The notes beneath the pieces were generated by a model. It made no database searches. It was given only the letters and a program-made list of their open reading frames with translations, and was not told the origin of the DNA. Both the position numbers and the translations under genes were made by a program. Shown here piece after piece: positions 1 to 64,000 of a DNA stretch of 64,000 bases (positions are counted from its first letter, which is position 1; every line of letters starts with the position of its first letter). The DNA comes from a virus. Lineage: Duplodnaviria; Caudoviricetes. Location of the stretch: positions 1,206 to 65,205 of IMG/VR virus record IMGVR_UViG_3300023210_000001; one strand, 5' to 3'.

Positions 1-4
1 CGGA

Positions 5-101
5 GGTGCGATGCAATTTTCTGAAATGAGAGATCGACCGGAAAGCGTTGTTCCTGTTGAACTTAGACGGGAATTGTCATTTCAGAAAATTGCATCGCAC
101 C
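5..101. repeat. ~95-bp inverted-repeat element, copy 1 of 6
   Basis: Arms GGTGCGATGCAATTTTCTGAAATGA and TCATTTCAGAAAATTGCATCGCACC flank a conserved core TCGACCGGAAAGCGTTGTTCCTGTTGAACTTAG. Confidence 0.9.
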
Positions 102-109
102 GTCGGGGA

Positions 110-840
110 ATCGGACTTCCCGACAGAACGGTCCGAAGTTTCATCCGTTAGATCAGGAATCCGACTTCCCGAGAGATCGCTCCGAAGTTTCATCCGTTAG
201 ATCAGGAATCGGACTTCCCGACAGATCGGTCCGAAGTTTCATCCGTTAGACCAGGGATCGGACTTCCCGACAGAACGGTCCGAAGTTTCATCCGTTAGAC
301 CAGGGATCGGACTTCCCGACAGATCGGTCCGAAGTTTCATCCGTTAGACCAGGGATCGGACTTCCCGACAGATCGCTCCGAAGTTTCATCCGTTAGATCA
401 GGAATCGGACTTCCCGACAGATCGGTCCGAAGTTTCATCCGTTAGACCAGGGATCGGACTTCCCGACAGATCGGTCCGAAGTTTCATCCGTTAGATCAGG
501 AATCGGACTTCCCGACAGATCGGTCCGAAGTTTCATCCGTTAGACCAGGGATCGGACTTCCCGACAGATCGGTCCGAAGTTTCATCCGTTAGACCAGGAA
601 TCGGACTTCCCGACAGATCGCTCCGAAGTTTCATCCGTTAGACCAGGAATCGGACTTCCCGACAGATCGCTCCGAAGTTTCATCCGTTAGACCAGGAATC
701 GGACTTCCCGACAGATCGCTCCGAAGTTTCATCCGTTAGACCAGGGATCGGACTTCCCGACAGATCGCTCCGAAGTTTCATCCGTTAGACCAGGGATCGG
801 ACTTCCCGACAGATCGCTCCGAAGTTTCATCCGTTAGATA
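110..840. repeat. 49-bp tandem repeat array, about 15 units
   Basis: Unit ATCGGACTTCCCGACAGATCG(G/C)TCCGAAGTTTCATCCGTTAGA(C/T)CAGG(A/G) starts at 110, 159, 208 ... 796; no spacers. Confidence 0.97.
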
Positions 841-1070
841 GCGAAGGGAGGCGGAGGAAAGCGAAGGAAAGCGGAGGAAAGCGAAGGAAAGCGAAGGAAA
901 GCGAAGGAAAGCGGAGGAAAGCGAAGGAAAGCGGAGGAAAGCGAAGGAAAGCGAAGGAAAGCGGAGGAAAGCGAAGGAAAGCGGAGGAAAGCGGAGGAAA
1001 GCGAAGGAAAGCGAAGGAAAGCGGAGGAAAGCGGTGGGAGGCGGAGGAAAGCGAAGGAAAGCGGAGGAAA
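841..1070. repeat. 10-bp purine-rich microsatellite (GGAAAGCGAA/GGAAAGCGGA)n
   Basis: Directly visible tandem decamers. Confidence 0.95.
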
Positions 1071-1133
1071 CAGGAATCGGGCTTCCCGCCGGGAGGGTCG
1101 ATCCCTCCCGGTTTGGGTTTTTGATTGGAGCCT

Positions 1134-1370
1134 TTAGGCTCCTTCCCTGACGGCGTTGTTCAAATCGTCGCAACAATCTCCGGCGTTCGCATGGTTACGG
1201 CCTCGACCGTCGGTGCCGTCAATGGCGGTATGGCTCTGAACTTCTCCGGTGAAAACCCAGCCTTCTTTGAGGACGATGACCCAGCCTCCCCATTGTCCAT
1301 TCTTGGCAAACTCTTCCACCCGAGGATCGTTTCTGATGTCTTTCTTGGTTCTGGCTTTCTTGTGGGTCAT
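1134..1370 (-). CDS. small cassette protein homologous to the C-terminal extension of the IbrB-like protein
   Basis: ATG follows the promoter cassette and leader; shares DPRVEE..IVL(K/R)EGWVF..C..LN with 1494..2231. Confidence 0.75.
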   Translation of the reverse strand: MTHKKARTKKDIRNDPRVEEFAKNGQWGGWVIVLKEGWVFTGEVQSHTAIDGTDGRGRNHANAGDCCDDLNNAVREGA

Positions 1371-1400
1371 GGTTTTCTTCTTTCGTTTCGTTTCCTCGTT

Positions 1401-1462
1401 GAGGGAAGAACCTTTCCTCCCTCTCATAAAAACAAGTATAGAGGAAATCTGAGAAGAGTCAA
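1401..1462 (-). promoter_or_regulatory. repeated promoter-hairpin cassette 1
   Basis: TTGACT-16bp-TATACT followed by hairpin GAGGGAGGAA-AGG-TTCTTCCCTC. Confidence 0.85.
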
Positions 1463-1493
1463 CCCTATTTCTGATATTTCTCGAAAGTTATTT

Positions 1494-2231
1494 TCAGCGT
1501 GATTCCGCTGAATTCAACTCCTGGCACAGGGTGCCAACGCTGCCAGATGCCGCCGTCTTCCCATTCCTGAAAACCCATCCCTCCCTCAAAACGATACTCG
1601 CCGGTTCTCCCCCTCGCTTCGGCTTCGCCTCTTCCACCCTCGGATCGTGGACAAGCCCATCCCAACTTCCGACCCTTCTGAATTCTGGTCGCTCTTTGCC
1701 TGTGAACTTGTTCGGTTTGCTGTGATCTGGAACCCAACCGCTTCCGAATGATTCAGAACCTTTGCTTTCTGGAGATCCTGACGAGTCATACAAACGGACA
1801 ATCTCTTCCTCTTCCATCCCGAGTTGCACCTGTAGCCATTTGTCCGAGACATCGTGGTCGTCTTTTAGAGTCCGAATAATATCAGCCATCGCCATGATGT
1901 AATGCGTTCCCCGGGCACGATTGTGAGTGATCGTCGCCGAGATCTGCTCCGGCACACTAACCTTCGGCAACATTACCACCGGAACCATCTCGCCAGTGTG
2001 TGCAGCAATCCGAGGATCTGACGATGCCAACCAGCGATGATAACCATCGACGATCTCGTTGTTTTCCCGGATGACAATTGGCTGAGTCCATCCGCAGGTC
2101 AGTATCGAAGCCACGAGAAGTTCCATCTCTCTCGGAGCAACCTTGTTCGGGTTGTACCCGTTCGGGTTCAGTTCGAAACGGTTGACCCATCGGACGCTAC
2201 TTACTGGCTGCGATTCGTGATTTTTCAGCAT
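1494..2231 (-). CDS. ParB/sulfiredoxin-like protein (IbrB-like) with a C-terminal extension
   Basis: PVSSVRWV, PNGYNPNKVAPREMELL..SI..GWTQPIV, IVDGYHRW, TITHNRARGTH. Confidence 0.85.
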   Translation of the reverse strand: MLKNHESQPVSSVRWVNRFELNPNGYNPNKVAPREMELLVASILTCGWTQPIVIRENNEIVDGYHRWLASSDPRIAAHTGEMVPVVMLPKVSVPEQISATITHNRARGTHYIMAMADIIRTLKDDHDVSDKWLQVQLGMEEEEIVRLYDSSGSPESKGSESFGSGWVPDHSKPNKFTGKERPEFRRVGSWDGLVHDPRVEEAKPKRGGEPASIVLREGWVFRNGKTAASGSVGTLCQELNSAESR

Positions 2232-3390
2232 AGTACCTTTCGCTGCAAAGAAAGAACTCTCTGCTATTCGGGTCAACCGGACCCATCACCGCTTTCCTCT
2301 TCTTGAAGTCGCCCCGAAAAGCGAGCATGACGAGAAATTTCCACGATAAGCCGCTCACCGGATGCGGAACAGAAAGGATGGGATCTCTTGTTTTGTTGTG
2401 GTGCCTCTTGATCCAGGACCGCATCAACTCGGCGACCTCTGTCCGTTCTGACGGCCCCCATTTGCTTAGTATCGACACCGCAAACTCTTCCCAGGTAACG
2501 CCCTGCGGCTTTTCTGGAACTTCTCCGTAGGCATACAGTTTAGTACGACCATACATCGCCGCCGTCCCCGCACCTGGCACCCTCGACTGCATTTTGTCCC
2601 AGATGTCAGGCCAGCATTGTTTGTACTGCCACAAACCCCGCATCGGCTCGGCTCCGTATGGCGGGGCACACCGTTGTTGGCTCGGCTTGATCCCTGCACG
2701 ATCCATGACATCGTATGCAACATTGTAATCCCAGTCGAACCTTTTGGGAGCGGTCCACACATCCTCCGTCGTCCAGTCATAAATCGGGTAGACCTTGTAT
2801 TGATTGATTTCGGCATCAATTATGAACGCATTTTCTCGGTTGAGCGAATTCAGCATGACCCGCTGACGCATGAGGCTTTCATCTGCCCTGATCCCCATGA
2901 CGATGCCAACGCTTCCCCATGTACTCGGAGGAAATAAAATCCCGTGCATCTCTGGTATCGGTAGCCTTTCAGAGATCACATCCGAATCGTAATCAGGGAT
3001 CTTCGTGATCGCTTCTGGCGGCAGCGGCCTGACCCACTTGTCTTCGTCTTCGACTCCCCACGGATACCACACGGGACTCGCTGTGGAGCAAGCGTTCAAA
3101 TGTACCACCGGCAAACAGAGCCACTTCAAATCGACCATCGGATTTTTAGATACCCGCCGCACATAATTCTCGGTGTCATAAGGGATCGCTTCTTCGTCGT
3201 AAAAGTAGCACGGGACTCGATCAATTCCACGCTCTTGAGCGACCTCTAGCACGATGTTCAATACCGCCGTGCTGTCTTTTCCGCCGGAGAACATGACAAC
3301 GATATGATCGAGCAACTCGTATGCTCTGCGAACTCGATCGAGTGCGAGAGAATATACATCTTTGTTGATCGTTTGCTTTTCGCCGAGCAT
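2197..3390 (-). CDS. PAPS-reductase-like PP-loop protein (IbrA/DUF3440-like)
   Basis: FSGGKDS PP-loop, DEEAI, GIRADES..R, YPIYDWTTEDVW. Confidence 0.88.
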   Translation of the reverse strand: MLGEKQTINKDVYSLALDRVRRAYELLDHIVVMFSGGKDSTAVLNIVLEVAQERGIDRVPCYFYDEEAIPYDTENYVRRVSKNPMVDLKWLCLPVVHLNACSTASPVWYPWGVEDEDKWVRPLPPEAITKIPDYDSDVISERLPIPEMHGILFPPSTWGSVGIVMGIRADESLMRQRVMLNSLNRENAFIIDAEINQYKVYPIYDWTTEDVWTAPKRFDWDYNVAYDVMDRAGIKPSQQRCAPPYGAEPMRGLWQYKQCWPDIWDKMQSRVPGAGTAAMYGRTKLYAYGEVPEKPQGVTWEEFAVSILSKWGPSERTEVAELMRSWIKRHHNKTRDPILSVPHPVSGLSWKFLVMLAFRGDFKKRKAVMGPVDPNSREFFLCSERYYAEKSRIAASK

Positions 3391-4085
3391 TATTTTCCGT
3401 GATTGATGTAGGTCTTGTTGAGCATTGCATGATCTTCGTCAGTCGGTCCGGTGTCCGAGTCCGGGTGATATGCGATCACATCCATCATGTCCGCCGAAGT
3501 TCGAAATGAGTGCAACTCCTGCTCCTCCAACATGAACATCGCCCCTGTCATAAGCGGCTTTACCCATCCATCGTTGAAGTTGCTTTTTTCTTGCCACGCT
3601 TCGCCGACGCCCTTGATTACTAGCCCCATCCGGATCGATGGATGCGTGTGTTGAGTTTGAATCACGCCGCTCGGGAAATGCAGATAATTTAGAACTGGAT
3701 CGCCTTTTCGTGGCATCGGAACGAGTATGCTATCCGAGCATCCGTCGATATAGGACAACCGACCACGCTGTTCAACCTGTCCCATCATTGGAATCCCCTG
3801 GTATCCCAGCCGTTCTACTGTCCACATCCGAAAGGGGCGTTCCGCTGGCTTGCAAGACACGACAGAAATCTCGCCCGTAAATGCGAAGTAGTTCCCGGAG
3901 AGCAGCGACCACATCTGCCCGTTGGCAGCGATGGTACACTCCCCACCGATGACATATCCGAAAATCGTGGAACACCGCTGAGACAACTCGCTGATCGGTT
4001 GCTCGATCCATGTTGCGATTGTGGGGTACATCGAATCGGTGGCATCGATAGAATCCAAGTGCCGAGGATTGTCGATCAATTTCAT
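3390..4085 (-). CDS. cupin-fold protein
   Basis: LNYLHFP..QTQHTHPSIRMG..G.G and E.HSFRT metal-binding cupin motifs. Confidence 0.7.
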   Translation of the reverse strand: MKLIDNPRHLDSIDATDSMYPTIATWIEQPISELSQRCSTIFGYVIGGECTIAANGQMWSLLSGNYFAFTGEISVVSCKPAERPFRMWTVERLGYQGIPMMGQVEQRGRLSYIDGCSDSILVPMPRKGDPVLNYLHFPSGVIQTQHTHPSIRMGLVIKGVGEAWQEKSNFNDGWVKPLMTGAMFMLEEQELHSFRTSADMMDVIAYHPDSDTGPTDEDHAMLNKTYINHGK

Positions 4086-4089
4086 TTCT

Positions 4090-4776
4090 TCACCCCTTCT
4101 CGATTGAATCCATTTTTTCTCGAACAAGTTTTTCTAGCGACTGCGATACCGTCAGGAGTCCGTCGAGATCCTGTAAGCGTTTCAATGATTTCATGATATA
4201 CGAGCGTCCGGCTCTGGTAACTGTAAAAGCCAGCGAAACATATTCTTCGTCTTCCAGGGTGGATTCGGAAGACTTATCCGCAGAGCCGCCGCTTGCGTCC
4301 TCGATAATCGCCGACGAAAGGAAATCCGAAGCATCTTTGCCGTCTCCTTCCGTAACCATAAGAGACCCGATCTCATAATCAGCGAACCCAGTCGTCGCCA
4401 AGTCAAAAGAATCCGCCTCCAATCCTCGGAACAGATCACCGAGAATCTGGAAATCCCAGGTCGCCAGTTCTGCCGTCTTGTTGTCGGCGATCGCTCTGGC
4501 GATAGCGTTGACATTCGGTTCCTTGACGACGACCGCTGCGATCTTCGTCCAACCGAGACCCTTCGCCGCTTCGAGTCTCCCGTTGCCGATCCGAACGATC
4601 ATCCCTTCTTCCTGGACGACGATCGGTTGATGTTGTCCGAAGGTTTCGAGCGAGGTTTGAATCGCTTCCAGGTTTCGACGGTTATGTGTTCTTGCGTTCG
4701 TCGGATCGAGAGTCAGAGTCGAGACATCAACGAGTAACGGCTCCAACTGCTTCAAGACATTATGCTCCGTCGTCAT
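4090..4776 (-). CDS. ParB N-terminal domain protein
   Basis: LDPTNARTH, SLETFGQHQPIVV, GNGRLEAAKGLGW, IADNKTAELATWD. Confidence 0.85.
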   Translation of the reverse strand: MTTEHNVLKQLEPLLVDVSTLTLDPTNARTHNRRNLEAIQTSLETFGQHQPIVVQEEGMIVRIGNGRLEAAKGLGWTKIAAVVVKEPNVNAIARAIADNKTAELATWDFQILGDLFRGLEADSFDLATTGFADYEIGSLMVTEGDGKDASDFLSSAIIEDASGGSADKSSESTLEDEEYVSLAFTVTRAGRSYIMKSLKRLQDLDGLLTVSQSLEKLVREKMDSIEKG

Positions 4777-5380
4777 CGCTCTCCATTCCGATGAACCCGT
4801 CGATGTTGACCTCGATCGAGTTCAAGTCCGTTTGATTGTCGAGATCGCCGAGCAACCCGTCGATCGTTGCGGCGTACTTGTCGAGATCGACGGCGAATCG
4901 GAGCCAGGGTATCATCGATCTGTCGATTTGCTCATAGGTGATTTTCTTTTTCGAGGCGACCTCGTTCTTCATGGCATCGAACGATGTCTCTTCGGAGACG
5001 ACCGGGATTCCCAATCCGCCCGAATCGACAAACTCTTTTCGGAGGTTTTGAACCTGGCCCATCGCAATCTGTCGGAGTTTGTCGACGAACGCTCGGTGTT
5101 GAGCCATGCGACGGACCTTGCCCGCCTCGTCCATGCAGACTTGCGAGTAGATATCGAGACCGTGGATCACCTGTCGCTGAGTGAAGTCGTGTCCCTGTTT
5201 CTTTTCGTGTTTGATGATCTCCGGGATCGACGCTCCGAGGAGCCGCATTTCCCACCATCGGGAATATCGTTCTTCCTGTTCGACTGGTAGCGACTCGATC
5301 GGTTGTTTCAACTTTCTCTTCCCGGCAAGTCGACCCAGCAACCCGTTCGCCTCGGGTTTCATTTTCGGCGGTTCAGGCAT
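4760..5380 (-). CDS. putative terminase small subunit / HTH protein
   Basis: HTH-like RLLGASIPEI..TQRQV; lies before the ParB/modification block; start re-called at MPEPPK, which overlaps the upstream stop. Confidence 0.5.
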   Translation of the reverse strand: MPEPPKMKPEANGLLGRLAGKRKLKQPIESLPVEQEERYSRWWEMRLLGASIPEIIKHEKKQGHDFTQRQVIHGLDIYSQVCMDEAGKVRRMAQHRAFVDKLRQIAMGQVQNLRKEFVDSGGLGIPVVSEETSFDAMKNEVASKKKITYEQIDRSMIPWLRFAVDLDKYAATIDGLLGDLDNQTDLNSIEVNIDGFIGMESDDDGA

Positions 5381-5849
5381 CGTCGTCAATCTCAAAACGA
5401 ACCGAGGGCGAAAGGTATTCCGACGCCGTTTGGCTGTAACTGTAGATGTTCGGGTTTTGCATCGTGAAGATCCAATGGTCGACGAGCGGAATGTCGAGCA
5501 GTTTACCGAGCCAGGACAAGGCACAGGTCGCCGAATGATCCGCCGCTGAAGGTTCCTTGCTGAGACTGTGAGTGTGGGCGAAGACCCAGCCGTACCCGAA
5601 CGCCTCGGGATCCGCCGATAATATCTGGACGATATCGGCGAACGGAACTCGAATCGAATCCTCGTCCGATCCTTCAGTCCAGATCCGGAAAGCGTGGTCG
5701 CCGTGACCGACGACTCCGATGATCGCACATTGCTCTTTGTCGGATTCGTTCTTTTGGAATTCTCGGAGCAGTCTTACGATCGCTTCGTCGGCGTTCTCCG
5801 CTCCGCCGAAGGCTTCGTGGACTCTAGGCGAGACAATAGATCGAAAAGG
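5373..5849 (-). CDS. RadC-like JAB/MPN domain frame without a canonical start (absent from the ORF track)
   Basis: Manual translation: KEQCAIIG...VFAHTHSLSKEPSAADHSATCALSWLGKLLDIPLVDHWIF; frame open from a stop near 5991 to TGA at 5373. Confidence 0.75.
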   Translation of the reverse strand, partial: PFRSIVSPRVHEAFGGAENADEAIVRLLREFQKNESDKEQCAIIGVVGHGDHAFRIWTEGSDEDSIRVPFADIVQILSADPEAFGYGWVFAHTHSLSKEPSAADHSATCALSWLGKLLDIPLVDHWIFTMQNPNIYSYSQTASEYLSPSVRFEIDDDA

Positions 5850-6094
5850 TCTTCCTTGTTCCTCACCGCCTCCGCTACCCCACCAGAGCGTTCGATCTGT
5901 CCTATCCTGTGATGCTGGATCTTCGATATCTTCCCCTTGCTCGTCTTCAGTTCGATTCCGACAAATCGACCGTGGATCGAAGCCAGGATGTCAGGCGTTC
6001 CCGCTTCGACCGGAGGACAGATCACGATAGCGTAGTGTCCTCGATCTCGTAACTCTCGGACAGCCCACGCTTGCAGTCTGGACTCGGTTCCCAC
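5774..6094 (-). CDS. VRR-NUC nuclease
   Basis: E..LQ, GTPDIL, GRFVGIELKT..GK.S..Q, GG.A..VR. Confidence 0.88.
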   Translation of the reverse strand: MGTESRLQAWAVRELRDRGHYAIVICPPVEAGTPDILASIHGRFVGIELKTSKGKISKIQHHRIGQIERSGGVAEAVRNKEDLFDLLSRLESTKPSAERRTPTKRS

Positions 6095-6465
6095 TCTTCC
6101 CCGGCTTCCCCGTTGACCCTGTGTCGTCGAGGCTCAGCGTGTCCGAGTTCGGTCTTCTTGTCAAGTACAGCGGATGCCGGGACGATCTTGTTGAAATACA
6201 CGATCGACTTCGTTCGTAGTGCCCTAGCGATCTCGTGAGCCTCTCGATGTCCGTCCGTGAACGAGAACTTCTGTCCAGGTCGAGCGTCGAGGTACGGTGC
6301 GTCCGGGTCGATCTCGTCTTCCCCGACTTCGGTCTTCCAGACCAAGATTCGCCAGAGCGACGATCTCGTCGAAGGTTTTTCGAACTCGTTTCGATCTCCG
6401 TCGAAAAACAATTCGACGATCACGGCGTCACTTTTCGAGTTTGCCGATATTCTGAATCTCCCCAT
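6022..6465 (-). CDS. hypothetical protein
   Basis: ORF packed in the operon after the vWA gene. Confidence 0.55.
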   Translation of the reverse strand: MGRFRISANSKSDAVIVELFFDGDRNEFEKPSTRSSLWRILVWKTEVGEDEIDPDAPYLDARPGQKFSFTDGHREAHEIARALRTKSIVYFNKIVPASAVLDKKTELGHAEPRRHRVNGEAGEEWEPSPDCKRGLSESYEIEDTTLS

Positions 6466-6467
6466 GT

Positions 6468-7859
6468 CTAACCTTTCAACCAGTCAAGCCCGGTCCCACG
6501 ATCTGCGATGTCTTTCAGAATGAACCGGACGCCTTTTTCGAGTTCTTCGATGTTTTCCATGTTCTCATAAAGTCTCGACTTGTGATCCGATTCCGGGATC
6601 GTCGACATCCCGAACCCGAGTTGACTCTTATCGGGTCCGGCTCCGGCAAGGATCCTCATGATGTATCCGCTGGTACAATAGTTCAAAACGAAAGACCGAA
6701 CGCCTTTCTCGTCGAACTCTTTTTTCTTGGCGACCGTCCGCTCGAACGATCGAGGATTCCGTTCTGTTGCTTCGGCTGCACCGTCGGTCAACCAGACGAC
6801 ATCGGCGTTCTTCATTCCTTCTTCTTCGAGGATCTCCGTCGCCGCCGTCAGGGCCACGAGGAACCCGGTTCCGCCTCTCGGTTGGATCTTCAACAGTCTT
6901 TGAAGATCCCCGAGGTCGCACACTCCTCGATCGTTCGAGCGGACGATTCGTTTCCTGTCCACCGAGGAGGTAAACGGTGCGACGACGAATCGGCGACCCG
7001 ACTCTCGGCAAGATTCCATCAACCCGAAAGCCGTCGCAAGGGCCAGATCGCATCGATTGAAATCTTCGATTCGTCTTCGCATTGATCCCGAGGTGTCCAA
7101 CATTACCAGAACAGGGCCGAGACCGTCTCCGCCGTCTTCTTCGCCGGAAGTGATCTCCAGCGTTCCGTCGGCGAGATCCTGAGCGATCATCTCCGGCGTT
7201 CTGGTCACGAGGTATCCGGTGTCGGCGAGTCCTATGTCGTCGCCCAGGTCGACCGTCGACGCCGTTGTCGAGGAGTCGATCGAGTCGTCGAGCAGATCGC
7301 TCTGAATCTTCTCGACTCGTCCGAAGGCTTTGAACAGTTCTACCAATCTCGGATTCTCTCGGATCGTCGCCGCCAGAGCGATTCTTTTCTGAGACAATGC
7401 GGAGACCTCGCCGACGACCGAATCGTCTTCATCTTTCTTCGTCAGGTCTTCGATCTTCTTCGTAAAATCAGAGATCACGGTCAGGTCGCCGCTGGCGGAT
7501 TCGACCGCCGCTGAAATCCGTCCGTCGGTCAACTGTAATTCGAGGATCTCGTACAGCGACAACATTCCCATCGCCGCCGTCGACGGGTTGAGGACCGTCA
7601 TCGCTCGAATGGTTTCGAACGATGGGGTCTCGACGATCTGCAAGATCGCTCTGGTCAACGGATCATTTCCCGGAAGAATCTCCGGACGAACCGTCGAGTA
7701 GAGAAGAACGAACAAATCTTTCGGAGTCTCTTCGATTCCCGGAGGGAAAGGCGAAGCGTTACCGAAACAGCCTACCTTGATTCCGGCTCCGGTCAGATAT
7801 TCCTCGACCAGTCCGAACATGATCGTCGAAGCGTTGGTGGTTCTCGTCAGTCTCGACAT
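6468..7859 (-). CDS. vWA domain protein (ViaA/CoxE-like)
   Basis: MIDAS motif LDTSGSM, GGT.F, VVWLTDG. Confidence 0.88.
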   Translation of the reverse strand: MSRLTRTTNASTIMFGLVEEYLTGAGIKVGCFGNASPFPPGIEETPKDLFVLLYSTVRPEILPGNDPLTRAILQIVETPSFETIRAMTVLNPSTAAMGMLSLYEILELQLTDGRISAAVESASGDLTVISDFTKKIEDLTKKDEDDSVVGEVSALSQKRIALAATIRENPRLVELFKAFGRVEKIQSDLLDDSIDSSTTASTVDLGDDIGLADTGYLVTRTPEMIAQDLADGTLEITSGEEDGGDGLGPVLVMLDTSGSMRRRIEDFNRCDLALATAFGLMESCRESGRRFVVAPFTSSVDRKRIVRSNDRGVCDLGDLQRLLKIQPRGGTGFLVALTAATEILEEEGMKNADVVWLTDGAAEATERNPRSFERTVAKKKEFDEKGVRSFVLNYCTSGYIMRILAGAGPDKSQLGFGMSTIPESDHKSRLYENMENIEELEKGVRFILKDIADRGTGLDWLKG

Positions 7860-8206
7860 TATTCGCCTCCCGTCATGTCGGCGATCAGAAAGGTCTCCGA
7901 GGAGACAGCGATCTTGTCGGCGTCGGTTGCGATGTCCACGGTCAACGAAACCTTGTCGGCGATCAGGAGATCGCCGGGTTGAGGATCGTTGTAGTAGTAG
8001 ACATCCTCGGGATCCGCAGCGTTGACGATCTTCACCGCCACGAAACGAGAGTAGTCAAAAGAATCGCAGTGCGGGAGTCGGTAGATCGAGGCAACTTCGG
8101 TCGGGAAGACGGCGTTGCGGTTTGCGATCAGGATTTCAAGAACGGCGATTTCTTCCGCCGTCTTCTCGATCTTGTTCGTCGGGGTCTCGGAAAGGCGATT
8201 CGACAT
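7859..8206 (-). CDS. small cassette protein between the AAA and vWA genes
   Basis: ATG (MSNRL) follows cassette 2; its stop overlaps the vWA start. Confidence 0.7.
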   Translation of the reverse strand: MSNRLSETPTNKIEKTAEEIAVLEILIANRNAVFPTEVASIYRLPHCDSFDYSRFVAVKIVNAADPEDVYYYNDPQPGDLLIADKVSLTVDIATDADKIAVSSETFLIADMTGGE

Positions 8207-8235
8207 TGTTCCTTCTTTCGTTTCGTTTTCTCTTC

Positions 8236-8297
8236 GAGGGAAGAACCTTTCCTCCCTCTCATAAAAACAAGTATAGGGCAAATCTGAGAAGAGTCAA
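8236..8297 (-). promoter_or_regulatory. repeated promoter-hairpin cassette 2
   Basis: TTGACT-16-TATACT plus hairpin. Confidence 0.85.
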
Positions 8298-8326
8298 CCC
8301 TATTTTCGAACTTTCTCCGAAAGTAT

Positions 8327-9433
8327 TTATCCCCTCCTCGATTGTCGTCCGAGAACGATCCTGGCGGCACTTTCGGAGATCTCTGCGAGTCTCGCTCGCT
8401 CTTCTCCGTTCAGTCGACAGAAGAACTTCGGTTGGCGGATCGTGCTGCTGAGGTTGAGCAGATTCGTCAACTGGTCGTCGTCGAAATCTGCGAGAAGTTT
8501 CATCCCGGTGATCTCGACCAGTTCGTTGAACTTCATTTTCGCCAACGATCTCGCCTCGTCGCAAACCTTGTCGACGATATTGTGGACATCTTCGATCTGA
8601 GACGGAGAAGACCAGAAGACGAATCGAGCGACTCGGAGATCCTCGCTCCTGATCTCGTCGTGTCCGACGAGCCAAGCCTGAGCCTGAGCCAGAGAGAGCC
8701 GAAGACCCATCGTCTTCATCCGTTTCCGTTGGTCGATCGAGATGTCGAGTTCGTCCATTTCACGGAAGAGCCGAAGAGCGGTCTCTTTCGCTTCCTCGGA
8801 GATCGGCACAGCGGCGATCTCTCGCCTTGCGGACACGATGTCCGACCGGGTGATCGTCTCGACGATCGGGTCCGGCTGAGTCGACCAGAGAGCCGTCGCC
8901 TTGCCGCTCTCCGTCACGATGTCTTTGACCAGTATTCGCATCTGGAGTCGGGAGTAAAACGCCGCATCGGCTTTGTCCGACGGGAGTTCGTTGCTCGCCG
9001 TCAACATCGACAACAGCGGAAGATCTCGGACGACTCCGTTCTCGGAGAACTGACGATCCGCCAACGGTTCGAGGAGAGCGGCTCTCGCTCCCTTCGTACC
9101 CTTGAACACTTCATCGACGAAGGCGATGTCGGCGTCCAGGAAAGTGTTCGGAGCCTCGTGGATCCTGATTCCCGATTCGAGGAATCGCTTCGGGTTGATA
9201 TCCCCGAGCAGATCCTTGTCGGTCGAGTATTGGTTGAGTTGACGGCTGAATTTCTCCATGTCGAGGTGCGACATGAAGTCTTTTATCACGGCTGACTTCG
9301 CACAACCGGGTTTCCCGATTGCGAGTAGGTCGGCTCCGGTGAGGATGCTGAGGACAATCGCATCGACCAGTTCGTCCCGCTCGACCCATCGAGCCTTGAC
9401 GCTTTCGGCGATCGCTTCCAGTTTCGCTTTCAT
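8327..9433 (-). CDS. MoxR/RavA-family AAA+ ATPase
   Basis: Walker A GKPGCAKS, AFVDEVFK, TASNELP, AFYSRL; start re-called at MKAKL after a hairpin and RBS. Confidence 0.9.
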   Translation of the reverse strand: MKAKLEAIAESVKARWVERDELVDAIVLSILTGADLLAIGKPGCAKSAVIKDFMSHLDMEKFSRQLNQYSTDKDLLGDINPKRFLESGIRIHEAPNTFLDADIAFVDEVFKGTKGARAALLEPLADRQFSENGVVRDLPLLSMLTASNELPSDKADAAFYSRLQMRILVKDIVTESGKATALWSTQPDPIVETITRSDIVSARREIAAVPISEEAKETALRLFREMDELDISIDQRKRMKTMGLRLSLAQAQAWLVGHDEIRSEDLRVARFVFWSSPSQIEDVHNIVDKVCDEARSLAKMKFNELVEITGMKLLADFDDDQLTNLLNLSSTIRQPKFFCRLNGEERARLAEISESAARIVLGRQSRRG

Positions 9434-9494
9434 GCTTCGTTCCTTTCGTTCCTTGTTGTTGCCGGGGAGGACGGTCCTCCCCGGCTTGGGTTTT

Positions 9495-9764
9495 TTAGTT
9501 CTGGACGAAGATTGATTCTTCACCCAGACGAAAGAGTTTCACTTCGACGATCATGTCGAGGTGCAAGAACGGTCCTTCGGCGTTTTCGATCAACCAGTAA
9601 TCTTGTCCGATTTTGGCGTACTCGGTGACGACTCCGGCGACCAACACGGTTCCGATTGTCGCTTTCGGATTGTCCCTCAACTGCTCTTCGGTCATGGCGA
9701 CATACGGATAAACATTTTGATCCGGCGTTCCCGGTACACGGTAATCGGAATATTTGTTCGACAT
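9495..9764 (-). CDS. small cassette protein
   Basis: ATG (MSNKY) follows cassette 3. Confidence 0.7.
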   Translation of the reverse strand: MSNKYSDYRVPGTPDQNVYPYVAMTEEQLRDNPKATIGTVLVAGVVTEYAKIGQDYWLIENAEGPFLHLDMIVEVKLFRLGEESIFVQN

Positions 9765-9792
9765 CGTTCTCTCTTTCGTTCCGTTTCTCTTC

Positions 9793-9854
9793 GAGGGAAG
9801 AACCTTTCCTCCCTCACATAAAAACAAGTATAGGACAAATCTGAGAAGGGTCAA
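9793..9854 (-). promoter_or_regulatory. repeated promoter-hairpin cassette 3
   Basis: TTGACC-16-TATACT plus hairpin. Confidence 0.85.
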
Positions 9855-9911
9855 CCCTGTTTCTGGTATTTCTCGAAAGTTATTTTCGACCTGTTTCTTC
9901 AGATCCCCGGA

Positions 9912-10008
9912 GGTGCGATGCAATTTTCTGAAATGAGAATTCGACCGGAAAGCGTTGTTCCTGTTGAACTTAGGCGACAATGGTCATTTCAGAAAATTGC
10001 ATCGCACC
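9912..10008. repeat. ~95-bp inverted-repeat element, copy 2
   Basis: Same arms and core as 5..101. Confidence 0.9.
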
Positions 10009-10073
10009 GTCGGGGATCCGGCGAAACGGTCCGGGGAGAGGATCGACTCCCCTCCCCGGCTGTCGAAATCGTG

Positions 10074-11135
10074 TCATTCTCCGGCGTTCGACGCTTCCCG
10101 GTCGAGTTTCGCCAGGAACTCTTGTACGGCCTCCGAGGACGACGGGTTCGATGTCGACGACTCCTCGGTCGACTCCTCCGCCGCTTCTGTCTCCGTCTCT
10201 TCTTGGGCTTCTGAGGAGACTTCCTCCAGACTCTCGGAGACGACCTGTTCGACAAAGTTGTCGAGACGATCGAGGTCGTCCTTGATCGCCTGAACCGCCG
10301 GACCGAGCAGAGCCTCGTACGATAAGGCGAATTTCCGCAGTTCCTTCACCTCGTCGAGTCTTTTCAGACTCGCTCCTTTTTGCTTCTTCGTCGGGGAATC
10401 GAAGAACTTTTTGATCTCCTTTTGTAGCGATTCGATCTCGGCGAGCATCGAGTCGTTGAAAGCCGCCGAGACATTCGCCGTCGCTGCGTCTCCTCCGAGA
10501 ATCGGCAGAAGCATCAAGTGTCCCTGCGTCAGTCTTGAGATCACGACAGACAAACCGTCCGCCTCGGACTGAGCGATCGGATCGCTCGGTACAAAGTAGG
10601 ATCCACCGCCTCGGCGTGTCGAGAATCCGCTCCTCGACTTGCTCCATCTCGTGAGCATTCTTCGGAGATCCGCCGCTCCGAGCATCTGCGTCATTCCCGT
10701 GGATATCTCTTTTTTCAGTTCGGCTTCATTCGATCGTACCTCCCCGTCGATCAGAGCCACCCATCCTTCGTTGTCCAAACTGAACGATCTCGCCGTCCCG
10801 TCCGGATCGACGCTGACGAGTCCGTAACAAACGGAGCCGGGTTGGTCGATCTTGATCTTCCTGAACTCCCGGATCGCCCCTCCAGGACGACGACGACGAG
10901 CGTTGAAGTTCTGGATCGTTCGAGTGAACGATTTACGGATTGTCACAGGTTTCGGCAACAGTTCGTCGATCGTTGCGAGACTGATTCCTTCGCTCTTCAT
11001 AGCGTCGAAGAGCAAGTCGGATGATATCTCCGATCGTTGCGGGATCATCCACTGCACGAGCGTTCCGATCACTTTCACTCCAGCCGCTTCCGCATCGGCG
11101 ATCGACTCTTTCACCGAAGATAGATTCGTGGTCAT
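10074..11135 (-). CDS. conserved hypothetical protein (DUF6744-like), next to the AAA/vWA pair
   Basis: G.LV.W, R.GGGSYFVP, coiled-coil C-terminus; family assignment is from recall of the motif. Confidence 0.55.
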   Translation of the reverse strand: MTTNLSSVKESIADAEAAGVKVIGTLVQWMIPQRSEISSDLLFDAMKSEGISLATIDELLPKPVTIRKSFTRTIQNFNARRRRPGGAIREFRKIKIDQPGSVCYGLVSVDPDGTARSFSLDNEGWVALIDGEVRSNEAELKKEISTGMTQMLGAADLRRMLTRWSKSRSGFSTRRGGGSYFVPSDPIAQSEADGLSVVISRLTQGHLMLLPILGGDAATANVSAAFNDSMLAEIESLQKEIKKFFDSPTKKQKGASLKRLDEVKELRKFALSYEALLGPAVQAIKDDLDRLDNFVEQVVSESLEEVSSEAQEETETEAAEESTEESSTSNPSSSEAVQEFLAKLDREASNAGE

Positions 11136-11199
11136 GTTATTTCCGTTTCCGTTTGAAACCGGGAGGGATCGACCCTCCCGGTTTGGGTTTTTGATTTGA

Positions 11200-11457
11200 T
11201 TAGACTGCGATCGCAATCGCTAGGCCATCGGTGGTGCTGAGACTTGCGTACTCAGCAGAAGTATCGTTCATGCTGGGGAAGTTCACTTGGACCTTCACAC
11301 CTTGGATCATCTTCTCTACGACGATCAGGAAGCGATACGCTGGGCGATTCATTTCTCCGAAGGTCTTTCGGATTTCCTGCAAACTTTCGATCGTTCCGTC
11401 TTCCAACTTCATTCCCTTGGTTCCCGTTCCGAGCGTTGGTTGGTTGTTGTTTTCCAT
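11200..11457 (-). CDS. small cassette protein, paralog of 19614..19874
   Basis: LQEIR.TFGEM.RP.YRFLIV..FPSM.DTS.EYASL is shared. Confidence 0.8.
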   Translation of the reverse strand: MENNNQPTLGTGTKGMKLEDGTIESLQEIRKTFGEMNRPAYRFLIVVEKMIQGVKVQVNFPSMNDTSAEYASLSTTDGLAIAIAV

Positions 11458-11489
11458 TTTCGTTCCTTCTTTCGTTTCGTTTTCTCTTC

Positions 11490-11551
11490 GAGGGAAGAAC
11501 CTTTCCTCCCTCTCATAAAAACAAGTATAGGACAAATCTGAGACGGAACAA
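11490..11551 (-). promoter_or_regulatory. repeated promoter-hairpin cassette 4
   Basis: TTGTTC-16-TATACT plus hairpin. Confidence 0.8.
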
Positions 11552-11579
11552 CCCTATTTCAAGATTAGTTTGAAAATAG

Positions 11580-12116
11580 TTATACTGCTCGATCCTGATA
11601 CGCATTCGCCATATTGAGCGGTTCTAGCACTTCCTCGAAAAACTCGAAGTAGGGTTTCTTCTTCCCCATCGTCGCTCGATCGTAATATCCCGACGGCGAC
11701 ATCGCCGTGTCTGCGATGTGTTTCGACAAGGAATCGAGACTCACGATGTAATCGACACGCTCGTCGATATCGTGAATGAACAAAAGCACCGGATACCATT
11801 TCTGCCAGTGTTCGTACAACGGAATCTTTTTCGCATGAAGCCGGAACCCGTTTCCGTTGTGTCTTGCGAATCCTTTCGCTTCGAGCCAATTCCACCTTCC
11901 GCTCGGTGGATAGATGATGAAATCAGGAGCCGCTCGAAGAGTCGACGAGATCTTCCAGACCGGGAAGATCGACGACGACGGATCGCCGAGTTCGTTGAAA
12001 CCGAACTGCCCGAAACCGATTCCCTTTCGTTCGCAATATTCTCTGGCTCTTCGTTCGGCGATGTTTCCGCCCGCTCGATTGCCTTTTGCTTGTCGCTCGG
12101 CGTGGTTATCAATCAA
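11580..12116 (-). CDS. putative PD-(D/E)xK nuclease
   Basis: G..AE, APDF, WLEAKG. Confidence 0.6.
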   Translation of the reverse strand: MIDNHAERQAKGNRAGGNIAERRAREYCERKGIGFGQFGFNELGDPSSSIFPVWKISSTLRAAPDFIIYPPSGRWNWLEAKGFARHNGNGFRLHAKKIPLYEHWQKWYPVLLFIHDIDERVDYIVSLDSLSKHIADTAMSPSGYYDRATMGKKKPYFEFFEEVLEPLNMANAYQDRAV

Positions 12117-13443
12117 AGATGTTTCCTGTCGGTACGAGTTTCTTTGCCTTGGGTTCCGCCTGAATGTCCGAGTTCGACTTCTCCGTTTTGAGTTTCTCGA
12201 TGAACGATTCCGTCATCCGAAATCCTCGACCGTTGTTTCTGATCGCTCTACCGAGCAAGAGTTTCGAAAACGCCACCGACCCGGCGTCGGGATCCTGGAA
12301 GATATCTTTCAACACGCCTTTCGTGATGATCGACATATTCATCAACGCCAGCATCCCTTTTTTCCCGAGAGCCTCGCAAACCTCCGTTACTTCTTCTCCG
12401 AGATTTCCGCCCTTGCGTTGCTCGCTGTATTGGAGATAGCCGACCGCCTCGCTTTCGTAGAGGTCGTACAACCAACGGCAAACGACCTGGACATGAGCGG
12501 GTCGAACGATGATGGTCTCGCCCTTTTCGTCGGTGCTGTACAACCGAGCGGCCAAAGCGATAGCCATCCTTGCGATCTTGATTCGCATCTCGGTCTCGAC
12601 GACCAGCGGGATCGACTCGTTGAAATCTTCCGAGAAGACCTGAGAATACGAAAGAATCGCATCTTCCGTCTCTCTTGAGATCACGACCTGTTCCGGTTTC
12701 CGAGACCACGCCCACATGACGAGATCTCGACAAAGCCCTTTCGTGTAGCGGTGCGGGACTTTCGTCTTCTTGTCGCTTCGAACATACAAAGAAGCGATGT
12801 CGATCGACTTTCTTCCGACGATCAAAGCGGCGTCGAATCTGGCGATGTCCTCCGGTTTCCCGATCACCTCCGGAATCGTTTCGCATCCGAAGGAATATTC
12901 GCCGACTTTTCTGCCGGATCGTGGATTTGCGATCCAGATCAATCGGATCCGACAAAGAATCCGACCCGTGACGATCTTGATGATGTCGAAATGTCCGCTC
13001 GAACGGACTCCAGACATCTTCCCGACGATCTCCTCGTGCAGTTCGTTCGCCTCGTCGATCGTGACGAGTTGTCTGTGAGACAACGGAAGTCGTCCGCACT
13101 TCACGAAGCGGTTCCCGTTGCTGCTCTCGTCGACGCCTCCCAGGAGTCCAGCCAGGGTACAAGATTCGCCTTGTATGAAGTCGCCCCTCTGGTAGTGCTT
13201 CATCAAGGCTTTGATTGTCGCCGATTTCCCCGTTCTCGTGTCGCCGACGATCAATACTTCCAACATCCCTTTTTCGACGAGTCGATCCTGGAAGATGAAT
13301 GAATCCGCCGAATGATAACAAAGATCGATGGCGTAAATCAGTTCCCGAGGAACTTTGATTCCGACGACATTGGCTTCAAAATCGTCGTGTATTTCTTTGA
13401 TCTTCGATTCGATCAAGGAAACTTCCGAGGTCAGGTCGTCCAT
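12109..13443 (-). CDS. MCM-like AAA+ replicative helicase core
   Basis: VLIVGDTRTGKS, T.AGLLGG, IDEANEL, IANP..G, IARFD; has its own GGGGG SD upstream of the ATG. Confidence 0.85.
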   Translation of the reverse strand: MDDLTSEVSLIESKIKEIHDDFEANVVGIKVPRELIYAIDLCYHSADSFIFQDRLVEKGMLEVLIVGDTRTGKSATIKALMKHYQRGDFIQGESCTLAGLLGGVDESSNGNRFVKCGRLPLSHRQLVTIDEANELHEEIVGKMSGVRSSGHFDIIKIVTGRILCRIRLIWIANPRSGRKVGEYSFGCETIPEVIGKPEDIARFDAALIVGRKSIDIASLYVRSDKKTKVPHRYTKGLCRDLVMWAWSRKPEQVVISRETEDAILSYSQVFSEDFNESIPLVVETEMRIKIARMAIALAARLYSTDEKGETIIVRPAHVQVVCRWLYDLYESEAVGYLQYSEQRKGGNLGEEVTEVCEALGKKGMLALMNMSIITKGVLKDIFQDPDAGSVAFSKLLLGRAIRNNGRGFRMTESFIEKLKTEKSNSDIQAEPKAKKLVPTGNIFD

Positions 13444-13617
13444 ATTTTTTCCCCCACTCTCGTTCGATGCTTTCTCGTATTTTTTCGTCCGGTATTTGCT
13501 CGACGGCGATGACGATCAATCGAAGCATCTCCTGAAACGCATTCCAGGTCAGTTCGACTTCGACTTCGCTTCCGTCTCGATTTTCCAAACACATCATGAT
13601 CCCTTTTTCCCAGAGCA

Positions 13618-13860
13618 TCAGGCTTGGCGATTTTTTCTGACTTTCTGTCGGATCTGGACGCATTTGCTCCTCAATTCTATTTTGCTTCTCTTTATTTTCT
13701 CGTGGTTCGAACAATCCGATTTGTGCGGACACATCGAACAAGTGTTCTCGATAATCGAAACGAGATCGAATCCGGTCAACAAATGGAGACGAGATTTCAC
13801 CGCCTCGGCGAGCGGAACATTTTTCAAACCGTTGAGTCCGCAATCCACCGTGTCCGTCAA
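13618..13860 (-). CDS. small Cys/His-rich protein between the primase and MCM genes
   Basis: GGAGGG SD then TTG; CSMCPHKSDCSNH. Confidence 0.5.
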   Translation of the reverse strand: MTDTVDCGLNGLKNVPLAEAVKSRLHLLTGFDLVSIIENTCSMCPHKSDCSNHEKIKRSKIELRSKCVQIRQKVRKNRQA

Positions 13861-13903
13861 CAAATCCCTCCACGGGAGAGAATAATATACATCGGGTTCT
13901 TGC

Positions 13904-15532
13904 TTAAGTTTGGAAGATACGCAGTCTCTTTTTTCCCTCTTCGGAGAGTTCGAATCCATCAACAGTCCTTTCGATATCTTCGTGTCTGGTGAAAACATGA
14001 GTGTTTGCTTGGTCCCACGGTTGAGGAATCGTCACGCCTTCGAACTGATACGGCTGGTTGATCCGATACTGTTTCCCGTTGTTGCAAGCGAAGACGGTTC
14101 GTTGTTGGAAACCGACGCTCTCGTCGTTCGAGTTTTCCTCGTGATACGGTCCGACGACGAGTTCGTAAATGCTTTCGATCGTCGACCGAACTTCGTTCAC
14201 TTCGAACTCGTCGCAGAGAAATCCGCAAACTTTCTTCAACTCTTTTTGAAGCGATCCGTCCGGTTTCCGAATCTGCTTGAGCAACTCTTTTTCGGTCAAA
14301 CGATCGTTCTCGCCGTTCGGGTATGCTCCGTGGCCCTGCGAGAGCGGACAGAGCGTACAGATCGGCTTCGATCCGGACGCCGCACAATCCGCTGCGACCC
14401 GACTGTAAGCGGCGTATGGCCGCTCCCTGGTCCCCATGACCATCGCCTTCAACTTGATCTTCGCTCCGATATTCGTCGAGTTGATCGCCTCGGCGAAATC
14501 GACTTCTCTTGCGTGAGTGTGTCGAACCGAGTTCGACGGTTGGAAATCCTGAGCCTTTTCAGCGGCGATCAACAATTTCGCCGTCGATTCTCCGCCGTGT
14601 TCAACGACGGCATCGGTCAAATCCGTCCCGCCCTTGAACACGGAATCGAAGTCGAGGATCTTGATCTGTTGCGTGAACTTCCGGAGCGACTGTGCGACCT
14701 TCTTCGCTCCCTTCGAACCAGCCTCGTCGTTGTCATACAGAATCGTGATCTCTTTTCCCTGGAGACGGTGTAGGTCGCTCGGACAGTTGCCCGCTCCTCC
14801 CGTGAAGGTGACGGCACTCAAACCGATCGACAAAGCGGCGAGAGCGTCGCTCTCACCCTCGACGACGAACAGTTTGTCGGACGATTCTCCGAGAACGGAA
14901 TCCGGGAAGATCCGTACCTCGTTGCGACCCTTGACTCCTCTTATTTTCATTGCGTCAGGGTGCCAAGGGTCGACGCCTTTCGGCGAATAATATCGGACAT
15001 TGACCAACTCTCCCTCGACCTCGATCGGGATCAGGAAATGCTTCCGGTCGTCCGATATCCCGATGCGATGTTTTCTGATCGTTTCGGTCGACCATCCTCG
15101 TTTCTTTTCCAGATATTCGAGAGCGTCGAAATCCGACTGGAGTCGCACCGTCGCCTCCGTGATCTCTTCCGGTTTCGGCAACTCTCCGGAAGCGTTGACT
15201 GTTCGTCGTCGATTCGAAGAACGGATCTCGAAATCGGGCAAGATCGAATTGACGACCTTCATCGCTTCGTTCTTGTGATCTCGATTCCCTGGATCGTAAC
15301 TTCCGACCTTCATCATCCCGGCGAAATCGATGGCGTTCCCGGCCTTGTGACAACCAAGACATTTCCATCCGCCGGAATCCTGATTGAAACCGAACGACGG
15401 CGATTTGTGTCCGGCGGACTTCCCGCCGATCTCGTGAAACGGACAGAACGCTCCGTGCCAACCTGCATCGCCGACTTTCTTCGACGGTTCAGGGAGAAAC
15501 CGTTCGAACAGCGGAGAATAGTCCGCAACCAT
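13904..15532 (-). CDS. DNA primase (CHC2 zinc finger + TOPRIM) fused to an MCM N-terminal-like region
   Basis: CPFHE..SPSF..WKCLGC..GNAIDF; VVEGESDAL; ILYDNDEAG; later C..C..C motif; ATG overlaps the upstream TAA. Confidence 0.88.
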   Translation of the reverse strand: MVADYSPLFERFLPEPSKKVGDAGWHGAFCPFHEIGGKSAGHKSPSFGFNQDSGGWKCLGCHKAGNAIDFAGMMKVGSYDPGNRDHKNEAMKVVNSILPDFEIRSSNRRRTVNASGELPKPEEITEATVRLQSDFDALEYLEKKRGWSTETIRKHRIGISDDRKHFLIPIEVEGELVNVRYYSPKGVDPWHPDAMKIRGVKGRNEVRIFPDSVLGESSDKLFVVEGESDALAALSIGLSAVTFTGGAGNCPSDLHRLQGKEITILYDNDEAGSKGAKKVAQSLRKFTQQIKILDFDSVFKGGTDLTDAVVEHGGESTAKLLIAAEKAQDFQPSNSVRHTHAREVDFAEAINSTNIGAKIKLKAMVMGTRERPYAAYSRVAADCAASGSKPICTLCPLSQGHGAYPNGENDRLTEKELLKQIRKPDGSLQKELKKVCGFLCDEFEVNEVRSTIESIYELVVGPYHEENSNDESVGFQQRTVFACNNGKQYRINQPYQFEGVTIPQPWDQANTHVFTRHEDIERTVDGFELSEEGKKRLRIFQT

Positions 15533-16338
15533 TAAAACGGAACTTCGGATGTACCGAGCGACCCGTCGACGACTGGTTCGGAAGAGATCGTCGCCTTCGC
15601 TTTCTGGTGTTCTTCTCGGATTTTGTCGGCTGCGATTTTCGACGCTTCGAACAGTTCCGACCATCGTTTTTCGTCGAACTTGTTCAACGGCATTTCGAGT
15701 CGGTTGTTCTCGTCGTGGTTCACGAAATCGAAGATCCAGTAGCGATTGCCGTTCGACTCTTCGATCTTCGAAGAGAGGTTGAAGACATATCCGAACGGCA
15801 CATTTTTCAGATGTTGTAGTCTACCGAGAAGGATCCGACCCGCTTTCAACGAGGTCTTCCCCATCGAACAGACTGCGATGTTCTCGCCTTCAGGTTTCCC
15901 AGGGACAAGGAAAGCGAAGTTGTGTTGCTCGATACAGTTCGGCGGAATATTTCGATCGTTCAACGGATCTTTCGTCCATTGTCCTTTGTCGCAAGTGGCA
16001 CAGGTTCCGCCCGGAAGCCCTTGTCCGATTTTCGCATCAATGCTTCGACAAATCACCGTCGTCGATCCGGTGTCTCTCGGCGGAAACAATGTCCGCCCTT
16101 TCCAGTAGTACAAAGGGATCACCGGGAACGGTTTTCCCGCCGGAGCGTAAGCCTCATCCGTCGTGTTGAGGATGATCTGTCCAGGTTTGACATCTCCGGT
16201 TTCGACCAGTTCGCTCAAAGCGTGAACGAGCATCATTCGTGGTGCTTTTTCTCCGTCTTGGTCTCCGGCGTTTTCCAGATATCCGCCGTCGCTTTCCGCT
16301 GCGAGCATCAACTCGAACGCATCTTCTTTCTTCGTCAT
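15532..16338 (-). CDS. putative ssDNA-binding/replication protein
   Basis: CRS.D..G...C..C...W...C motif and an acidic C-terminus ending EVPF. Confidence 0.55.
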   Translation of the reverse strand: MTKKEDAFELMLAAESDGGYLENAGDQDGEKAPRMMLVHALSELVETGDVKPGQIILNTTDEAYAPAGKPFPVIPLYYWKGRTLFPPRDTGSTTVICRSIDAKIGQGLPGGTCATCDKGQWTKDPLNDRNIPPNCIEQHNFAFLVPGKPEGENIAVCSMGKTSLKAGRILLGRLQHLKNVPFGYVFNLSSKIEESNGNRYWIFDFVNHDENNRLEMPLNKFDEKRWSELFEASKIAADKIREEHQKAKATISSEPVVDGSLGTSEVPF

Positions 16339-16339
16339 T

Positions 16340-16756
16340 TTATTCCTTTCTTAATCGTACTTCTTGGAACTGCTCCACCGACACACCATCGGGAAGACTC
16401 GCCTCTTCGTCTTTGAGTAACTCCCGGCAAGCGGAAGTGATCTTCTGAGAACTCCACATCTTGAAACCGTTGATCGAACCTTCGCCGTGAACAAGGGTCG
16501 ACCACTTCTCGAACGCATCGGCGTCCGAGACCTTCGCCCTCGTCACCGGGAATTGAAAAGCCGTGAAAGTTCCGTTCCCGTCCGTTTCAAACTTGAGATT
16601 CTGAATATCGTTTTCCTCCATCAACGACAATGCTTCTCTCTGATGTCCTCGATACTCCTCGTTGAGTTGTTTCAACGCTGCGTTCGCTGCGTCGATCTTC
16701 GTTTTCGTGTCGGCCATTTTTCGCATCGGCCCCGCCAGACTGTTGTTCGAATTCAC
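16340..16756 (-). CDS. hypothetical coiled-coil replication-module protein
   Basis: GTG start after TATAAT, a hairpin and an A-rich AAGGA leader. Confidence 0.6.
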   Translation of the reverse strand: MNSNNSLAGPMRKMADTKTKIDAANAALKQLNEEYRGHQREALSLMEENDIQNLKFETDGNGTFTAFQFPVTRAKVSDADAFEKWSTLVHGEGSINGFKMWSSQKITSACRELLKDEEASLPDGVSVEQFQEVRLRKE

Positions 16757-16847
16757 TTCGTTCCTTTCTTTCGTTCTTTCGTTTTCTCCGAAGTGGACGG
16801 GAGCCGGAACGCCGTTCCGACCCCCGCCCGGAGGAGGTGTTTCGTTA

Positions 16848-18272
16848 TTATACCCCGGAACAATAAACAACTTTTTCCAGTTCCGCCCGAGTCATTTTTT
16901 GAGCCATTGACTTCTTTTTCCCGAGAACCTCGGAAATGCTTTCGTCGACCGAATCTCTCATGACGAGATCGATGTATCGGACTGCGTTCTTCGTGCCGAT
17001 CCGGTGGTTCCGATCCTCCGCTTGCATTCGGTCTTCCGCCGAGAATCCCTGCGAGTAGAAGATCGCCGTCTCCGCCGCCGTCATGGTCAAGCCGTACTGA
17101 GCGACGCCCGCCTGAGCGACGACGACCTTGATCTCGTTCGCCTGAAGTGCCCTCACCGACTCCGCTCGCTCGGCGGTGTCTTCGTTTCCGGTGATCCTAC
17201 CGAACGACACGCCAGCGTCGTCGAGTGCTTTACAAATGTTGTCGAGGTCTTTTTTGAAACAAGCCCAAACGATCAACTGTCCCGGCGTGTCCTCGACGAT
17301 TCCCAACATCGTCGAAATCTTCTCCGGCTTCGGCGTGATCTCCTTCGCTTTCGGATCAGGACTTTCGGAGTTTCTCTCGTAAACGAAACCGCCGCAAACC
17401 TGACGGAGTTTCGCCAGTTTCGCCAGAGCGTTACCGACGACGACGACGCTTCCGTCTTCGAGTTCGGAGATTAGATCTCGACCGAGTTCCTTGTACAACT
17501 TTCGGCTCGACGGAGACCAGTCGACCTTGACCCTCTGATAAATCTTGTCAGGCAGATCGAGGCACTGTTTCTTCGTGTGACGGATCGAGACTTCGAACAT
17601 CTTTTTCGTTATTTCGTCGAGATGTTGATACCCGGAAACGACGCTGAACGATCTTCCGGAGAAGTGTTTTTTCTCCATCACGGCGTAGCGATTTCTGAAA
17701 GCGAAGAATTTGTCTCCGAACAATCTCGGTTCGACGAACTTGAACTGAGAAAACGCATCGAGCGGCGACTGAGTGATCGGCGTTCCCGTGAGTCCGATTC
17801 GAATCGGATCGAAGTTTCCGCCAGGTCTTGAAAAGTCGTGCATGGCCTTGCTCTGTTTCGCCGTCGGATTCTTGATCCGAGTCATTTCGTCGGCGACCAC
17901 GACAGACCAGTCTTTTCCGCCAGCGAGGACATTGCTCTTTTTCCTGACCGCCCGAAGCCCTTCGTAGTTGATTAGATACCAGCCGGGTTTGAACCGTTTC
18001 ACGGATTCGAGCCGTTTGTGCATCGTTCCGCCTCGCAAGACGAAATGATCGTGGTGGTCGGCGAACTTCATGATCTCTTCCTTCCACACATTGATGAGCG
18101 TGGCCGGACAGACGACGAGAACTCGGAAATCCCGAAACGGGAACTTACGGTTGACGAACTCGATCACCGATCGGGTCTTCCCTGTTCCTTGTTCGGAGAG
18201 GACGGCGGCGTTCTTCCGTTGCATGAGGAACTCGACCGTCTCTTCCTGGTGAGCGTAGAGCGGCGGTCTCAT
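16848..18272 (-). CDS. SNF2-family helicase
   Basis: EQGTGKT, VVCPA, INYE, VVADE..RIKN, LTGTP, GLTMTAA, QAEDRNHRIG. Confidence 0.93.
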   Translation of the reverse strand: MRPPLYAHQEETVEFLMQRKNAAVLSEQGTGKTRSVIEFVNRKFPFRDFRVLVVCPATLINVWKEEIMKFADHHDHFVLRGGTMHKRLESVKRFKPGWYLINYEGLRAVRKKSNVLAGGKDWSVVVADEMTRIKNPTAKQSKAMHDFSRPGGNFDPIRIGLTGTPITQSPLDAFSQFKFVEPRLFGDKFFAFRNRYAVMEKKHFSGRSFSVVSGYQHLDEITKKMFEVSIRHTKKQCLDLPDKIYQRVKVDWSPSSRKLYKELGRDLISELEDGSVVVVGNALAKLAKLRQVCGGFVYERNSESPDPKAKEITPKPEKISTMLGIVEDTPGQLIVWACFKKDLDNICKALDDAGVSFGRITGNEDTAERAESVRALQANEIKVVVAQAGVAQYGLTMTAAETAIFYSQGFSAEDRMQAEDRNHRIGTKNAVRYIDLVMRDSVDESISEVLGKKKSMAQKMTRAELEKVVYCSGV

Positions 18273-18381
18273 TTGTCACCTCGCTTCTTGCGGAGCGTTT
18301 CGGCGACATGCTGTCGCCACTCCCGGATGAAGTGGTCGAGCAATTTCCGCTTCCGCTTCTTCCGCCCTTTGTCTTTGTTTT

Positions 18382-18753
18382 TCATCGTTTCACCTGCTCC
18401 CAGTATTCCTCGGTCGTCCGTTCAATCAGTTCGTCGTTCGTTATGATTAACGAGAATTCGCCGTGCCATCCGCAGTGGATACCGACTCGTTCCATGAGCG
18501 GCGAATTTCCCTTGATGTGGTCTCGAACTGAATGCTCGACGCAATGCGAACAACCCGAGCGACCGGGCCATTTCTCGCCCGTTTCGGGACCGAAGATTGC
18601 CCGATCATTTCGTTGTTCTGTCGTGAAACTGTCCGGGTCTAGTTGCCAGCGGATCTCCTCCGCCAGTCGAGGGATCCGGTCGATCACTGCCGACCGGCAT
18701 CGCCGTTGTTCGGCTTCGATGACTTTCACCGCCTCGTTGATGTTCTCGATCAT
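18382..18753 (-). CDS. hypothetical protein
   Basis: Preceded by a GC hairpin and an AAGGA leader. Confidence 0.6.
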   Translation of the reverse strand: MIENINEAVKVIEAEQRRCRSAVIDRIPRLAEEIRWQLDPDSFTTEQRNDRAIFGPETGEKWPGRSGCSHCVEHSVRDHIKGNSPLMERVGIHCGWHGEFSLIITNDELIERTTEEYWEQVKR

Positions 18754-18801
18754 TCTTCGTTCCTTTCGTCGGGGAGGTCATTTCCTCCCCGGTTTGGGTT
18801 G

Positions 18802-19446
18802 TTAGTCTTGGATGAATCTTCCGAACTGAAGTTCGCCTCGCACGACATTCTGTCGAACGATCTCCTTGATTTCGCCGATCTTCTTGACGACCTTTCGTTC
18901 GCATCCACCGAACAACGATTCCAGATTCCATCCTTCTCTGAAAAACGGAGTGGCCCAGCGATCGACGAACGACATGATCGGCCCGCCCATGAACCCGGTC
19001 GAGTAGAAATGATCGTCAATCGACTCCGGGAACATTTTGTCGATCTTCTTCGCCATCGCTTTGATGTTGGCGGCGAGTCTTTTCTGGCTTCGAATGGTGA
19101 CGATCGTTCCCGTGATTTTCTCCAACCGATCGAGATCTTCTCGACAGGCGACCCGTACTCGATCGAGTGCTACATTTTCGGATCCAGCAATGTTCGCCGT
19201 GAGCAACTCTTCGACGAGATCTTTGAGACCTGCTTTGTAATAGTTTGCCCGGATCAGAACCTCTCGACCGACCTCGTTGTCCAGCATCGTACCGAACTCG
19301 AACTGACAGAATCCGCCATCTTCGGCTGGCATGACGATGATGACTTCGGAAACGGTCTCGCCGTTTCCGTCGATCGCTTCGAAGCGATGCGTGTTTCTCG
19401 TGTCCTCGGAGCAGATGTCTTTGCTGTGGGTGATGTCGATGGTCAT
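18802..19446 (-). CDS. cassette protein
   Basis: ATG (MTIDIT) follows cassette 5. Confidence 0.7.
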   Translation of the reverse strand: MTIDITHSKDICSEDTRNTHRFEAIDGNGETVSEVIIVMPAEDGGFCQFEFGTMLDNEVGREVLIRANYYKAGLKDLVEELLTANIAGSENVALDRVRVACREDLDRLEKITGTIVTIRSQKRLAANIKAMAKKIDKMFPESIDDHFYSTGFMGGPIMSFVDRWATPFFREGWNLESLFGGCERKVVKKIGEIKEIVRQNVVRGELQFGRFIQD

Positions 19447-19478
19447 TTTCGTTCCTTCTTTCGTTTCGTTTTCTCGTT

Positions 19479-19540
19479 GAGGGAAGAACCTTTCCTCCCT
19501 CTCATAAAAACAAGTATAGGACAAATCTGGCGAGAGTCAA
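19479..19540 (-). promoter_or_regulatory. repeated promoter-hairpin cassette 5
   Basis: TTGACT-16-TATACT plus hairpin. Confidence 0.85.
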
Positions 19541-19613
19541 ACCTGTTTTCGAACTTTCTCCGAAAGTATCTCCGGGGAGAGGATCGACTCCCCTCCCCGG
19601 TTTGGGTTTTTGA

Positions 19614-19874
19614 TTAGACGGAGACGGCAACCGCTTTTCCGTCGAGCGTGTCGAGACTGGCGTACTCGCTCGATGTGTCGGTCATGCTCGGGAAGCAAAC
19701 CTGGACCGTGACCCCTTCGACCAACTTGTTGGCGACGATCAGGAAACGGTAGGGTGGGCGATGCATTTCTCCGAATGTCATTCGGATTTCCTGCAACCGG
19801 GTGATCGTCGAGTTCGAGAGTTTGAAGCGGTATCCGAAGTCGAGTTCGGTTGTCGTTTGGGTTTCGTTCGTCAT
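19614..19874 (-). CDS. small cassette protein, paralog of 11200..11457
   Basis: Shared C-terminal domain; follows cassette 6. Confidence 0.8.
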   Translation of the reverse strand: MTNETQTTTELDFGYRFKLSNSTITRLQEIRMTFGEMHRPPYRFLIVANKLVEGVTVQVCFPSMTDTSSEYASLDTLDGKAVAVSV

Positions 19875-19906
19875 TTTCGTTCCTTCTTTCGTTTCCGTTT
19901 CTCTCC

Positions 19907-19968
19907 GAGGGAAGAACCTTTCCTCCCTCTCATAAAAACAAGTATAGGGCAAATCTGAGACAGATCAA
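19907..19968 (-). promoter_or_regulatory. repeated promoter-hairpin cassette 6
   Basis: TTGATC-16-TATACT plus hairpin. Confidence 0.85.
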
Positions 19969-20024
19969 CCCTATTTCGAAGTTTTCTCGAAAGTTATTTT
20001 CGACCTGTTTCTTCAGATCCCCGG

Positions 20025-20112
20025 AGGTGCGATGCAATTTTCTGAAATGAAGATTCGACCGGAAAGCGTTGTCCCTGTTGAGGTTATCCCTTGTTTTTCA
20101 TTTCAGAAAATC
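20025..20112. repeat. inverted-repeat element, copy 3 (right arm shortened)
   Basis: Left arm intact; right arm reduced to TCATTTCAGAAAAT. Confidence 0.8.
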
Positions 20113-20389
20113 GTTCACGCCTCCACCGGGAGACGAGGAAAACGACGATCGTTCCGATCGCAGCGATCCCGGCGATACGCAAGATCCTGTTTCCTTCGAA
20201 AACGAAAGCGGTTTCGTCGTTGATTCGACGGTGTTCAACGGGCACGAGATCGCCTCCCGGACCCTCGATGACGACCTGGACGATAGGCACCCCACGAGTG
20301 TCGACCAGCACCTCGTCGCTCTCGACGAGCCTCGTCGAACACCCTGCAAGGATCGAGGCGAGGAACAGAACGCATCGACGATCAATCAT
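20084..20389 (-). CDS. putative lipoprotein/membrane protein
   Basis: Lipobox-like LAGC and a C-terminal hydrophobic segment. Confidence 0.5.
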   Translation of the reverse strand: MIDRRCVLFLASILAGCSTRLVESDEVLVDTRGVPIVQVVIEGPGGDLVPVEHRRINDETAFVFEGNRILRIAGIAAIGTIVVFLVSRWRRERFSEMKNKG

Positions 20390-20633
20390 CCGTCCTCATT
20401 TCCACAATGATCGGGGTTCGCTCACCGACGAACGACCCTTCGATGTTGTATGAAATATATTCGTCGGCTTCCTCGACCGTCAATCCGTCGGCGACAAGTT
20501 TGTCGAGGATCTTCTGTCGATCGTATACCGCCGCTCGTTGATTGAACGCTCCACCGATCCCGATCAACGCTTCATCGTGTCCGTCGATCAGGAGTGCTTC
20601 GCATTCTTCGAGTTGTTCCATCATATTATTCAA
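20382..20633 (-). CDS. conserved phage hypothetical protein
   Basis: DG.DEALIG..AVYD..KI..L..EEA.EY..YNI.G.FVGE.TP pattern. Confidence 0.7.
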   Translation of the reverse strand: MNNMMEQLEECEALLIDGHDEALIGIGGAFNQRAAVYDRQKILDKLVADGLTVEEADEYISYNIEGSFVGERTPIIVEMRTDD

Positions 20634-20871
20634 CGGTCTTGATCCTTCCAGGAGCGTAGACCACGACGGTCGAAGAAGTCTCGACCCACACGGTCGCCCC
20701 GCACGAAAGCGGTCGAGTCGGTCGAGATACGATCTTCGACGAACCGAGGATCTCGACCTCGTTCCCCTTGTCGTTTGATTTGTAGGTTTTCACCGTCAAC
20801 GCCGGATCGGTCCTTCCGTGTTTCTTGTTCGCCCTGACGATGTGTTGATTCACATGAATCCTTTTCTTCAT
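20626..20871 (-). CDS. conserved phage hypothetical protein
   Basis: IHVNQH..R.N.K.G..P.LTVK..PLSCGA.VW.ET pattern. Confidence 0.7.
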   Translation of the reverse strand: MKKRIHVNQHIVRANKKHGRTDPALTVKTYKSNDKGNEVEILGSSKIVSRPTRPLSCGATVWVETSSTVVVYAPGRIKTVE

Positions 20872-20997
20872 CCCATCAACCAATCCACGAACAGCCAGAG
20901 CAATCCGCAACCAGCCGAGATGCAGAGCAACTCGATGGCCCGGTCGAGAAAAACATCGAAGATCTTCCTCTTGTTCATCGCTTCCTTCTTTCGTCGC

Positions 20998-21321
20998 TCA
21001 TTTGATCTCCTTGAATTGTATAGTCCCAGGTGTTTCGTTCCTGAGATGTCCGCTTGTGTCGTGATCTTCCATTGCCCATTTCAAGACTCTGATGAACCCG
21101 GCCTTGTCCCCTTCGGGAAATGTAACCTTGACGACCTCTACGCATGTATCGCTGGCGTGGTCGCCTCTCATCAAGTCCTTTGCCACCCGTACCGCCTCCG
21201 CTTTTGAGCGGTGGACGCTTGCGGTCATATCCGCCGCTCTTCCTTCTTCCGGCAATTCTGTTTTCGTTACCCATACGATCATCGTGCCCCTCCCCATTTC
21301 TTTCGCTGTCGATTTTCCCAC
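20998..21321 (-). CDS. hypothetical protein
   Basis: Operon packing; start uncertain. Confidence 0.45.
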   Translation of the reverse strand: MGKSTAKEMGRGTMIVWVTKTELPEEGRAADMTASVHRSKAEAVRVAKDLMRGDHASDTCVEVVKVTFPEGDKAGFIRVLKWAMEDHDTSGHLRNETPGTIQFKEIK

Positions 21322-21479
21322 GCCTTCGCCGCTTCTGATTGAGCCTCGGCGTACTCCGGAGATTCCGGCGTGTCGGTGAGATCGAGACTGTCGTCTTCGT
21401 CTTCGCCGAGGAATCGGTACAGGTCGACCCAGAAAAACGGGTTCAGCACCACCGACAGGATTCTAAGAATTCTGTTCAT
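21279..21479 (-). CDS. hypothetical protein
   Basis: GGAGGAG SD before the ATG. Confidence 0.5.
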   Translation of the reverse strand: MNRILRILSVVLNPFFWVDLYRFLGEDEDDSLDLTDTPESPEYAEAQSEAAKAWENRQRKKWGGAR

Positions 21480-21672
21480 TTCGCTCCTCCTTCAGTGGTC
21501 CGCACCCACAGAGTCCCTGTCTGTTGTGTGCGAAATCAGCGATGTCCTCTTCGCTGAAACTGCCCGATGTGTTGAAGTCGTCCCCACAGTGTGGGCACCA
21601 GACCTCAATTGTGGAGGGTACTGCTTTTGTACCCTCCAGGATCAGCACTTGTCTCAAATTGGGACTCGCCAT
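21463..21672 (-). CDS. small zinc-ribbon-like protein
   Basis: CPHC...H...CGC; SD present. Confidence 0.5.
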   Translation of the reverse strand: MASPNLRQVLILEGTKAVPSTIEVWCPHCGDDFNTSGSFSEEDIADFAHNRQGLCGCGPLKEERNEQNS

Positions 21673-21781
21673 TACTGGTTCTCCTCCTCCATCTGGCGGC
21701 GGTCATCATCCGCACCTTCATCACGCTCTTCCGGCTCCTCCGGGACACCGTGCCATCCGTCCTCGTGTCTGCTCGGCTGGT

Positions 21782-22975
21782 TCATTTCGCTCCTCCGATC
21801 CAAATTGGTTTAATCCAGGTTTGATGTGCTTCTCGACCGTCCGGGAGATTCACCGTCGACCGATCCGGGTTCGCTCGTCTCCAGTTCTCCGCATGGGCTT
21901 GTCGTCTCCAGTGTCCTCGTCGCCAGTGTGAGCGTTTCGTGGTTCCGTCGCCAGTCCCGTGATCGGTCCCACCGGAACGGTCGTCGTCGACGACGGGCGT
22001 CCTGAGTTCTTGGATTCGTAGTGATTCGATTTTCTTCTTCTTCGGGTTTCCCGGTTTCGGACCGCTCGATGTGACGATCTTCGTTTGTAGATATTCCGGG
22101 TAAGAACTCATAATCTGAATCATCGTCGAAAGAACATTCAGCGAGGTGAGGAACCCTTGTCTCGACTGTTCGAGCGGAGTCTCGGGTTCTCGATTCGAAA
22201 GATACATCTTCCGCATTTGTGCGGCTTCGTCTTGATACAGCGTCGAGCAAAAACTATCGAGAAGCGTTCTTCCTTCGTAGATCGGAACGACGAAAGTTTC
22301 GAGAATTCCTCGATCGGCTCGAACGATCTCCGATTCGAGTATCTTTTTCGGAGTGCCTCGCCCGATCAATCCGTTCGCTCCGACGCATTGCAAGCCGTCG
22401 ATCGAGACCAACGGAACGCCAGCGGTGGATTCGTAGGAATGATACTGCGTCGAAGCGATCAAACCGACGACGGTCTGAGTCTCGAAGAATCCGTTCCCTG
22501 ATTGAAATCTTGCCAACCGTCTTTTCCCGCCGACCATGTATTCGATCGAACCGGGATCGGACAACAGATCGTCGGCAGCATAGTGCCTGACCAACTGGAA
22601 ATGCGACATCGTGTCTCGAACTCTTCTCGGGAACCAAAGACCGAACGACGGAATCGTCTGCTTCAATTCTTCGCCTTTGATTGACTGAAGACAATCCGTA
22701 TTCTCGGCGTCGGTCAACACCGATCCGTCGACAGCGACCAGTCGTTCTCCGGCTTTTTTCCAGGCTTGGAGAACGGCGAGTTGACCGCCGACGGAGTTTT
22801 GTCCGGATAGGAACTTCCGAGCGTCGTCCGGATTCGGGAACTCCGCTCGAAGCGTTTCCGCCGCCGCTCTGGCAGCGACATCGAACATCGAGTCCGATAT
22901 GTTGAACGCTCCGTCGACATTTTCCCAGAACCTGTCCGGCAACGCAGGGAGTGATTTGTCGAAGACCTTCTTCAT
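21782..22975 (-). CDS. phage protein with a C-terminal HWRRGHWR motif
   Basis: KRSHWRRGHWRRQ...WIKPIWIG; ATG overlaps the stop of the cassette ORF. Confidence 0.75.
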   Translation of the reverse strand: MKKVFDKSLPALPDRFWENVDGAFNISDSMFDVAARAAAETLRAEFPNPDDARKFLSGQNSVGGQLAVLQAWKKAGERLVAVDGSVLTDAENTDCLQSIKGEELKQTIPSFGLWFPRRVRDTMSHFQLVRHYAADDLLSDPGSIEYMVGGKRRLARFQSGNGFFETQTVVGLIASTQYHSYESTAGVPLVSIDGLQCVGANGLIGRGTPKKILESEIVRADRGILETFVVPIYEGRTLLDSFCSTLYQDEAAQMRKMYLSNREPETPLEQSRQGFLTSLNVLSTMIQIMSSYPEYLQTKIVTSSGPKPGNPKKKKIESLRIQELRTPVVDDDRSGGTDHGTGDGTTKRSHWRRGHWRRQAHAENWRRANPDRSTVNLPDGREAHQTWIKPIWIGGAK

Positions 22976-23268
22976 TAGATGACCGCCTTGAAAGTGAAGT
23001 TGAGCATCCACTCCTTCGCATCCTTGATGCTCCACTCGATGGGCCAGCGTATCGAATCGACGCTGGCGACGATCTCATCCATCGAGGCGTCGGTCCCCTT
23101 CAAGAAGTCGAGCGAGACGACGGTTGCACAGCGTTCTCCGACCGGAGTGTCGAGGCGGTCAGCCAGACCTTCCGGGACGGTGTGATCGAAGTCGAACACC
23201 CAGTAGCGTTCGACCTCGGTATGTTCGAGATCCTGGAACACGAGTTTCGTTCCGGTGAAGTTCGACAT
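22975..23268 (-). CDS. small cassette protein
   Basis: MSNFTGTKL follows cassette 7. Confidence 0.7.
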   Translation of the reverse strand: MSNFTGTKLVFQDLEHTEVERYWVFDFDHTVPEGLADRLDTPVGERCATVVSLDFLKGTDASMDEIVASVDSIRWPIEWSIKDAKEWMLNFTFKAVI

Positions 23269-23297
23269 TGCTCTCTCTTTCGTTTCCGTTTCTCTCC

Positions 23298-23359
23298 GAG
23301 GGAAGAACCTTTCCTCCCTCTCATGAAAACAAGTATAGGACAAATCCGAGACGAATCAA
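23298..23359 (-). promoter_or_regulatory. repeated promoter-hairpin cassette 7
   Basis: TTGATT-16-TATACT plus hairpin. Confidence 0.8.
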
Positions 23360-23432
23360 CACTACTTTCGAACTTTCTCCGAAAGTATCTCCGGGGAGAG
23401 GATCGACTCCCCTCCCCGGCTTGGTCTTGCTG

Positions 23433-23765
23433 TTAACCGTTGTTCGTGTTCTTCACGATCAAGCCTTGATTGAACCACTTCTGGATGTCCCGGAACTTAC
23501 CCGTGACGGTCGCCGGGTAGATCCGGTCGGTTCCTTTGAAGAACTCCGTGGCTCTCGGTCCGACTCCGAGGTGCCAGGAAAGGTTTCCTTCTGGCAGGAT
23601 CGGCGATCCGTCTTCGTCGGTGGCAACGGTGAAACCGTTCGTCAGTTCGACCGTGAGCCAATCTCCGAAACCGTTCCTGTTCCCGCACGGGGTCTTCGAG
23701 GCGATCCGTGGATCGCTACAGTTCAAGTCTCTCGAACTTGTGATTTTCTTTGTGATTTCGTTCAT
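23433..23765 (-). CDS. small protein between two GC hairpins
   Basis: MNEITKK follows a hairpin and a GAAGGA leader. Confidence 0.7.
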   Translation of the reverse strand: MNEITKKITSSRDLNCSDPRIASKTPCGNRNGFGDWLTVELTNGFTVATDEDGSPILPEGNLSWHLGVGPRATEFFKGTDRIYPATVTGKFRDIQKWFNQGLIVKNTNNG

Positions 23766-23830
23766 TTTCGTTCCTTCTTTCGTTCCTCGTTGTTGCCGGG
23801 GAGGCCCGTCCTCCCCGGCTTGGTTTCGGT

Positions 23831-24100
23831 TCAACCGTTGTTGATGGCTTCGACGACTGGTTTCCAGTCCTTGCAAAAATCGCTCTGAGCCATTGTTTCC
23901 GCCGAGTCTCTGCAAGTGTGCCAGGACCAGACACCCGCACTATCGTCTTCTGGAAGTTGCACGACGAGTACATGAGTGTATTGCTTTGTCCCTGGAACTG
24001 TTCTCGTGAACACTCTCTTGCCCACCACGACGAAGTAATCCCCCTCATCCTTGAGTTGATCGACCGCATGGCTGAGTTTCGTTCCGTTGAAGTTCGACAT
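23831..24100 (-). CDS. small cassette protein, paralog of 24402..24656
   Basis: KLSH..RVFTRT..YTHV.V..SWH..AE..A..VVE..NG is shared. Confidence 0.75.
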   Translation of the reverse strand: MSNFNGTKLSHAVDQLKDEGDYFVVVGKRVFTRTVPGTKQYTHVLVVQLPEDDSAGVWSWHTCRDSAETMAQSDFCKDWKPVVEAINNG

Positions 24101-24128
24101 TGTTTCTTCTTTCGTTCCGTTTCCTCGT

Positions 24129-24190
24129 CGGGGAAGAACCTTTCCTCCCTCTCATAAAAACAAGTATAGAGCAAATCTGAGACGGGTCAA
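24129..24190 (-). promoter_or_regulatory. repeated promoter-hairpin cassette 8
   Basis: TTGACC-16-TATACT plus hairpin. Confidence 0.85.
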
Positions 24191-24247
24191 CCCTGTTTCT
24201 GATATTTCTCGAAAGTTATTTTCGACCTGTTTCTTCAGATCCCCGGA

Positions 24248-24344
24248 GGTACGACGCAATTTTCTGAAATGAGGAATCGACCGGAAAGCGTTGTTCCTGT
24301 TGAACTTAGACGGGAAATGTCATTTCAGAAAATTGCATCGCACC
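24248..24344. repeat. ~95-bp inverted-repeat element, copy 4
   Basis: Same arms (two substitutions in the left arm) and core. Confidence 0.88.
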
Positions 24345-24401
24345 GTCGGGGATCCGACGAAACCGAACCGGGGAGAGGATCGGCTCCCCTCCCCGGTTTG
24401 G

Positions 24402-24656
24402 TTATGGTCTCCAGCCGTTGACGACTTCGACCACTGCCTTCGCTGAACAAGAGTGACGAGCGAAGGAAGCCATCACGGAACGGGCTGTTTTCTCTGCTGC
24501 GGCTTCTGATCCGTGCCAGGATCGAACATGGTCGCTCGCTTCGTCGCCGAGCCGTGAAACCCCTCCGGTATAGATCACGACCACATGAGTGTAGTTTGCA
24601 CGGGTTGTTCTCGTGAACACTCTGCCGTTTACTTCGTGGCTGAGTTTCATTTTCAT
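24402..24656 (-). CDS. small cassette protein, paralog of 23831..24100
   Basis: Follows cassette 9; shared motifs. Confidence 0.75.
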   Translation of the reverse strand: MKMKLSHEVNGRVFTRTTRANYTHVVVIYTGGVSRLGDEASDHVRSWHGSEAAAEKTARSVMASFARHSCSAKAVVEVVNGWRP

Positions 24657-24688
24657 TTTCGTTCCTTCTTTCGTTTCGTTTTCTCTTC

Positions 24689-24750
24689 GAGGGAAGAACC
24701 TTTCCTCCCTCTCATAAAAACAAGTATAGAGCAAATCTGAGACAGATCAA
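24689..24750 (-). promoter_or_regulatory. repeated promoter-hairpin cassette 9
   Basis: TTGATC-16-TATACT plus hairpin. Confidence 0.85.
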
Positions 24751-24790
24751 CCCTATTTCGAAGTTTTCTCGAAAGTTATTTTCGACCTGT

Positions 24791-25066
24791 TCAGATTTTC
24801 TTGAGTCGAGAAGCGGGAGTGATCTCCGCCAGCGTCTCGATCTTCGTGATAACCGCTCTCGGAATGACGGTCACGCCTCCGAAATCTTTGTCCTTCGTCA
24901 CGCTGTCGGCGACGATCAAAAACTCTTTCCCGTCGTGGATCAGCCATCCAACGGTGAGGCAAGATTCGGGTTTTAACTCCTCGATGACGGTTTTGATGTC
25001 GCCAACCCAGTCGGCCCGGGCGACGATATCTAGCCAGGAAATCAGAACGATCTTTCTGACAATCAC
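24791..25066 (-). CDS. conserved phage hypothetical protein
   Basis: VLISWLD...C.TVGWL...IP..VI.KI pattern. Confidence 0.65.
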   Translation of the reverse strand: MIVRKIVLISWLDIVARADWVGDIKTVIEELKPESCLTVGWLIHDGKEFLIVADSVTKDKDFGGVTVIPRAVITKIETLAEITPASRLKKI

Positions 25067-25545
25067 GACGACTTATCGTTCTCGACACGAAATCCTTTTC
25101 GTCGAAGATATGCGATGATCACCGCCATCGATTGTGGCTCGCCCCATGATCCGAGCAAGAAGTTTAACGATTTGCAAATCAACCTTGAGTTCTCGACGGT
25201 GTATCCGCCAGCGGGATCAATCCGGTCGATCGACGCCGCCCTCGCCGATTGCTTCCGGGTCTTCGATTGAAAATCAAAGGGAAGTCCGGACAACTCGCAA
25301 TCGCCTTCGAGTTTTTCTCGGAACCATTCCTTCGTCAGTTCGAAACGAATGCCCTTCGCTACGCTCCGTCTTCTCGTCGAGTTGAAATGCTCGCTGACAT
25401 GATGTTCGAGATTGTTGGCTTTCCGAATGCTTTCGCAAATTTTACATCGGACGGTTCGCTTTCGTTCTCCGGTTGCCGTTCTTATGTGGATATAAAATTC
25501 TGACTCTTCCAAGACTTGGAGACAGTCCGGACATTCGTGATACAA
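25063..25545 (-). CDS. HNH-like endonuclease
   Basis: CPDC..CKIC, CELSGLPF, SIDRID..GGYT.EN.RLIC..LN. Confidence 0.75.
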   Translation of the reverse strand: MYHECPDCLQVLEESEFYIHIRTATGERKRTVRCKICESIRKANNLEHHVSEHFNSTRRRSVAKGIRFELTKEWFREKLEGDCELSGLPFDFQSKTRKQSARAASIDRIDPAGGYTVENSRLICKSLNFLLGSWGEPQSMAVIIAYLRRKGFRVENDKSS

Positions 25546-25560
25546 GAAAGCCTCTCATCG

Positions 25561-25605
25561 AAAGAAAAGAGGAAGCGACCTTGCCGCACCCGATGTCGCT
25601 TCCCC
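25561..25605 (-). terminator. intrinsic terminator ending the late operon
   Basis: GGAAGCGAC/GTCGCTTCC stem followed by TCTTTTCTTT on the minus strand. Confidence 0.65.
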
Positions 25606-25616
25606 TTTAAGGTTTG

Positions 25617-25835
25617 TCAGTTCGTCGCCTTGACGAGTCCGTTGTCGTGGATCGCTCTTCCGAGGATGTACGCCATGATACCGTTCGCACTCAAATCCAC
25701 TTGTCCCGGAGACAGTCCAGCCGTCTCCCCGAACACCACGATGCCGACGAGCAGCAACAAGGCTTGAGCCTTTCTGGAAACCAGGAAATCTTTCAAAAAC
25801 TGCACTGGATCACCTAACCCTTCTTTTTTTGGCAC
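25617..25835 (-). CDS. putative holin-like small membrane protein
   Basis: Two hydrophobic segments (SRK...AYILG..I.D) at the end of the tail operon. Confidence 0.55.
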   Translation of the reverse strand: MPKKEGLGDPVQFLKDFLVSRKAQALLLLVGIVVFGETAGLSPGQVDLSANGIMAYILGRAIHDNGLVKATN

Positions 25836-26061
25836 TGGCTACCCAGCCAGTCACCGCCGATAAACATCCGACAATTATTTCCCGCCACGGTGACGGGAGA
25901 AGCGGAACCGAATCTCGAACGACTGCACCCGTGTATTCTCCAGCGGTTTCCAGGTTCGCTTCGTCGGAGAGTACACGGGTGAATCCGTCCCAGAACGCAC
26001 AACCGGAAATCAACAGACCGAGGATCATAATCAGGATGGCTCTAGTTTGCCAGCGGTGCAT
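25810..26061 (-). CDS. putative lipoprotein (lysis/spanin-like)
   Basis: Signal peptide with lipobox LISGC and a C-terminal hydrophobic helix. Confidence 0.5.
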   Translation of the reverse strand: MHRWQTRAILIMILGLLISGCAFWDGFTRVLSDEANLETAGEYTGAVVRDSVPLLPSPWREIIVGCLSAVTGWVASAKKRRVR

Positions 26062-27010
26062 TGTATGCCCTTCGGGGGAAGAGTGAGAGTTGAGCGTTGT
26101 ATACAAGCCCGGTTGTAAAATCCATCCCGGCGGAGTAAACCGTGTTCGCCGCCATCGCCGTTCCGATATACGGAGACTGTACAGGCATGGTAATCGAGTT
26201 CCCCGCTGTCGTACAATCAGCCGAGAGAACCGTCGCCCCCCCGTCGATGTCAAGTGTGATGGCTCCGGTCCCGCCCGATGCCGTTGTCGAAGTACAAGCC
26301 AGTCTGGAATCTTCCCAAATATGATCGTAAGGAATCGTCACCTTACAGATCCCACCGGATGAAGTTTGCACCGTACCGGTGGGCCACGACAGATTCATGT
26401 GGAACACCTGCGGAGTCTCTTGCCGAAGTTGCTCGACGGTGTTGTCCCAGTAAACGGTTTTCGATAGTCGAGTCGGCGTGGAGTTCGTCGTGATGGTGAA
26501 TCCCGTTCCCGCTCCGTCGACGGTGATCGGGACTTTGTAGAGCGGGAGCGTGACGCTCCCTTGAGTCGTCGAAGCCTGCGTCGCAAGTCCGATGTCGCCG
26601 TCCGAGGTGACGCCGAGATACACATCGTGGTCGGTCGAGACCGTCAGAGACAACGACGACAGGGCGAGCGTCAGCGTTCCGATGTGATATCGACGAGTGC
26701 CTCCCATCGTCGCAACCGACACTCCGCTGGCGTTCGTCGAAGTCAGTGTCAAATTACCGCTTGAGATATCAGATGTGTCCAGGACGAGAGAATACGCACC
26801 GAGAACTCCGTCCGGCCACGCTTCGACCGCCGGACCTTTCCTGATCCAATCATCCCAAGTCGCCGAACCCGTGGCGGTTTGCAGACTGTTCACATCGGAG
26901 ACGAGTCCGGCGAAAGCGTTGTTCAACGCTGCGTTGTCGTTGTTGAACTTGTTGATGTAATCGTTGTCGCCGCCAGCGTAGGTATTCAGCGACGGAACCG
27001 GGAAAACCAT
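26042..27010 (-). CDS. putative tail fibre/receptor-binding protein
   Basis: Thr/Ser/Gly-rich beta composition; last tail gene. Confidence 0.55.
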   Translation of the reverse strand: MVFPVPSLNTYAGGDNDYINKFNNDNAALNNAFAGLVSDVNSLQTATGSATWDDWIRKGPAVEAWPDGVLGAYSLVLDTSDISSGNLTLTSTNASGVSVATMGGTRRYHIGTLTLALSSLSLTVSTDHDVYLGVTSDGDIGLATQASTTQGSVTLPLYKVPITVDGAGTGFTITTNSTPTRLSKTVYWDNTVEQLRQETPQVFHMNLSWPTGTVQTSSGGICKVTIPYDHIWEDSRLACTSTTASGGTGAITLDIDGGATVLSADCTTAGNSITMPVQSPYIGTAMAANTVYSAGMDFTTGLVYNAQLSLFPRRAYNAPLAN

Positions 27011-27020
27011 TTTCGACCCT

Positions 27021-27716
27021 TCAGGCAGTTGTAGTCGCTTCCGTCATCGTCATCGTCTCTTTCAATCTCGCTTCGACGGCGAGCGAAGAGGTGACGATCG
27101 TCCGTTGTAGTGTGTGCGAACCGAACGCTCCCGGAATCACTCCGAGATCATCGTACCCGAGCAGCGTCAGCGTTGACAAGGCTGTCGAGAGAGCGGTTTC
27201 GACGGATATGGACACCGAACCGTCTTCTCCGGCGGAACCGCTTCGAACATCACAAATGATCCCGAAAGCATCTCGCCACACTTTTCCGTTTTCGTCGTAA
27301 TCCAGTTCGAGGATGTGATGTATTCCGAGATCTTCGGCGTCGTATTCGTCGAGCCGTAACGCTGGCAAAGCGACCTTCGCCCTGCCGACGACTTCGAGTT
27401 GACCGGAAGCGTTCTTGCGGATCTCGACCGGGACATTGATGTCCGCCAGGAGATCTCCGGTTGCGTCTCCGTTGACGAGGATGTTTTTGATCTCACGGAG
27501 ACCGACGCTTCCGATAACGATCGCCTGACTCGCACTTTCCAGAATGTAACAATCGACGACGAACTCGTAAACTGCGTTCGGATCTTCTTCGATCGAAGCC
27601 GGGACTCTTTCATAACGAGCCGCCGTTTTCGTGATCCCGAGAAGATATTTCTGAGACCGTTTCGCCTCTTGTTCGGCGATAGATTGCACATCGGAAAGAC
27701 TCGTCAATTCTGGCAT
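27021..27716 (-). CDS. putative tail/baseplate protein
   Basis: Position in the tail operon. Confidence 0.5.
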   Translation of the reverse strand: MPELTSLSDVQSIAEQEAKRSQKYLLGITKTAARYERVPASIEEDPNAVYEFVVDCYILESASQAIVIGSVGLREIKNILVNGDATGDLLADINVPVEIRKNASGQLEVVGRAKVALPALRLDEYDAEDLGIHHILELDYDENGKVWRDAFGIICDVRSGSAGEDGSVSISVETALSTALSTLTLLGYDDLGVIPGAFGSHTLQRTIVTSSLAVEARLKETMTMTEATTTA

Positions 27717-27934
27717 TACAGGAACTCCATCGGATCTTCAAGATTCGGTTCTCGAAGTTCTAAATCTTCGATGTTCACTTCTTTTTTGTAAACTCCGAAT
27801 CTGTGATAATTCTTCTGGAAATGGTGCGGCGGTCCGTAATGAAGAACGGCAGCGATGTCGCCGTCCACGGACACGACCTTGCCCGGGATCAACCGCTCGC
27901 CATCTTTGATGTAGACAAATGCCCCGTCTTTCAC
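27716..27934 (-). CDS. small hypothetical protein
   Basis: GTG overlapping the upstream TGA. Confidence 0.4.
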   Translation of the reverse strand: MKDGAFVYIKDGERLIPGKVVSVDGDIAAVLHYGPPHHFQKNYHRFGVYKKEVNIEDLELREPNLEDPMEFL

Positions 27935-29595
27935 TCCGGCATCTCTTCTTTGCTGTGCCATGCTCGGACCTTCATGACCCCTTTCGGATTCGTCGCCGAA
28001 TACGAACGGTCGATCGATGTGATGTAAAACCGGGCGGGTCGAGGGAATCCGTGATTCGGAGCGGACACTTCGATGATGTCGTCCACTTCCAGGATCGGGA
28101 GAGACGCACAAACGATCTCGTAAGATTGCGACTTGACCAGTTCTCGTCGGAGCAGATTCTTCGCCATGTCCTTGCATTCAGTCAAGGTCGAAAGCCAATG
28201 GATCGTCGAGGTTCTTTCGATCACATCCGCCGTCTTCGTCCCCTTACGAACTGCGATCGCCCTCAATTCTTGATAAACATTTTCGAACGGTTCTCCGTAG
28301 ATTTCCAGATTCCATCTACCGATTCGTTGCATCGTTATCAACGCTCCCAACATTGCGGCGTTTTTGATGCCTTGTGTCGAGGTGCGTAATAACACCAATT
28401 CCGCTTTCGTGAAGTCGGACAACGGATTCCACCCGAACAAATCCAAACCTTCGATGACGAGATCGAGCAGAACCTCGAAAGCCGCCGCAGCGATCCATGT
28501 GATGGCGATCAGAGCGAAAACTTCCGGACCGTATCCGGTATCGAGCGTCAGTTTTCCGTGGAAGTCGTCGATCTGAGACCACGAGGCGGAACCTCCGAAT
28601 CCCGGTCGCTTCTTCGTCTGGACCGATGTGTTCTTCGCTCGTCGATTCTTGTCTTGCGAGTAATAGATATCCTGCGAATACGACGATTCGAAGTACCCGA
28701 GCGTGATGTCGACTTCGTTCAACGCTTTGTTCGATTGAAGAACTTCGGACAAATTCGAATCCAGACCGACGACCTCGACCGAATTCGTTTGTTGTCCGAG
28801 ATTTTGAACTCGTGTGATCGTGTTTATCTGGTCTTCCCTGAAAAACCAGATCGGCGGTTTCGTCAAAGAGAGATCGTGCGAGACCAACATTCCACGCCCG
28901 TCGAAATATGGTCTCCGTTGAACTGGTTTCATCAGTTCGTTCAGACCCTCCATCTTGCCGATCTGCGTCAATGCGTTCGCTTTGTGTTTCACCGTTTTGT
29001 CGAATCGTCCGAACATGATTTCTTCTCTGGTCAATCCGAGTTCGGTGATCGCCGTTTCTGTCGCCATGTCGCCGAGATCGCTTCCTCGATCGAAGTTCAC
29101 TCCGACGATGGTTTGTCGTTGAAAGGTTTGTGCCCTGCCGAAAGCCTGGACTCGGATTCTTCTCGGTTGTCCTCTCGCCGCCGTGTGTGCCCCCGGAAAG
29201 CCTCGAACGACTCCGGTGAACACGACGGGCCAGTCCTCCTTTGCGATCCGTGTATCGCCCTCGTAGACGACGACAGGCGTCCCGTCGCCGAACATCTTCT
29301 GGTCAATCTTCAAGCGACGAGCGGCGATCAACATCCCGTCTTTGTCGTCGATACGAATCGAAAAAGCCGCACGGGAAGAAATCGCACTTCCGCCGCCTTC
29401 GAAAACTTGATTCTGTGAGACCTGAGCGGTCTCGACGAACTGCGAGATATCGTACCGAGGACCGTTCCATCGGTTGGTTACGACCGATTGAGCATCGTCA
29501 AACTTCGGATTCCAGATACAGACCCGGTAGCCGGGGTTCCGCTGGTTCGTGTTCCAGATTTGGTCGAGTCTGGTTCCCTTGAATCCGTGAAGCAT
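27931..29595 (-). CDS. putative tail hub/baseplate (Tal-like) protein
   Basis: DISQFV, VFTGVV, PYFDGRG.L, LPILEVDDII..FYITSI hub-like motifs. Confidence 0.65.
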   Translation of the reverse strand: MLHGFKGTRLDQIWNTNQRNPGYRVCIWNPKFDDAQSVVTNRWNGPRYDISQFVETAQVSQNQVFEGGGSAISSRAAFSIRIDDKDGMLIAARRLKIDQKMFGDGTPVVVYEGDTRIAKEDWPVVFTGVVRGFPGAHTAARGQPRRIRVQAFGRAQTFQRQTIVGVNFDRGSDLGDMATETAITELGLTREEIMFGRFDKTVKHKANALTQIGKMEGLNELMKPVQRRPYFDGRGMLVSHDLSLTKPPIWFFREDQINTITRVQNLGQQTNSVEVVGLDSNLSEVLQSNKALNEVDITLGYFESSYSQDIYYSQDKNRRAKNTSVQTKKRPGFGGSASWSQIDDFHGKLTLDTGYGPEVFALIAITWIAAAAFEVLLDLVIEGLDLFGWNPLSDFTKAELVLLRTSTQGIKNAAMLGALITMQRIGRWNLEIYGEPFENVYQELRAIAVRKGTKTADVIERTSTIHWLSTLTECKDMAKNLLRRELVKSQSYEIVCASLPILEVDDIIEVSAPNHGFPRPARFYITSIDRSYSATNPKGVMKVRAWHSKEEMPE

Positions 29596-29907
29596 CTATT
29601 TCTCCAGAAGTTTCTTCATCGCCTCGTGAAGTGCCAGCGTCGCTTGTTGTAGATTGTTGATGCCGTGGTAAATCTTGTCGACTCGTTCTTCGGTGCCTCG
29701 TTTTCTGTACCAGATCGGTGCCCCGTCCTGATCGTAGACTCGATGCATTTCGTAGAGTCGCTCGATCTTCTTTTCGAGTTCTCGGTATCTCGGGTCGTCC
29801 TCGCACTTCGATTTCTTTTCCTGTTGCGTCTTCGAATACGAAAGGAACTCACGGACAAGGAACAGGGCGAACAGTCCGCCGATGCCGATCTCGGTGAGGT
29901 AATCCAT
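29596..29907 (-). CDS. small membrane protein (N-terminal TM plus coiled coil)
   Basis: EIGIGGLFALFLVREF. Confidence 0.55.
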   Translation of the reverse strand: MDYLTEIGIGGLFALFLVREFLSYSKTQQEKKSKCEDDPRYRELEKKIERLYEMHRVYDQDGAPIWYRKRGTEERVDKIYHGINNLQQATLALHEAMKKLLEK

Positions 29908-31838
29908 TACGATCCCGAGACATTAGAGAGGAAGAGCGTGTTCGTGTTTCCGTTTTGGCCTTCGAGATAAATGGTGTAATGACCGTTCTGGTCGATCAGA
30001 TTCGGACTCGAAGCACTGAGAGAGATACTTGCCGAAGTGGTCGAGTTCGCAAGAGTCCCCGATTGAACCAATGCGGTTCCGCCGAGTTTCGGAAGAAAGT
30101 TGATCCGATAAGTGAACGAAGTTGACTGGTTATGTCCTGTTCCGATGTTGAACAGCAGCGTGTTGTTCGAAGAAGGTATACCGGGTGAGAATTGAAGCGT
30201 GCTGATCGTCGGAGCAACGACGACTCCGCCATCAACCGATCCGTCGTCGTCGAAGTGGATATAGGTCGGATCGGATGATCCGAAGTCGTTGGCGGCCCAT
30301 ATCGCAACCGATTTCGGAGAGGTGGCGAATCCGAACGCCAGCGTACTGATCGTCGCCGGTGTCGATGCCGAGTATGGGAAGGATACAGACTTCAGTTCTC
30401 CGGAAGTCACATCGGCGAAGGTGTCGGAAGAGGATTGAGCCGCCCCCGTGTTCGTGATCCCGGCACCGATGCTGCGGCAATAAACAGTCGCATCGGTATT
30501 GGGCCATCCGAAGTCGGAAATCGTCACGGATCCGAGGTCCGTGGTAAAGTTGAAATCAGATCCCGCAACCGCCACCGTCGGAGGAGACGGAAGAAGTCCG
30601 GTGTCGGCGGTGGCGGTTGCGTAGATAATCGAGTTCCCTTTGACGGTTCCGTCTTCACTTTGGATCTCTGCGATAATCAGATCCGCTTCCTGTAGCGTCG
30701 CATTCAGCGTGATCGTCTTCTGCGTCAACGCTGCCGTCGGATAGGTCTCGGTCTGCGTTCCGCTGGCGACATTTGCGATGGCTGTCCCCGGACCCGCTTC
30801 GGAGTTTCCGCCTTTGTAACCCGTCAGGAAGTAGCGATATCCGGTTTGAGTGGTTCCGCCAGAATCCGTTCCGTAGCCTTCGGGATCGACAATGATGTCC
30901 GGCCCGTCAATAACATCGCCGCCGGGAGGATGCCCGGTTGACGGCGGGACATCGGGAGATTCGCCGCTGCCCGCAACACAATCAGAGAAGATCAGATAAG
31001 CATACCCGAGGACAAAATCAGCCGATCCGGTTTCCGCACGGAACTGGAATTGTAAGTTGTACATCTGTCCGCTATTTGTCGGAGTGAAGTCTATCGAAGT
31101 CAGTTCCTCGATCGGGATCTCTCCGGTCAAATCGGTGACTAAAGAAACCCCGGAAGTGGTCCACACTTGAACTGTCTTCATTCCGCCGTATGGTTTTGCG
31201 ATGTTCAACTCGGTCGCAACGCCGCTCGCTCCGTGTTGTCTCCCGATCTCGTCGTTCCAAGTCGGGAAGAACGAAAACGGAATGGGGAAAGTCTCGCTTC
31301 CGTCGATCTCGGCGGAAGAGACCGACCGATATCGACTATCTGTCGAAGTGATCGCCCCACGAACGACGACGATGTTCTCTGGAGCATCTTGGACATAGAC
31401 TTGCTGTTCGATTTTCCGATTCAAGTTGGTGTGTATACGGATCAGACTTCGTTTCGCCGACGACCCGCTAGGGATCTGTCCGCCGTCCCCGGCGATCAGA
31501 TCTGCGGAAAACGCCATCGTCGAAGTGTTCGTCGTGAACAGTGCCTTGATCGAAATCGCTCCCGCCGCCGAAGTCCCATCGTCGTTGACTTCTTGGATCG
31601 TCGCCGAGTTTATCGTTTCGCTGTACTCGGCCATCCCGAACTTCAATCGAAGGACCGCACCGTTTCCGACCACTGTAGCGAAAGCACCCCCGACCGGATC
31701 GTGCCGTTGAGTCCCCACGATGGGATTCTTCGCCGACGACCCGGCTCGGTTCAAGAGGATCGAAACTCGGTCCTCGTAGTTGACATGGTTTCGGATCGGT
31801 GCCGGGACGGGCTGTGGTGGATTCGAGAGGAGCGACAT
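29907..31838 (-). CDS. putative tail protein with Ig/FN3-like beta domains
   Basis: 643 aa, S/T/G-rich, located in the tail operon. Confidence 0.55.
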   Translation of the reverse strand: MSLLSNPPQPVPAPIRNHVNYEDRVSILLNRAGSSAKNPIVGTQRHDPVGGAFATVVGNGAVLRLKFGMAEYSETINSATIQEVNDDGTSAAGAISIKALFTTNTSTMAFSADLIAGDGGQIPSGSSAKRSLIRIHTNLNRKIEQQVYVQDAPENIVVVRGAITSTDSRYRSVSSAEIDGSETFPIPFSFFPTWNDEIGRQHGASGVATELNIAKPYGGMKTVQVWTTSGVSLVTDLTGEIPIEELTSIDFTPTNSGQMYNLQFQFRAETGSADFVLGYAYLIFSDCVAGSGESPDVPPSTGHPPGGDVIDGPDIIVDPEGYGTDSGGTTQTGYRYFLTGYKGGNSEAGPGTAIANVASGTQTETYPTAALTQKTITLNATLQEADLIIAEIQSEDGTVKGNSIIYATATADTGLLPSPPTVAVAGSDFNFTTDLGSVTISDFGWPNTDATVYCRSIGAGITNTGAAQSSSDTFADVTSGELKSVSFPYSASTPATISTLAFGFATSPKSVAIWAANDFGSSDPTYIHFDDDGSVDGGVVVAPTISTLQFSPGIPSSNNTLLFNIGTGHNQSTSFTYRINFLPKLGGTALVQSGTLANSTTSASISLSASSPNLIDQNGHYTIYLEGQNGNTNTLFLSNVSGS

Positions 31839-32581
31839 CAGCGTCCTTCCATTACAAGCAATGAGTCGATCAACGGCATCGGTCGGAGCAGTTTGAAGGA
31901 GAAGGTGATCTGCTTGTCGAGGTACGAGTCGATCGAGGTGTTCGCCCTCGGTCGGATTTCACGGACATCGAGATCGGAACCTCCGACCGAAAGGCTCAAC
32001 GGTTGGATCAGGTGGCGTTGAAACCCGAGATCCTTCGGGATCCAACCGACCGCACGACCGAGTGCTGGTTCCGTGATTCGGAACAGATGCAGCGTGTCGA
32101 AGAACTCCGCCAGGGCCGAAAGTCGATTTCCGCCACCCTCCCAGATTTCGGAGATTATCACATCGTCCCATGCCTGTAGGTCTCGGATCGTAATATTCGA
32201 AGAGAGCGTCGGTGTCGTCAGGATCTTGTGCCGTCGTGTCGCCGATCGGTAATAGTTGACGGTCCGGTCCGGGTTGTCCGGATACTCGATCGGCGTGTCG
32301 TAACCAGGATGGTAAATACAACGCCGAAGCGTGATATTGTTCGGTCGTTTGTAGCGGAGACCCAGTTGATCGAAACTCCCGGTGTCGGAGACGGCCAATG
32401 TCGTCGCCGCTGTGCCACTCGGGAAGTTCTCGGTCGTTGTACCCCAGGGAGCGTGAGAAGTCGTCAGGAGCGGGACACCAGAGGCTCTCGGAACCGCTCT
32501 CGCTTGCTGCGGAACCCGTGCCAACCCGGAGACACCGAGGTTCGATTGCGGATTCGTATCGACGAATCTTTGCGAGATCAT
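31838..32581 (-). CDS. putative distal tail protein
   Basis: Position after the tape measure gene. Confidence 0.45.
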   Translation of the reverse strand: MISQRFVDTNPQSNLGVSGLARVPQQARAVPRASGVPLLTTSHAPWGTTTENFPSGTAATTLAVSDTGSFDQLGLRYKRPNNITLRRCIYHPGYDTPIEYPDNPDRTVNYYRSATRRHKILTTPTLSSNITIRDLQAWDDVIISEIWEGGGNRLSALAEFFDTLHLFRITEPALGRAVGWIPKDLGFQRHLIQPLSLSVGGSDLDVREIRPRANTSIDSYLDKQITFSFKLLRPMPLIDSLLVMEGR

Positions 32582-33408
32582 ACCGTTGATCCCGTGGTTC
32601 CGTCTCCAGTTCCGGTTCCGAAGAGATTGTCCGCCGGGTCAGCGTCGATCTTCTGTTCGAACAGGGTTCGGAGATTCCTCGGCAGAAGGTTGTCAGCGGT
32701 GATCGTGTAAACTCCGACCTCGCCCGTATCGCCGCCCGGTGAAGTTCGTGGATCGGCTTGATTCAAACGGTCGGTCCATTTCCCAGCCGCAGCAGCATTC
32801 GTCTTGTCGTCGAAGTTCCGGAGACGGCATTCGGTGATGTTCCCGTCGTCGTCATACAGGAAAGCATCGACAACTTGATGTTCGCCGAGCAACCCGAGCA
32901 TTCGGCGTTGTCGAGGCATGAGGACATCTCGTTGATTCTTTTCGACGGTCCACAATCGACCGAGGATCGTGTTCGGTGCGGCAAGCATCGCTGCGTCACT
33001 ATCGGAGGTTTGTAGGTCCGTTAGTTTCTCGATCCCGACTCCTCGAACGATCTGGAACGGTTGAACAGTTGTCTCTGCTTGCCCTGACTGATAGCAGATA
33101 ATCAGTCCAGTATCGCCGTAAGCCCAGTTATCAGATGTCGGCGTGTAAAATGTTGCCGGAGCAAAGAAATCGTCAGCGATAGCACTGCCGTCAAGGAGAT
33201 CATTGGTTGCATCCAGACCGCAACTGTTCATTGTGTACGGCGAGCCGGAGTGGTCGGTAGGTCGATTGGATTGGCCAGTCGAAGTCGAGATTTTATGAAC
33301 TTCGTATTCGTTCAAGCCCAGAGAATTCTCGTGGACAAGAAACTTAATTGCTTCTCCTAATGCGATCTGGAGATAGCCGTGACCTGATCCGCTAAATGTT
33401 GTCGCCAT
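32578..33408 (-). CDS. putative tail protein
   Basis: Immediately follows the tape measure gene. Confidence 0.45.
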   Translation of the reverse strand: MATTFSGSGHGYLQIALGEAIKFLVHENSLGLNEYEVHKISTSTGQSNRPTDHSGSPYTMNSCGLDATNDLLDGSAIADDFFAPATFYTPTSDNWAYGDTGLIICYQSGQAETTVQPFQIVRGVGIEKLTDLQTSDSDAAMLAAPNTILGRLWTVEKNQRDVLMPRQRRMLGLLGEHQVVDAFLYDDDGNITECRLRNFDDKTNAAAAGKWTDRLNQADPRTSPGGDTGEVGVYTITADNLLPRNLRTLFEQKIDADPADNLFGTGTGDGTTGSTV

Positions 33409-33415
33409 TTTTCCC

Positions 33416-36400
33416 CTATGTCAGAGCGGCAGGTCCAAGCCCGCCGCTGGTGAGACCGCTATCCTCGATGGATTGTAGCGTATCCCGTATCTCTGTGAGA
33501 AGGCTTTCGACTCCTCGGTTTGCTTCTCGGATCGACGATCCGATCTGAGAGATTGCAACATTCTCCGGTCCTGCGACCACTCCTCGGACCGTGGTTGAAG
33601 AGGCGATGATCTCCTCGGTCGGGATTTCCGTGATGTTCGCCGTGTTTTCCCGTTGAGAAAGGAATCCGATGAATCCCATGATCGCACCGAAGCCTTCTGA
33701 GCCGACGAATTTCTTCATACCTTCGCCGAACAAACTTCCCATCGAATCGGCGATGTTCGACACCGCCTTCGTCACGGACATTTCGAAATCTCCGGTAAAC
33801 GATTTCGTGAAAAGTTTGAACGCATCTTCTCCGGTCTTCGCCGCCTCGATCAACGAACTCCCCATCGTGTCGCTGACCCTGGTCAATCGAAGTTCTTCTT
33901 TTGTTTTTTCGACGGTTTTGTTTTTCAGATCGAACAGTTTTCTCGCCGCCGCCAGAATTGCATCTTGTTCCAGGACAAGCATCCCGGAGACCGAAAGTTC
34001 CTGAGCCAACGATTCGAGAAAATTGTCTTGAGCGATCAATCTTCGAGCGTCGTCGGTTAATCCGACGAGAGCGAGATCTTCTCGGGCTTCTTTTATTTGT
34101 TGCTCGAACTCGATGCTCTTCGTTCTGTATTCTTCGTTCCCGATTTTCCCGTCTTCGAGGGCAATCAGTTGGCGAGCGAGATCGAGAATTTCGTTCCTTT
34201 TCCCTGCGTCCGCCCCGAGCGTCTCCAATTGTTTTTCGAGGACTCCGAGATATTCCTCTTCCGCCATTCGACGCAACTCGGATCCGACCAGTCCGATCGA
34301 CGCCGATTCTTGTCGAATCTTTTTGATTCTCTCTTCGAGGTCGATTCGTAACTGTTCCACCGTTCCGAATCGTTCCAGATCCAATTGTTGTCCGGCTAGA
34401 TCGATGATCGTTTGTTTCGCTTCGATGTGTCCATCGTATTCGTCGAGTTGTCGACGGAGAGCGGCTAGTATGTTGTCCTCTTCCTGGATTCGTTGTTCGG
34501 CTCCTTCGAGTCCGAGAGCAACATTCGCCGCCTCCGTGTCTTCGATTTTGTTGAGGATTTCGAGTCGTGCTTTTTCGAGTTCTTCGAGTTCTTTCGTCGC
34601 TTCAATCTTTCGCTCGTCGAAGATCTTGCTCTTCTTTTGTGCGATACTTTGGGCCAAGGTTACGGAGTCGACGACGCCTTGAAGAGTTATCGCCATTTCT
34701 ATAGATTCGAGTCTGTCCGTGTACAGAGCGTTGACATCTTTCGAGATCCGTTTGTGTTCCGCCATGAGAGTGTTCGCAGCGTTGAGAACTTCGCTCATGG
34801 ACTTAAGTCGATCGTTCAAGAACGCATCGGCGATCCCCTCCGCATCCAACCCTCCAACCTGTCCGACGGTCATCTCGGCCTGGAGTCGATCGTTTGCGTC
34901 CAGCGGTTCGAACCCGTGTTCGGTTCCATCCTTGATCTTTTTTCTTTCGAGTTCCATCTGTTTGTCGAACTCTTCCACGACTTCCGTGATCCGTTTTTCG
35001 AGTTCTTCGACCGTCAGTCCGGTGACATTTGCGAAGATCCCGTCGACGCCTTCTTGGATGTTTTTCAGACCGCCGTCGAGCAAGACATCCGCTTCCGTGA
35101 TCCCGTCGTTCGCTTGTTCGGTCAATCTCTCCTGCAACTCACCGACCCGACGCTCTTCTCGGTCGATGAACTTGCTGAGTTTTGCGATTTCGGACAGTCG
35201 GGCCTCTTGTGTTTTTTCCAGGTCTTTCATCAGTTGAATCTGAGAACCGGCAATCGTTCCCGCCCGATCTTCCACCACGAGCCGATATAAAAGTTCCTCC
35301 GATCCTTCAAAGTCCGACAGTTCTCTCTTTGCGGTTTTCAGTTCCTTTTCCGGATCTTTCAAATGCAGTCGAATCAAAACATCGTCGAATCTGTCAAACA
35401 CTTCCTCAAATATGCTTCCGATAGGAGCCAACGCCTTCAAGAATTGATTTCCCGCCGACTTGAACAACGCAAATATCACGGCACGATTGTCGACGAAGAC
35501 TTTCATGAACGCTCCGCCGATCAGTTGACCGACGCCCAACCAGATCGTCAGATGAGATTTGACGAGATTTCCGAAAAACGCTCCGATCCTTTCCGGGTGA
35601 GTCAACAAAGAGATCAAATTGTCGCCGGTGCTGGAAACCACTTCCTCGATCGCCGTCTTGACCACGACCAGGGCGATACCCAGATCTTCGAAAAACTTGT
35701 TGATCCCGGGAGCGTGTTCGGTGATCCAATTCGAAATGCTCTCCAACGCCGAACCCAAACTGAAAGCAATCGAATCTTGAAGCGGGATCGCATTCAATTG
35801 TTGAAGTGATCCGATGAACGATCCCATCGCCGGAGCGACACGAACCGAAAGATTCGTGAAAAAGTTCGAGAACGACGACCCTATTTGTTGGAACTTGAGT
35901 GCGAAGGTGTCAACCTCGTCTCCGAGTTTCCCGAGAGCGTGTCGACCTCCGTCGAGCGTTGCCGTCAAGAACGCAACCCGTTTGTCGCTGTCGGTTAATT
36001 CTTCGACCAGTATTCCGAGTTTCGATGCATAAGCCTCGTTCGCCTTAGTAACTTGGACGATCAATCCGAGGTTGTCGAGGATTAGTCTACTTTGTCGACC
36101 GATCCCGACCACGATATCCGTCAACGCTTCTTCTGACGATCGCCCCGTTGCTTGACCGAGACGACGAGCGATTCGGAAGATCTCGGCCATTTCTTCGATG
36201 TTGCTACCGACTCCGAGGATCGCTGCGTTTGAGACTTGCGTCATGATCGCCATGTCGGAGACGGTTCCACGCATCGCATCTCGGAAGATACGCAAAGCCT
36301 CGGGAGCCGTGGTTCCGAGCGTTAAAGATAATTGTCGAAATGCGACCGCAGCCTGTGTTGCTTGTTCCGCTTGTTGTGCCAACTTTAAAAGAGCGAATCC

Positions 36401-36679
36401 TCCAGCCAACGCACCGAGAGCCATACGCATCGGATTCAACTTCGCCACGACATTACCGATCGCCGACTTCACCTTTTTTAGTGCTTTGACGAAAGTTCTC
36501 ATCGGGAGAGTCAAGGCTTTGAACGAAGCCTTGCCGACCCTGGCGATCGCTTTGAATGTGGCGGTGATGGCCTTCCCGATGGTCTTCACCGTTGAACCTG
36601 CGGTGCGAACTCCTGCGAGGAAGCCGGTATTGTCGAGCGTGATGGTCGCCGTTATCGCTCCGACATTGAACTCAGCCAT
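33416..36679 (-). CDS. tape measure protein
   Basis: NVGAITATITLD N-terminus, GIGRQSRLILDNLG, long helical/coiled regions; follows the chaperones. Confidence 0.9.
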   Translation of the reverse strand: MAEFNVGAITATITLDNTGFLAGVRTAGSTVKTIGKAITATFKAIARVGKASFKALTLPMRTFVKALKKVKSAIGNVVAKLNPMRMALGALAGGFALLKLAQQAEQATQAAVAFRQLSLTLGTTAPEALRIFRDAMRGTVSDMAIMTQVSNAAILGVGSNIEEMAEIFRIARRLGQATGRSSEEALTDIVVGIGRQSRLILDNLGLIVQVTKANEAYASKLGILVEELTDSDKRVAFLTATLDGGRHALGKLGDEVDTFALKFQQIGSSFSNFFTNLSVRVAPAMGSFIGSLQQLNAIPLQDSIAFSLGSALESISNWITEHAPGINKFFEDLGIALVVVKTAIEEVVSSTGDNLISLLTHPERIGAFFGNLVKSHLTIWLGVGQLIGGAFMKVFVDNRAVIFALFKSAGNQFLKALAPIGSIFEEVFDRFDDVLIRLHLKDPEKELKTAKRELSDFEGSEELLYRLVVEDRAGTIAGSQIQLMKDLEKTQEARLSEIAKLSKFIDREERRVGELQERLTEQANDGITEADVLLDGGLKNIQEGVDGIFANVTGLTVEELEKRITEVVEEFDKQMELERKKIKDGTEHGFEPLDANDRLQAEMTVGQVGGLDAEGIADAFLNDRLKSMSEVLNAANTLMAEHKRISKDVNALYTDRLESIEMAITLQGVVDSVTLAQSIAQKKSKIFDERKIEATKELEELEKARLEILNKIEDTEAANVALGLEGAEQRIQEEDNILAALRRQLDEYDGHIEAKQTIIDLAGQQLDLERFGTVEQLRIDLEERIKKIRQESASIGLVGSELRRMAEEEYLGVLEKQLETLGADAGKRNEILDLARQLIALEDGKIGNEEYRTKSIEFEQQIKEAREDLALVGLTDDARRLIAQDNFLESLAQELSVSGMLVLEQDAILAAARKLFDLKNKTVEKTKEELRLTRVSDTMGSSLIEAAKTGEDAFKLFTKSFTGDFEMSVTKAVSNIADSMGSLFGEGMKKFVGSEGFGAIMGFIGFLSQRENTANITEIPTEEIIASSTTVRGVVAGPENVAISQIGSSIREANRGVESLLTEIRDTLQSIEDSGLTSGGLGPAALT

Positions 36680-37040
36680 CCAGTACCCCGAGCATTTTGT
36701 TCAACTCTTGCACCATTGCCGTAGCATCCTTTTCTCGACTGTGAGATTGTTCGATCGTCGAATCGGTTTCCTTCAAAAACTTCTCAAGAGGCTTTTTCGA
36801 GAGCATGGAAGAGGCTCCCAACGCAACCGCAAGAGTCCGATCTCTTTGTTTCTCAACCGCTCTGATCTTGAAGTAACGAAACGCATCAACGAGTCGAGAG
36901 AAATGCCACCCATCATGCCAACCGTAGATGGTCGCCTCGGACAAGCCGTTTTCCAACAAGAACAAAAGCAATTCGTCGATCGGGTATTCTTGCTCCCCTA
37001 GTTCCCCCCCAGGGGCGTCGCCTTCAGGAGCCTCTTCCAC
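36672..37040 (-). CDS. tail assembly chaperone frameshift extension (gpT-like)
   Basis: -1 frame relative to 36998..37441, entered at G GGA AAG. Confidence 0.8.
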   Translation of the reverse strand: MEEAPEGDAPGGELGEQEYPIDELLLFLLENGLSEATIYGWHDGWHFSRLVDAFRYFKIRAVEKQRDRTLAVALGASSMLSKKPLEKFLKETDSTIEQSHSREKDATAMVQELNKMLGVLDG

Positions 37041-37441
37041 TTTCCCATCGTTTTCTCCGTCAAGTTCGTTTCGATCACCGAGGAAAGCAAATCAACGAAG
37101 TCGTCGAGAGACAGTTGATCCATCACTCGGTCCTTCGTGATCTGTTGCTTCCCGTCGGAGAGCGTCGTCGATTCGACGATGATGTAAGTCAGTTCGTCAG
37201 CACACGATTCGAGAACTTGCGGAATCATCGCCACAATATCCCCGACCTGCATCGTCCCGCCTTCGGACTTGGAATCAATGAGGCTGAATACCTCGCCGAC
37301 GACTCGGGCAAGGGTAGAACCCATCACCATAGCCTTCCGCACGGACCACTTTTTGATCCGTATCTTTTCCCCGTCTTCGAGCGTGACGATCGAATCTTTT
37401 CCGAACGCTTTCTCGATCGCCACCGTCGTTTTCTCGGTCAT
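36998..37441 (-). CDS. tail assembly chaperone (gpG-like)
   Basis: Lies between the major tail and tape measure genes; carries a slippery site. Confidence 0.8.
   Translation of the reverse strand: MTEKTTVAIEKAFGKDSIVTLEDGEKIRIKKWSVRKAMVMGSTLARVVGEVFSLIDSKSEGGTMQVGDIVAMIPQVLESCADELTYIIVESTTLSDGKQQITKDRVMDQLSLDDFVDLLSSVIETNLTEKTMGKWKRLLKATPLGGN
37040..37046 (-). other. -1 ribosomal frameshift site GGGAAAG
   Basis: ATG GGA AAG in the gpG frame, the same heptamer as lambda G/T. Confidence 0.85.
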
Positions 37442-37468
37442 CGTGAAACCCCTTCTTCACAGGTTATT

Positions 37469-38260
37469 CTAGACATCGGTCTTGAAGTACGAACGACCGA
37501 TCAGGCCGTTCTTGACCAGACTGGTGATGGTGATCGGCAAGGACTGTAAGCCGTCCACCGGAATGTTCATCGGCCCGCTCGGAGTGACCAACGCATCGTC
37601 GAGTTCCATGATCTGGAGTACGCCGCCCTCGTTGTTGAGAATGTGGAACTGAACGCCGCCGTGATAGTTCGTCTCTCCGAAGAGTTCCGTCTTCGTCGCC
37701 GCCGTCAGAGCCACCGTGTAATCGACTCGGATCTTCGTTGCGTCTTCGATGGTGGCTGCGGTGCTGCCAGCGGAGATGACTCCGGTGGATTCGTTGATGG
37801 CGTATCCGGTGACAGCGGTCAATGCGGTTTCGTCGCCTTCGAGATACACCACCACCGAACTTGCGACAGGGATATTCGACAGGGTGAAGGTGTCGCCCGC
37901 TGCATCCTCGCTGAGAACCTCGGAGAACGGGTAGTTGATCGTCCCGGTGTCATCAGGGGCACCGCCATACAATGCGAGCCTGAGGTTGTCGCCGTTGATC
38001 TCGTTCAGCGTCGCATCAATCGTCAACGAACGAGAGTTCATGATCCGTTTCGCCAGAGCATTCTTCCCGTCGTGAACGGAGAAGTGTTCGAGGAACTCCG
38101 CCGCCGGGGTACAAGTGAGATCGGAAAGGTCGCCAAGGTCACGCCATTTCTGGTTAGCGACCGCAACCGTCTCGTCTTTGAAAAACAATTTCACGCCGTG
38201 GGCGATCGATGTGTTTCTCGAAAGGTTAGGGGTAGGAAAACCCGCCACCATGTCAGCCAT
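37469..38260 (-). CDS. major tail tube protein
   Basis: WRDLGD, TL.EIN.DNL.LAL pattern; position. Confidence 0.75.
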   Translation of the reverse strand: MADMVAGFPTPNLSRNTSIAHGVKLFFKDETVAVANQKWRDLGDLSDLTCTPAAEFLEHFSVHDGKNALAKRIMNSRSLTIDATLNEINGDNLRLALYGGAPDDTGTINYPFSEVLSEDAAGDTFTLSNIPVASSVVVYLEGDETALTAVTGYAINESTGVISAGSTAATIEDATKIRVDYTVALTAATKTELFGETNYHGGVQFHILNNEGGVLQIMELDDALVTPSGPMNIPVDGLQSLPITITSLVKNGLIGRSYFKTDV

Positions 38261-38271
38261 TTTGATTTCTC

Positions 38272-38703
38272 CTAGTCAGGAATCAGTTCCAATTGTATCG
38301 AGAAGGCAGAAGCAAATCTTCCGCTCTCGGTTCGTTCGATCAGGTCTGGAGCCGCCAACGAACGGGTTTTCAAAATCACGAACGACTCTCCCGAATCGCT
38401 CGTCGCAACAAATCTTTTTTTGTTCAAAAGATGATCAAATGTCGGCGACAATGCAGACACCGCATCGAGTCTTTTCTTTCTCGTGGTCAAGATCCGGACG
38501 GTCCAGTTCAGATGAAGATGTTGGAACTCCGTCATGTGGTCCGCTCCTTCGTCAAATATCACGAACTGGTCAAGTATCACATCCGGATCGTCGACGAAAT
38601 TCTCGGCGAAGAGGTTCGTCCCCTTCGTCAAGCCGAGCGATGAGACGCTGGCGAGGTAGTTCGCCAGAGCGTCGAGAAATCCTGTCGTCGTTTGATTCGT
38701 CAT
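38272..38703 (-). CDS. tail terminator-like protein
   Basis: LANYL..LGL..GTNLF; position. Confidence 0.6.
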   Translation of the reverse strand: MTNQTTTGFLDALANYLASVSSLGLTKGTNLFAENFVDDPDVILDQFVIFDEGADHMTEFQHLHLNWTVRILTTRKKRLDAVSALSPTFDHLLNKKRFVATSDSGESFVILKTRSLAAPDLIERTESGRFASAFSIQLELIPD

Positions 38704-39323
38704 TAATTCCCTTGTTGAAGCCGGATTTGTCGAACCCACGCTTCCCCCATTTTACGGAGAAACCTCTTCGGATTTCGAGCCATCTTTCTGATTGTACCGG
38801 AAAAGTATCTGTTCGGTCCACGCTTGCTTCCGTAGGACTTCATTTTCGGAGCCTTGACCGATTTGGCAAATATGAAATCTCGACCCGCCACCGCTCCTCC
38901 CGAGTTCCTGGATTGAGACAATCCTCGTCGACTGCCTTTCTGCGGTCCGGTTCTCTTGCCTAGTCTCGTGATCGGGATGTAAAGGGCTTTCGCTTTTTTC
39001 GGACGAATGATTCGCTCTCGGAATCCTCGATCCATGACTTCGGCATAAACTCGATTGAAGCCAAAGATGTACATCCCTCGCTTTTTGTCGATTCTCTTTC
39101 GGATCACTTTTTCGGAATCTCTGAGTTCGCCGAAGTCGACGGGAGCCTTCAACTTCGATTCCGTGACGATCATCGTTGCACCGAAATGAAGCAACTTGTC
39201 CGTCGTCGTTCTGGTCGGTAGCATTTTGTTCAGTTTTTTCACCAAACGATCGATGTCTTGCGATCTGAAGCCGATTTCACTCAATTGATGAATCCCTGAC
39301 CAGTGTACAGTCGTAACCGACAA
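38703..39323 (-). CDS. HK97 gp10-like neck/tail-completion protein
   Basis: APVDFGELRDS, YAEVMD.G, IRPKKAKAL; start uncertain. Confidence 0.7.
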   Translation of the reverse strand: MSVTTVHWSGIHQLSEIGFRSQDIDRLVKKLNKMLPTRTTTDKLLHFGATMIVTESKLKAPVDFGELRDSEKVIRKRIDKKRGMYIFGFNRVYAEVMDRGFRERIIRPKKAKALYIPITRLGKRTGPQKGSRRGLSQSRNSGGAVAGRDFIFAKSVKAPKMKSYGSKRGPNRYFSGTIRKMARNPKRFLRKMGEAWVRQIRLQQGN

Positions 39324-39606
39324 GCGATCCGGCGGAACTGTAAATCTCGCCGACCGCTTCGATTCTGTATCTCTTCATCTTGTTGCTCTGTAATTCGATG
39401 ACATCTCCTTCTTTGATTTTCCAGTTTTTCTCGAATCTCGCCGATCCGTCACTGACCGCTTCCATTCCTTCGGCGGTGATGACGATCGAGCGATTGAATC
39501 GGAGCCATGCCGGAATTCTCGATTCGACGAGTTCTGCCGTGAAATCGCTTCCGAGTCCGCTCGGATCACCATCTCGGAAAAGTTTCACCGTTGCGTTCGT
39601 TCTCAT
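39277..39606 (-). CDS. putative head-closure protein
   Basis: About 110-aa beta protein between the connector and gp10-like genes; ATGA overlap. Confidence 0.55.
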   Translation of the reverse strand: MRTNATVKLFRDGDPSGLGSDFTAELVESRIPAWLRFNRSIVITAEGMEAVSDGSARFEKNWKIKEGDVIELQSNKMKRYRIEAVGEIYSSAGSLVGYDCTLVRDSSIE

Positions 39607-40865
39607 TCGAGACCCTCCAACAAATCCGCCCCTGTTTGAGACGATGGACCGGGAAGATTCATCCCGCCTAAATTCGTGCCGTCGTTGACCCTGTACAGCC
39701 GTTTCTTTCGACCCTTCAACGCTCGCAGGACTTCCGGGTCGGCCATTTTCGAACCGCTGTACGATCGAATCTGCGGATTCTGACGAGCCGCCCAACCGAT
39801 CCCGCCTCGCTTGTTGAAATATCGTTGAGCCTCCGTGAAGTTCGTTCCCTCCAAAGCCTTCGGAAGTCCTCCCCGTAGCGTTCTCGTCCCTTTCTTGTCT
39901 CCGTTCTTCATCGAATCCTTGACTGCGGCTTCGGATTCGACTGCTGGAATGAACGGCATCGTCGAGTGCGTACAGTACGGATGAAACGGAGGACCACCAT
40001 TCGGCGTATTTGAGAGAAGCGGGAAACCTGTTTTCTGGGCGGTGTCCGGATCGAGAGCGAAGACTCGACCCGCAAACAACGAACAGACGCACGGAGTCAA
40101 CGGAGGATTCGGCGTGATCCGAACGAGCGTCACGCCCATCTCTCTGGTTCGATTATTTCTCGCCGTCGTCCGTATCTGGTTTTCCGTCGTCGTCGCCGTC
40201 ATCTGGACATGATCGAAGATGTGCATTCTCCTCGGTCCGTTCTTCGTGACGACCGTCAAATACGGAGCCTCGATCAAGGATCGAGCGGCTTGTCCGCCTC
40301 TCCACGAATCCAATCCCATGAACGACTTCGGAGGTTTCCCCTTCGCAAGCATAGCATCGAGGATTTCGTTTCTTGCGGCTCCGGAACCTTCACCCATGAA
40401 AACATTCATTGCGACATTTTCTCGGATCAAACGATTTTGTCGGAGGAGAAGTTTGTTCTGTGCGACATAAGTTTCGATGGATTGTCCGAGTTGTTTCGAA
40501 ACACGCTTCAGTCTCGGCGTTATTCCGTTCGTCGGATCGTTCAACAGAAGAGCGATCTCTTCCTCGTGAACTACGGCCCAGTCCCGAGCGGCGTTGAGTT
40601 GCGATCTCGAAAACCCTTTTGCTCGAAGGAAATCGTTGACGAACTTCACATTCTTGTCGTAAGCCTTGCGGACTAATTGGTTCGCCCAGAGTTCGGAAGC
40701 CTTGTCGAGTTCGACGATGATTCTCCTCGCCTCCGCCAACAAGACAAGATGTCTCGGGGAAGCGGGAACGCCGAAAACATTGACCTCGACGGATCGAGCG
40801 AGTTTTTCCATCGCTTCTTTGTAGAACTCCAGCAGCACTTTGTCCGGGTTTCTCGGTCTTGCCAT
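39603..40865 (-). CDS. minor capsid / head morphogenesis (MuF/gp7-like) protein
   Basis: C.C..F.GRVF, GGPPFHPYCTH. Confidence 0.75.
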   Translation of the reverse strand: MARPRNPDKVLLEFYKEAMEKLARSVEVNVFGVPASPRHLVLLAEARRIIVELDKASELWANQLVRKAYDKNVKFVNDFLRAKGFSRSQLNAARDWAVVHEEEIALLLNDPTNGITPRLKRVSKQLGQSIETYVAQNKLLLRQNRLIRENVAMNVFMGEGSGAARNEILDAMLAKGKPPKSFMGLDSWRGGQAARSLIEAPYLTVVTKNGPRRMHIFDHVQMTATTTENQIRTTARNNRTREMGVTLVRITPNPPLTPCVCSLFAGRVFALDPDTAQKTGFPLLSNTPNGGPPFHPYCTHSTMPFIPAVESEAAVKDSMKNGDKKGTRTLRGGLPKALEGTNFTEAQRYFNKRGGIGWAARQNPQIRSYSGSKMADPEVLRALKGRKKRLYRVNDGTNLGGMNLPGPSSQTGADLLEGLE

Positions 40866-41308
40866 TACGATCGACCGATCCTTCCGCCCCTCCAGGAATA
40901 ACGCTCAAGAAGTGCTTTCGCCCTTTGTGGGACTTCGTTGTCCCAGGTTACACTTCCGACGCCTTGAACGGATTCGACTCCGGTTCGTTCGTCTTGATTC
41001 AACGAAAATTTGTCGACCGTCAAAGCCGCCGCAACCTTGAAGTCCTCCGTGAGTTCGTCCAGCGTCGGGACCGATCCAGTCGTGTATGCTCGTTGTTCAA
41101 TTCGAAAGCGTTGTTGAAGCATTCTCTGGATCGGTTTCAGCCAGATTCTTTCTAATTTCTCATCCGGTAAAGATTGAAGAGATTCGGATGTCGACAACAC
41201 CCGGAACTCGGCCACCGACAGCGGCGTCCAGGCGACGAACGATTCGAAACGACTGGAGGATCCGTTTCCGTATCGCCCCAAAAGCAATTCATGCCAAGAT
41301 TCAGCCAT
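40865..41308 (-). CDS. putative head-tail connector
   Basis: Helical; ESV..GSV..., VP.RAKALLERY. Confidence 0.55.
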   Translation of the reverse strand: MAESWHELLLGRYGNGSSSRFESFVAWTPLSVAEFRVLSTSESLQSLPDEKLERIWLKPIQRMLQQRFRIEQRAYTTGSVPTLDELTEDFKVAAALTVDKFSLNQDERTGVESVQGVGSVTWDNEVPQRAKALLERYSWRGGRIGRS

Positions 41309-41661
41309 TACGAAACCGTCCTAATCTGAATTGATTGTTTCACTTTTCGAGTCTGACTGTCGCCGAGAACGAGCGACCAGATCATATAATATTGACCAGC
41401 GACCAGGGAAGTCGTGTCGGACGCATTCATCGTCACGCTGGTTCTCTTCGAGGATCTGATCCCGGTCGTGACGGACACGGTGAGATCGGTCAACGCCACC
41501 GAAGCCGCCGATCCGGTTGAATCAAAGAGGGTCGCCGTCCCCGAAGAGATCGTGAATGCCTGAGCGTTCACCTCGTCGAAATCAGCCGACACCACGACGG
41601 TCGTTCCCGAGGTCAACATCAGGCTCCCTTTGATCGTCGCATCGTAAAGCATCACGCTCAT
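41308..41661 (-). CDS. small Ig-like virion protein
   Basis: DT..L.AG.Y pattern resembling BppU N-terminal domains. Confidence 0.45.
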   Translation of the reverse strand: MSVMLYDATIKGSLMLTSGTTVVVSADFDEVNAQAFTISSGTATLFDSTGSAASVALTDLTVSVTTGIRSSKRTSVTMNASDTTSLVAGQYYMIWSLVLGDSQTRKVKQSIQIRTVS

Positions 41662-44621
41662 CGTTTCTCCTTCAATAATCCTTCGAGAGAAATCGTCGCA
41701 GGTTTCCCTCTTACCGATGTTATCGCAGAACGCCCCTCAAGAGCAATCGTCATTGTCGAACCGGCGAGCAACACATCCGCCGTTGCAGACACGAGGTGCG
41801 TTTGATCGGAGACCTCGCCGATTTCGACAATCTCCGATGATTTTACCGGAGAAACGAATCTTGACTCTGCGACCGAAATTCCCTCTTGCGAGAGTTCGAG
41901 ATATCCGGAAAGAGTTATCCCGGCTTCCGAAATGGTCAAGATCTCGGTCGTCGTCGTGGTGCAACCTTTTGAGATTTGCTCTCCGACGGAAACCGTCTCC
42001 CCTTCGAGTATCGTTGACGACTGCTCCCTGGATTCGACTTCCGTGATCGTCAACGATTCCGACCCGGATACCGAAGCGTTCCAGTCGAGGGCGAACGACT
42101 CCCCGGTGGTGATCGTCTCCGTGGCGATCTTCTTGGCAGAGATCAGCGTTGTTTCTCCGAGCGTCACCGATTCGGCGACCTCTTCGACTGATCCTTCGAT
42201 AGCGATCTCTTCTGAGGCATTCTCCGAGACCGTGACGCTCTCCGTTACGGATTGCGTGTACCCGACAGAGGTCGTTGAGGTCTCTCCGATGGTCAGCGAT
42301 TCTTCCGCCGTTGCCTCCGTCGCCGTGAGTTCCGCTACGATCTGTTCGGTCGTCGTTACCGTTTCCGCCGAAACTATCTCCGCCGTGAAGGTCGTTTCGG
42401 ATTGTTCTCCGAGGAACACCGATTCGGCGACCTCTTCGACCGCTCCTTCGATGACGATCTCTTCGGCGACATTCTCCGAGACGGTGACTGTCTCCGTCTG
42501 GAGGATCAGTTTTGAAATGTCGATGATCGGCGATTCGGAAACCGCTACGGTCTCGACGACTTGTTCAACGGCGAACTCGGCGATCATTTGCTCTTCGGTG
42601 AGCGTCTCGGTCGCAGTCACCGTTTCCGTTGCAACCTTCTCGGCTGTCACCGTGAGAGAATCGACCTCGGTCGCTGTGACCGTCTCCGTGTCTGAGATCT
42701 CGGCTGTCACCGTGAGGGAATCGGCCTCCGTCGCCGTGACTGTCTCCGTGACTGCGGCCTCGGTCGCAAACACGAGGGAATCGACCTCCGTTGCGGTGAC
42801 CGTTTCCGTGTCTGAGATCTCGGCCGTCACCGTGAGAGAATCGACCTCGGTCGCTGTGACCGTCTCCGTGTCTGAGATCTCGGCTGTCACCGTGAGGGAA
42901 TCAGCCTCCGTCGCCGTGACTGTCTCCGTGACTGCGGCCTCGGTCGCAAATACGAGGGAATCGACCTCGGTCGCTGTGACTGTCTCGGTGATCTGTTCGA
43001 CGGCGAACTCGGCGATCATTTGCTCTTCGGTGAGCGTCTCCGTCGCAGTCACCGTTTCCGTTGCAACCTTCTCGGCTGTCACCGTGAGGGAATCGACCTC
43101 GGTCGCTGTGATCGTCTCGGTGGATGAGATCTCGGCTGTCACCGTGAGGGAATCGACCTCGGTCGCAGTGACTGTCTCCGTGACTGCGGCCTCGGTCGCA
43201 AATACGAGGGAATCGACCTCGGTCGCTGTGACTGTCTCGGTGGATGAGATCTCGGCTGTCACCGTGAGGGAATCGGCCTCCGTCGCCGTGACTGTCTCCG
43301 TGACTGCGGTCTCTGTCGTAAATGCGAGGGAATCGACCTCGGTCGCCGTGACTGTCTCCGTGGCTGCGGTCTCTGTCGTAAATGCGAGGGTATCGACCTC
43401 GGTCGCCGTGACTGTCTCCGTGTCTGAGATCTCCGATGTCACTGCGAGAGAATCGACCTCCGTCGCCGTGACTGTCTCGGTGATCTGTTCGACGGCGAAC
43501 TCGGCGATCATTTGCTCTTCGGTGAGCGTCTCCGTCGCCGTGACCGTCTCCGTGTCTGAGATCTCGGCTGTCACCGTGAGGGAATCGACCTCGGTCGCCG
43601 TGACCGTCTCCGTGTCTGAGATCTCGGCTGTCACCGTGAGGGAATCAGCCTCCGTCGCCGTGACTGTCTCCGTGGCTGCGGTCTCTGTCGCAAATGAGAG
43701 AGCATCGACCTCGGTCGCCGTGACCGTCTCCGTGTCTGAGATCTCGGCTGTCACCGTGAGGGTATCGACCTCCGTCGCTGTGATCGTCTCGGCGATCTGT
43801 TCGACGGCGAACTCGGCGATCATTTGCTCTTCGGTGAGAGCCTCCGTTGCGGTGATCGTCTCCGTTGCGGTGATCTCCGTCGCCGCTGCGAGGGAACCGA
43901 CCTCCGTCGCCGTGACCGTCTCCGTCGCCGTCTGTGAGTGAGCCGTTCCTGCGGCACTCGCCGCCCGGAATGCTATATGCCACGAAACCCAATCTCGCCC
44001 ACCAGGAGCATTACAAGACAGACCAGTCGCAATCGTTGTGCCTGTGTCGAGATCCTGCATCATTCCGATGGTGCCCTGGCCGCCCGTACCTGAGAGTTGT
44101 GCATCGATTGAGAAGCCTGTTGGTGATGGATTCGTGAATGTCGTATCTCTCGACCAGCCGACAAAGCCAACTTGTATAAAGTTGCCGCTGCCAGTCGGAG
44201 CCGCAACGAGGGACCATGCAACATTGCCGTTTCCTGTGTTGCCGCCACCTGTTAAAACATCAGCCGCTCCTCTGTACACGCTCACCGTGCATTTCTGTCC
44301 AGACCCTCCGTAACCAGTTCCGGTTGTTATCCTGTCTTCCGAGTTCGTCCCATGAGTTGCAGTAGTCCATTTTCCCCACCACACAGACAGCATCGCATTG
44401 CCATTTGTGCTGTAGTCCAGAAGTGACAGTGCGTGAGATGAAGTGTTGGCTGAATTCCTGAACCTCGGAGCCTCGCCAGCGACATCAGGGATATTGTCAG
44501 CATCCTTGCCGCCCATGACACCAACCAAAACGATGTCGCCATCTGCGAACGCCGTACCCGGAACAATGACCGCACCATCCGGGTTGCCGATTGTGGTGAT
44601 ATACGGATTGGTAATCGCCAT
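41658..44621 (-). CDS. Thr/Glu-rich repeat virion protein
   Basis: 987 aa with tandem TETVTATE-containing units. Confidence 0.8.
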   Translation of the reverse strand: MAITNPYITTIGNPDGAVIVPGTAFADGDIVLVGVMGGKDADNIPDVAGEAPRFRNSANTSSHALSLLDYSTNGNAMLSVWWGKWTTATHGTNSEDRITTGTGYGGSGQKCTVSVYRGAADVLTGGGNTGNGNVAWSLVAAPTGSGNFIQVGFVGWSRDTTFTNPSPTGFSIDAQLSGTGGQGTIGMMQDLDTGTTIATGLSCNAPGGRDWVSWHIAFRAASAAGTAHSQTATETVTATEVGSLAAATEITATETITATEALTEEQMIAEFAVEQIAETITATEVDTLTVTAEISDTETVTATEVDALSFATETAATETVTATEADSLTVTAEISDTETVTATEVDSLTVTAEISDTETVTATETLTEEQMIAEFAVEQITETVTATEVDSLAVTSEISDTETVTATEVDTLAFTTETAATETVTATEVDSLAFTTETAVTETVTATEADSLTVTAEISSTETVTATEVDSLVFATEAAVTETVTATEVDSLTVTAEISSTETITATEVDSLTVTAEKVATETVTATETLTEEQMIAEFAVEQITETVTATEVDSLVFATEAAVTETVTATEADSLTVTAEISDTETVTATEVDSLTVTAEISDTETVTATEVDSLVFATEAAVTETVTATEADSLTVTAEISDTETVTATEVDSLTVTAEKVATETVTATETLTEEQMIAEFAVEQVVETVAVSESPIIDISKLILQTETVTVSENVAEEIVIEGAVEEVAESVFLGEQSETTFTAEIVSAETVTTTEQIVAELTATEATAEESLTIGETSTTSVGYTQSVTESVTVSENASEEIAIEGSVEEVAESVTLGETTLISAKKIATETITTGESFALDWNASVSGSESLTITEVESREQSSTILEGETVSVGEQISKGCTTTTTEILTISEAGITLSGYLELSQEGISVAESRFVSPVKSSEIVEIGEVSDQTHLVSATADVLLAGSTMTIALEGRSAITSVRGKPATISLEGLLKEKR
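42560..43935 (-). repeat. coding tandem repeat (mostly 60-bp units plus a longer variant)
   Basis: TETVTATEVDSLTVTAEISD and TETVTATETLTEEQMIAEFAVEQI units. Confidence 0.9.
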
Positions 44622-45802
44622 CAGGCTTCGGTGTATTCTATTTTGATATAGACCTTGCCGGGTGCATCCATGTCTTCAACTACAAACTGGACGACATCGC
44701 CAGCAGGGACCAGCAATCCTTGCCCTGCGAAAGTCTCGATATCGAACACCGAAGATCTGGTATCTGTCATGGATGGCGGGCTTGCAGGATTATATCCATA
44801 CAATGCCGTCGTCTTGGTTCCGCTCTCGAACTTCCTCACGGTGTGTGTGCCCTTGGCGTCTCTTGGATCGGTTGTCACATATGGATGGCCAGTGGTTCCG
44901 TCAGCATTCAGAAGTGAAGAATTCGTTCCCCATTTGTGGGCTAGATATCCTTCGATTTCCTGACGCTGAGTCGCTCCCATTACATCGATGGACTCGTTGT
45001 AGACCAGAAGTTCTCTGATCCAGAAGGTAGCCGATCCAGCAGTGCCGCCTGTGGTCTCTGACTTGTTCAGGAAGTCGAAGTTGAAAGCATGGGTGAATGT
45101 CGAGGTATCGTTGAGGACTTCTTCTCCATTCATGAAATCCCACACTTCTTTGCTCGCACTGTGCGACAACATTCTGACGCAATCGTTGCTCATCAGGCTG
45201 CCTGACCAGAGTTCCTCATTTCCACCAGCGTCGATAACTGCACACTTATTGTTCTCGATTCCCCAGATGGATACGAGATCAGACCTTGACGCATTGGTTC
45301 CGCCGAATAGGTGACCTTCACGGCTAGAGTTTTTCGTGACAGTTTCCAGTGCTACAAAAATAGTCCATTGATCCGTTGCACCGAAATGAAAGTATGCCGA
45401 TGGCAAATCGACGAACTCTCCAGGAGCGACGACGATGGCTGGACCGCCAGCCGCACCGCCCATAGGGATCCGATAGTACGATGGACGATCCGCACTGGTT
45501 GCCTGACCAACCGTTCTCCTTGGGTCATACCAGGACTTCCAAGTCGTGACATCGCTGCCCGTAGTGACATTGCCGAATGTCTCATTCTTGTCTGCGAGAA
45601 GTGCAAAGGTGAGGGATTCGCCGAAGACATCCGTCTTCAACTGATCGACAGTCATGTTTAACTTTAAAGGAGAGTTGTTCTCTTTCAGCACATACACATT
45701 GTTGATCTTGTGAGCAGTTGATGAGACATAGGCGGTTGTCGCCGGGTAGCCGTTGACAGGCTTGGCGACTTCCGTATCAAAGGACAGTGTTCTGAACGCC
45801 AT
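44621..45802 (-). CDS. LamG/ConA-like lectin-domain virion protein
   Basis: QAT...RPSY, WTIFV, I.ELLVY, RQEIEGYLAHKWG. Confidence 0.65.
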   Translation of the reverse strand: MAFRTLSFDTEVAKPVNGYPATTAYVSSTAHKINNVYVLKENNSPLKLNMTVDQLKTDVFGESLTFALLADKNETFGNVTTGSDVTTWKSWYDPRRTVGQATSADRPSYYRIPMGGAAGGPAIVVAPGEFVDLPSAYFHFGATDQWTIFVALETVTKNSSREGHLFGGTNASRSDLVSIWGIENNKCAVIDAGGNEELWSGSLMSNDCVRMLSHSASKEVWDFMNGEEVLNDTSTFTHAFNFDFLNKSETTGGTAGSATFWIRELLVYNESIDVMGATQRQEIEGYLAHKWGTNSSLLNADGTTGHPYVTTDPRDAKGTHTVRKFESGTKTTALYGYNPASPPSMTDTRSSVFDIETFAGQGLLVPAGDVVQFVVEDMDAPGKVYIKIEYTEA

Positions 45803-45896
45803 GTTGTACTACCTTTTCGACAAAGTAACGGTCCCCGGACAGAAGCCCACCAAAGTCCGAGGACCGTTGAAGAAGGTCGATGCTAAGGTAGCATTT

Positions 45897-46595
45897 CTAC
45901 GCAAATGTCCATTCGAACTGGACCGCAAGAGTGTCGTTCGTTCCCTTGTTGATCGCCGTGAAAGTGATGCGGCTGATCGCATCTCCCGCCGCCAGAGCCG
46001 AAACCATGACTGCTTCGGTGATCGCTTGACTTTGCACCGCAGCGGTTCCGAATGTCGTTTTCCATGTCACGACGGATCCAGACCTCGATGGATAATTTAA
46101 GTCGAAATCAATGTTCGGAGTCGTCCCGGTGCAAACCGTTTGGATATCGGTGTTGCCGACTGCCGGAGCCGTCGTTCCCGTTCCGACTGTGATCCCGGTC
46201 GGGTTCTTCGGTGCGGTGGTCGCAAGCACATCGGCCATTCGTGCGGCCACTGTCGCCGTGCCATTCGTCAGAACGAGGTTCGGTTGGTTACGGATCTCGA
46301 CAAGGTTCGCCGGACGAACCCACAATCCGAGATATTGAACGAACCCTGCTTCGATATTTTCGGCTTGGTAACGGAAGCCCTGTCCGATCTCCTTGAAGAT
46401 CGAGCCGACTGCGACTGTTCCCATGTCCAACAGTTCGGAGAGCGTGTGCGTCGATCCGTTGTCAGCGGTGAACAGCCGATCTTCGCCTTCGTACATTTCG
46501 ACGGTCGCTCGACCTCTGATCCCGAGACTGTCCCGTGATGGACCCTTGCCGAAAATCACGCTGCTGTTTTCTGAAGTTCCCAATGCGTCACTCAT
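45897..46595 (-). CDS. putative virion fibre/collar structural protein
   Basis: NLVLTNG, GITVGTGTTAP..NT, ITEA, INK..NDTL...W. Confidence 0.6.
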   Translation of the reverse strand: MSDALGTSENSSVIFGKGPSRDSLGIRGRATVEMYEGEDRLFTADNGSTHTLSELLDMGTVAVGSIFKEIGQGFRYQAENIEAGFVQYLGLWVRPANLVEIRNQPNLVLTNGTATVAARMADVLATTAPKNPTGITVGTGTTAPAVGNTDIQTVCTGTTPNIDFDLNYPSRSGSVVTWKTTFGTAAVQSQAITEAVMVSALAAGDAISRITFTAINKGTNDTLAVQFEWTFA

Positions 46596-46706
46596 CTTTT
46601 GTTTCCTCTTCTTTTTTCAGATCGACCAACAATTCGGCGGTCCGATCAAGTGCGGCTCGTGCCACTCCCAGGATCGCTTCGATGTCCCCATTATCAGAAT
46701 GTCGCT

Positions 46707-47657
46707 TCAGGTCGTCAACGGTTTTTCGATGTTCTGGAGGAAGTGCTTGTGCCACTTGATCCATTTCTCCGCTTGCCATTGCTCGGAATAATGCTTCGCC
46801 ATCCATCGTCGACTCTCTTTCATTGTGGATTCGAGAAGGACCGGATTCTCGATCAACATTCTCAGGTTTCGGTAAATCTCTTTTTCCCCGGTTTGAATCA
46901 CGGGGAGACAAATATCTTTTCCCATTAACCTCGAAACTGCGTACTGCGTATCGGAGTCGATCCAGGTCAGGACCGCCGCACCGCAGGATAAACTTTCCAA
47001 TGTCGTCGAGTGATACGAACCAGTCGAACATTCGTCGATGACGATGTGGGCACGACGACGAGCCGCCATGATCTGCTCGAACGGCGTATCTTCGAGAAGG
47101 TAGATATTCACCTTCGGCCTCAAAGCCGTATCGTTCAGAATCCTTCGAAACGCCAACATCGTGTCGGGGTACGATTTCCTCGTCCAGCCTTCTTTCGATT
47201 TCGATGTCGGCGTGTAAACGATGTTTATCTTGTCGTCGCTCTTCTCGCCCGGAACGAACCGAGGATCGTCGATCGGAACGGCGTTCGGTAAGACATCGAG
47301 GTTCTCGGCGAATCGAGCCGGAGACTGAGCGACGACCGTCGAACGGGTCGCCAACGGTTCCTGTTCGATCCACCGAAGCGGATCCGTTGAATGATGTCGA
47401 GTCCAAGGTTTCCCGTGAGCGTGTTCTCCGCCCATCTCCGCCGTCAGAATCACGACATCGCACTCCGTCGAAGCGTTCTCGGCTTCCGTCGATCCTTGTC
47501 GGAGGTCCGTCGGATAAGTTCTTCCGCCGTAGGCTCCCGGATCGTACACGACGGATCTCGCCCATCCTCCATCGGCTCGAAGGATCGGATCGCAGACTTG
47601 CGAGACACGCCAGGGCATACCGGACATCGGCGTTTGACTGACAAAGAGCATTTTCAT
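46707..47657 (-). CDS. GT-B fold (GT4-like) glycosyltransferase
   Basis: LPNAV, IVYTPT...K, AHIVIDE...GSY..TTLESLSCGAAVL. Confidence 0.7.
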   Translation of the reverse strand: MKMLFVSQTPMSGMPWRVSQVCDPILRADGGWARSVVYDPGAYGGRTYPTDLRQGSTEAENASTECDVVILTAEMGGEHAHGKPWTRHHSTDPLRWIEQEPLATRSTVVAQSPARFAENLDVLPNAVPIDDPRFVPGEKSDDKINIVYTPTSKSKEGWTRKSYPDTMLAFRRILNDTALRPKVNIYLLEDTPFEQIMAARRRAHIVIDECSTGSYHSTTLESLSCGAAVLTWIDSDTQYAVSRLMGKDICLPVIQTGEKEIYRNLRMLIENPVLLESTMKESRRWMAKHYSEQWQAEKWIKWHKHFLQNIEKPLTT

Positions 47658-47670
47658 TTCGTCAGTTTAT

Positions 47671-47708
47671 AAAAAAAAGGGCTGACTTGCAATGAAGCAA
47701 GCCCGCCC
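47671..47708 (-). terminator. intrinsic terminator just before the GT/tail operon
   Basis: GGGCGGGCTTGC-TTCATT-GCAAGTCAGCCC followed by T8. Confidence 0.8.
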
Positions 47709-47726
47709 AGGAACGAAAGAACTGTC

Positions 47727-47754
47727 AGTATGAACCGGGTCGACCGGAAGTCAA
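47727..47754 (-). promoter_or_regulatory. putative promoter
   Basis: TTGACT-16-CATACT. Confidence 0.55.
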
Positions 47755-47759
47755 GCGGA

Positions 47760-48395
47760 TCAGACCATGGCGATCCGGTTGACGACGGTCTGTTGCACTC
47801 CGTCGAACTCTTTGTGAGCCTTGACGGTGACTCGAATCGTCGCCGTCGAGCCGACCTCGAACGACTCCGGGACTTGTCCGAAACAAGTCATCTCGTCGTC
47901 GCCGACGAGGAACTTCTCGATCGAGAAGAAGTCGCCGTAACGGTTCTTCTTCTCCTCCGAAGCAACATATGTCGCTTCGAGGTTGATCCGCTGACCGATC
48001 TCGGAGATGTGACGGCTCTTCGAGGTCGCCCGGTTCTCGGTTTCGACCTTTTCTCGTTGAGCGTCCTTCGTCGCCTTCTTGACCTTCCAGTCTGCGGCGA
48101 TCTTGCGGAGAGCGGCGATCTGCTTCTCCGTCGGGGTGTACCCGTTGGCGGATCTGGCGAAGTCGATCGAGAGCGGTTCGCCGCCGAATCCCTCGTCACC
48201 CGGCTCGTAGTTCGGGTCGATCGGCTCTTCGTCTCTGATCGTGACGATCTTCTTCACGAAGTCCATCCAGCGGACTCCGTGGATCTCTCTGGCGAGGTTG
48301 ATTCCCTCGACGCTTCTCCAGAAGCGGTTCGCCTTCTTCGAAGAGTTGTGCCGTTTGTTTCTCTCGATCCCTTGCTGGTAGTAAAAGTTCGACAT
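47760..48395 (-). CDS. cassette protein with a C-terminal OB-fold-like domain
   Basis: H..EIG.RI..., TVKAHKEFDGVQQTVVNR; follows cassette 10. Confidence 0.75.
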   Translation of the reverse strand: MSNFYYQQGIERNKRHNSSKKANRFWRSVEGINLAREIHGVRWMDFVKKIVTIRDEEPIDPNYEPGDEGFGGEPLSIDFARSANGYTPTEKQIAALRKIAADWKVKKATKDAQREKVETENRATSKSRHISEIGQRINLEATYVASEEKKNRYGDFFSIEKFLVGDDEMTCFGQVPESFEVGSTATIRVTVKAHKEFDGVQQTVVNRIAMV

Positions 48396-48424
48396 GGTTC
48401 CTTCTTTCGTTTCCGTTTCTCTCC

Positions 48425-48486
48425 GAGGGAAGAACCTTTCCTCCCTCTCATAAAAACAAGTATAGGACAAATCTGAGACAGGTCAA
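48425..48486 (-). promoter_or_regulatory. repeated promoter-hairpin cassette 10
   Basis: TTGACC-16-TATACT plus hairpin. Confidence 0.85.
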
Positions 48487-48566
48487 CCCTATTTCGGTTT
48501 TTCTCGAAAGTATTTCCGGAGTATCTCCGGGGAGGATCGACCCTCCCCGGAAGCACTCTGAGATTT

Positions 48567-48941
48567 TCAGCGAATGATGTCGAGCGAGTTGATCGCTCCC
48601 TGGACGCAGACTCGTAACGAATGACGATTCCGGTTGATCGCAGTCGGCAAAGTCGAATCGACCCACCATGTCCCTCGGCGAGCGGAGAACCCCAACTGAC
48701 CTCGGAGATCGCTGTCGAGCGTCGTGATGGCAGCGAGCGTGTGTGCCAGGTTGTCGAGTGAGTTGACACGAGGACCGTAGTCGTCGTCGTCCTGAGCGTC
48801 GAACAGGACGGTGTAGTCGCACACCGCTCCGAGGAGAGCATACGAGGCGGGGAGATCGTAACCGTCAGCGAGCGTGTCCAGGACGCTCCGAAGTGTTGTC
48901 CGAATCTGTCCGACCGTGGCTTGGAGATCTAAGTTCGACAT
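48567..48941 (-). CDS. small cassette protein
   Basis: MSNLDL follows cassette 11. Confidence 0.7.
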   Translation of the reverse strand: MSNLDLQATVGQIRTTLRSVLDTLADGYDLPASYALLGAVCDYTVLFDAQDDDDYGPRVNSLDNLAHTLAAITTLDSDLRGQLGFSARRGTWWVDSTLPTAINRNRHSLRVCVQGAINSLDIIR

Positions 48942-48973
48942 TTTGTTCTCTTCTTTCGTTTCGTTTTCTCGTT

Positions 48974-49035
48974 GAGGGAAGAACCTTTCCTCCCTCTCAT
49001 AAAAACAAGTATAGAGCAAATCTGAGACGGGTCAA
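48974..49035 (-). promoter_or_regulatory. repeated promoter-hairpin cassette 11
   Basis: TTGACC-16-TATACT plus hairpin. Confidence 0.85.
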
Positions 49036-49106
49036 CCCTATTTCGGAAGTTTCTCGAAAGTTTTTTTCGGTCTGTTGTCGGGGAGGAATGCTCTCCTCGA
49101 CTGTCT

Positions 49107-49421
49107 CGGGAGGGAAGCGGAGGGAAGCGGGAGGAAGCGGGAGGAAGCGACGGGAAGCGGAGGGAAGCGGAGGGAAGCGGTGGGATGCGGAGGGAAGCGT
49201 CGGGAAGCGGTGGGAAGCGACGGGAAGCGGGTGGATGCGACGGGAAGCGGGTGGATGCGACGGGAAGCGGGTGGATGCGACGGGAAGCGGGAGGAAGCGG
49301 GTGGATGCGACGGGAAGCGGGAGGAAGCGGGTGGATGCGACGGGAAGCGGGTGGATGCGGGTGGATGCGGAGGGAAGCGGGTGGATGCGACGGGAAGCGG
49401 GTGGATGCGGAGGGAAGCGGT
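49107..49421. repeat. 10-bp microsatellite (GGGAAGCGGA/GTGGATGCGA variants)
   Basis: Tandem decamers. Confidence 0.95.
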
Positions 49422-49435
49422 CGGTCCGCCGCCCG

Positions 49436-49729
49436 TTACTCTCCCTCCACGAAGGACTCGACCGCTTCCTTCTTCGTGTCGTATCCGTCCGCCCTCGGCG
49501 ACTGTTGATCTTCGTCGTCGGCTTCGAAGGTGTACCATTTCGTGGGCATCATGCCTTCCCCGTCGACTCGCTTGACGATCCCGATGACCTCGCCATTCCT
49601 GACGACTTGGTATTCTCCTTCGAGCCACTGCCCGGGGAACCACTCGGCGATGTTCTCCTCGGTGACTCCCGCTTTCCTCGCTTGGTTCTTTGTCTCTTCG
49701 AGGCTGATTCGTTTCGTTGTGATTTTCAT
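49436..49729 (-). CDS. small cassette protein
   Basis: MKITTKR follows variant cassette 12. Confidence 0.7.
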   Translation of the reverse strand: MKITTKRISLEETKNQARKAGVTEENIAEWFPGQWLEGEYQVVRNGEVIGIVKRVDGEGMMPTKWYTFEADDEDQQSPRADGYDTKKEAVESFVEGE

Positions 49730-49732
49730 GTT

Positions 49733-49787
49733 GTTCCTTTCCTCTCTCTTATATAAACAAGTATAGGGCAAATCTGGAACGGGTCAA
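49733..49787 (-). promoter_or_regulatory. cassette 12 (promoter retained, hairpin deleted)
   Basis: TTGACC-16-TATACT then a short leader straight to the ATG. Confidence 0.8.
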
Positions 49788-49861
49788 CCCCATTTCGGAA
49801 GTTTCTCGAAAGTTTTTTTCGACTTGAGGACGGGTCGATTCTCTGCGAAGATCGAGGAATC

Positions 49862-50284
49862 ATGCGATCCGTCACGAAAAACATCATCACCGCCGACGAA
49901 GCCGAGAGCCTGATCTCTGGTCGACTTCCTGCGATCTCCGTCGTTGGACACTCGGTCCTCGACAAGATCAAGGCAGCGGTCGAAGAGGTCGTCGGGGCGG
50001 TCTCGTGGCGGTCGCCGTCCTACGCTCTGATCGGAGGACGGAAGACGGGTCACGACTGGCACTGCGATATCGGTGCCGAAGACAAACCCGGCTTCCAGGA
50101 CATCAGATGGTGTCGATGGGGTTGCTCGATTCTGCTCCGAGACCGGGGCGATGTCGGCTACATCGAATACCGGGACGGCTCGAAGATCCACAATTACCTC
50201 GACCTCGTGATCCACAGCAGCGATGTCGAACATCGAGTCCCTGCCAGCGAAGATAGAGTCGTGTTTCTTTGCTTCATCGCCTAG
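49862..50284 (+). CDS. 2OG-Fe(II) oxygenase-like protein
   Basis: WHCD (HxD), distal H in VEHRV, then R.V; GAGG SD; the only convincing plus-strand gene. Confidence 0.7.
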   Translation: MRSVTKNIITADEAESLISGRLPAISVVGHSVLDKIKAAVEEVVGAVSWRSPSYALIGGRKTGHDWHCDIGAEDKPGFQDIRWCRWGCSILLRDRGDVGYIEYRDGSKIHNYLDLVIHSSDVEHRVPASEDRVVFLCFIA

Positions 50285-50378
50285 TTGTCCTCCTGCCACT
50301 GAAAGCAACCAAGCCGGGGAGAGGATCGACTCCCCTCCCCGGCTTGGTGTTCCTTCTTTCGTTTCCGTTTCTCGTGGT

Positions 50379-50600
50379 CTAGCCTCGATTAGTCGATCGG
50401 TAGTTGATCCTCCACGGAGTGGCAAGCAACTCCGTGAGACTCACACCGTCAGCGATCGCTTCGGCGACGGTAGTGGTTGCGACCGATACGCCGTTGATGA
50501 CGGTGACCCAGTGATCGGGGAAAGACACCTCGGTGCCCTCGACGAGAGCGGTTGCGACGATCATTTTGTGATTCGGCTTGTAATCTCTTTGTTCCAACAT
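50379..50600 (-). CDS. small cassette protein
   Basis: Follows cassette 13. Confidence 0.6.
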   Translation of the reverse strand: MLEQRDYKPNHKMIVATALVEGTEVSFPDHWVTVINGVSVATTTVAEAIADGVSLTELLATPWRINYRSTNRG

Positions 50601-50631
50601 TGTGTTCCTTCTTTCGTTTCTGTTTCTCGTT

Positions 50632-50693
50632 GAGGGAAGAACCTTTCCTCCCTCTCATAAAAACAAGTATAGAGCAAATCTGAGACGGGTCAA
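50632..50693 (-). promoter_or_regulatory. repeated promoter-hairpin cassette 13
   Basis: TTGACC-16-TATACT plus hairpin. Confidence 0.85.
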
Positions 50694-50769
50694 CCCTATT
50701 TCGGAAGTTTCTCGAAAGTTTTTTCCGGTCGGTTTCGGTCGGTTTCGGTCGGTTTCTTCAGATCGCCGG

Positions 50770-50860
50770 AGGTGCGATGCAATTTTCTGAAATGAGAAAT
50801 CGACCTTAAAGCGTTGTCTCTGTTGAACTTAGGCGTGAATTCTCATTTCAGAAAATCGTT
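50770..50860. repeat. inverted-repeat element, copy 5 (right arm shortened)
   Basis: Same left arm and core. Confidence 0.8.
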
Positions 50861-50949
50861 TCCACCAGCCGGGGATCTGAATGACAGGCTCTTTTTTTGA
50901 CTAGATTCGACGAAATGACTAGAACTCGGAAATCCCGAAACGGGAACTT

Positions 50950-51095
50950 GATGCGTCGGGAAGCGGAGGGATGCGTCGGGATGCGGAGGGATGCGTCGGG
51001 AAGCGGAGGGATGCGTCGGGAAGCGTCGGGAAGCGGAGGGATGCGTCGGGATGCGGAGGGATGCGTCGGGAAGCGGAGGGATGCGTCGGGAAGCG
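50950..51095. repeat. 10-bp microsatellite (GGGATGCGTC/GGGAAGCGGA)
   Basis: Tandem decamers. Confidence 0.93.
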
Positions 51096-51124
51096 ACGGC
51101 TGACGAACTCGATCACCGATGACG

Positions 51125-51559
51125 CTACGAGATCTTCAGTTCGCCTTCGTCGAGACCTGCTCGAACTCGTTTCCCGAGAATCCGAACGGTGGCGATGACT
51201 TGATCCAGGTTCGGGCAATCCGTTTTGAACTCGACATCGGAGCCGTCGTGCCAGCCATATATTCGGAATCGTTTGAATCTCGGAACCTTGTCGGCGAGCG
51301 AGAAAATCTCGTCGGGTTCCCCGTTGAGTTTGAACCCGCTCGAACTGTTCCTGCTGACCGTCGCTTTCGTCAGGGTCACCGTGTACGGAACCCAAATCCA
51401 CGAACCCGCCTCTCGACACGCTCCGAAACACCGCAAGAACCGTTTTCGACCGGATCGGATCTTGTCGACTCGATCATACAGATCCGTTTTTTTCACTTTC
51501 AACAGCGATCCACATTTCCGAGATTCGTCGACCCAGGACAGGATGTTGAATTGGGACAT
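51125..51559 (-). CDS. hypothetical protein
   Basis: GGAG SD before MSQFNIL. Confidence 0.55.
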   Translation of the reverse strand: MSQFNILSWVDESRKCGSLLKVKKTDLYDRVDKIRSGRKRFLRCFGACREAGSWIWVPYTVTLTKATVSRNSSSGFKLNGEPDEIFSLADKVPRFKRFRIYGWHDGSDVEFKTDCPNLDQVIATVRILGKRVRAGLDEGELKIS

Positions 51560-51614
51560 CGAGCAGACTCCGTTCCGTCCGGAGTCTACCCGAGGTCCGT
51601 TTCGATTCAACCGC

Positions 51615-51968
51615 TTACCGGGTCTTGAGCATCAACCACCCTCCGAGGAAAACGCTCGGGCCGTCGCCGGGGAGAATCTCGATCTGACAGCGAATCCGGG
51701 GGCGACTCGACCCGTTCTGAATCTTCCGACCAGTGATCCGCAAGTTCACGGCGTACTCGACTTTGATGCTTGGGGAGTCGAGGTAGAAATCGAATCCGAA
51801 CTCCTCCGAGTACCCGGAGGGCTTCGCTTGAGATCCGATCGAGTCCCAACCGTCGACGACGACCGTTCCGGTGAAGTCGTAGTTGTAAATGTTGCCGAAC
51901 TCTTCTCCGGCGATCACTTCTCCGACGGTCTCGACTTTAGTTCCTCGGGGCGTTTCGGTGGTTGTCAT
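51615..51968 (-). CDS. small cassette protein
   Basis: MTTTETP follows cassette 14. Confidence 0.7.
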   Translation of the reverse strand: MTTTETPRGTKVETVGEVIAGEEFGNIYNYDFTGTVVVDGWDSIGSQAKPSGYSEEFGFDFYLDSPSIKVEYAVNLRITGRKIQNGSSRPRIRCQIEILPGDGPSVFLGGWLMLKTR

Positions 51969-51994
51969 GTTGTTCCTTCTTTCGTTTTCTCTTC

Positions 51995-52056
51995 GAGGGA
52001 AGAACCTTTCCTCCCTCTTATAAAAACAAGTATAGAGCAAATCTGAGACGGGTCAA
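51995..52056 (-). promoter_or_regulatory. repeated promoter-hairpin cassette 14
   Basis: TTGACC-16-TATACT plus hairpin. Confidence 0.85.
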
Positions 52057-52113
52057 CCCTATTTCGGAAGTTTCTCGAAAGTTATTTTCGACCTGTTTCT
52101 TCAGATCCCCGGA

Positions 52114-52209
52114 GGTACGATGCAATTTTCTGAAATGAGAAATCGACCGGAAAGCCTTGTTCCTGTTGAACTTAGGCGTGAATTGTCATTTCAGAAAATT
52201 GCATCGCAC
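52114..52209. repeat. ~95-bp inverted-repeat element, copy 6
   Basis: Same arms and core. Confidence 0.88.
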
Positions 52210-52276
52210 ATCCAGGGATTCGACGAAACCGAACCGGGGAGAGGATCGGCTCCCCTCCCCGGCTTGGTTTGGTTCG

Positions 52277-52597
52277 TTACTTCGGCTGCTTGTTCGGCGG
52301 GTAACCGTTGATCCAGAGTTCCCTGTTCGCCTCGGTGACGGCGGCGATATCACAGAACTCTTCAAGTCCTTGAACCTTGTCAAGAATGATATCTCTGCCT
52401 GAGTAGTTCCCGATCGTGATCTCTCCGTTGAACTTGCGAATGTACCCCGTTGTTCCGTACAACGGTTTGCCATTCACTTTTCGAACATGGAGAGGAGCAT
52501 CTCCACAAGTCCTCACTTCGACGGTCAGCGTGATCGGTTTTCCCAGCCGAGTCGCTTTGATCTCGCCCGTTTGAACTTCGTTTTCTTGGTTCGTCAT
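52277..52597 (-). CDS. small cassette protein
   Basis: Follows cassette 15. Confidence 0.7.
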   Translation of the reverse strand: MTNQENEVQTGEIKATRLGKPITLTVEVRTCGDAPLHVRKVNGKPLYGTTGYIRKFNGEITIGNYSGRDIILDKVQGLEEFCDIAAVTEANRELWINGYPPNKQPK

Positions 52598-52619
52598 TTT
52601 GTTTCCTTCTTTCGTTTTC

Positions 52620-52681
52620 GAGGGAAGAACCTTTCCTCCCTCTCATAAAAACAAGTATAGAGCAAATCTGAGACGGGTCAA
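52620..52681 (-). promoter_or_regulatory. repeated promoter-hairpin cassette 15
   Basis: TTGACC-16-TATACT plus hairpin. Confidence 0.85.
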
Positions 52682-52727
52682 CCCTATTTCGAACTTTCTC
52701 GGAAAGTATTTTCGGTCGGATTCGGTC

Positions 52728-53038
52728 AAGGTCGGGCGGGAAGTCCGATTCCTGATCTAACGGATCAAACTTCGTGAAGGTCGGGCGGGAAGTCAGATCG
52801 CTGATCTAGCGAAAAACGATGTCCTGGATCGCCTCGAATAGGCGAATAGAGACAACTTAGAGCCGCTTCCGGAACTGAACTTCGGAGCGATCTCTCGGGA
52901 AGTCCGATTCCTGGTCTAACGGATGAAACTTCGGAGCGATCTGTCGGGAAGTCCGATTCCTGATCTAACGGATGAAACTTCGGAGCGATCGCTCGGGAAG
53001 TCCGATCCCTGGTCTAACGGATGAAACTTCGGAGCGAC
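52728..53038. repeat. inverted copies of the 49-bp repeat (about 3 tandem units plus partial copies)
   Basis: GGGAAGTCCGATTCCTG(A/G)TCTAACGGATGAAACTTCGGAGCGAT is the reverse complement of the 110..840 unit. Confidence 0.9.
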
Positions 53039-53096
53039 TGTTGTCGGGGAGGACGGTCCGTCGCCGGGGAGAATCTTCCCCGACGACGGGTTGTCT

Positions 53097-53432
53097 TCAA
53101 CCGTTGATCGTGTAGAGAGCGGTCTGCGTCAGGGTGACGCATTGTCCGACGGTCTCGTACTCGGTGGTCGAGATCGCTTCCCGTCCGACCCTGACCGTTT
53201 CACGGACCGCACGCTCGACGGCGGTGAACCATGCGACCGTCTCGTCGACGGTGATCAGCGAAGTCACTCGACCGTCGGCCTGGACAACCAACTTCTGGTT
53301 CTGGAGCGGGTTGTTCGCTCCGATATCGAATGTCAGGGTGAGTCCTTGCATGTCCATGTCGGACACTTCGACCGAGGCGATCCCGCTCGGGATCAAAAGG
53401 AAAGTTCCTTGGAAGTTGTTTTCGTTCAACAT
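53097..53432 (-). CDS. small cassette protein
   Basis: Follows cassette 16. Confidence 0.7.
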   Translation of the reverse strand: MLNENNFQGTFLLIPSGIASVEVSDMDMQGLTLTFDIGANNPLQNQKLVVQADGRVTSLITVDETVAWFTAVERAVRETVRVGREAISTTEYETVGQCVTLTQTALYTING

Positions 53433-53463
53433 TGTGTTCTCTCTTTCGTTTCTGTTTCTCTTC

Positions 53464-53525
53464 GAGGGAAGAACCTTTCCTCCCTCTCATAAAAACAAGT
53501 ATAGGGCAAATCTGAGACAGGTCAA
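53464..53525 (-). promoter_or_regulatory. repeated promoter-hairpin cassette 16
   Basis: TTGACC-16-TATACT plus hairpin. Confidence 0.85.
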
Positions 53526-53568
53526 CCCTATTTCGGAAGTTTCTCGAAAGTTTTTTTCGGGGATTCGG

Positions 53569-53817
53569 TCACCGCCAGAGATTCAACTTTCGGAGAATGG
53601 TCTCGCCGCCGAACGGAGGAGTCGACTCCCCTTTGAACTTCACGAAATCCGGGTCGACCGCCACGGGTCGCTTCCGCCGTCTCCCTTTGTACGATCCTCC
53701 GAAACGGATCATCATGAACCCCTTCTTCTTACCACGCTCGACCGTCCGAAGCATCTCGCCGGGAACCCATCCGCACGGGTTATAGGTCGAGAAGACCATC
53801 ACGGGTCTCGGTTCCAT
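53569..53817 (-). CDS. small basic hypothetical protein
   Basis: GC hairpin and AGGGG SD before the ATG. Confidence 0.55.
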   Translation of the reverse strand: MEPRPVMVFSTYNPCGWVPGEMLRTVERGKKKGFMMIRFGGSYKGRRRKRPVAVDPDFVKFKGESTPPFGGETILRKLNLWR

Positions 53818-53863
53818 CGTTCCCCTTTCCGCCGGGAGGGTCGATCCCTCCCGGATATTTAGA

Positions 53864-54006
53864 AACCGCCGCCTGGATTCGAACCAGGATCTTCGTCTCG
53901 TCGACAGACGAATGTTCTAGCCGTTGGCCTCCTCTTGCAGAAGAAGACTTACTAGACCCCGGTCTCCACCTGCAAGAGGAGGCCAGTCCTGTTAAACTAC
54001 AGCAGT
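53864..54006 (-). tRNA. tRNA-like RNA (Asp GTC-like) with a 68-nt D-loop insertion and an expanded anticodon arm
   Basis: Acceptor ACTGCTG/CGGCGGT, TA, D stem GTTT/GAAC, T arm CCTGG-TTCGAAT-CCAGG, anticodon arm TTCGT-CTGTCGACGAG-ACGAA; no encoded CCA. Confidence 0.65.
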
Positions 54007-54067
54007 ATTGTTTCCGTTTCCTTTGTACGATCCGCCGGGAGGGTCGATCCCTCCCGGCCCGGTCAAT

Positions 54068-54122
54068 GGAACAGATCCTCGGTTGTGCCTCGCTAGCGGC
54101 GTTGCCTCCGAGAATCTGTTCC
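54068..54122 (-). ncRNA. 55-nt structured RNA element, copy A
   Basis: Long stem GGAACAGATTCTCGG/CCGAGGATCTGTTCC; compensatory pair change relative to copy B. Confidence 0.6.
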
Positions 54123-54391
54123 TAGAAGACTTTGTAGTCGCCGTTCTTCTTCGAACGGATCCTCCAGGTCTGATCGCCGCACTCGACGACGATCGTTTGT
54201 ACTCCTTTTCCGTTCCAGTTCTTCGGGACTCGTTTGATTCCGAAAATCGCCGCCTTCTGAGTGCGATTCGTGATCTGGTGCATGATGTGGATCAGGGAAT
54301 CCCTGATCTTCTCCGAGGCGAATCGGAGATCCCAACTATCCACAGGTTCGAGTCGAGAGATGATCTCTTTCGCCGCTTCGATGTGATTCAT
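54122..54391 (-). CDS. small hypothetical protein flanked by two RNA hairpins
   Basis: A-rich leader before MNHIE. Confidence 0.6.
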   Translation of the reverse strand: MNHIEAAKEIISRLEPVDSWDLRFASEKIRDSLIHIMHQITNRTQKAAIFGIKRVPKNWNGKGVQTIVVECGDQTWRIRSKKNGDYKVF

Positions 54392-54416
54392 GGCTTCTTC
54401 TTTCGTTTCGTTTCTA

Positions 54417-54471
54417 GGAACAGATCCTCGGTTGTGACTCGCTAGCGTCGTTGCCTCCGAGAATCTGTTCC
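54417..54471 (-). ncRNA. 55-nt structured RNA element, copy B
   Basis: Directly follows cassette 17; two differences from copy A that preserve pairing. Confidence 0.6.
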
Positions 54472-54491
54472 TTTCCTTTCGTTTCCTCGTT

Positions 54492-54553
54492 GAGGGAAGA
54501 ACCGTTCCTCCCTCTCATAAAAACAAGTATAGAGCAAATCTGGAAAGAGTCAA
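54492..54553 (-). promoter_or_regulatory. repeated promoter-hairpin cassette 17
   Basis: TTGACT-16-TATACT plus hairpin; leads into an RNA element rather than an ATG. Confidence 0.85.
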
Positions 54554-54561
54554 CCCGTTTT

Positions 54562-54768
54562 TCAGTTTTTCAGAAGATTAAAAACTGTTTTCCGGAAAGA
54601 AACTTTGAACTCCGGGTTTGCGAAATATTCGATCATGAAAAGAACATTGTTCAACGCATCGCCGCTGAGACCGGAATCTCTCACCCCTTGAGCGAGTTTC
54701 TTGGCGGTTGTTTTTTTGTCGTTGCTCTTCTCGATGATTGCTCTGATATGTTTCGGAGTGATTTCCAT
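54562..54768 (-). CDS. small cassette protein
   Basis: MEITPK follows cassette 18. Confidence 0.65.
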   Translation of the reverse strand: MEITPKHIRAIIEKSNDKKTTAKKLAQGVRDSGLSGDALNNVLFMIEYFANPEFKVSFRKTVFNLLKN

Positions 54769-54800
54769 TTTCGTTCTCTCTTTCGTTTCGTTTTCTCTTC

Positions 54801-54862
54801 GAGGGAAGAACCTTTCCTCCCTCTCATAAAAACAAGTATAGAGCAAATCTGAGACGGGTCAA
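54801..54862 (-). promoter_or_regulatory. repeated promoter-hairpin cassette 18
   Basis: TTGACC-16-TATACT plus hairpin. Confidence 0.85.
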
Positions 54863-55086
54863 CCCTGTTTTCGAAGTTTTCTCGAAAGTTTTTCATCCGT
54901 CTCGTACAGTCGAGTCGGTTCCGACGGAGCATGATTCGATTTTTCGTCGTGATGCAAAACGATCGCCTCGTCCTGGAACTGGATCGTCCAGGCTTGGAAG
55001 TCCTCGCTCCATTCCGCTCGGAAACCGTCGAACTCGACGACTTTCGTCGGCCACACTTGTCGAACGATTCGGCTCTTCGACTTCAT
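54859..55086 (-). CDS. hypothetical protein
   Basis: ATGA overlap with the upstream gene; its 3' end runs into the promoter repeat. Confidence 0.4.
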   Translation of the reverse strand: MKSKSRIVRQVWPTKVVEFDGFRAEWSEDFQAWTIQFQDEAIVLHHDEKSNHAPSEPTRLYETDEKLSRKLRKQG

Positions 55087-55310
55087 TTCTTGCTCAAACG
55101 GGAAACGGCCTCTCGTCGCTCCTGGTCCTCTCGTTCCGTCTCGTTGACTCTCGGGACCGGATCGACGATCCGGAGGTCCAGCGTCGCCGTGAGGGCGGTC
55201 TGGCCGTCTTCTGTCACCGTGAGAGATCTCGTCCCGTCGGAGGAAATCCAGAGAACCGCAACCCTCTTCGATTCTTTCGTCAAAGCCATCGCAATCGGTC
55301 TTTTCGTCAT
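55083..55310 (-). CDS. hypothetical protein
   Basis: ATGA overlap (MTKRPI). Confidence 0.45.
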   Translation of the reverse strand: MTKRPIAMALTKESKRVAVLWISSDGTRSLTVTEDGQTALTATLDLRIVDPVPRVNETEREDQERREAVSRLSKK

Positions 55311-55981
55311 TCGTCGCATCCTTTCGAGAAGCAATCCAGAACGGATATCTCCGAACGGTTGCAGATTTTCATTTTTCCCCATCTCATCGTGGTCGCCGCT
55401 TCTTCGATTTCTCGTTGAACTCGTTTCCAGCCGTCGAACTGATACAGACCGGGAGAAACTTCGATGCCGTCCCTGTCCCTCGCAGTTCTCACACCGTAGG
55501 CGTGAGTCCGTGCGACCGGGGAACACAGGTCCAAACCGTACAGATCGACACGATTCGCTCCGAGCCATTTCGCCAAATCGAGAGCGACCGTCGAAACCGA
55601 TCGCTCCGAAGACCAGTCGTTCCAGAAAGTCACGCCGTCGAGATTCTCGGTCAACTCTGCGGCGTTCAGTCCGCTCCGATAGTCGATCGGAGGATTTCGA
55701 TCCAACCGTTCCGCAACTACCGACGATATGACCAGATTCGTTTCCGCTCTGTATCTGAAATACAACATAGTCGATTCCAACGCTCGTTCGTTGACGATGA
55801 TCGTGTAATCGGCACAAATTCGACCGATCATCTCGTTCATCGTGATCGTCGTCGTTTGGTCCAGTCGACCGAGATCGAGACCTTCGACGCTTGTCCCCGG
55901 AAATACGATCGAAACCGTTTCTCCGACAGCGGCGTCCCGGATCTCTTCAGCCTCGGTGATACAGAAAGATAGTTCCCTCAT
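55307..55981 (-). CDS. DUF115/Maf/sialyltransferase-like protein
   Basis: IVFPGTS, ITMNE, ADY...NE, VSTVALDLAKWLGANRVDLYGLDL. Confidence 0.65.
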   Translation of the reverse strand: MRELSFCITEAEEIRDAAVGETVSIVFPGTSVEGLDLGRLDQTTTITMNEMIGRICADYTIIVNERALESTMLYFRYRAETNLVISSVVAERLDRNPPIDYRSGLNAAELTENLDGVTFWNDWSSERSVSTVALDLAKWLGANRVDLYGLDLCSPVARTHAYGVRTARDRDGIEVSPGLYQFDGWKRVQREIEEAATTMRWGKMKICNRSEISVLDCFSKGCDE

Positions 55982-56549
55982 GATCTCGCCCCTCTTCGTT
56001 GAAACACTCGCAGATCTCTTCGACGACAAGTTCCAGGTCGACGATACTTCCTGATCGCTTGTCCTCTTCTCTTTTTCTCTGAAAATACTTTCCTCCCTTC
56101 CCCATTTCCCCCTCGGCGGTTTGTCGGAACGGGTTTTCGGAGCGGATGTCGACGATTCCACATCGATGGGCTTTTCGACATTTCTTCATCTCGATTCTTC
56201 CGAGATAAAGTCGACACGACTGAAGACTGTAGCGATCCCTCGATCGAGCGTATGACAACGGGAAGTCGATGAAGAAATAATGCCGATGAAGTTCCGGGAT
56301 TCGACCGCTGACGGCGATCGTCGACGACGACATTGTTTTCCAACCAGTCGCAAGAAACAACTCCTGGAACCCTTTGTCGTGCCATGCTCGATTCTCGCAA
56401 ACCCCTCGTTTGAACAGAATCGGCCAGAGCGGATCCTCGATCAACTTCGGACTCCTGTTCACCGTTCCGATCAGATCGTCGACCGTGTGAGTTCTCGGAA
56501 GAGCCTTTCCCGTTCCTCGTTTCGGTTTTCCGTCTTTCCGATCAGCCAT
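55947..56549 (-). CDS. hypothetical protein
   Basis: Packed between the two DUF115-like genes. Confidence 0.55.
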   Translation of the reverse strand: MADRKDGKPKRGTGKALPRTHTVDDLIGTVNRSPKLIEDPLWPILFKRGVCENRAWHDKGFQELFLATGWKTMSSSTIAVSGRIPELHRHYFFIDFPLSYARSRDRYSLQSCRLYLGRIEMKKCRKAHRCGIVDIRSENPFRQTAEGEMGKGGKYFQRKREEDKRSGSIVDLELVVEEICECFNEEGRDHEGTIFLYHRG

Positions 56550-57324
56550 TGAACCATCGCTTGAACGAGGATTTCCCGAAACAAGACATCGGAGAATAAA
56601 GACAACCCTGAAACACGCTCGCCTCGAATTTGTGATCTTCGAGGTCTTCTTTGAGAGCGGTCAGGTCGGCGATCATTTCGATGTTCCGTTGAGTGCAACG
56701 GATATCCCCGCCCATCTTCATCGAGTTCCGTTCGGTCGGCACGATCGGTCTTCGTTGAGGATCGTTGTCGAGATAATACGAATCATCTTCCCGATAACAG
56801 AGATCCACGCCGCCGAGCCACATATCTCGAACGCCCAACAACAACAACAGCGAGATCGCCGCTGTCGCCGTGGTCTTGTTCATCGGGAACTCCGACGGTC
56901 GAGTCTTTCGAAGTCTCTTCGAGCCTTTGAATATCGCCGGAACGGAGTCGGTTTTCGGCAAGACGAGATTCCTCTCCGAGATCCATTTCTCGCATTCGTC
57001 GTGCATCACGATCTGAGTTTTCGAGTTTGGTTTGTATTTGTTTTTGACGATTCTGTCGAGGAAAGAAAGATCCGAAAAGATCCAATAATCAGGCACGAAA
57101 CGATCCAGGTTCCGATGTCCTTCTTCGTTGATGGCGACGGTGACGAGTTCGGGATCGTCGAGTTGTCGATGATCGAAGTCCTTCATCGATGGTCCGGAAC
57201 CGAGAACGATTCCTCGCTGTCCCTCTTTGTCGTTTTTCATCGCCGTGACCGATTTGAAAAAAACGGAGAGGTCACGCCTTGGCGTAACCTCTCCGCTTCC
57301 GATCTTCTTAGACCGTCGAGCCAT
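56542..57324 (-). CDS. DUF115/Maf/sialyltransferase-like protein
   Basis: IVLGSGPS, VAINE, PDYWIFSD, TTATAAI.L..LLG.RD.WL.GVDL; ATG overlaps the capsid stop. Confidence 0.72.
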   Translation of the reverse strand: MARRSKKIGSGEVTPRRDLSVFFKSVTAMKNDKEGQRGIVLGSGPSMKDFDHRQLDDPELVTVAINEEGHRNLDRFVPDYWIFSDLSFLDRIVKNKYKPNSKTQIVMHDECEKWISERNLVLPKTDSVPAIFKGSKRLRKTRPSEFPMNKTTATAAISLLLLLGVRDMWLGGVDLCYREDDSYYLDNDPQRRPIVPTERNSMKMGGDIRCTQRNIEMIADLTALKEDLEDHKFEASVFQGCLYSPMSCFGKSSFKRWFNG

Positions 57325-58265
57325 TAGTTCCCGGCGTCGCTGAGACGGACGATCATGTTGTTGTTCAACACTTTGTACCCGTAGAGCAGATCGACCGAGA
57401 CGAGCCAACGGCTGTATGTGTGCTGATATGACATCATCACACGGAGACCGATTCCGTCCTTCGTCACGGAAGCCGAACGAACGCCGAACTCGCCGCCAAC
57501 CGCTTCCAGCGGACGACTGACGAATGTCAGAGCGTTACGGTGGAAGGCGATCGACTGATCGGTGAGAACCTCGGGAGTCGCTCCGTCGGTCGCTTGAGGA
57601 ACATTCTGGTCGACATACAGATTCAACCCGAAGATCGTGTTGATGTATCCCGTCCGAATCGCAGGTGGATTGATCCCGGCGGTGTTCGCCTGAATGACCT
57701 CGCCGATCTGAAGAGCCTCGTGGTAGTGGTCCGGCGACATGACGCAGTTGAGCCGTGAAACCCCTCCGGTCGCAGCGGTCGGAACCTTGTTCACCATGAA
57801 CTGCTTCTGCACTCCGGCGAAGTCCGCAAGAGAGACCTTTGCGACGGCGGTGTCGACGACGGTCGTCCCGGAACCGAGTCCGTCGGTGTTGTTGAGGAGA
57901 TCGGCGTCGATCTTCTCGGCCATCGGAATGACCGCTGGCTCCATGAACTCTTCGACCAGATTCTTGATCGAGGTGTCTTGGTCCCTGCTGGTGATCCCGA
58001 ATGCGATGTGTTGATGCTTGTTCAGGGCGACGGTGAGATCTTCCGCCTTCGGAGCCTGAATCGTCATCTGAGTGTTGTTCGTCAGCGGGTTCGCTGTGAA
58101 CATCTGCGGTGTTCGAGTGTGTACGACATCGCCCTGTTGAGCGACTTCATCTTCGAAGTCACGGTGAACGAGGTTCGCCACGACATTCGATGCCTGGAGG
58201 AGGAGGAGAGATTCTCTCGCCCAGATCTCCGGCGGGTATACTAGGTCAACGGTTGAAAAAGCCAT
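57324..58265 (-). CDS. major capsid protein (P22 gp5-like family)
   Basis: LVHRDF..E...GD.V..R.P, PA...MA.KID..L, AFHRNA.TFVSRPL, DLLYG. Confidence 0.9.
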   Translation of the reverse strand: MAFSTVDLVYPPEIWARESLLLLQASNVVANLVHRDFEDEVAQQGDVVHTRTPQMFTANPLTNNTQMTIQAPKAEDLTVALNKHQHIAFGITSRDQDTSIKNLVEEFMEPAVIPMAEKIDADLLNNTDGLGSGTTVVDTAVAKVSLADFAGVQKQFMVNKVPTAATGGVSRLNCVMSPDHYHEALQIGEVIQANTAGINPPAIRTGYINTIFGLNLYVDQNVPQATDGATPEVLTDQSIAFHRNALTFVSRPLEAVGGEFGVRSASVTKDGIGLRVMMSYQHTYSRWLVSVDLLYGYKVLNNNMIVRLSDAGN

Positions 58266-58270
58266 CTATG

Positions 58271-59065
58271 TCAACTTCCTTTGTTCTGTTCCAAATCTCT
58301 GATGATCTTCTCCCGGTTCTCTTCGTAATCTTCCCAGGACATTCCGCCCTGTTTCTGATCTCGAATTGATTCGGAGGTGAATCTCGACTTGGAATTCGGT
58401 GAACTTCCGCTACCTGCCCCGCTGCCGGATTTCGCCGGAGTCGAGAAAAGGTGCGGATTGTCTTCTTTGAAAATGCCGATGAAGTCTTTTACCGGAACGA
58501 GGTCGTCGCCGTGTAATGTTTTCACGGTTATGGCGTCGCCTATTTCTTCGTCGTTCTTGATTTGATCGTTGATGATCTTGAAGCATTGTTCGGGTCGAAC
58601 TGCCCCTGCCGCTGACAAGAGTGCTTCCGTGTTGTGCTTTCGTCGTTCCATTTGCATGGCATGGTCTTTGGATTCTGCGGCTTCTTGGAGCCGTTTGTTG
58701 TCCTCGGACATTTTGCCCATCTGCTTGTGGAGTTTGGAAAGTTCAGCACGAACTCCCGGTGGCAAGGCGTGATCGTCCTTCGCTTCGTCGATTTGTTGCT
58801 GGTTCCCCGAGGATTCCCCGGCTCCAGACGGATTGTCGTCGAGACCGTGCAACAACTTGTCGACTTGCTCAGAACTCGCAAAGCCCATTCCCTGGATGCG
58901 TTTCTCAAACTGTCCGAGAAGTTTTTTCTCCCTTGCCGCCATGATTTTATTCATCTCGGTTTCGGAAACCGTTCTCGGGGTTTCTTTGTTCGCCGCATCG
59001 TCTGCTTCGTCGTCTTCACGACAAATCACAGTCGAGTCGAAATTCATTAAAAGCGTTTTCTTCAT
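58271..59065 (-). CDS. capsid scaffolding protein
   Basis: Acidic/coiled-coil, PHLF...GSG.G motif; directly before the capsid gene. Confidence 0.8.
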   Translation of the reverse strand: MKKTLLMNFDSTVICREDDEADDAANKETPRTVSETEMNKIMAAREKKLLGQFEKRIQGMGFASSEQVDKLLHGLDDNPSGAGESSGNQQQIDEAKDDHALPPGVRAELSKLHKQMGKMSEDNKRLQEAAESKDHAMQMERRKHNTEALLSAAGAVRPEQCFKIINDQIKNDEEIGDAITVKTLHGDDLVPVKDFIGIFKEDNPHLFSTPAKSGSGAGSGSSPNSKSRFTSESIRDQKQGGMSWEDYEENREKIIRDLEQNKGS

Positions 59066-59169
59066 CTCACTCCTTGAAAAGTGCGGAACCGCCGCAAACT
59101 CGGAAACCTACGAGAATTCCCCTCGCTCGTAGGAGGCGAGGAACCGGGTAAGCCGGAAGCAATGTCGAT

Positions 59170-59199
59170 ATAGTACAGAAAAACGAGATCCCGTCGCAA
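59170..59199 (-). promoter_or_regulatory. putative promoter for scaffold/capsid genes
   Basis: TTGCGA-18-TACTAT upstream of the AAGGAG SD. Confidence 0.4.
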
Positions 59200-59202
59200 G
59201 TG

Positions 59203-60789
59203 TTATTCCGCATCTTCTTTCTCGACGACCTCTTCGACGGATTCCTGTTCTCTGGTCGCTTCGAGGAAGTCGTCGGTCCCCACCGCTTCGTCGACCGCTT
59301 CCGGAGATCCGAAGACCCCTTTCATGGCGTCGACGGTCTCGTTCTCGATGATCTCTTTGAGGATCTCTTCCCGTTTCTCGGCGGATATGTCCCCGAGTGC
59401 GGAGTCGATGATTTTGATCTGCATCTCTCTGTCGTAGGTGTCCGAGTTGATCGTGTCACGGGTCGCCAACCACTGCTCGATCAGTCCCTCGGTCCCGGCA
59501 GATGTGAAGATCTGAGGATACGAGACTCGATCGGAGATCAACTGCTCGGTCGGCGGAACCGATCGCTCTGATATGTCCCACCGTTCGGCGATCTCGAAGA
59601 GACGCTGTTCCGCCTGAGCCAACGATTTCGCCGCTCTTCGAAGATGTCTTTCTTCGCTGATCGAGAAACTGATCGCCCTGGATCGACCACTCGCCGAAGC
59701 CGCTTGCGGATCGTTCGACCCGCTCAAAGGGTCGATTCCGCTGATTCTCTTCAATCCATCGACCGCTTCCATCTTGTTCAATCTGAGTTGGTCGGTGTTC
59801 GTTTTCGGGAAATCGAGATACTTCGCATCCTCGTTGTACTCCGGATTCCTTCGGATCGTCGCTCCCGGCCCAACCGAGATTCGTTGACTCTCTTCGCTCG
59901 TTGCGTAGTCGATCAAGGTCGGGTGAGCGTGGAGCCATGAAGCGTACTGAAGATCGCAGTCGGCGACGAAATTCGAGATATCGTGGTGGTAGGCGTATCT
60001 CATCGGAGAATAAAACGACATCGGTTTTTCTTTTTGGAGCGAAATGATAACCAACGGAACCATGCCGAGATCGTGAGTTCCCTCGCCGACGAGCGTCCCT
60101 CGTTTCTTCCTTTCGCCCTTTTGTTGAGTCACTTCGAAGACCCGCCAACCAGCACGATCGAATTCTCGGTATATTTCGATCTCCTCGACTTCGGATTCGA
60201 CATCGACGGATTGTCGATGTGCCTCGCAAAGTCGGACCCAATGGAACTCGCCGCAACGGTCAAGGCTCCAGTCGACGACCTGGCTGATCCGATACGGGAC
60301 CGCTACCAGATCGTTCGTTTCCACTGGACGAACCTCGACTGACGGCTCGAAGTTCTTGCTCGTGGTTTCGACGACGAACCCGTCTTCGTTGACCGTCGGT
60401 CGGTCGATCAGGATCGCCGACGCACCGAATCCGAGCGTCTCGAACAGTCTGTCTTCGAGAAACTGGTCTAGGTGAGTTTGACACCCGTCGACATTCTCGA
60501 TGAACTCGCCCCACTTCGAGGTAATCGACTTCGGTCTCGATGGGGGTCGGGAGGTCACCGCTCCGACGATCCGGTGAAGGATCGGAGACAGTTCGCCCTT
60601 GAATCTGGCGAAGCGAAGGCGTCGTTGATAGTCCTGGATGTTTTCGTCGCCGCCTCGCTCGATGTATTTTCCGAGGTTGTCTTTGACATGATCGAATAGA
60701 ACATCCTGGATTTCTTCCCACACCTGACGATTCGATTCCCAGATCGGATGTCGATTTTCGAGTCTTTTGACCAGTTCTTGTTCAGTCAT
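59203..60789 (-). CDS. portal protein
   Basis: HP..., E...Y.RR...A, NVDG....L..F, V.DW, H.LG.VP, SG.S; position after the terminase. Confidence 0.88.
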   Translation of the reverse strand: MTEQELVKRLENRHPIWESNRQVWEEIQDVLFDHVKDNLGKYIERGGDENIQDYQRRLRFARFKGELSPILHRIVGAVTSRPPSRPKSITSKWGEFIENVDGCQTHLDQFLEDRLFETLGFGASAILIDRPTVNEDGFVVETTSKNFEPSVEVRPVETNDLVAVPYRISQVVDWSLDRCGEFHWVRLCEAHRQSVDVESEVEEIEIYREFDRAGWRVFEVTQQKGERKKRGTLVGEGTHDLGMVPLVIISLQKEKPMSFYSPMRYAYHHDISNFVADCDLQYASWLHAHPTLIDYATSEESQRISVGPGATIRRNPEYNEDAKYLDFPKTNTDQLRLNKMEAVDGLKRISGIDPLSGSNDPQAASASGRSRAISFSISEERHLRRAAKSLAQAEQRLFEIAERWDISERSVPPTEQLISDRVSYPQIFTSAGTEGLIEQWLATRDTINSDTYDREMQIKIIDSALGDISAEKREEILKEIIENETVDAMKGVFGSPEAVDEAVGTDDFLEATREQESVEEVVEKEDAE

Positions 60790-61030
60790 GCAACCAGCCG
60801 TCCGGGATGTTTGTCAGAATCAATCGGTGCGGTTTGTTCATCTGCGTTCTCCTGTATTCGGCTTCGTCGATCGCCGGGATCGTCGTTCTATTCTGTTCCG
60901 GTCTGAGTCTCAGCGTCAAGGACAGGATGTTCGATTCGTTTGTCGTGTCGATCACTTCCCAGGTTTCCGATTCGCCGTCGATCTGTAACGGGAAGAAATC
61001 TCCGTTCGAAAGTTTGCTCAAAGACATCAA
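60782..61030 (-). CDS. hypothetical protein
   Basis: Overlapping operon packing. Confidence 0.45.
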   Translation of the reverse strand: MMSLSKLSNGDFFPLQIDGESETWEVIDTTNESNILSLTLRLRPEQNRTTIPAIDEAEYRRTQMNKPHRLILTNIPDGWLHD

Positions 61031-61416
61031 GCCCTCGTTTCTGGTTTTTCGAGAGCGAAGATCAAATGCTGAACCTCCTCCAGAATTCGTGCCGGGTTTG
61101 CGACCACATCGGCGAGTCCCTCGTTTATCATATTAGCCGATTTCAACAATTCGTCTCGACTCTTTTTCTCTGTCGAAGCCCGGTTCAGCGTGTACACCGC
61201 CAACCACTCTCGCATCAAATCTCTGTCCTGGTAATCAGAATATCTCGCTCCGAGATATGCGATCTCGCACTTGTCCAGTCGACCTTCTCGTTTGTAGTGG
61301 CGAGCGAGGGTCAACCATTTGTCTCTGTTGAGCGAGGAAACCGTTTTCAGTTCCTGGAGTAACTTCAACTCCGATGCGTTCAATCCCGCTCCGTTGAGAG
61401 TCCAGCCGAGGCTCAT
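61027..61416 (-). CDS. hypothetical protein
   Basis: ATGA overlap with the terminase stop. Confidence 0.55.
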   Translation of the reverse strand: MSLGWTLNGAGLNASELKLLQELKTVSSLNRDKWLTLARHYKREGRLDKCEIAYLGARYSDYQDRDLMREWLAVYTLNRASTEKKSRDELLKSANMINEGLADVVANPARILEEVQHLIFALEKPETRA

Positions 61417-62852
61417 ACTGTCATCCAATCTGTCATCGAAGACTGTTTCTCTCCACGGAGGGAAACCCTTTTGTACGGAAAAACACGGTCGATGATGTAA
61501 TCGGCGGTGTCGCTCATGTGACCGAGCGTCAATCCGTCGGTCGCTCTTTGATTCTTCAACTTTGAGAGGTTTTCGTCAAGTCCTTGCGACACGAGATCCC
61601 GAATCAACATTCCGCAAGAAGGATGAATGACCCACCGGACATCGCCGTTTGCGTTCCGGAGGAGAGCGTTCGCCGCTTTCAGCCGACTCGTGTGTCGTGG
61701 ATTCTTCCTCGGAACTCGTCGATGAATCTCGCCGTTGAACGCCGGGGCGATCCAGTCCTCGATCTCGTCGAAGTTCGAAACGCCAACGACGGCGGAAGCA
61801 TCGCCGTAGATGTAGATGTCCCGACCATGACGCAGACCCGCCGGACCGTAGCGGTTGATTAACTCGACGCACACTTCCTTCGTGTTCGATTTGTTGAGAC
61901 TGATCTCGTCGATAGTTGACAAGAGTCCCGTTGTACCGTGTTTGTATACCTGATGTATACTGCACGACATGGGAGAAATATTGAAATCCCAAGAAAAGTG
62001 CAAATCTGATTTTTCGTCGTAGGTCGCTTCTCGGCGAAGATTCGATTCTCGATTGAAGTTGTAATATGCCAGACCTCGACCGACATCGATGTGTTCGCCG
62101 TAGATGTACGCCTTCGCCTGATCCTCGGAGAGCGTCGTTTTGAGACTTTCGATGAACTCCTCGGGTACGCCGGGATTTTCGATGGTCGCCATTCGGATCA
62201 TCTCGTGAGTCGTTCGCCATTCCGCCTCTTTCGATTCGTCGATCGGCGGGTTTTGCCATTTCTGGTAGACGGCATCGAGTCCTTCAGGGGTGCCACATAC
62301 GAAAAACTGAGAAAGCGGTTTCCCCGAAACCGGGTCGGGCTTCGCTCGTCGCAGTCTGGAGGTGAGAGAGATGGCGAGTTCGGGGAAGTCTCGAACGGTC
62401 GTCGCCTCGTCCACGCCGACGAAAGCGAGGTTGAGACCACGGAGTCGAGCCGGGTTGTCGGCGGAACCGAAGTACAGAATCCCGCCCCAAGGGAAAGTCA
62501 GAGACATTTTCGATGGCGAATATACGCAATGATCCCAGAGCGATCCATCGCCGTCGTCGTCGTCGTTTCCGAGTTTCATCAACAGATCGTCTCGAAGGGT
62601 CGGGAGAAGCACCCGTTGAAACATCTGGTAAGTCGGCGAAACGATCAGTCCGGCGTACCCGGCCCCGTTGTAGAGTGAGAGCAAGATCGCTTTGAGGCAG
62701 AACGGTAGCGTCTTCCCGGAACCGAAGCCGCCGATCAAAGCGAGGTTCGGCGTCCAGGATCGGAGGAATCTTTTCTGTTTCTTCGTGAGAGTGATTCCGG
62801 CTCTCTGAAGTTGTTCAGCGTTGATTTGCACGCTTTGGAGTTTATCCGACAT
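61413..62852 (-). CDS. terL: terminase large subunit
   Basis: GGFGSGKT, SPTY, LRGLNL..VGVDEA, GTPEG, SWDFN, YGDAS, H.SD.ADY. Confidence 0.95.
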   Translation of the reverse strand: MSDKLQSVQINAEQLQRAGITLTKKQKRFLRSWTPNLALIGGFGSGKTLPFCLKAILLSLYNGAGYAGLIVSPTYQMFQRVLLPTLRDDLLMKLGNDDDDGDGSLWDHCVYSPSKMSLTFPWGGILYFGSADNPARLRGLNLAFVGVDEATTVRDFPELAISLTSRLRRAKPDPVSGKPLSQFFVCGTPEGLDAVYQKWQNPPIDESKEAEWRTTHEMIRMATIENPGVPEEFIESLKTTLSEDQAKAYIYGEHIDVGRGLAYYNFNRESNLRREATYDEKSDLHFSWDFNISPMSCSIHQVYKHGTTGLLSTIDEISLNKSNTKEVCVELINRYGPAGLRHGRDIYIYGDASAVVGVSNFDEIEDWIAPAFNGEIHRRVPRKNPRHTSRLKAANALLRNANGDVRWVIHPSCGMLIRDLVSQGLDENLSKLKNQRATDGLTLGHMSDTADYIIDRVFPYKRVSLRGEKQSSMTDWMTV

Positions 62853-63108
62853 CCTTGATCTTTGCGACCATCGAGACGATCTCGGCTCCTTCGATCAGAA
62901 GGAGTGCGATTCTTGCGACATCTTCTTCGAACCATTCGACCGATTCCGTGGATATTTCGATAGTCGTTTCCCCGATGACTACGGTGAAGCCTTCAACGAC
63001 AGTCGAGTCGTATCTTCCGAAGGTCGCTTCTGTGTCGTCCCGAACTTCTCGGAGATCGGCGATCACTCGTTCGCCCTCTCTGCTGTCGAGCAGTTGTTCG
63101 ATGGTCAT
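62842..63108 (-). CDS. small cassette protein overlapping the terL start
   Basis: MTIEQLL follows cassette 19. Confidence 0.65.
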   Translation of the reverse strand: MTIEQLLDSREGERVIADLREVRDDTEATFGRYDSTVVEGFTVVIGETTIEISTESVEWFEEDVARIALLLIEGAEIVSMVAKIKDVG

Positions 63109-63137
63109 TCGTTCCTTCTTTCGTTCCGTTTCTCTCC

Positions 63138-63199
63138 GAGGGAAGAACCTTTCCTCCCTCTCATAAAAACAAGTATAGAGCAAATCTGGAACGAATCAA
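63138..63199 (-). promoter_or_regulatory. repeated promoter-hairpin cassette 19
   Basis: TTGATT-16-TATACT plus hairpin. Confidence 0.8.
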
Positions 63200-63268
63200 C
63201 CCTATTTCGGAAGTTTCTCGAAAGTTTTTTTCGACCTGTTTCTTCAGATCCCCGGAGGCCCGCCGGGA

Positions 63269-63463
63269 TTAGATCAAACCTTTGAACAACTCTCCCGGAT
63301 CAGCGGACAAGTCCAGGATCTGGACTCGCATTTCCGTGCAGCCGTGGCCACGGAGGATCTCAATAGTTGCTTTCGCTTCCTGTGAACTCTTGCAGAGCGT
63401 GTGGAGGGGCTGCTCCTCATTAGGATTCTTCGGGGACAGTCCCCAAATGATAAACTCTTTCAT
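63269..63463 (-). CDS. small cassette protein
   Basis: MKEFIIWG follows cassette 20. Confidence 0.65.
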   Translation of the reverse strand: MKEFIIWGLSPKNPNEEQPLHTLCKSSQEAKATIEILRGHGCTEMRVQILDLSADPGELFKGLI

Positions 63464-63493
63464 TTCGTTCCTTCTTTCGTTCCGTTTCCTCGT

Positions 63494-63555
63494 CGGGGAA
63501 GAACCTTTCCTCCCTCTCATAAAAACAAGTATAGGACAAATCTGAGACGGATCAA
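63494..63555 (-). promoter_or_regulatory. repeated promoter-hairpin cassette 20
   Basis: TTGATC-16-TATACT plus hairpin. Confidence 0.8.
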
Positions 63556-63587
63556 CCGCTTTTCGAGATTAGTTTGAAAGTTTTTTC

Positions 63588-64000
63588 GTGGTGTTTTCGT
63601 CGCTCCCCTGTGACGGATCAAACTTCGGGAGGGAGGCGGAGGGAAGCGTCGGGAAGCGGTGAGAGGCGGAGGGAAGCGGAGGGAAGCGGTGAGAGGCGGA
63701 GGAAAGCGAAGGAAAGCGGAGGGAGGCGGAGGAAAGCGAAGGGAAGCGGAGGAAAGCGAAGGGAGGCGGAGGAAAGCGAAGGGAGGCGGAGGAAAGCGAA
63801 GGGAAGCGGCGGAAAGCGAAGGGAGGCGGAGGAAAGCGGAGGAAAGCGAAGGGAGGCGGTGGTGTTTTCGTCGCTCCCCTGTGACGGATCAAACTTCGTG
63901 AAGGTCGGGCGGGAAGTCCGATTCCTGATCTAACGGATCAAACTTCGTGCAGGTCCGGCGGGAAGTCCGATTCCTGATCTAACGGATCAAACTTCGTGCA
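63588..64000. repeat. 10-bp microsatellite flanked by a ~40-bp direct repeat, followed by inverted 49-bp-family units
   Basis: GTGGTGTTTTCGTCGCTCCCCTGTGACGGATCAAACTTCG occurs twice around (GGAAAGCGAA/GGGAGGCGGA)n; GGGAAGTCCGATTCCTGATCTAACGGAT repeats to the window end. Confidence 0.9.

Follow-up and report, generated by a model that had tools for sequence, protein, structure and literature searches.

Near-identical promoter-hairpin-leader cassettes in an uncultured marine phage as probable expression units and recombination linkers

Introduction

Why would a single phage genome carry the same promoter, hairpin and leader ahead of so many different small open reading frames (ORFs)? The question is raised by an uncultured marine virus record of 65,205 bp, assembled as a circle with an 82-bp terminal direct repeat. 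We analyzed most of this genome, bases 1206-65205, as one stretch of 64,000 nucleotides (the window). We consider it probable, with real room for doubt, that the copies are standardized expression cassettes for host RNA polymerase (RNAP) that also act as homologous-recombination linkers.

Results

Copy number and orientation of the repeat

The first-pass annotation had listed 20 copies of a minus-strand element. The repeat is real and exceeds that number: the whole record holds 22 copies, 20 in the window and 2 in the 1.2 kb outside it. The motif TATACTTGTTT occurs 22 times on the minus strand of the record and 0 times on the plus strand. An nhmmer profile built from the 22 copies gave a bimodal result, with 22 minus-strand matches at E<=5e-31 and the next match at E=0.2; degenerate copies are absent. 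All 22 lie on the same strand as every gene with a family match. When both strands of the window were searched with the hairpin query GAGGGAGGAA-NNN-TTCTTCCCTC, allowing <=3 mismatches, 19 minus-strand sites were obtained (0.00 expected, 100 shuffles), exactly where the annotation had placed them; the other 17 of the 36 output rows were identical sites read on the plus strand. Seventeen of the 19 sites were exact, and the others, at 24129 and 63494, have 2 mismatches each at the stem base. In the DNA examined from TerL relatives at 62-75% identity, the cassette was not found.

Cassette anatomy

The element had been described as 62 bp long. Alignment enlarged the conserved unit to about 135 bp, comprising, in this order, an A-rich/TTTC..GAAA box, a TTGAC-16-TATACT promoter, a 10-bp stem-loop, a leader and the ATG. 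The box had been noted upstream of most copies, and it has its usual form in 19 of 22 and a variant form in 3; it may serve as an UP-like element or bind a factor. The promoter, TTGAC(C/T)-16-TATACT, matches the sigma-70 consensus at 10 of 12 positions. Cassettes account for 14 of the 18 sites with >=10/12 consensus matches on both strands of the whole record. Judged from this match, the promoters are probably active, and the start site is a predicted one. The leader consists of purines only, contains a ribosome-binding site (RBS) and is predicted to be unpaired; the ATG follows 62-72 nt downstream of the -10 start in 20 of 22 copies. The cassette is most invariant from the -10 to the hairpin, and a 38-mer is the same in 17 of 22 copies. 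Thus, a sigma-70-type promoter, a sense hairpin immediately past the expected start, an unstructured purine leader, an RBS and an ATG at fixed distance make up what would be expected of an expression cassette, as originally proposed.

The copies in the window are listed in Table 1. Copy 12, near 49733, does lack the hairpin, as annotated. Copy 17 had been thought to lead into an RNA element instead of an ATG; here a 55-nt hairpin is inserted in the leader and is followed by the leader's 3' half and an ATG at 54391. A GC-rich terminator-like hairpin is present in 7 copies in the window and 2 more outside it.

Table 1. Cassettes and GC-rich terminator-like hairpins of the window
Feature	Position	Strand	First ORF	Length (aa)	Remarks
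c63533	63461-63590	-	63269-63463	64	Variant upstream box; stem shortened to 8 bp
c63177	63108-63241	-	62842-63108	88	First ORF overlaps start of terL (61413-62852)
c54840	54766-54893	-	54562-54768	68
c54531 (copy 17)	54466-54595	-	54122-54391	89	Loop ACG; variant upstream box
c53503	53432-53563	-	53097-53432	111
c52659	52584-52723	-	52277-52597	106	Short leader
c52034	51971-52098	-	51615-51968	117	Long inverted-repeat element precedes
c50671	50599-50736	-	50379-50600	73	Inverted-repeat element precedes
c49765 (copy 12)	49704-49829	-	49436-49729	97	Promoter kept; hairpin and most of leader absent; ATG 36 nt after -10 start
c49013	48941-49076	-	48567-48941	124	10-bp tandem array precedes
c48464	48387-48524	-	47760-48395	211	GC hairpin precedes (48528-48550); long block without another cassette down to ~24.8 kb
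c24728	24653-24791	-	24402-24656	84
c24168	24092-24232	-	23831-24100	89	Stem shortened to 8 bp; GC hairpin (24369-24396) and inverted-repeat element upstream
c23337	23260-23400	-	22975-23268	97	GC hairpin precedes (23392-23419)
c19946	19869-20010	-	19614-19874	86	Inverted-repeat element precedes
c19518	19441-19581	-	18802-19446	214	GC hairpin precedes (19573-19600); cargo ORF, then SNF2/primase/MCM-like block
c11529	11455-11584	-	11200-11457	85	-35 TTGTTC; variant upstream box; cargo ORF, then DUF6744 gene
c9832	9756-9896	-	9495-9764	89	Then MoxR-type AAA (8327-9523); GC hairpin (10032-10059) and inverted-repeat element upstream
c8275	8199-8330	-	7859-8206	115	Between MoxR AAA and vWA genes
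c1440	1370-1505	-	1134-1370	78
GC hairpin	52235-52262	-			After c52659 cargo
GC hairpin	50315-50342
GC hairpin	48528-48550				Variant
GC hairpin	24369-24396
GC hairpin	23392-23419
GC hairpin	19573-19600
GC hairpin	10032-10059

First ORFs and gene blocks behind the cassettes

The 22 cassettes lead into 22 small first ORFs of 64-214 aa. The view that this cargo is small and unrelated stood for the most part; the exceptions are the paralogues behind c19946 and c11529, which are 60% identical, and two others that share a PHROG. Its proposed role in host takeover or anti-defense found no backing: 0 of the 20 first ORFs in the window reached E<0.01 in Pfam, and 3 of 20 had PHROG matches, mainly to families of unknown function. 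The label "early" is unsupported as well, since the same cassette also stands ahead of the blocks for terL/head, tail and replication and therefore defines no special early class by sequence. The phage has a P22-type coat fold, and its closest cultured TerL, from a cyanosiphovirus, is 30% identical; we do not retain the name siphovirus, whose only basis was a weak tail-tube match and a 1087-aa gene in the tape-measure position. Among 60 window proteins scanned against Pfam, no recombinase or integrase was found.

Strain differences at cassettes

The window was compared with eight metagenome contigs, mostly 97-99% identical to it. These are short-read assemblies, and six of the eight have one common sample prefix. 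Contig L040 is identical to the window through c19946 to the ATG; an unrelated 124-aa ORF then replaces the 86-aa ORF, and identity returns at the next unit's terminator hairpin. The alleles of L040 and L044 differ at one locus. L047 carries a 618-bp insertion at c8275 that comprises an ORF, a terminator hairpin and a full cassette, with the junction at the leader/ATG. About 5 kb of its flank is ~100% identical to the window, except for a patch within a first ORF where identity is 72%. In L042, the cassette found ahead of terL in the window is followed by a new 178-aa ORF and a terminator. In L041, a DNA-modification module is swapped: the ParB/cupin/PAPS-reductase block of the window is replaced by a QueC/radical-SAM/GTP-cyclohydrolase-I block, with one breakpoint in the promoter spacer of c1440 and the other inside the ParB gene. 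Mismatch density is highest overall in the sequence class "other" because of this module.

Part of the variation lies outside cassettes, at the ParB-gene breakpoint of L041 and in L043, where 26075-26401 is swapped within a gene.

Of the 10 breakpoints counted by reading the comparisons, 6 are located in or at cassettes, and a seventh at the adjoining terminator hairpin. Cassettes account for 2,246 of the 28,789 compared bases (7.8%), and a binomial calculated by hand gives ~3e-5, although breakpoints are not independent. Orthologous cassettes differ in patches, and 117 of 128 differences have states present in other copies, which is a weak test. Cargo exchange at cassette borders, which the first-pass annotation had proposed as a check, is thus seen in relatives as replacement of an ORF, insertion of an ORF-terminator-cassette unit and the swap of a module. 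Because 22 near-identical direct copies of ~135 bp lie in one 65-kb genome, the cassettes would be substrates for homologous recombination, and recombination is the probable cause of these cassette-bounded differences between near-identical contigs.

The best of the competing accounts, which we regard as unlikely, holds that the repeat is regulatory only: co-regulated promoters would be kept alike by selection, acting through a single factor that binds the TTTC..GAAA box, the hairpin or both, and cargo differences would reflect ordinary mosaicism that happens to lie in intergenic DNA, without a cassette role in recombination. The upstream box is conserved at what we take to be the position where activators or the alpha subunit bind, the -10-to-hairpin core with its shared 38-mer is the most invariant part, and neither the L043 swap nor the left end of the L041 swap is at a cassette. 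Such selection is harder to reconcile with homology whose end in L040, L042 and L047 coincides exactly with the leader/ATG, with the concentration of breakpoints in so small a share of the compared DNA or, weakly, with the states shared between copies. Moreover, what is inserted in L047 is a single entire unit bounded by repeats, as expected from unequal crossing-over between direct repeats.

The hairpin in the predicted leader

The hairpin lies in the predicted transcribed leader, has no U-tract and folds at -15 kcal/mol as sense RNA. The sense structure is favored because a G.U pair in the stem becomes an A.C mismatch on the opposite strand (-15.0 versus -11.1 kcal/mol for antisense). Nineteen of 21 stems are identical, and 2 have an unpaired stem base. 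No compensatory change was found in the 21 aligned hairpins; the RNA structure therefore gains no covariation support. Base pairing at the 5' terminus is known to stabilize mRNA, a point reportedly established in 1992 by Emory, Bouvet and Belasco and by Bouvet and Belasco. Their papers on 5'-terminal pairing are cited in the available text of PMC3997798. The hairpin may likewise be an mRNA stabilizer; its predicted 3-5 unpaired 5' nucleotides are possibly too many for full protection.

It seems to us rather improbable that the hairpin, instead of being a passive stabilizer, is an active control site that a factor of the phage or host binds or cuts, for example the target of an endoribonuclease, a nut-like site for antitermination or a translational switch whose freed 3' arm pairs with the RBS. 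Such a role would suit the sense-specific G.U pair and the invariance of stem and loop in sequence, beyond structure. It would also suit the resemblance of the 5' arm to the downstream ribosome-binding region, between which c49765 looks like a deletion. Yet c49765 still has a promoter, an RBS and an ORF without the hairpin, and Rfam gave no match in the window. The 60 window proteins included no RNA-binding protein, nuclease or antiterminator family of Pfam, a weak negative because most small ORFs have no family at all.

Assembly and mobility as explanations

Repeats of 135 bp invite chimeric joins in short-read assemblies, and the apparent cargo exchange could be made up of such chimeras, the real gene order being fixed. 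L042, L044 and L046 do start or end within cassettes, Logan contigs break at the repeats, with "joints" whose sides have merely 21-36 letters, and the common sample prefix points the same way. We nevertheless consider this very unlikely. In L040 and L047, collinear unique sequence flanks the novel ORF on either side, which would require two matched mis-joins each, and the divergent patches within first ORFs are not products of joining. Although the 65-kb record lacks the novel ORFs, these have the same leader and terminator; therefore, cassette-flanked extra cargo exists in the population, whichever molecule carries it.

A selfish, MITE-like repeat self-copied 22 times, or a decoy RNA mimicking a host CRISPR repeat, would fit copies that are numerous, near-identical and never degenerate, and has a precedent in the solitary-repeat RNA anti-CRISPRs of phages (available text of PMC10651486), but is hardly credible given one orientation for all 22 copies, an ATG at fixed distance, neither terminal inverted repeats nor target-site duplication in the alignment by eye, a hairpin without an exact match in 185,579 prokaryote species (one genome each), and the place of that hairpin in an mRNA leader, not as a free-standing element.

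Discussion

Our preferred reading, an expression cassette that doubles as a recombination linker, implies the following mechanism. The phage would place a cassette with a host-type (sigma-70-like) promoter ahead of its transcription units. The transcript would begin a few nucleotides 5' of the 10-bp stem-loop, which would act as a 5'-terminal mRNA stabilizer and also hold the leader's sole pyrimidine-rich stretch paired. The RBS in the unstructured purine leader would load ribosomes on the first, usually small, ORF, and the GC-rich hairpin would close many units. Homologous recombination between cassettes would delete, insert and replace intervening ORFs and would patch the cassettes themselves.

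The closest known systems are the promoter-early stem-loop (PeSL) cassettes of T4-type myoviruses (Arbiol et al. 2010, PMC2839356; Comeau et al. 2014, PMC4122927). The comparison, already drawn in the first-pass annotation, is apt by the definition and behavior given in the available text of PMC2839356. Both are composites of a sigma-70-like promoter and a stem-loop with ~100 bp conserved, ending in an RBS and start codon; both are tied to small ORFs without homologues in plastic regions, and in both, close relatives differ by insertions, deletions and replacements that the motifs delimit. A stem-loop downstream of the -10 is also a feature of one PeSL subclass. For PeSLs, mini-circles and promoter/terminator activity are reported as demonstrated (PMC2839356, PMC4122927), whereas the present cassettes are defined by sequence. 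Our cassettes differ in that the carrier phage is unrelated to T4-type phages, as its coat fold and TerL indicate, and in that the copies are far more alike. Their stem-loop is in the predicted leader and is separate from the terminator-like GC hairpin, and they also precede the terL/head, tail and replication blocks, beyond plastic regions.

T7-type phages reuse near-identical promoters genome-wide, and their major capsid mRNA has a 5' stem-loop followed by a strong RBS. Unlike the cassette promoter, which is of the host sigma-70 type, the T7-type promoters are transcribed by an RNA polymerase that the phage itself encodes, and no such polymerase was found here. Start-associated sequences are short translation-start motifs that, unlike the cassette, are not known to include a promoter or hairpin. 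In cluster K mycobacteriophages, which are siphoviruses, they are short, conserved and repeated just upstream of many start codons, and thus resemble the cassette in lying near many starts (available text of PMC3203893).

In archaea, the myovirus HGTV-1 has a PeSL-like motif and halovirus HF2 has promoter-bearing intergenic repeats, likewise conserved ahead of many ORFs (PMC3950731; PMC8707807). The HGTV-1 motif shares with our cassette an inverted repeat and a proposed shuffling role. Both viruses differ in being myoviruses with archaeal TATA-type promoters and, as far as these texts describe, no standard leader or 5' hairpin; the HF2 repeats are 29-58 bp long, with positions conserved among relatives. 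Lambdoid morons, too, are accessory genes that sit singly between functional modules, each with a promoter and a terminator of its own, but the available text of PMC2839356 describes them as lacking shared flanking sequence and as thought to move by illegitimate recombination, whereas every unit here shares one cassette.

Cassettes of this kind are already known from T4-type phages; the present ones are carried by a phage unrelated to them. If our reading is correct, the cassettes would give this phage a plug-in system for small accessory genes, functionally resembling the PeSL cassettes of T4-type phages.

Cassette copies and layout

The 65,205-base record (G+C content, 53.5%) repeats at its ends over 82 bp and is thus a circular or circularly permuted assembly. 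The hairpin coordinates of the first-pass annotation proved exact: the leader hairpin occupies 19 minus-strand sites (17 exact and 2 with two mismatches at the stem base), and the number expected in shuffled sequences was 0.00. The hairpin deletion postulated near position 49733 was also borne out, since this copy (c49765; cassettes are named c plus position) retains the promoter and has lost the hairpin. Two further copies were found in the 1.2 kb beyond the window, giving 22 per genome, or one per 3 kb, on one strand throughout. A profile built from the 22 copies matched all of them at E ≤ 5e-31, with the next best match no better than E = 0.2, and no decayed cassette copies were seen in this search.

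The repeated unit, previously described as 62 bp long, extends over approximately 135 bp in the alignment. It begins with an A-rich stretch and a TTTC-N2-3-GAAA box; 19 copies have this box in its usual form and 3 have a variant. The −35 element TTGAC(C/T), which is TTGAT(C/T) or TTGTTC in 8 copies, follows. A 16-bp spacer separates the −35 element from TATACT, after which the alignment shows the invariant TGTTT(T/A)(T/C)AT, a 10-bp stem with the loop AGG, and a leader consisting almost entirely of A and G, with a GAAGGAAC-like 3′ end followed by ATG. An identical 38-mer, from the −10 element through the hairpin, is common to 17 copies. The GAAGGAA-type purine leader 5′ of the ATG represents a ribosome-binding site.

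The ATG is located 62-72 nt past the start of the −10 element in 20 of the 22 copies, 36 nt past it in c49765, and 140 nt past it in copy 17 (c54531). The latter had been thought to lead into an RNA element in place of an ATG; its leader is in fact interrupted by a 55-nt hairpin and then continues to an ATG, where an 89-aa ORF starts. This additional hairpin lies in window 54400-54470, and the 120-nt stretch that includes the 5′ hairpin has a predicted folding energy of −44.8 kcal/mol (z = −5.6). Six of the 22 first ORFs (the small ORFs starting at the cassette's ATG) begin with MSN, and thus the repeat may run a few codons into the ORF.

In 14 copies, the promoter TTGAC(C/T)-16-TATACT agrees with the sigma-70 consensus at 10 of 12 positions; the other 8 agree at 9 of 12. 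In the whole record, 18 sites reach at least 10/12, and 14 of these are cassettes. Judged by its consensus match, the cassette would carry a good host-type promoter, which is presumably active.

Genome context and neighboring elements

In the family search, which covered minus-strand ORFs, all ORFs with a family match were on the minus strand (see the table). According to the profile search, the regions at 24.8-48.4 kb and 54.9-63.1 kb, which correspond to the structural blocks, contain no cassettes, and each block is headed by one. Cassette c63177 precedes an 88-aa ORF overlapping terL, c48464 the long tail-side block, and c19518 the replication genes; MoxR and vWA have c9832 and c8275 ahead of them. 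The interval between head and tail genes, at 48.4-54.9 kb, is densely occupied, with nine cassettes. Because the cassette also heads the terL, tail, replication, and MoxR/vWA blocks, it is not a special class for small genes. Its position makes it a promoter candidate for essentially all transcription units.

Upstream of 7 of the 22 cassettes, after the stop codon of the preceding cargo, we found a GC hairpin distinct from the leader hairpin. The tails of these GC hairpins are partly T-rich, and one was scored as terminator-like. Four are directly adjacent to the cassette; in three cases, a long inverted-repeat element lies between. This element is present in six copies, each directly upstream of a cassette, and consists of arms of ~25 bp and a conserved loop of ~45 nt. 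A strong terminator, a small RNA, and a MITE-like insert are possible interpretations of this element.

Several cassettes, and also the terL-proximal end, are bordered by large tandem arrays, which may serve as sites of packaging or replication. A promoter-less, leader-like fragment fused to a GC hairpin was detected in two copies (window 50315-50370 and, beyond the window, record ~265-320); in both places, the ORF that comes next has a ribosome-binding site of its own. These fusions look like footprints of past cassette recombination. In the whole window, Rfam at the gathering threshold gave no matches and ARAGORN no tRNAs.

Contigs from RNA libraries (X10 and X12, the only such runs with this phage) cover, among others, the scaffold/capsid genes and stretches of the 53.6-54.8 kb region, including window 53566-53997; DNA carry-over is possible in these libraries. 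One of these contigs joins the c54840 cargo to sequence beyond the next promoter; a contig is no proof of a transcript.

Genes and repeated elements of the window
Feature	Position	Strand	Basis or remark
terL (Terminase_6N)	61413-62852	-	family match
Scaffold	58271-59065	-	family match
P22-type coat	57324-58265	-	family match
Minor capsid protein 2	39603-40865	-	family match
Tail tube	37469-38260	-	family match (weak)
SNF2 helicase	16848-18272	-	family match
Primase	13904-15664	-	family match
MCM-like ATPase	12109-13443	-	family match
DUF6744	10074-11216	-	family match
MoxR AAA	8327-9523	-	family match
vWA	6468-7859	-	family match
ParB	4090-4776	-	family match
PAPS-reductase-like	2197-3390	-	family match
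Inverted-repeat element (left-arm start)	89, 9996, 20110, 24332, 50855, 52198	-	each ~100-130 bp; cassettes behind it: cG1130, c9832, c19946, c24168, c50671, c52034
Tandem arrays, 49-bp units	107-838, 52878-53037, 63884-64000		
Tandem arrays, 10-bp units	840-1070, 49107-49420, 50950-51099, 63628-63852		

The leader hairpin

The stem of the leader hairpin comprises 10 bp (−15 kcal/mol) in 19 copies and 8 bp in 2, and is absent in 1. The hairpin begins 11 nt after TATACT. Initiation 6-9 nt past the −10 element would place it 3-5 nt from the 5′ end, leaving 3-5 nt unpaired. According to the folding prediction, the leader outside the hairpin is open; having almost no pyrimidines, it has nothing to pair with, and the 3′ arm, the sole pyrimidine-rich stretch, is locked by the 5′ arm in the predicted fold. 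A G·U pair in the stem corresponds to an A·C mismatch on the opposite strand (−15.0 versus −11.1 kcal/mol, both calculated as RNA), which suggests that the fold is relevant to the sense transcript, not to DNA. Covariation cannot confirm this structure, because the stem is invariant save for the two copies lacking two basal pairs.

Since no U-tract follows it, the leader hairpin is not a canonical intrinsic terminator. It is established that a 5′-terminal stem-loop can shield mRNA from 5′-end-dependent decay; protection of this kind was reportedly described by Emory et al. in 1992 and by Bouvet and Belasco in the same year. Bacillus RppH requires at least two unpaired 5′ nucleotides (PMC3997798).

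The hairpin is dispensable for the basic layout, as c49765 keeps the promoter, the ribosome-binding site, and the ORF without it. This copy looks like the product of a deletion between the 5′ arm and a similar ribosome-binding stretch. The hairpin had no match among 185,579 prokaryote species, searched with one genome per species; thus, mimicry of a host CRISPR repeat gets no support, and the search provides no clue to the host.

Cargo of the cassettes

First ORFs were defined by ATG-after-leader calls. None of the 20 in the window matched a Pfam family at E < 0.01, with two sub-threshold values of 0.011 and 0.036. Pfam also gave no family for the 2 first ORFs beyond the window or for the novel ORFs of L040, L042, and L047, three of the variant contigs analyzed below. 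Matches to PHROGs were obtained for 3 of the 20; these are families of unknown function, save for a weak head-scaffold match of the c48464 ORF (E = 0.0059). Two leads came from the ESM Atlas, both for ORFs with no Pfam match: the first ORF of the copy at record 656-790 was DUF2958-like (score 0.86) and that of c19518 was DUF932-like (score 0.92). A role of the cargo in host takeover or anti-defence had been inferred. With first ORFs that have no Pfam family and mainly PHROGs of unknown function, such a role is a guess.

Probable gene exchange between near-identical contigs

A hairpin scan of metagenome contigs yielded 20 hairpins in eight contigs (L040-L047). Most of the length of these contigs is 97-99% identical to the window. 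Exchange of cargo between cassette boundaries in relatives, as envisaged in the first-pass annotation, was found in L040, L042, and L047 and at one end of the L041 swap, all of them short-read contigs. At c19946, L040 is identical to the window as far as the ATG, which takes in the inverted-repeat element, the promoter, the hairpin, and the leader. From the ATG on, an unrelated 124-aa ORF replaces the 86-aa ORF, and identity returns at the GC hairpin before c19518. In L042, a new 178-aa ORF is located behind the cassette that in the window precedes the 88-aa ORF and terL; it is followed by a GC hairpin, the inverted-repeat element, and the beginning of another cassette.

L047 differs from the window by a 618-bp insertion, which consists of a 150-aa ORF, a GC hairpin, and a complete cassette and is joined at the leader/ATG of c8275. 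Such an insertion, whether a gain or a loss, would be the expected outcome of unequal crossing-over between direct repeats. In the same contig, the first ORF after c8275 is 66% identical in protein, and a 150-bp patch of 72% identity lies in the c11529 first ORF, with ~5 kb around it being ~100% identical.

In L041, positions 2143-5172 correspond to window ~1513-4350 and contain an alternative module. The window module encodes ParB, a cupin, a PAPS-reductase-like protein, and ParB; that of L041 encodes a 266-aa ORF, QueC (E = 2.6e-58), a radical-SAM protein, and GTP cyclohydrolase I (E = 1.6e-74), the last three being 7-deazaguanine-pathway-type genes. The swap has one breakpoint within the c1440 promoter spacer and a second within a ParB gene. 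This exchange of alternative DNA-modification-type modules is the only one whose genes have readable functions, and it is of a kind that would be expected in an arms race with restriction. The tandem arrays of L041 are shorter than those in the window.

Further differences were seen in three other contigs. L043 carries unrelated sequence in place of window 26075-26401, which forms the C-terminal part of a 322-aa ORF (26042-27010); the flanks are ~98.5-98.9% identical, and there is no cassette at this site. The pattern is typical of a receptor-binding tip; for the ORF itself, no family match was found. In L046, c52659 has an upstream half of a different type, but this is where the contig starts. 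In L044, the c19518 first ORF shows 90.7% protein identity versus 99.5% nucleotide identity in the adjoining DNA.

By hand count, 6 of 10 breakpoints are in or at a cassette and 1 more is at an adjoining GC hairpin, and cassettes account for 2,246 of the 28,789 bases compared. A binomial calculated by hand gives ~3e-5, for breakpoints that are not independent and contigs that were chosen for containing hairpins. Over all contigs, mismatches are densest in the class of other DNA (2,595/21,561), which counts against the exchange reading; this density is due to the L041 module. Without L041, the values are 306/4,745 for first ORFs, 373/15,158 for other DNA, and 47/2,111 for cassettes (by subtraction).

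Orthologous cassettes differ in patches, for example with 16 differences between L040 and c19518 and 16 between L042 and c63177. Of 128 differences in all, 117 were states found in another copy, a weak test given that variable columns have few states. The patchy differences would fit gene conversion among copies. In Logan contigs, joints at which a contig goes back or skips have sides of 21-36 letters inside repeats; these were seen in contigs only and were counted neither as circles nor as deletions.

Variant contigs of this kind can also arise as chimeras of short-read assembly. Repeats of 135 bp are prone to false joins, the ends of several contigs fall inside cassettes, and one sample prefix is common to six of the eight. 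However, L040 and L047 rejoin the correct unique flank on both sides, and the novel ORFs have the same leader and terminator, yet are absent from the 65-kb record. A role of the cassette as a recombination linker is supported by the population data, subject to the assembly caveat, and its role as an expression unit is likely. These two parts of the earlier interpretation hold at that strength; the cargo function and timing that it proposed are unsupported.

Searches for the cassette elsewhere

Exact-pattern scans of the virus collection, from which the window's own record was possibly left out, gave no matches for the core, the promoter, or the GC hairpin. The cassette was also absent from the six best of 31 TerL loci (L009-L014, 62-75% identity) when the DNA available for these loci was compared by blastn-short. 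TerL relatives of this type have their own, different tandem repeats upstream of terL. L013 (TerL identity, 62%) contains two copies of a different 62-nt promoter-like unit (L013:573-634 and 1315-1376) upstream of terL, each before a small ORF and each with a −10-like GATA(T/G)AAT followed by a ribosome-binding site and a start. Possibly, this lineage has repeated promoter units of its own.

Queries with MoxR and SNF2 returned only relatives at 25-32% identity, and TerL retrieved only two MAG fragments (28%) from the genome collection. The phage collection gave no nucleotide match, and protein matches only at ≤30%. The best cultured matches, 30% identical, were the TerL of a cyanosiphovirus (Synechococcus) and an actinophage capsid. 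ORFs 15532-16338 and 16340-16870 match Pfam families named after gp34 and gp33 of cyanophage Pam3 (E = 5e-9 and 2e-7, respectively). The Pam3 families and the Synechococcus siphovirus TerL may be taken as a faint hint of a cyanobacterial host.

Comparison with known systems

The closest published parallel is the promoter-early stem-loop (PeSL) cassette of T4-type phages. PeSLs are described as ~100-bp composite motifs that combine a strong sigma-70-like promoter and an AT-rich upstream region with a stem-loop terminating or attenuating transcription; a ribosome-binding site and a start codon make up the 3′ end (PMC2839356). In the same text, PeSLs sit in hyperplastic regions rich in ORFs without homologues and at indel borders between phi1 and RB49, and can form mini-circles (PMC2839356). 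Our cassette resembles them in its putative sigma-70-like promoter, in the stable stem-loop adjoining the promoter in 21 of 22 copies, and in the ribosome-binding site and ATG at its 3′ end. Likewise, it accompanies small orphan ORFs in a plastic region, the nine-cassette interval, and indels and replacements between close relatives are cassette-bounded (in short-read metagenome contigs).

In contrast, the carrier is not a T4-type myovirus; it has a P22-type coat, a Terminase_6N TerL, and a genome of 65 kb. The terminator role may also differ, as the leader hairpin lacks a U-tract and separate GC hairpins precede 7 of the 22 cassettes. Among 60 window proteins compared with Pfam, there were no integrase or recombinase families, and unlike the imperfect attC palindromes of integrons, the cassette repeats are direct promoter units. 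PeSL-like motifs were suggested for the archaeal myovirus HGTV-1 (PMC3950731) and promoter-bearing intergenic repeats were shown in halovirus HF2 (PMC8707807). In a literature search with most subscription journals outside its scope, we found no such cassettes for a siphovirus-like or marine non-T4 phage. We class the cassette as one that would work like PeSLs and is not a T4 family member by descent. The principle of promoter/stem-loop shuffling cassettes is already published for T4-type phages; striking here are the density and uniformity.

Implications

A wider reading would be that the whole transcription programme, including packaging, head, tail, and replication, depends on one promoter/5′-UTR module in 22 near-identical copies, and that this module is a dedicated gene-exchange system, integron-like, promoter-carrying, and independent in origin from T4-type PeSLs, whose carrier is a small tailed phage from an uncultured marine lineage. 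A phage factor would then recognize the invariant hairpin and/or the TTTC..GAAA box and either promote recombination between cassettes or control all units together. We consider this reading speculative and rather unlikely as a whole. Turnover of accessory genes, alternative DNA-modification modules among them, is already visible in the population data, which render the shuffling hypothesis directly testable.

If the shuffling hypothesis holds, promoter/stem-loop shuffling would not be peculiar to large T4-type myoviruses and would have arisen convergently in a small, unrelated marine phage. It would be present there in an extreme form, with one near-identical cassette per 3 kb before essential and accessory blocks alike. 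The cassette sequence would serve as a handle to fish the accessory gene pool of the lineage from metagenomes, and, as a natural and standardized promoter with a 5′ hairpin and an unstructured leader, the cassette would lend itself to trials as an expression part. For environmental phage populations, it would provide a concrete mechanism for the fast turnover of small accessory genes.
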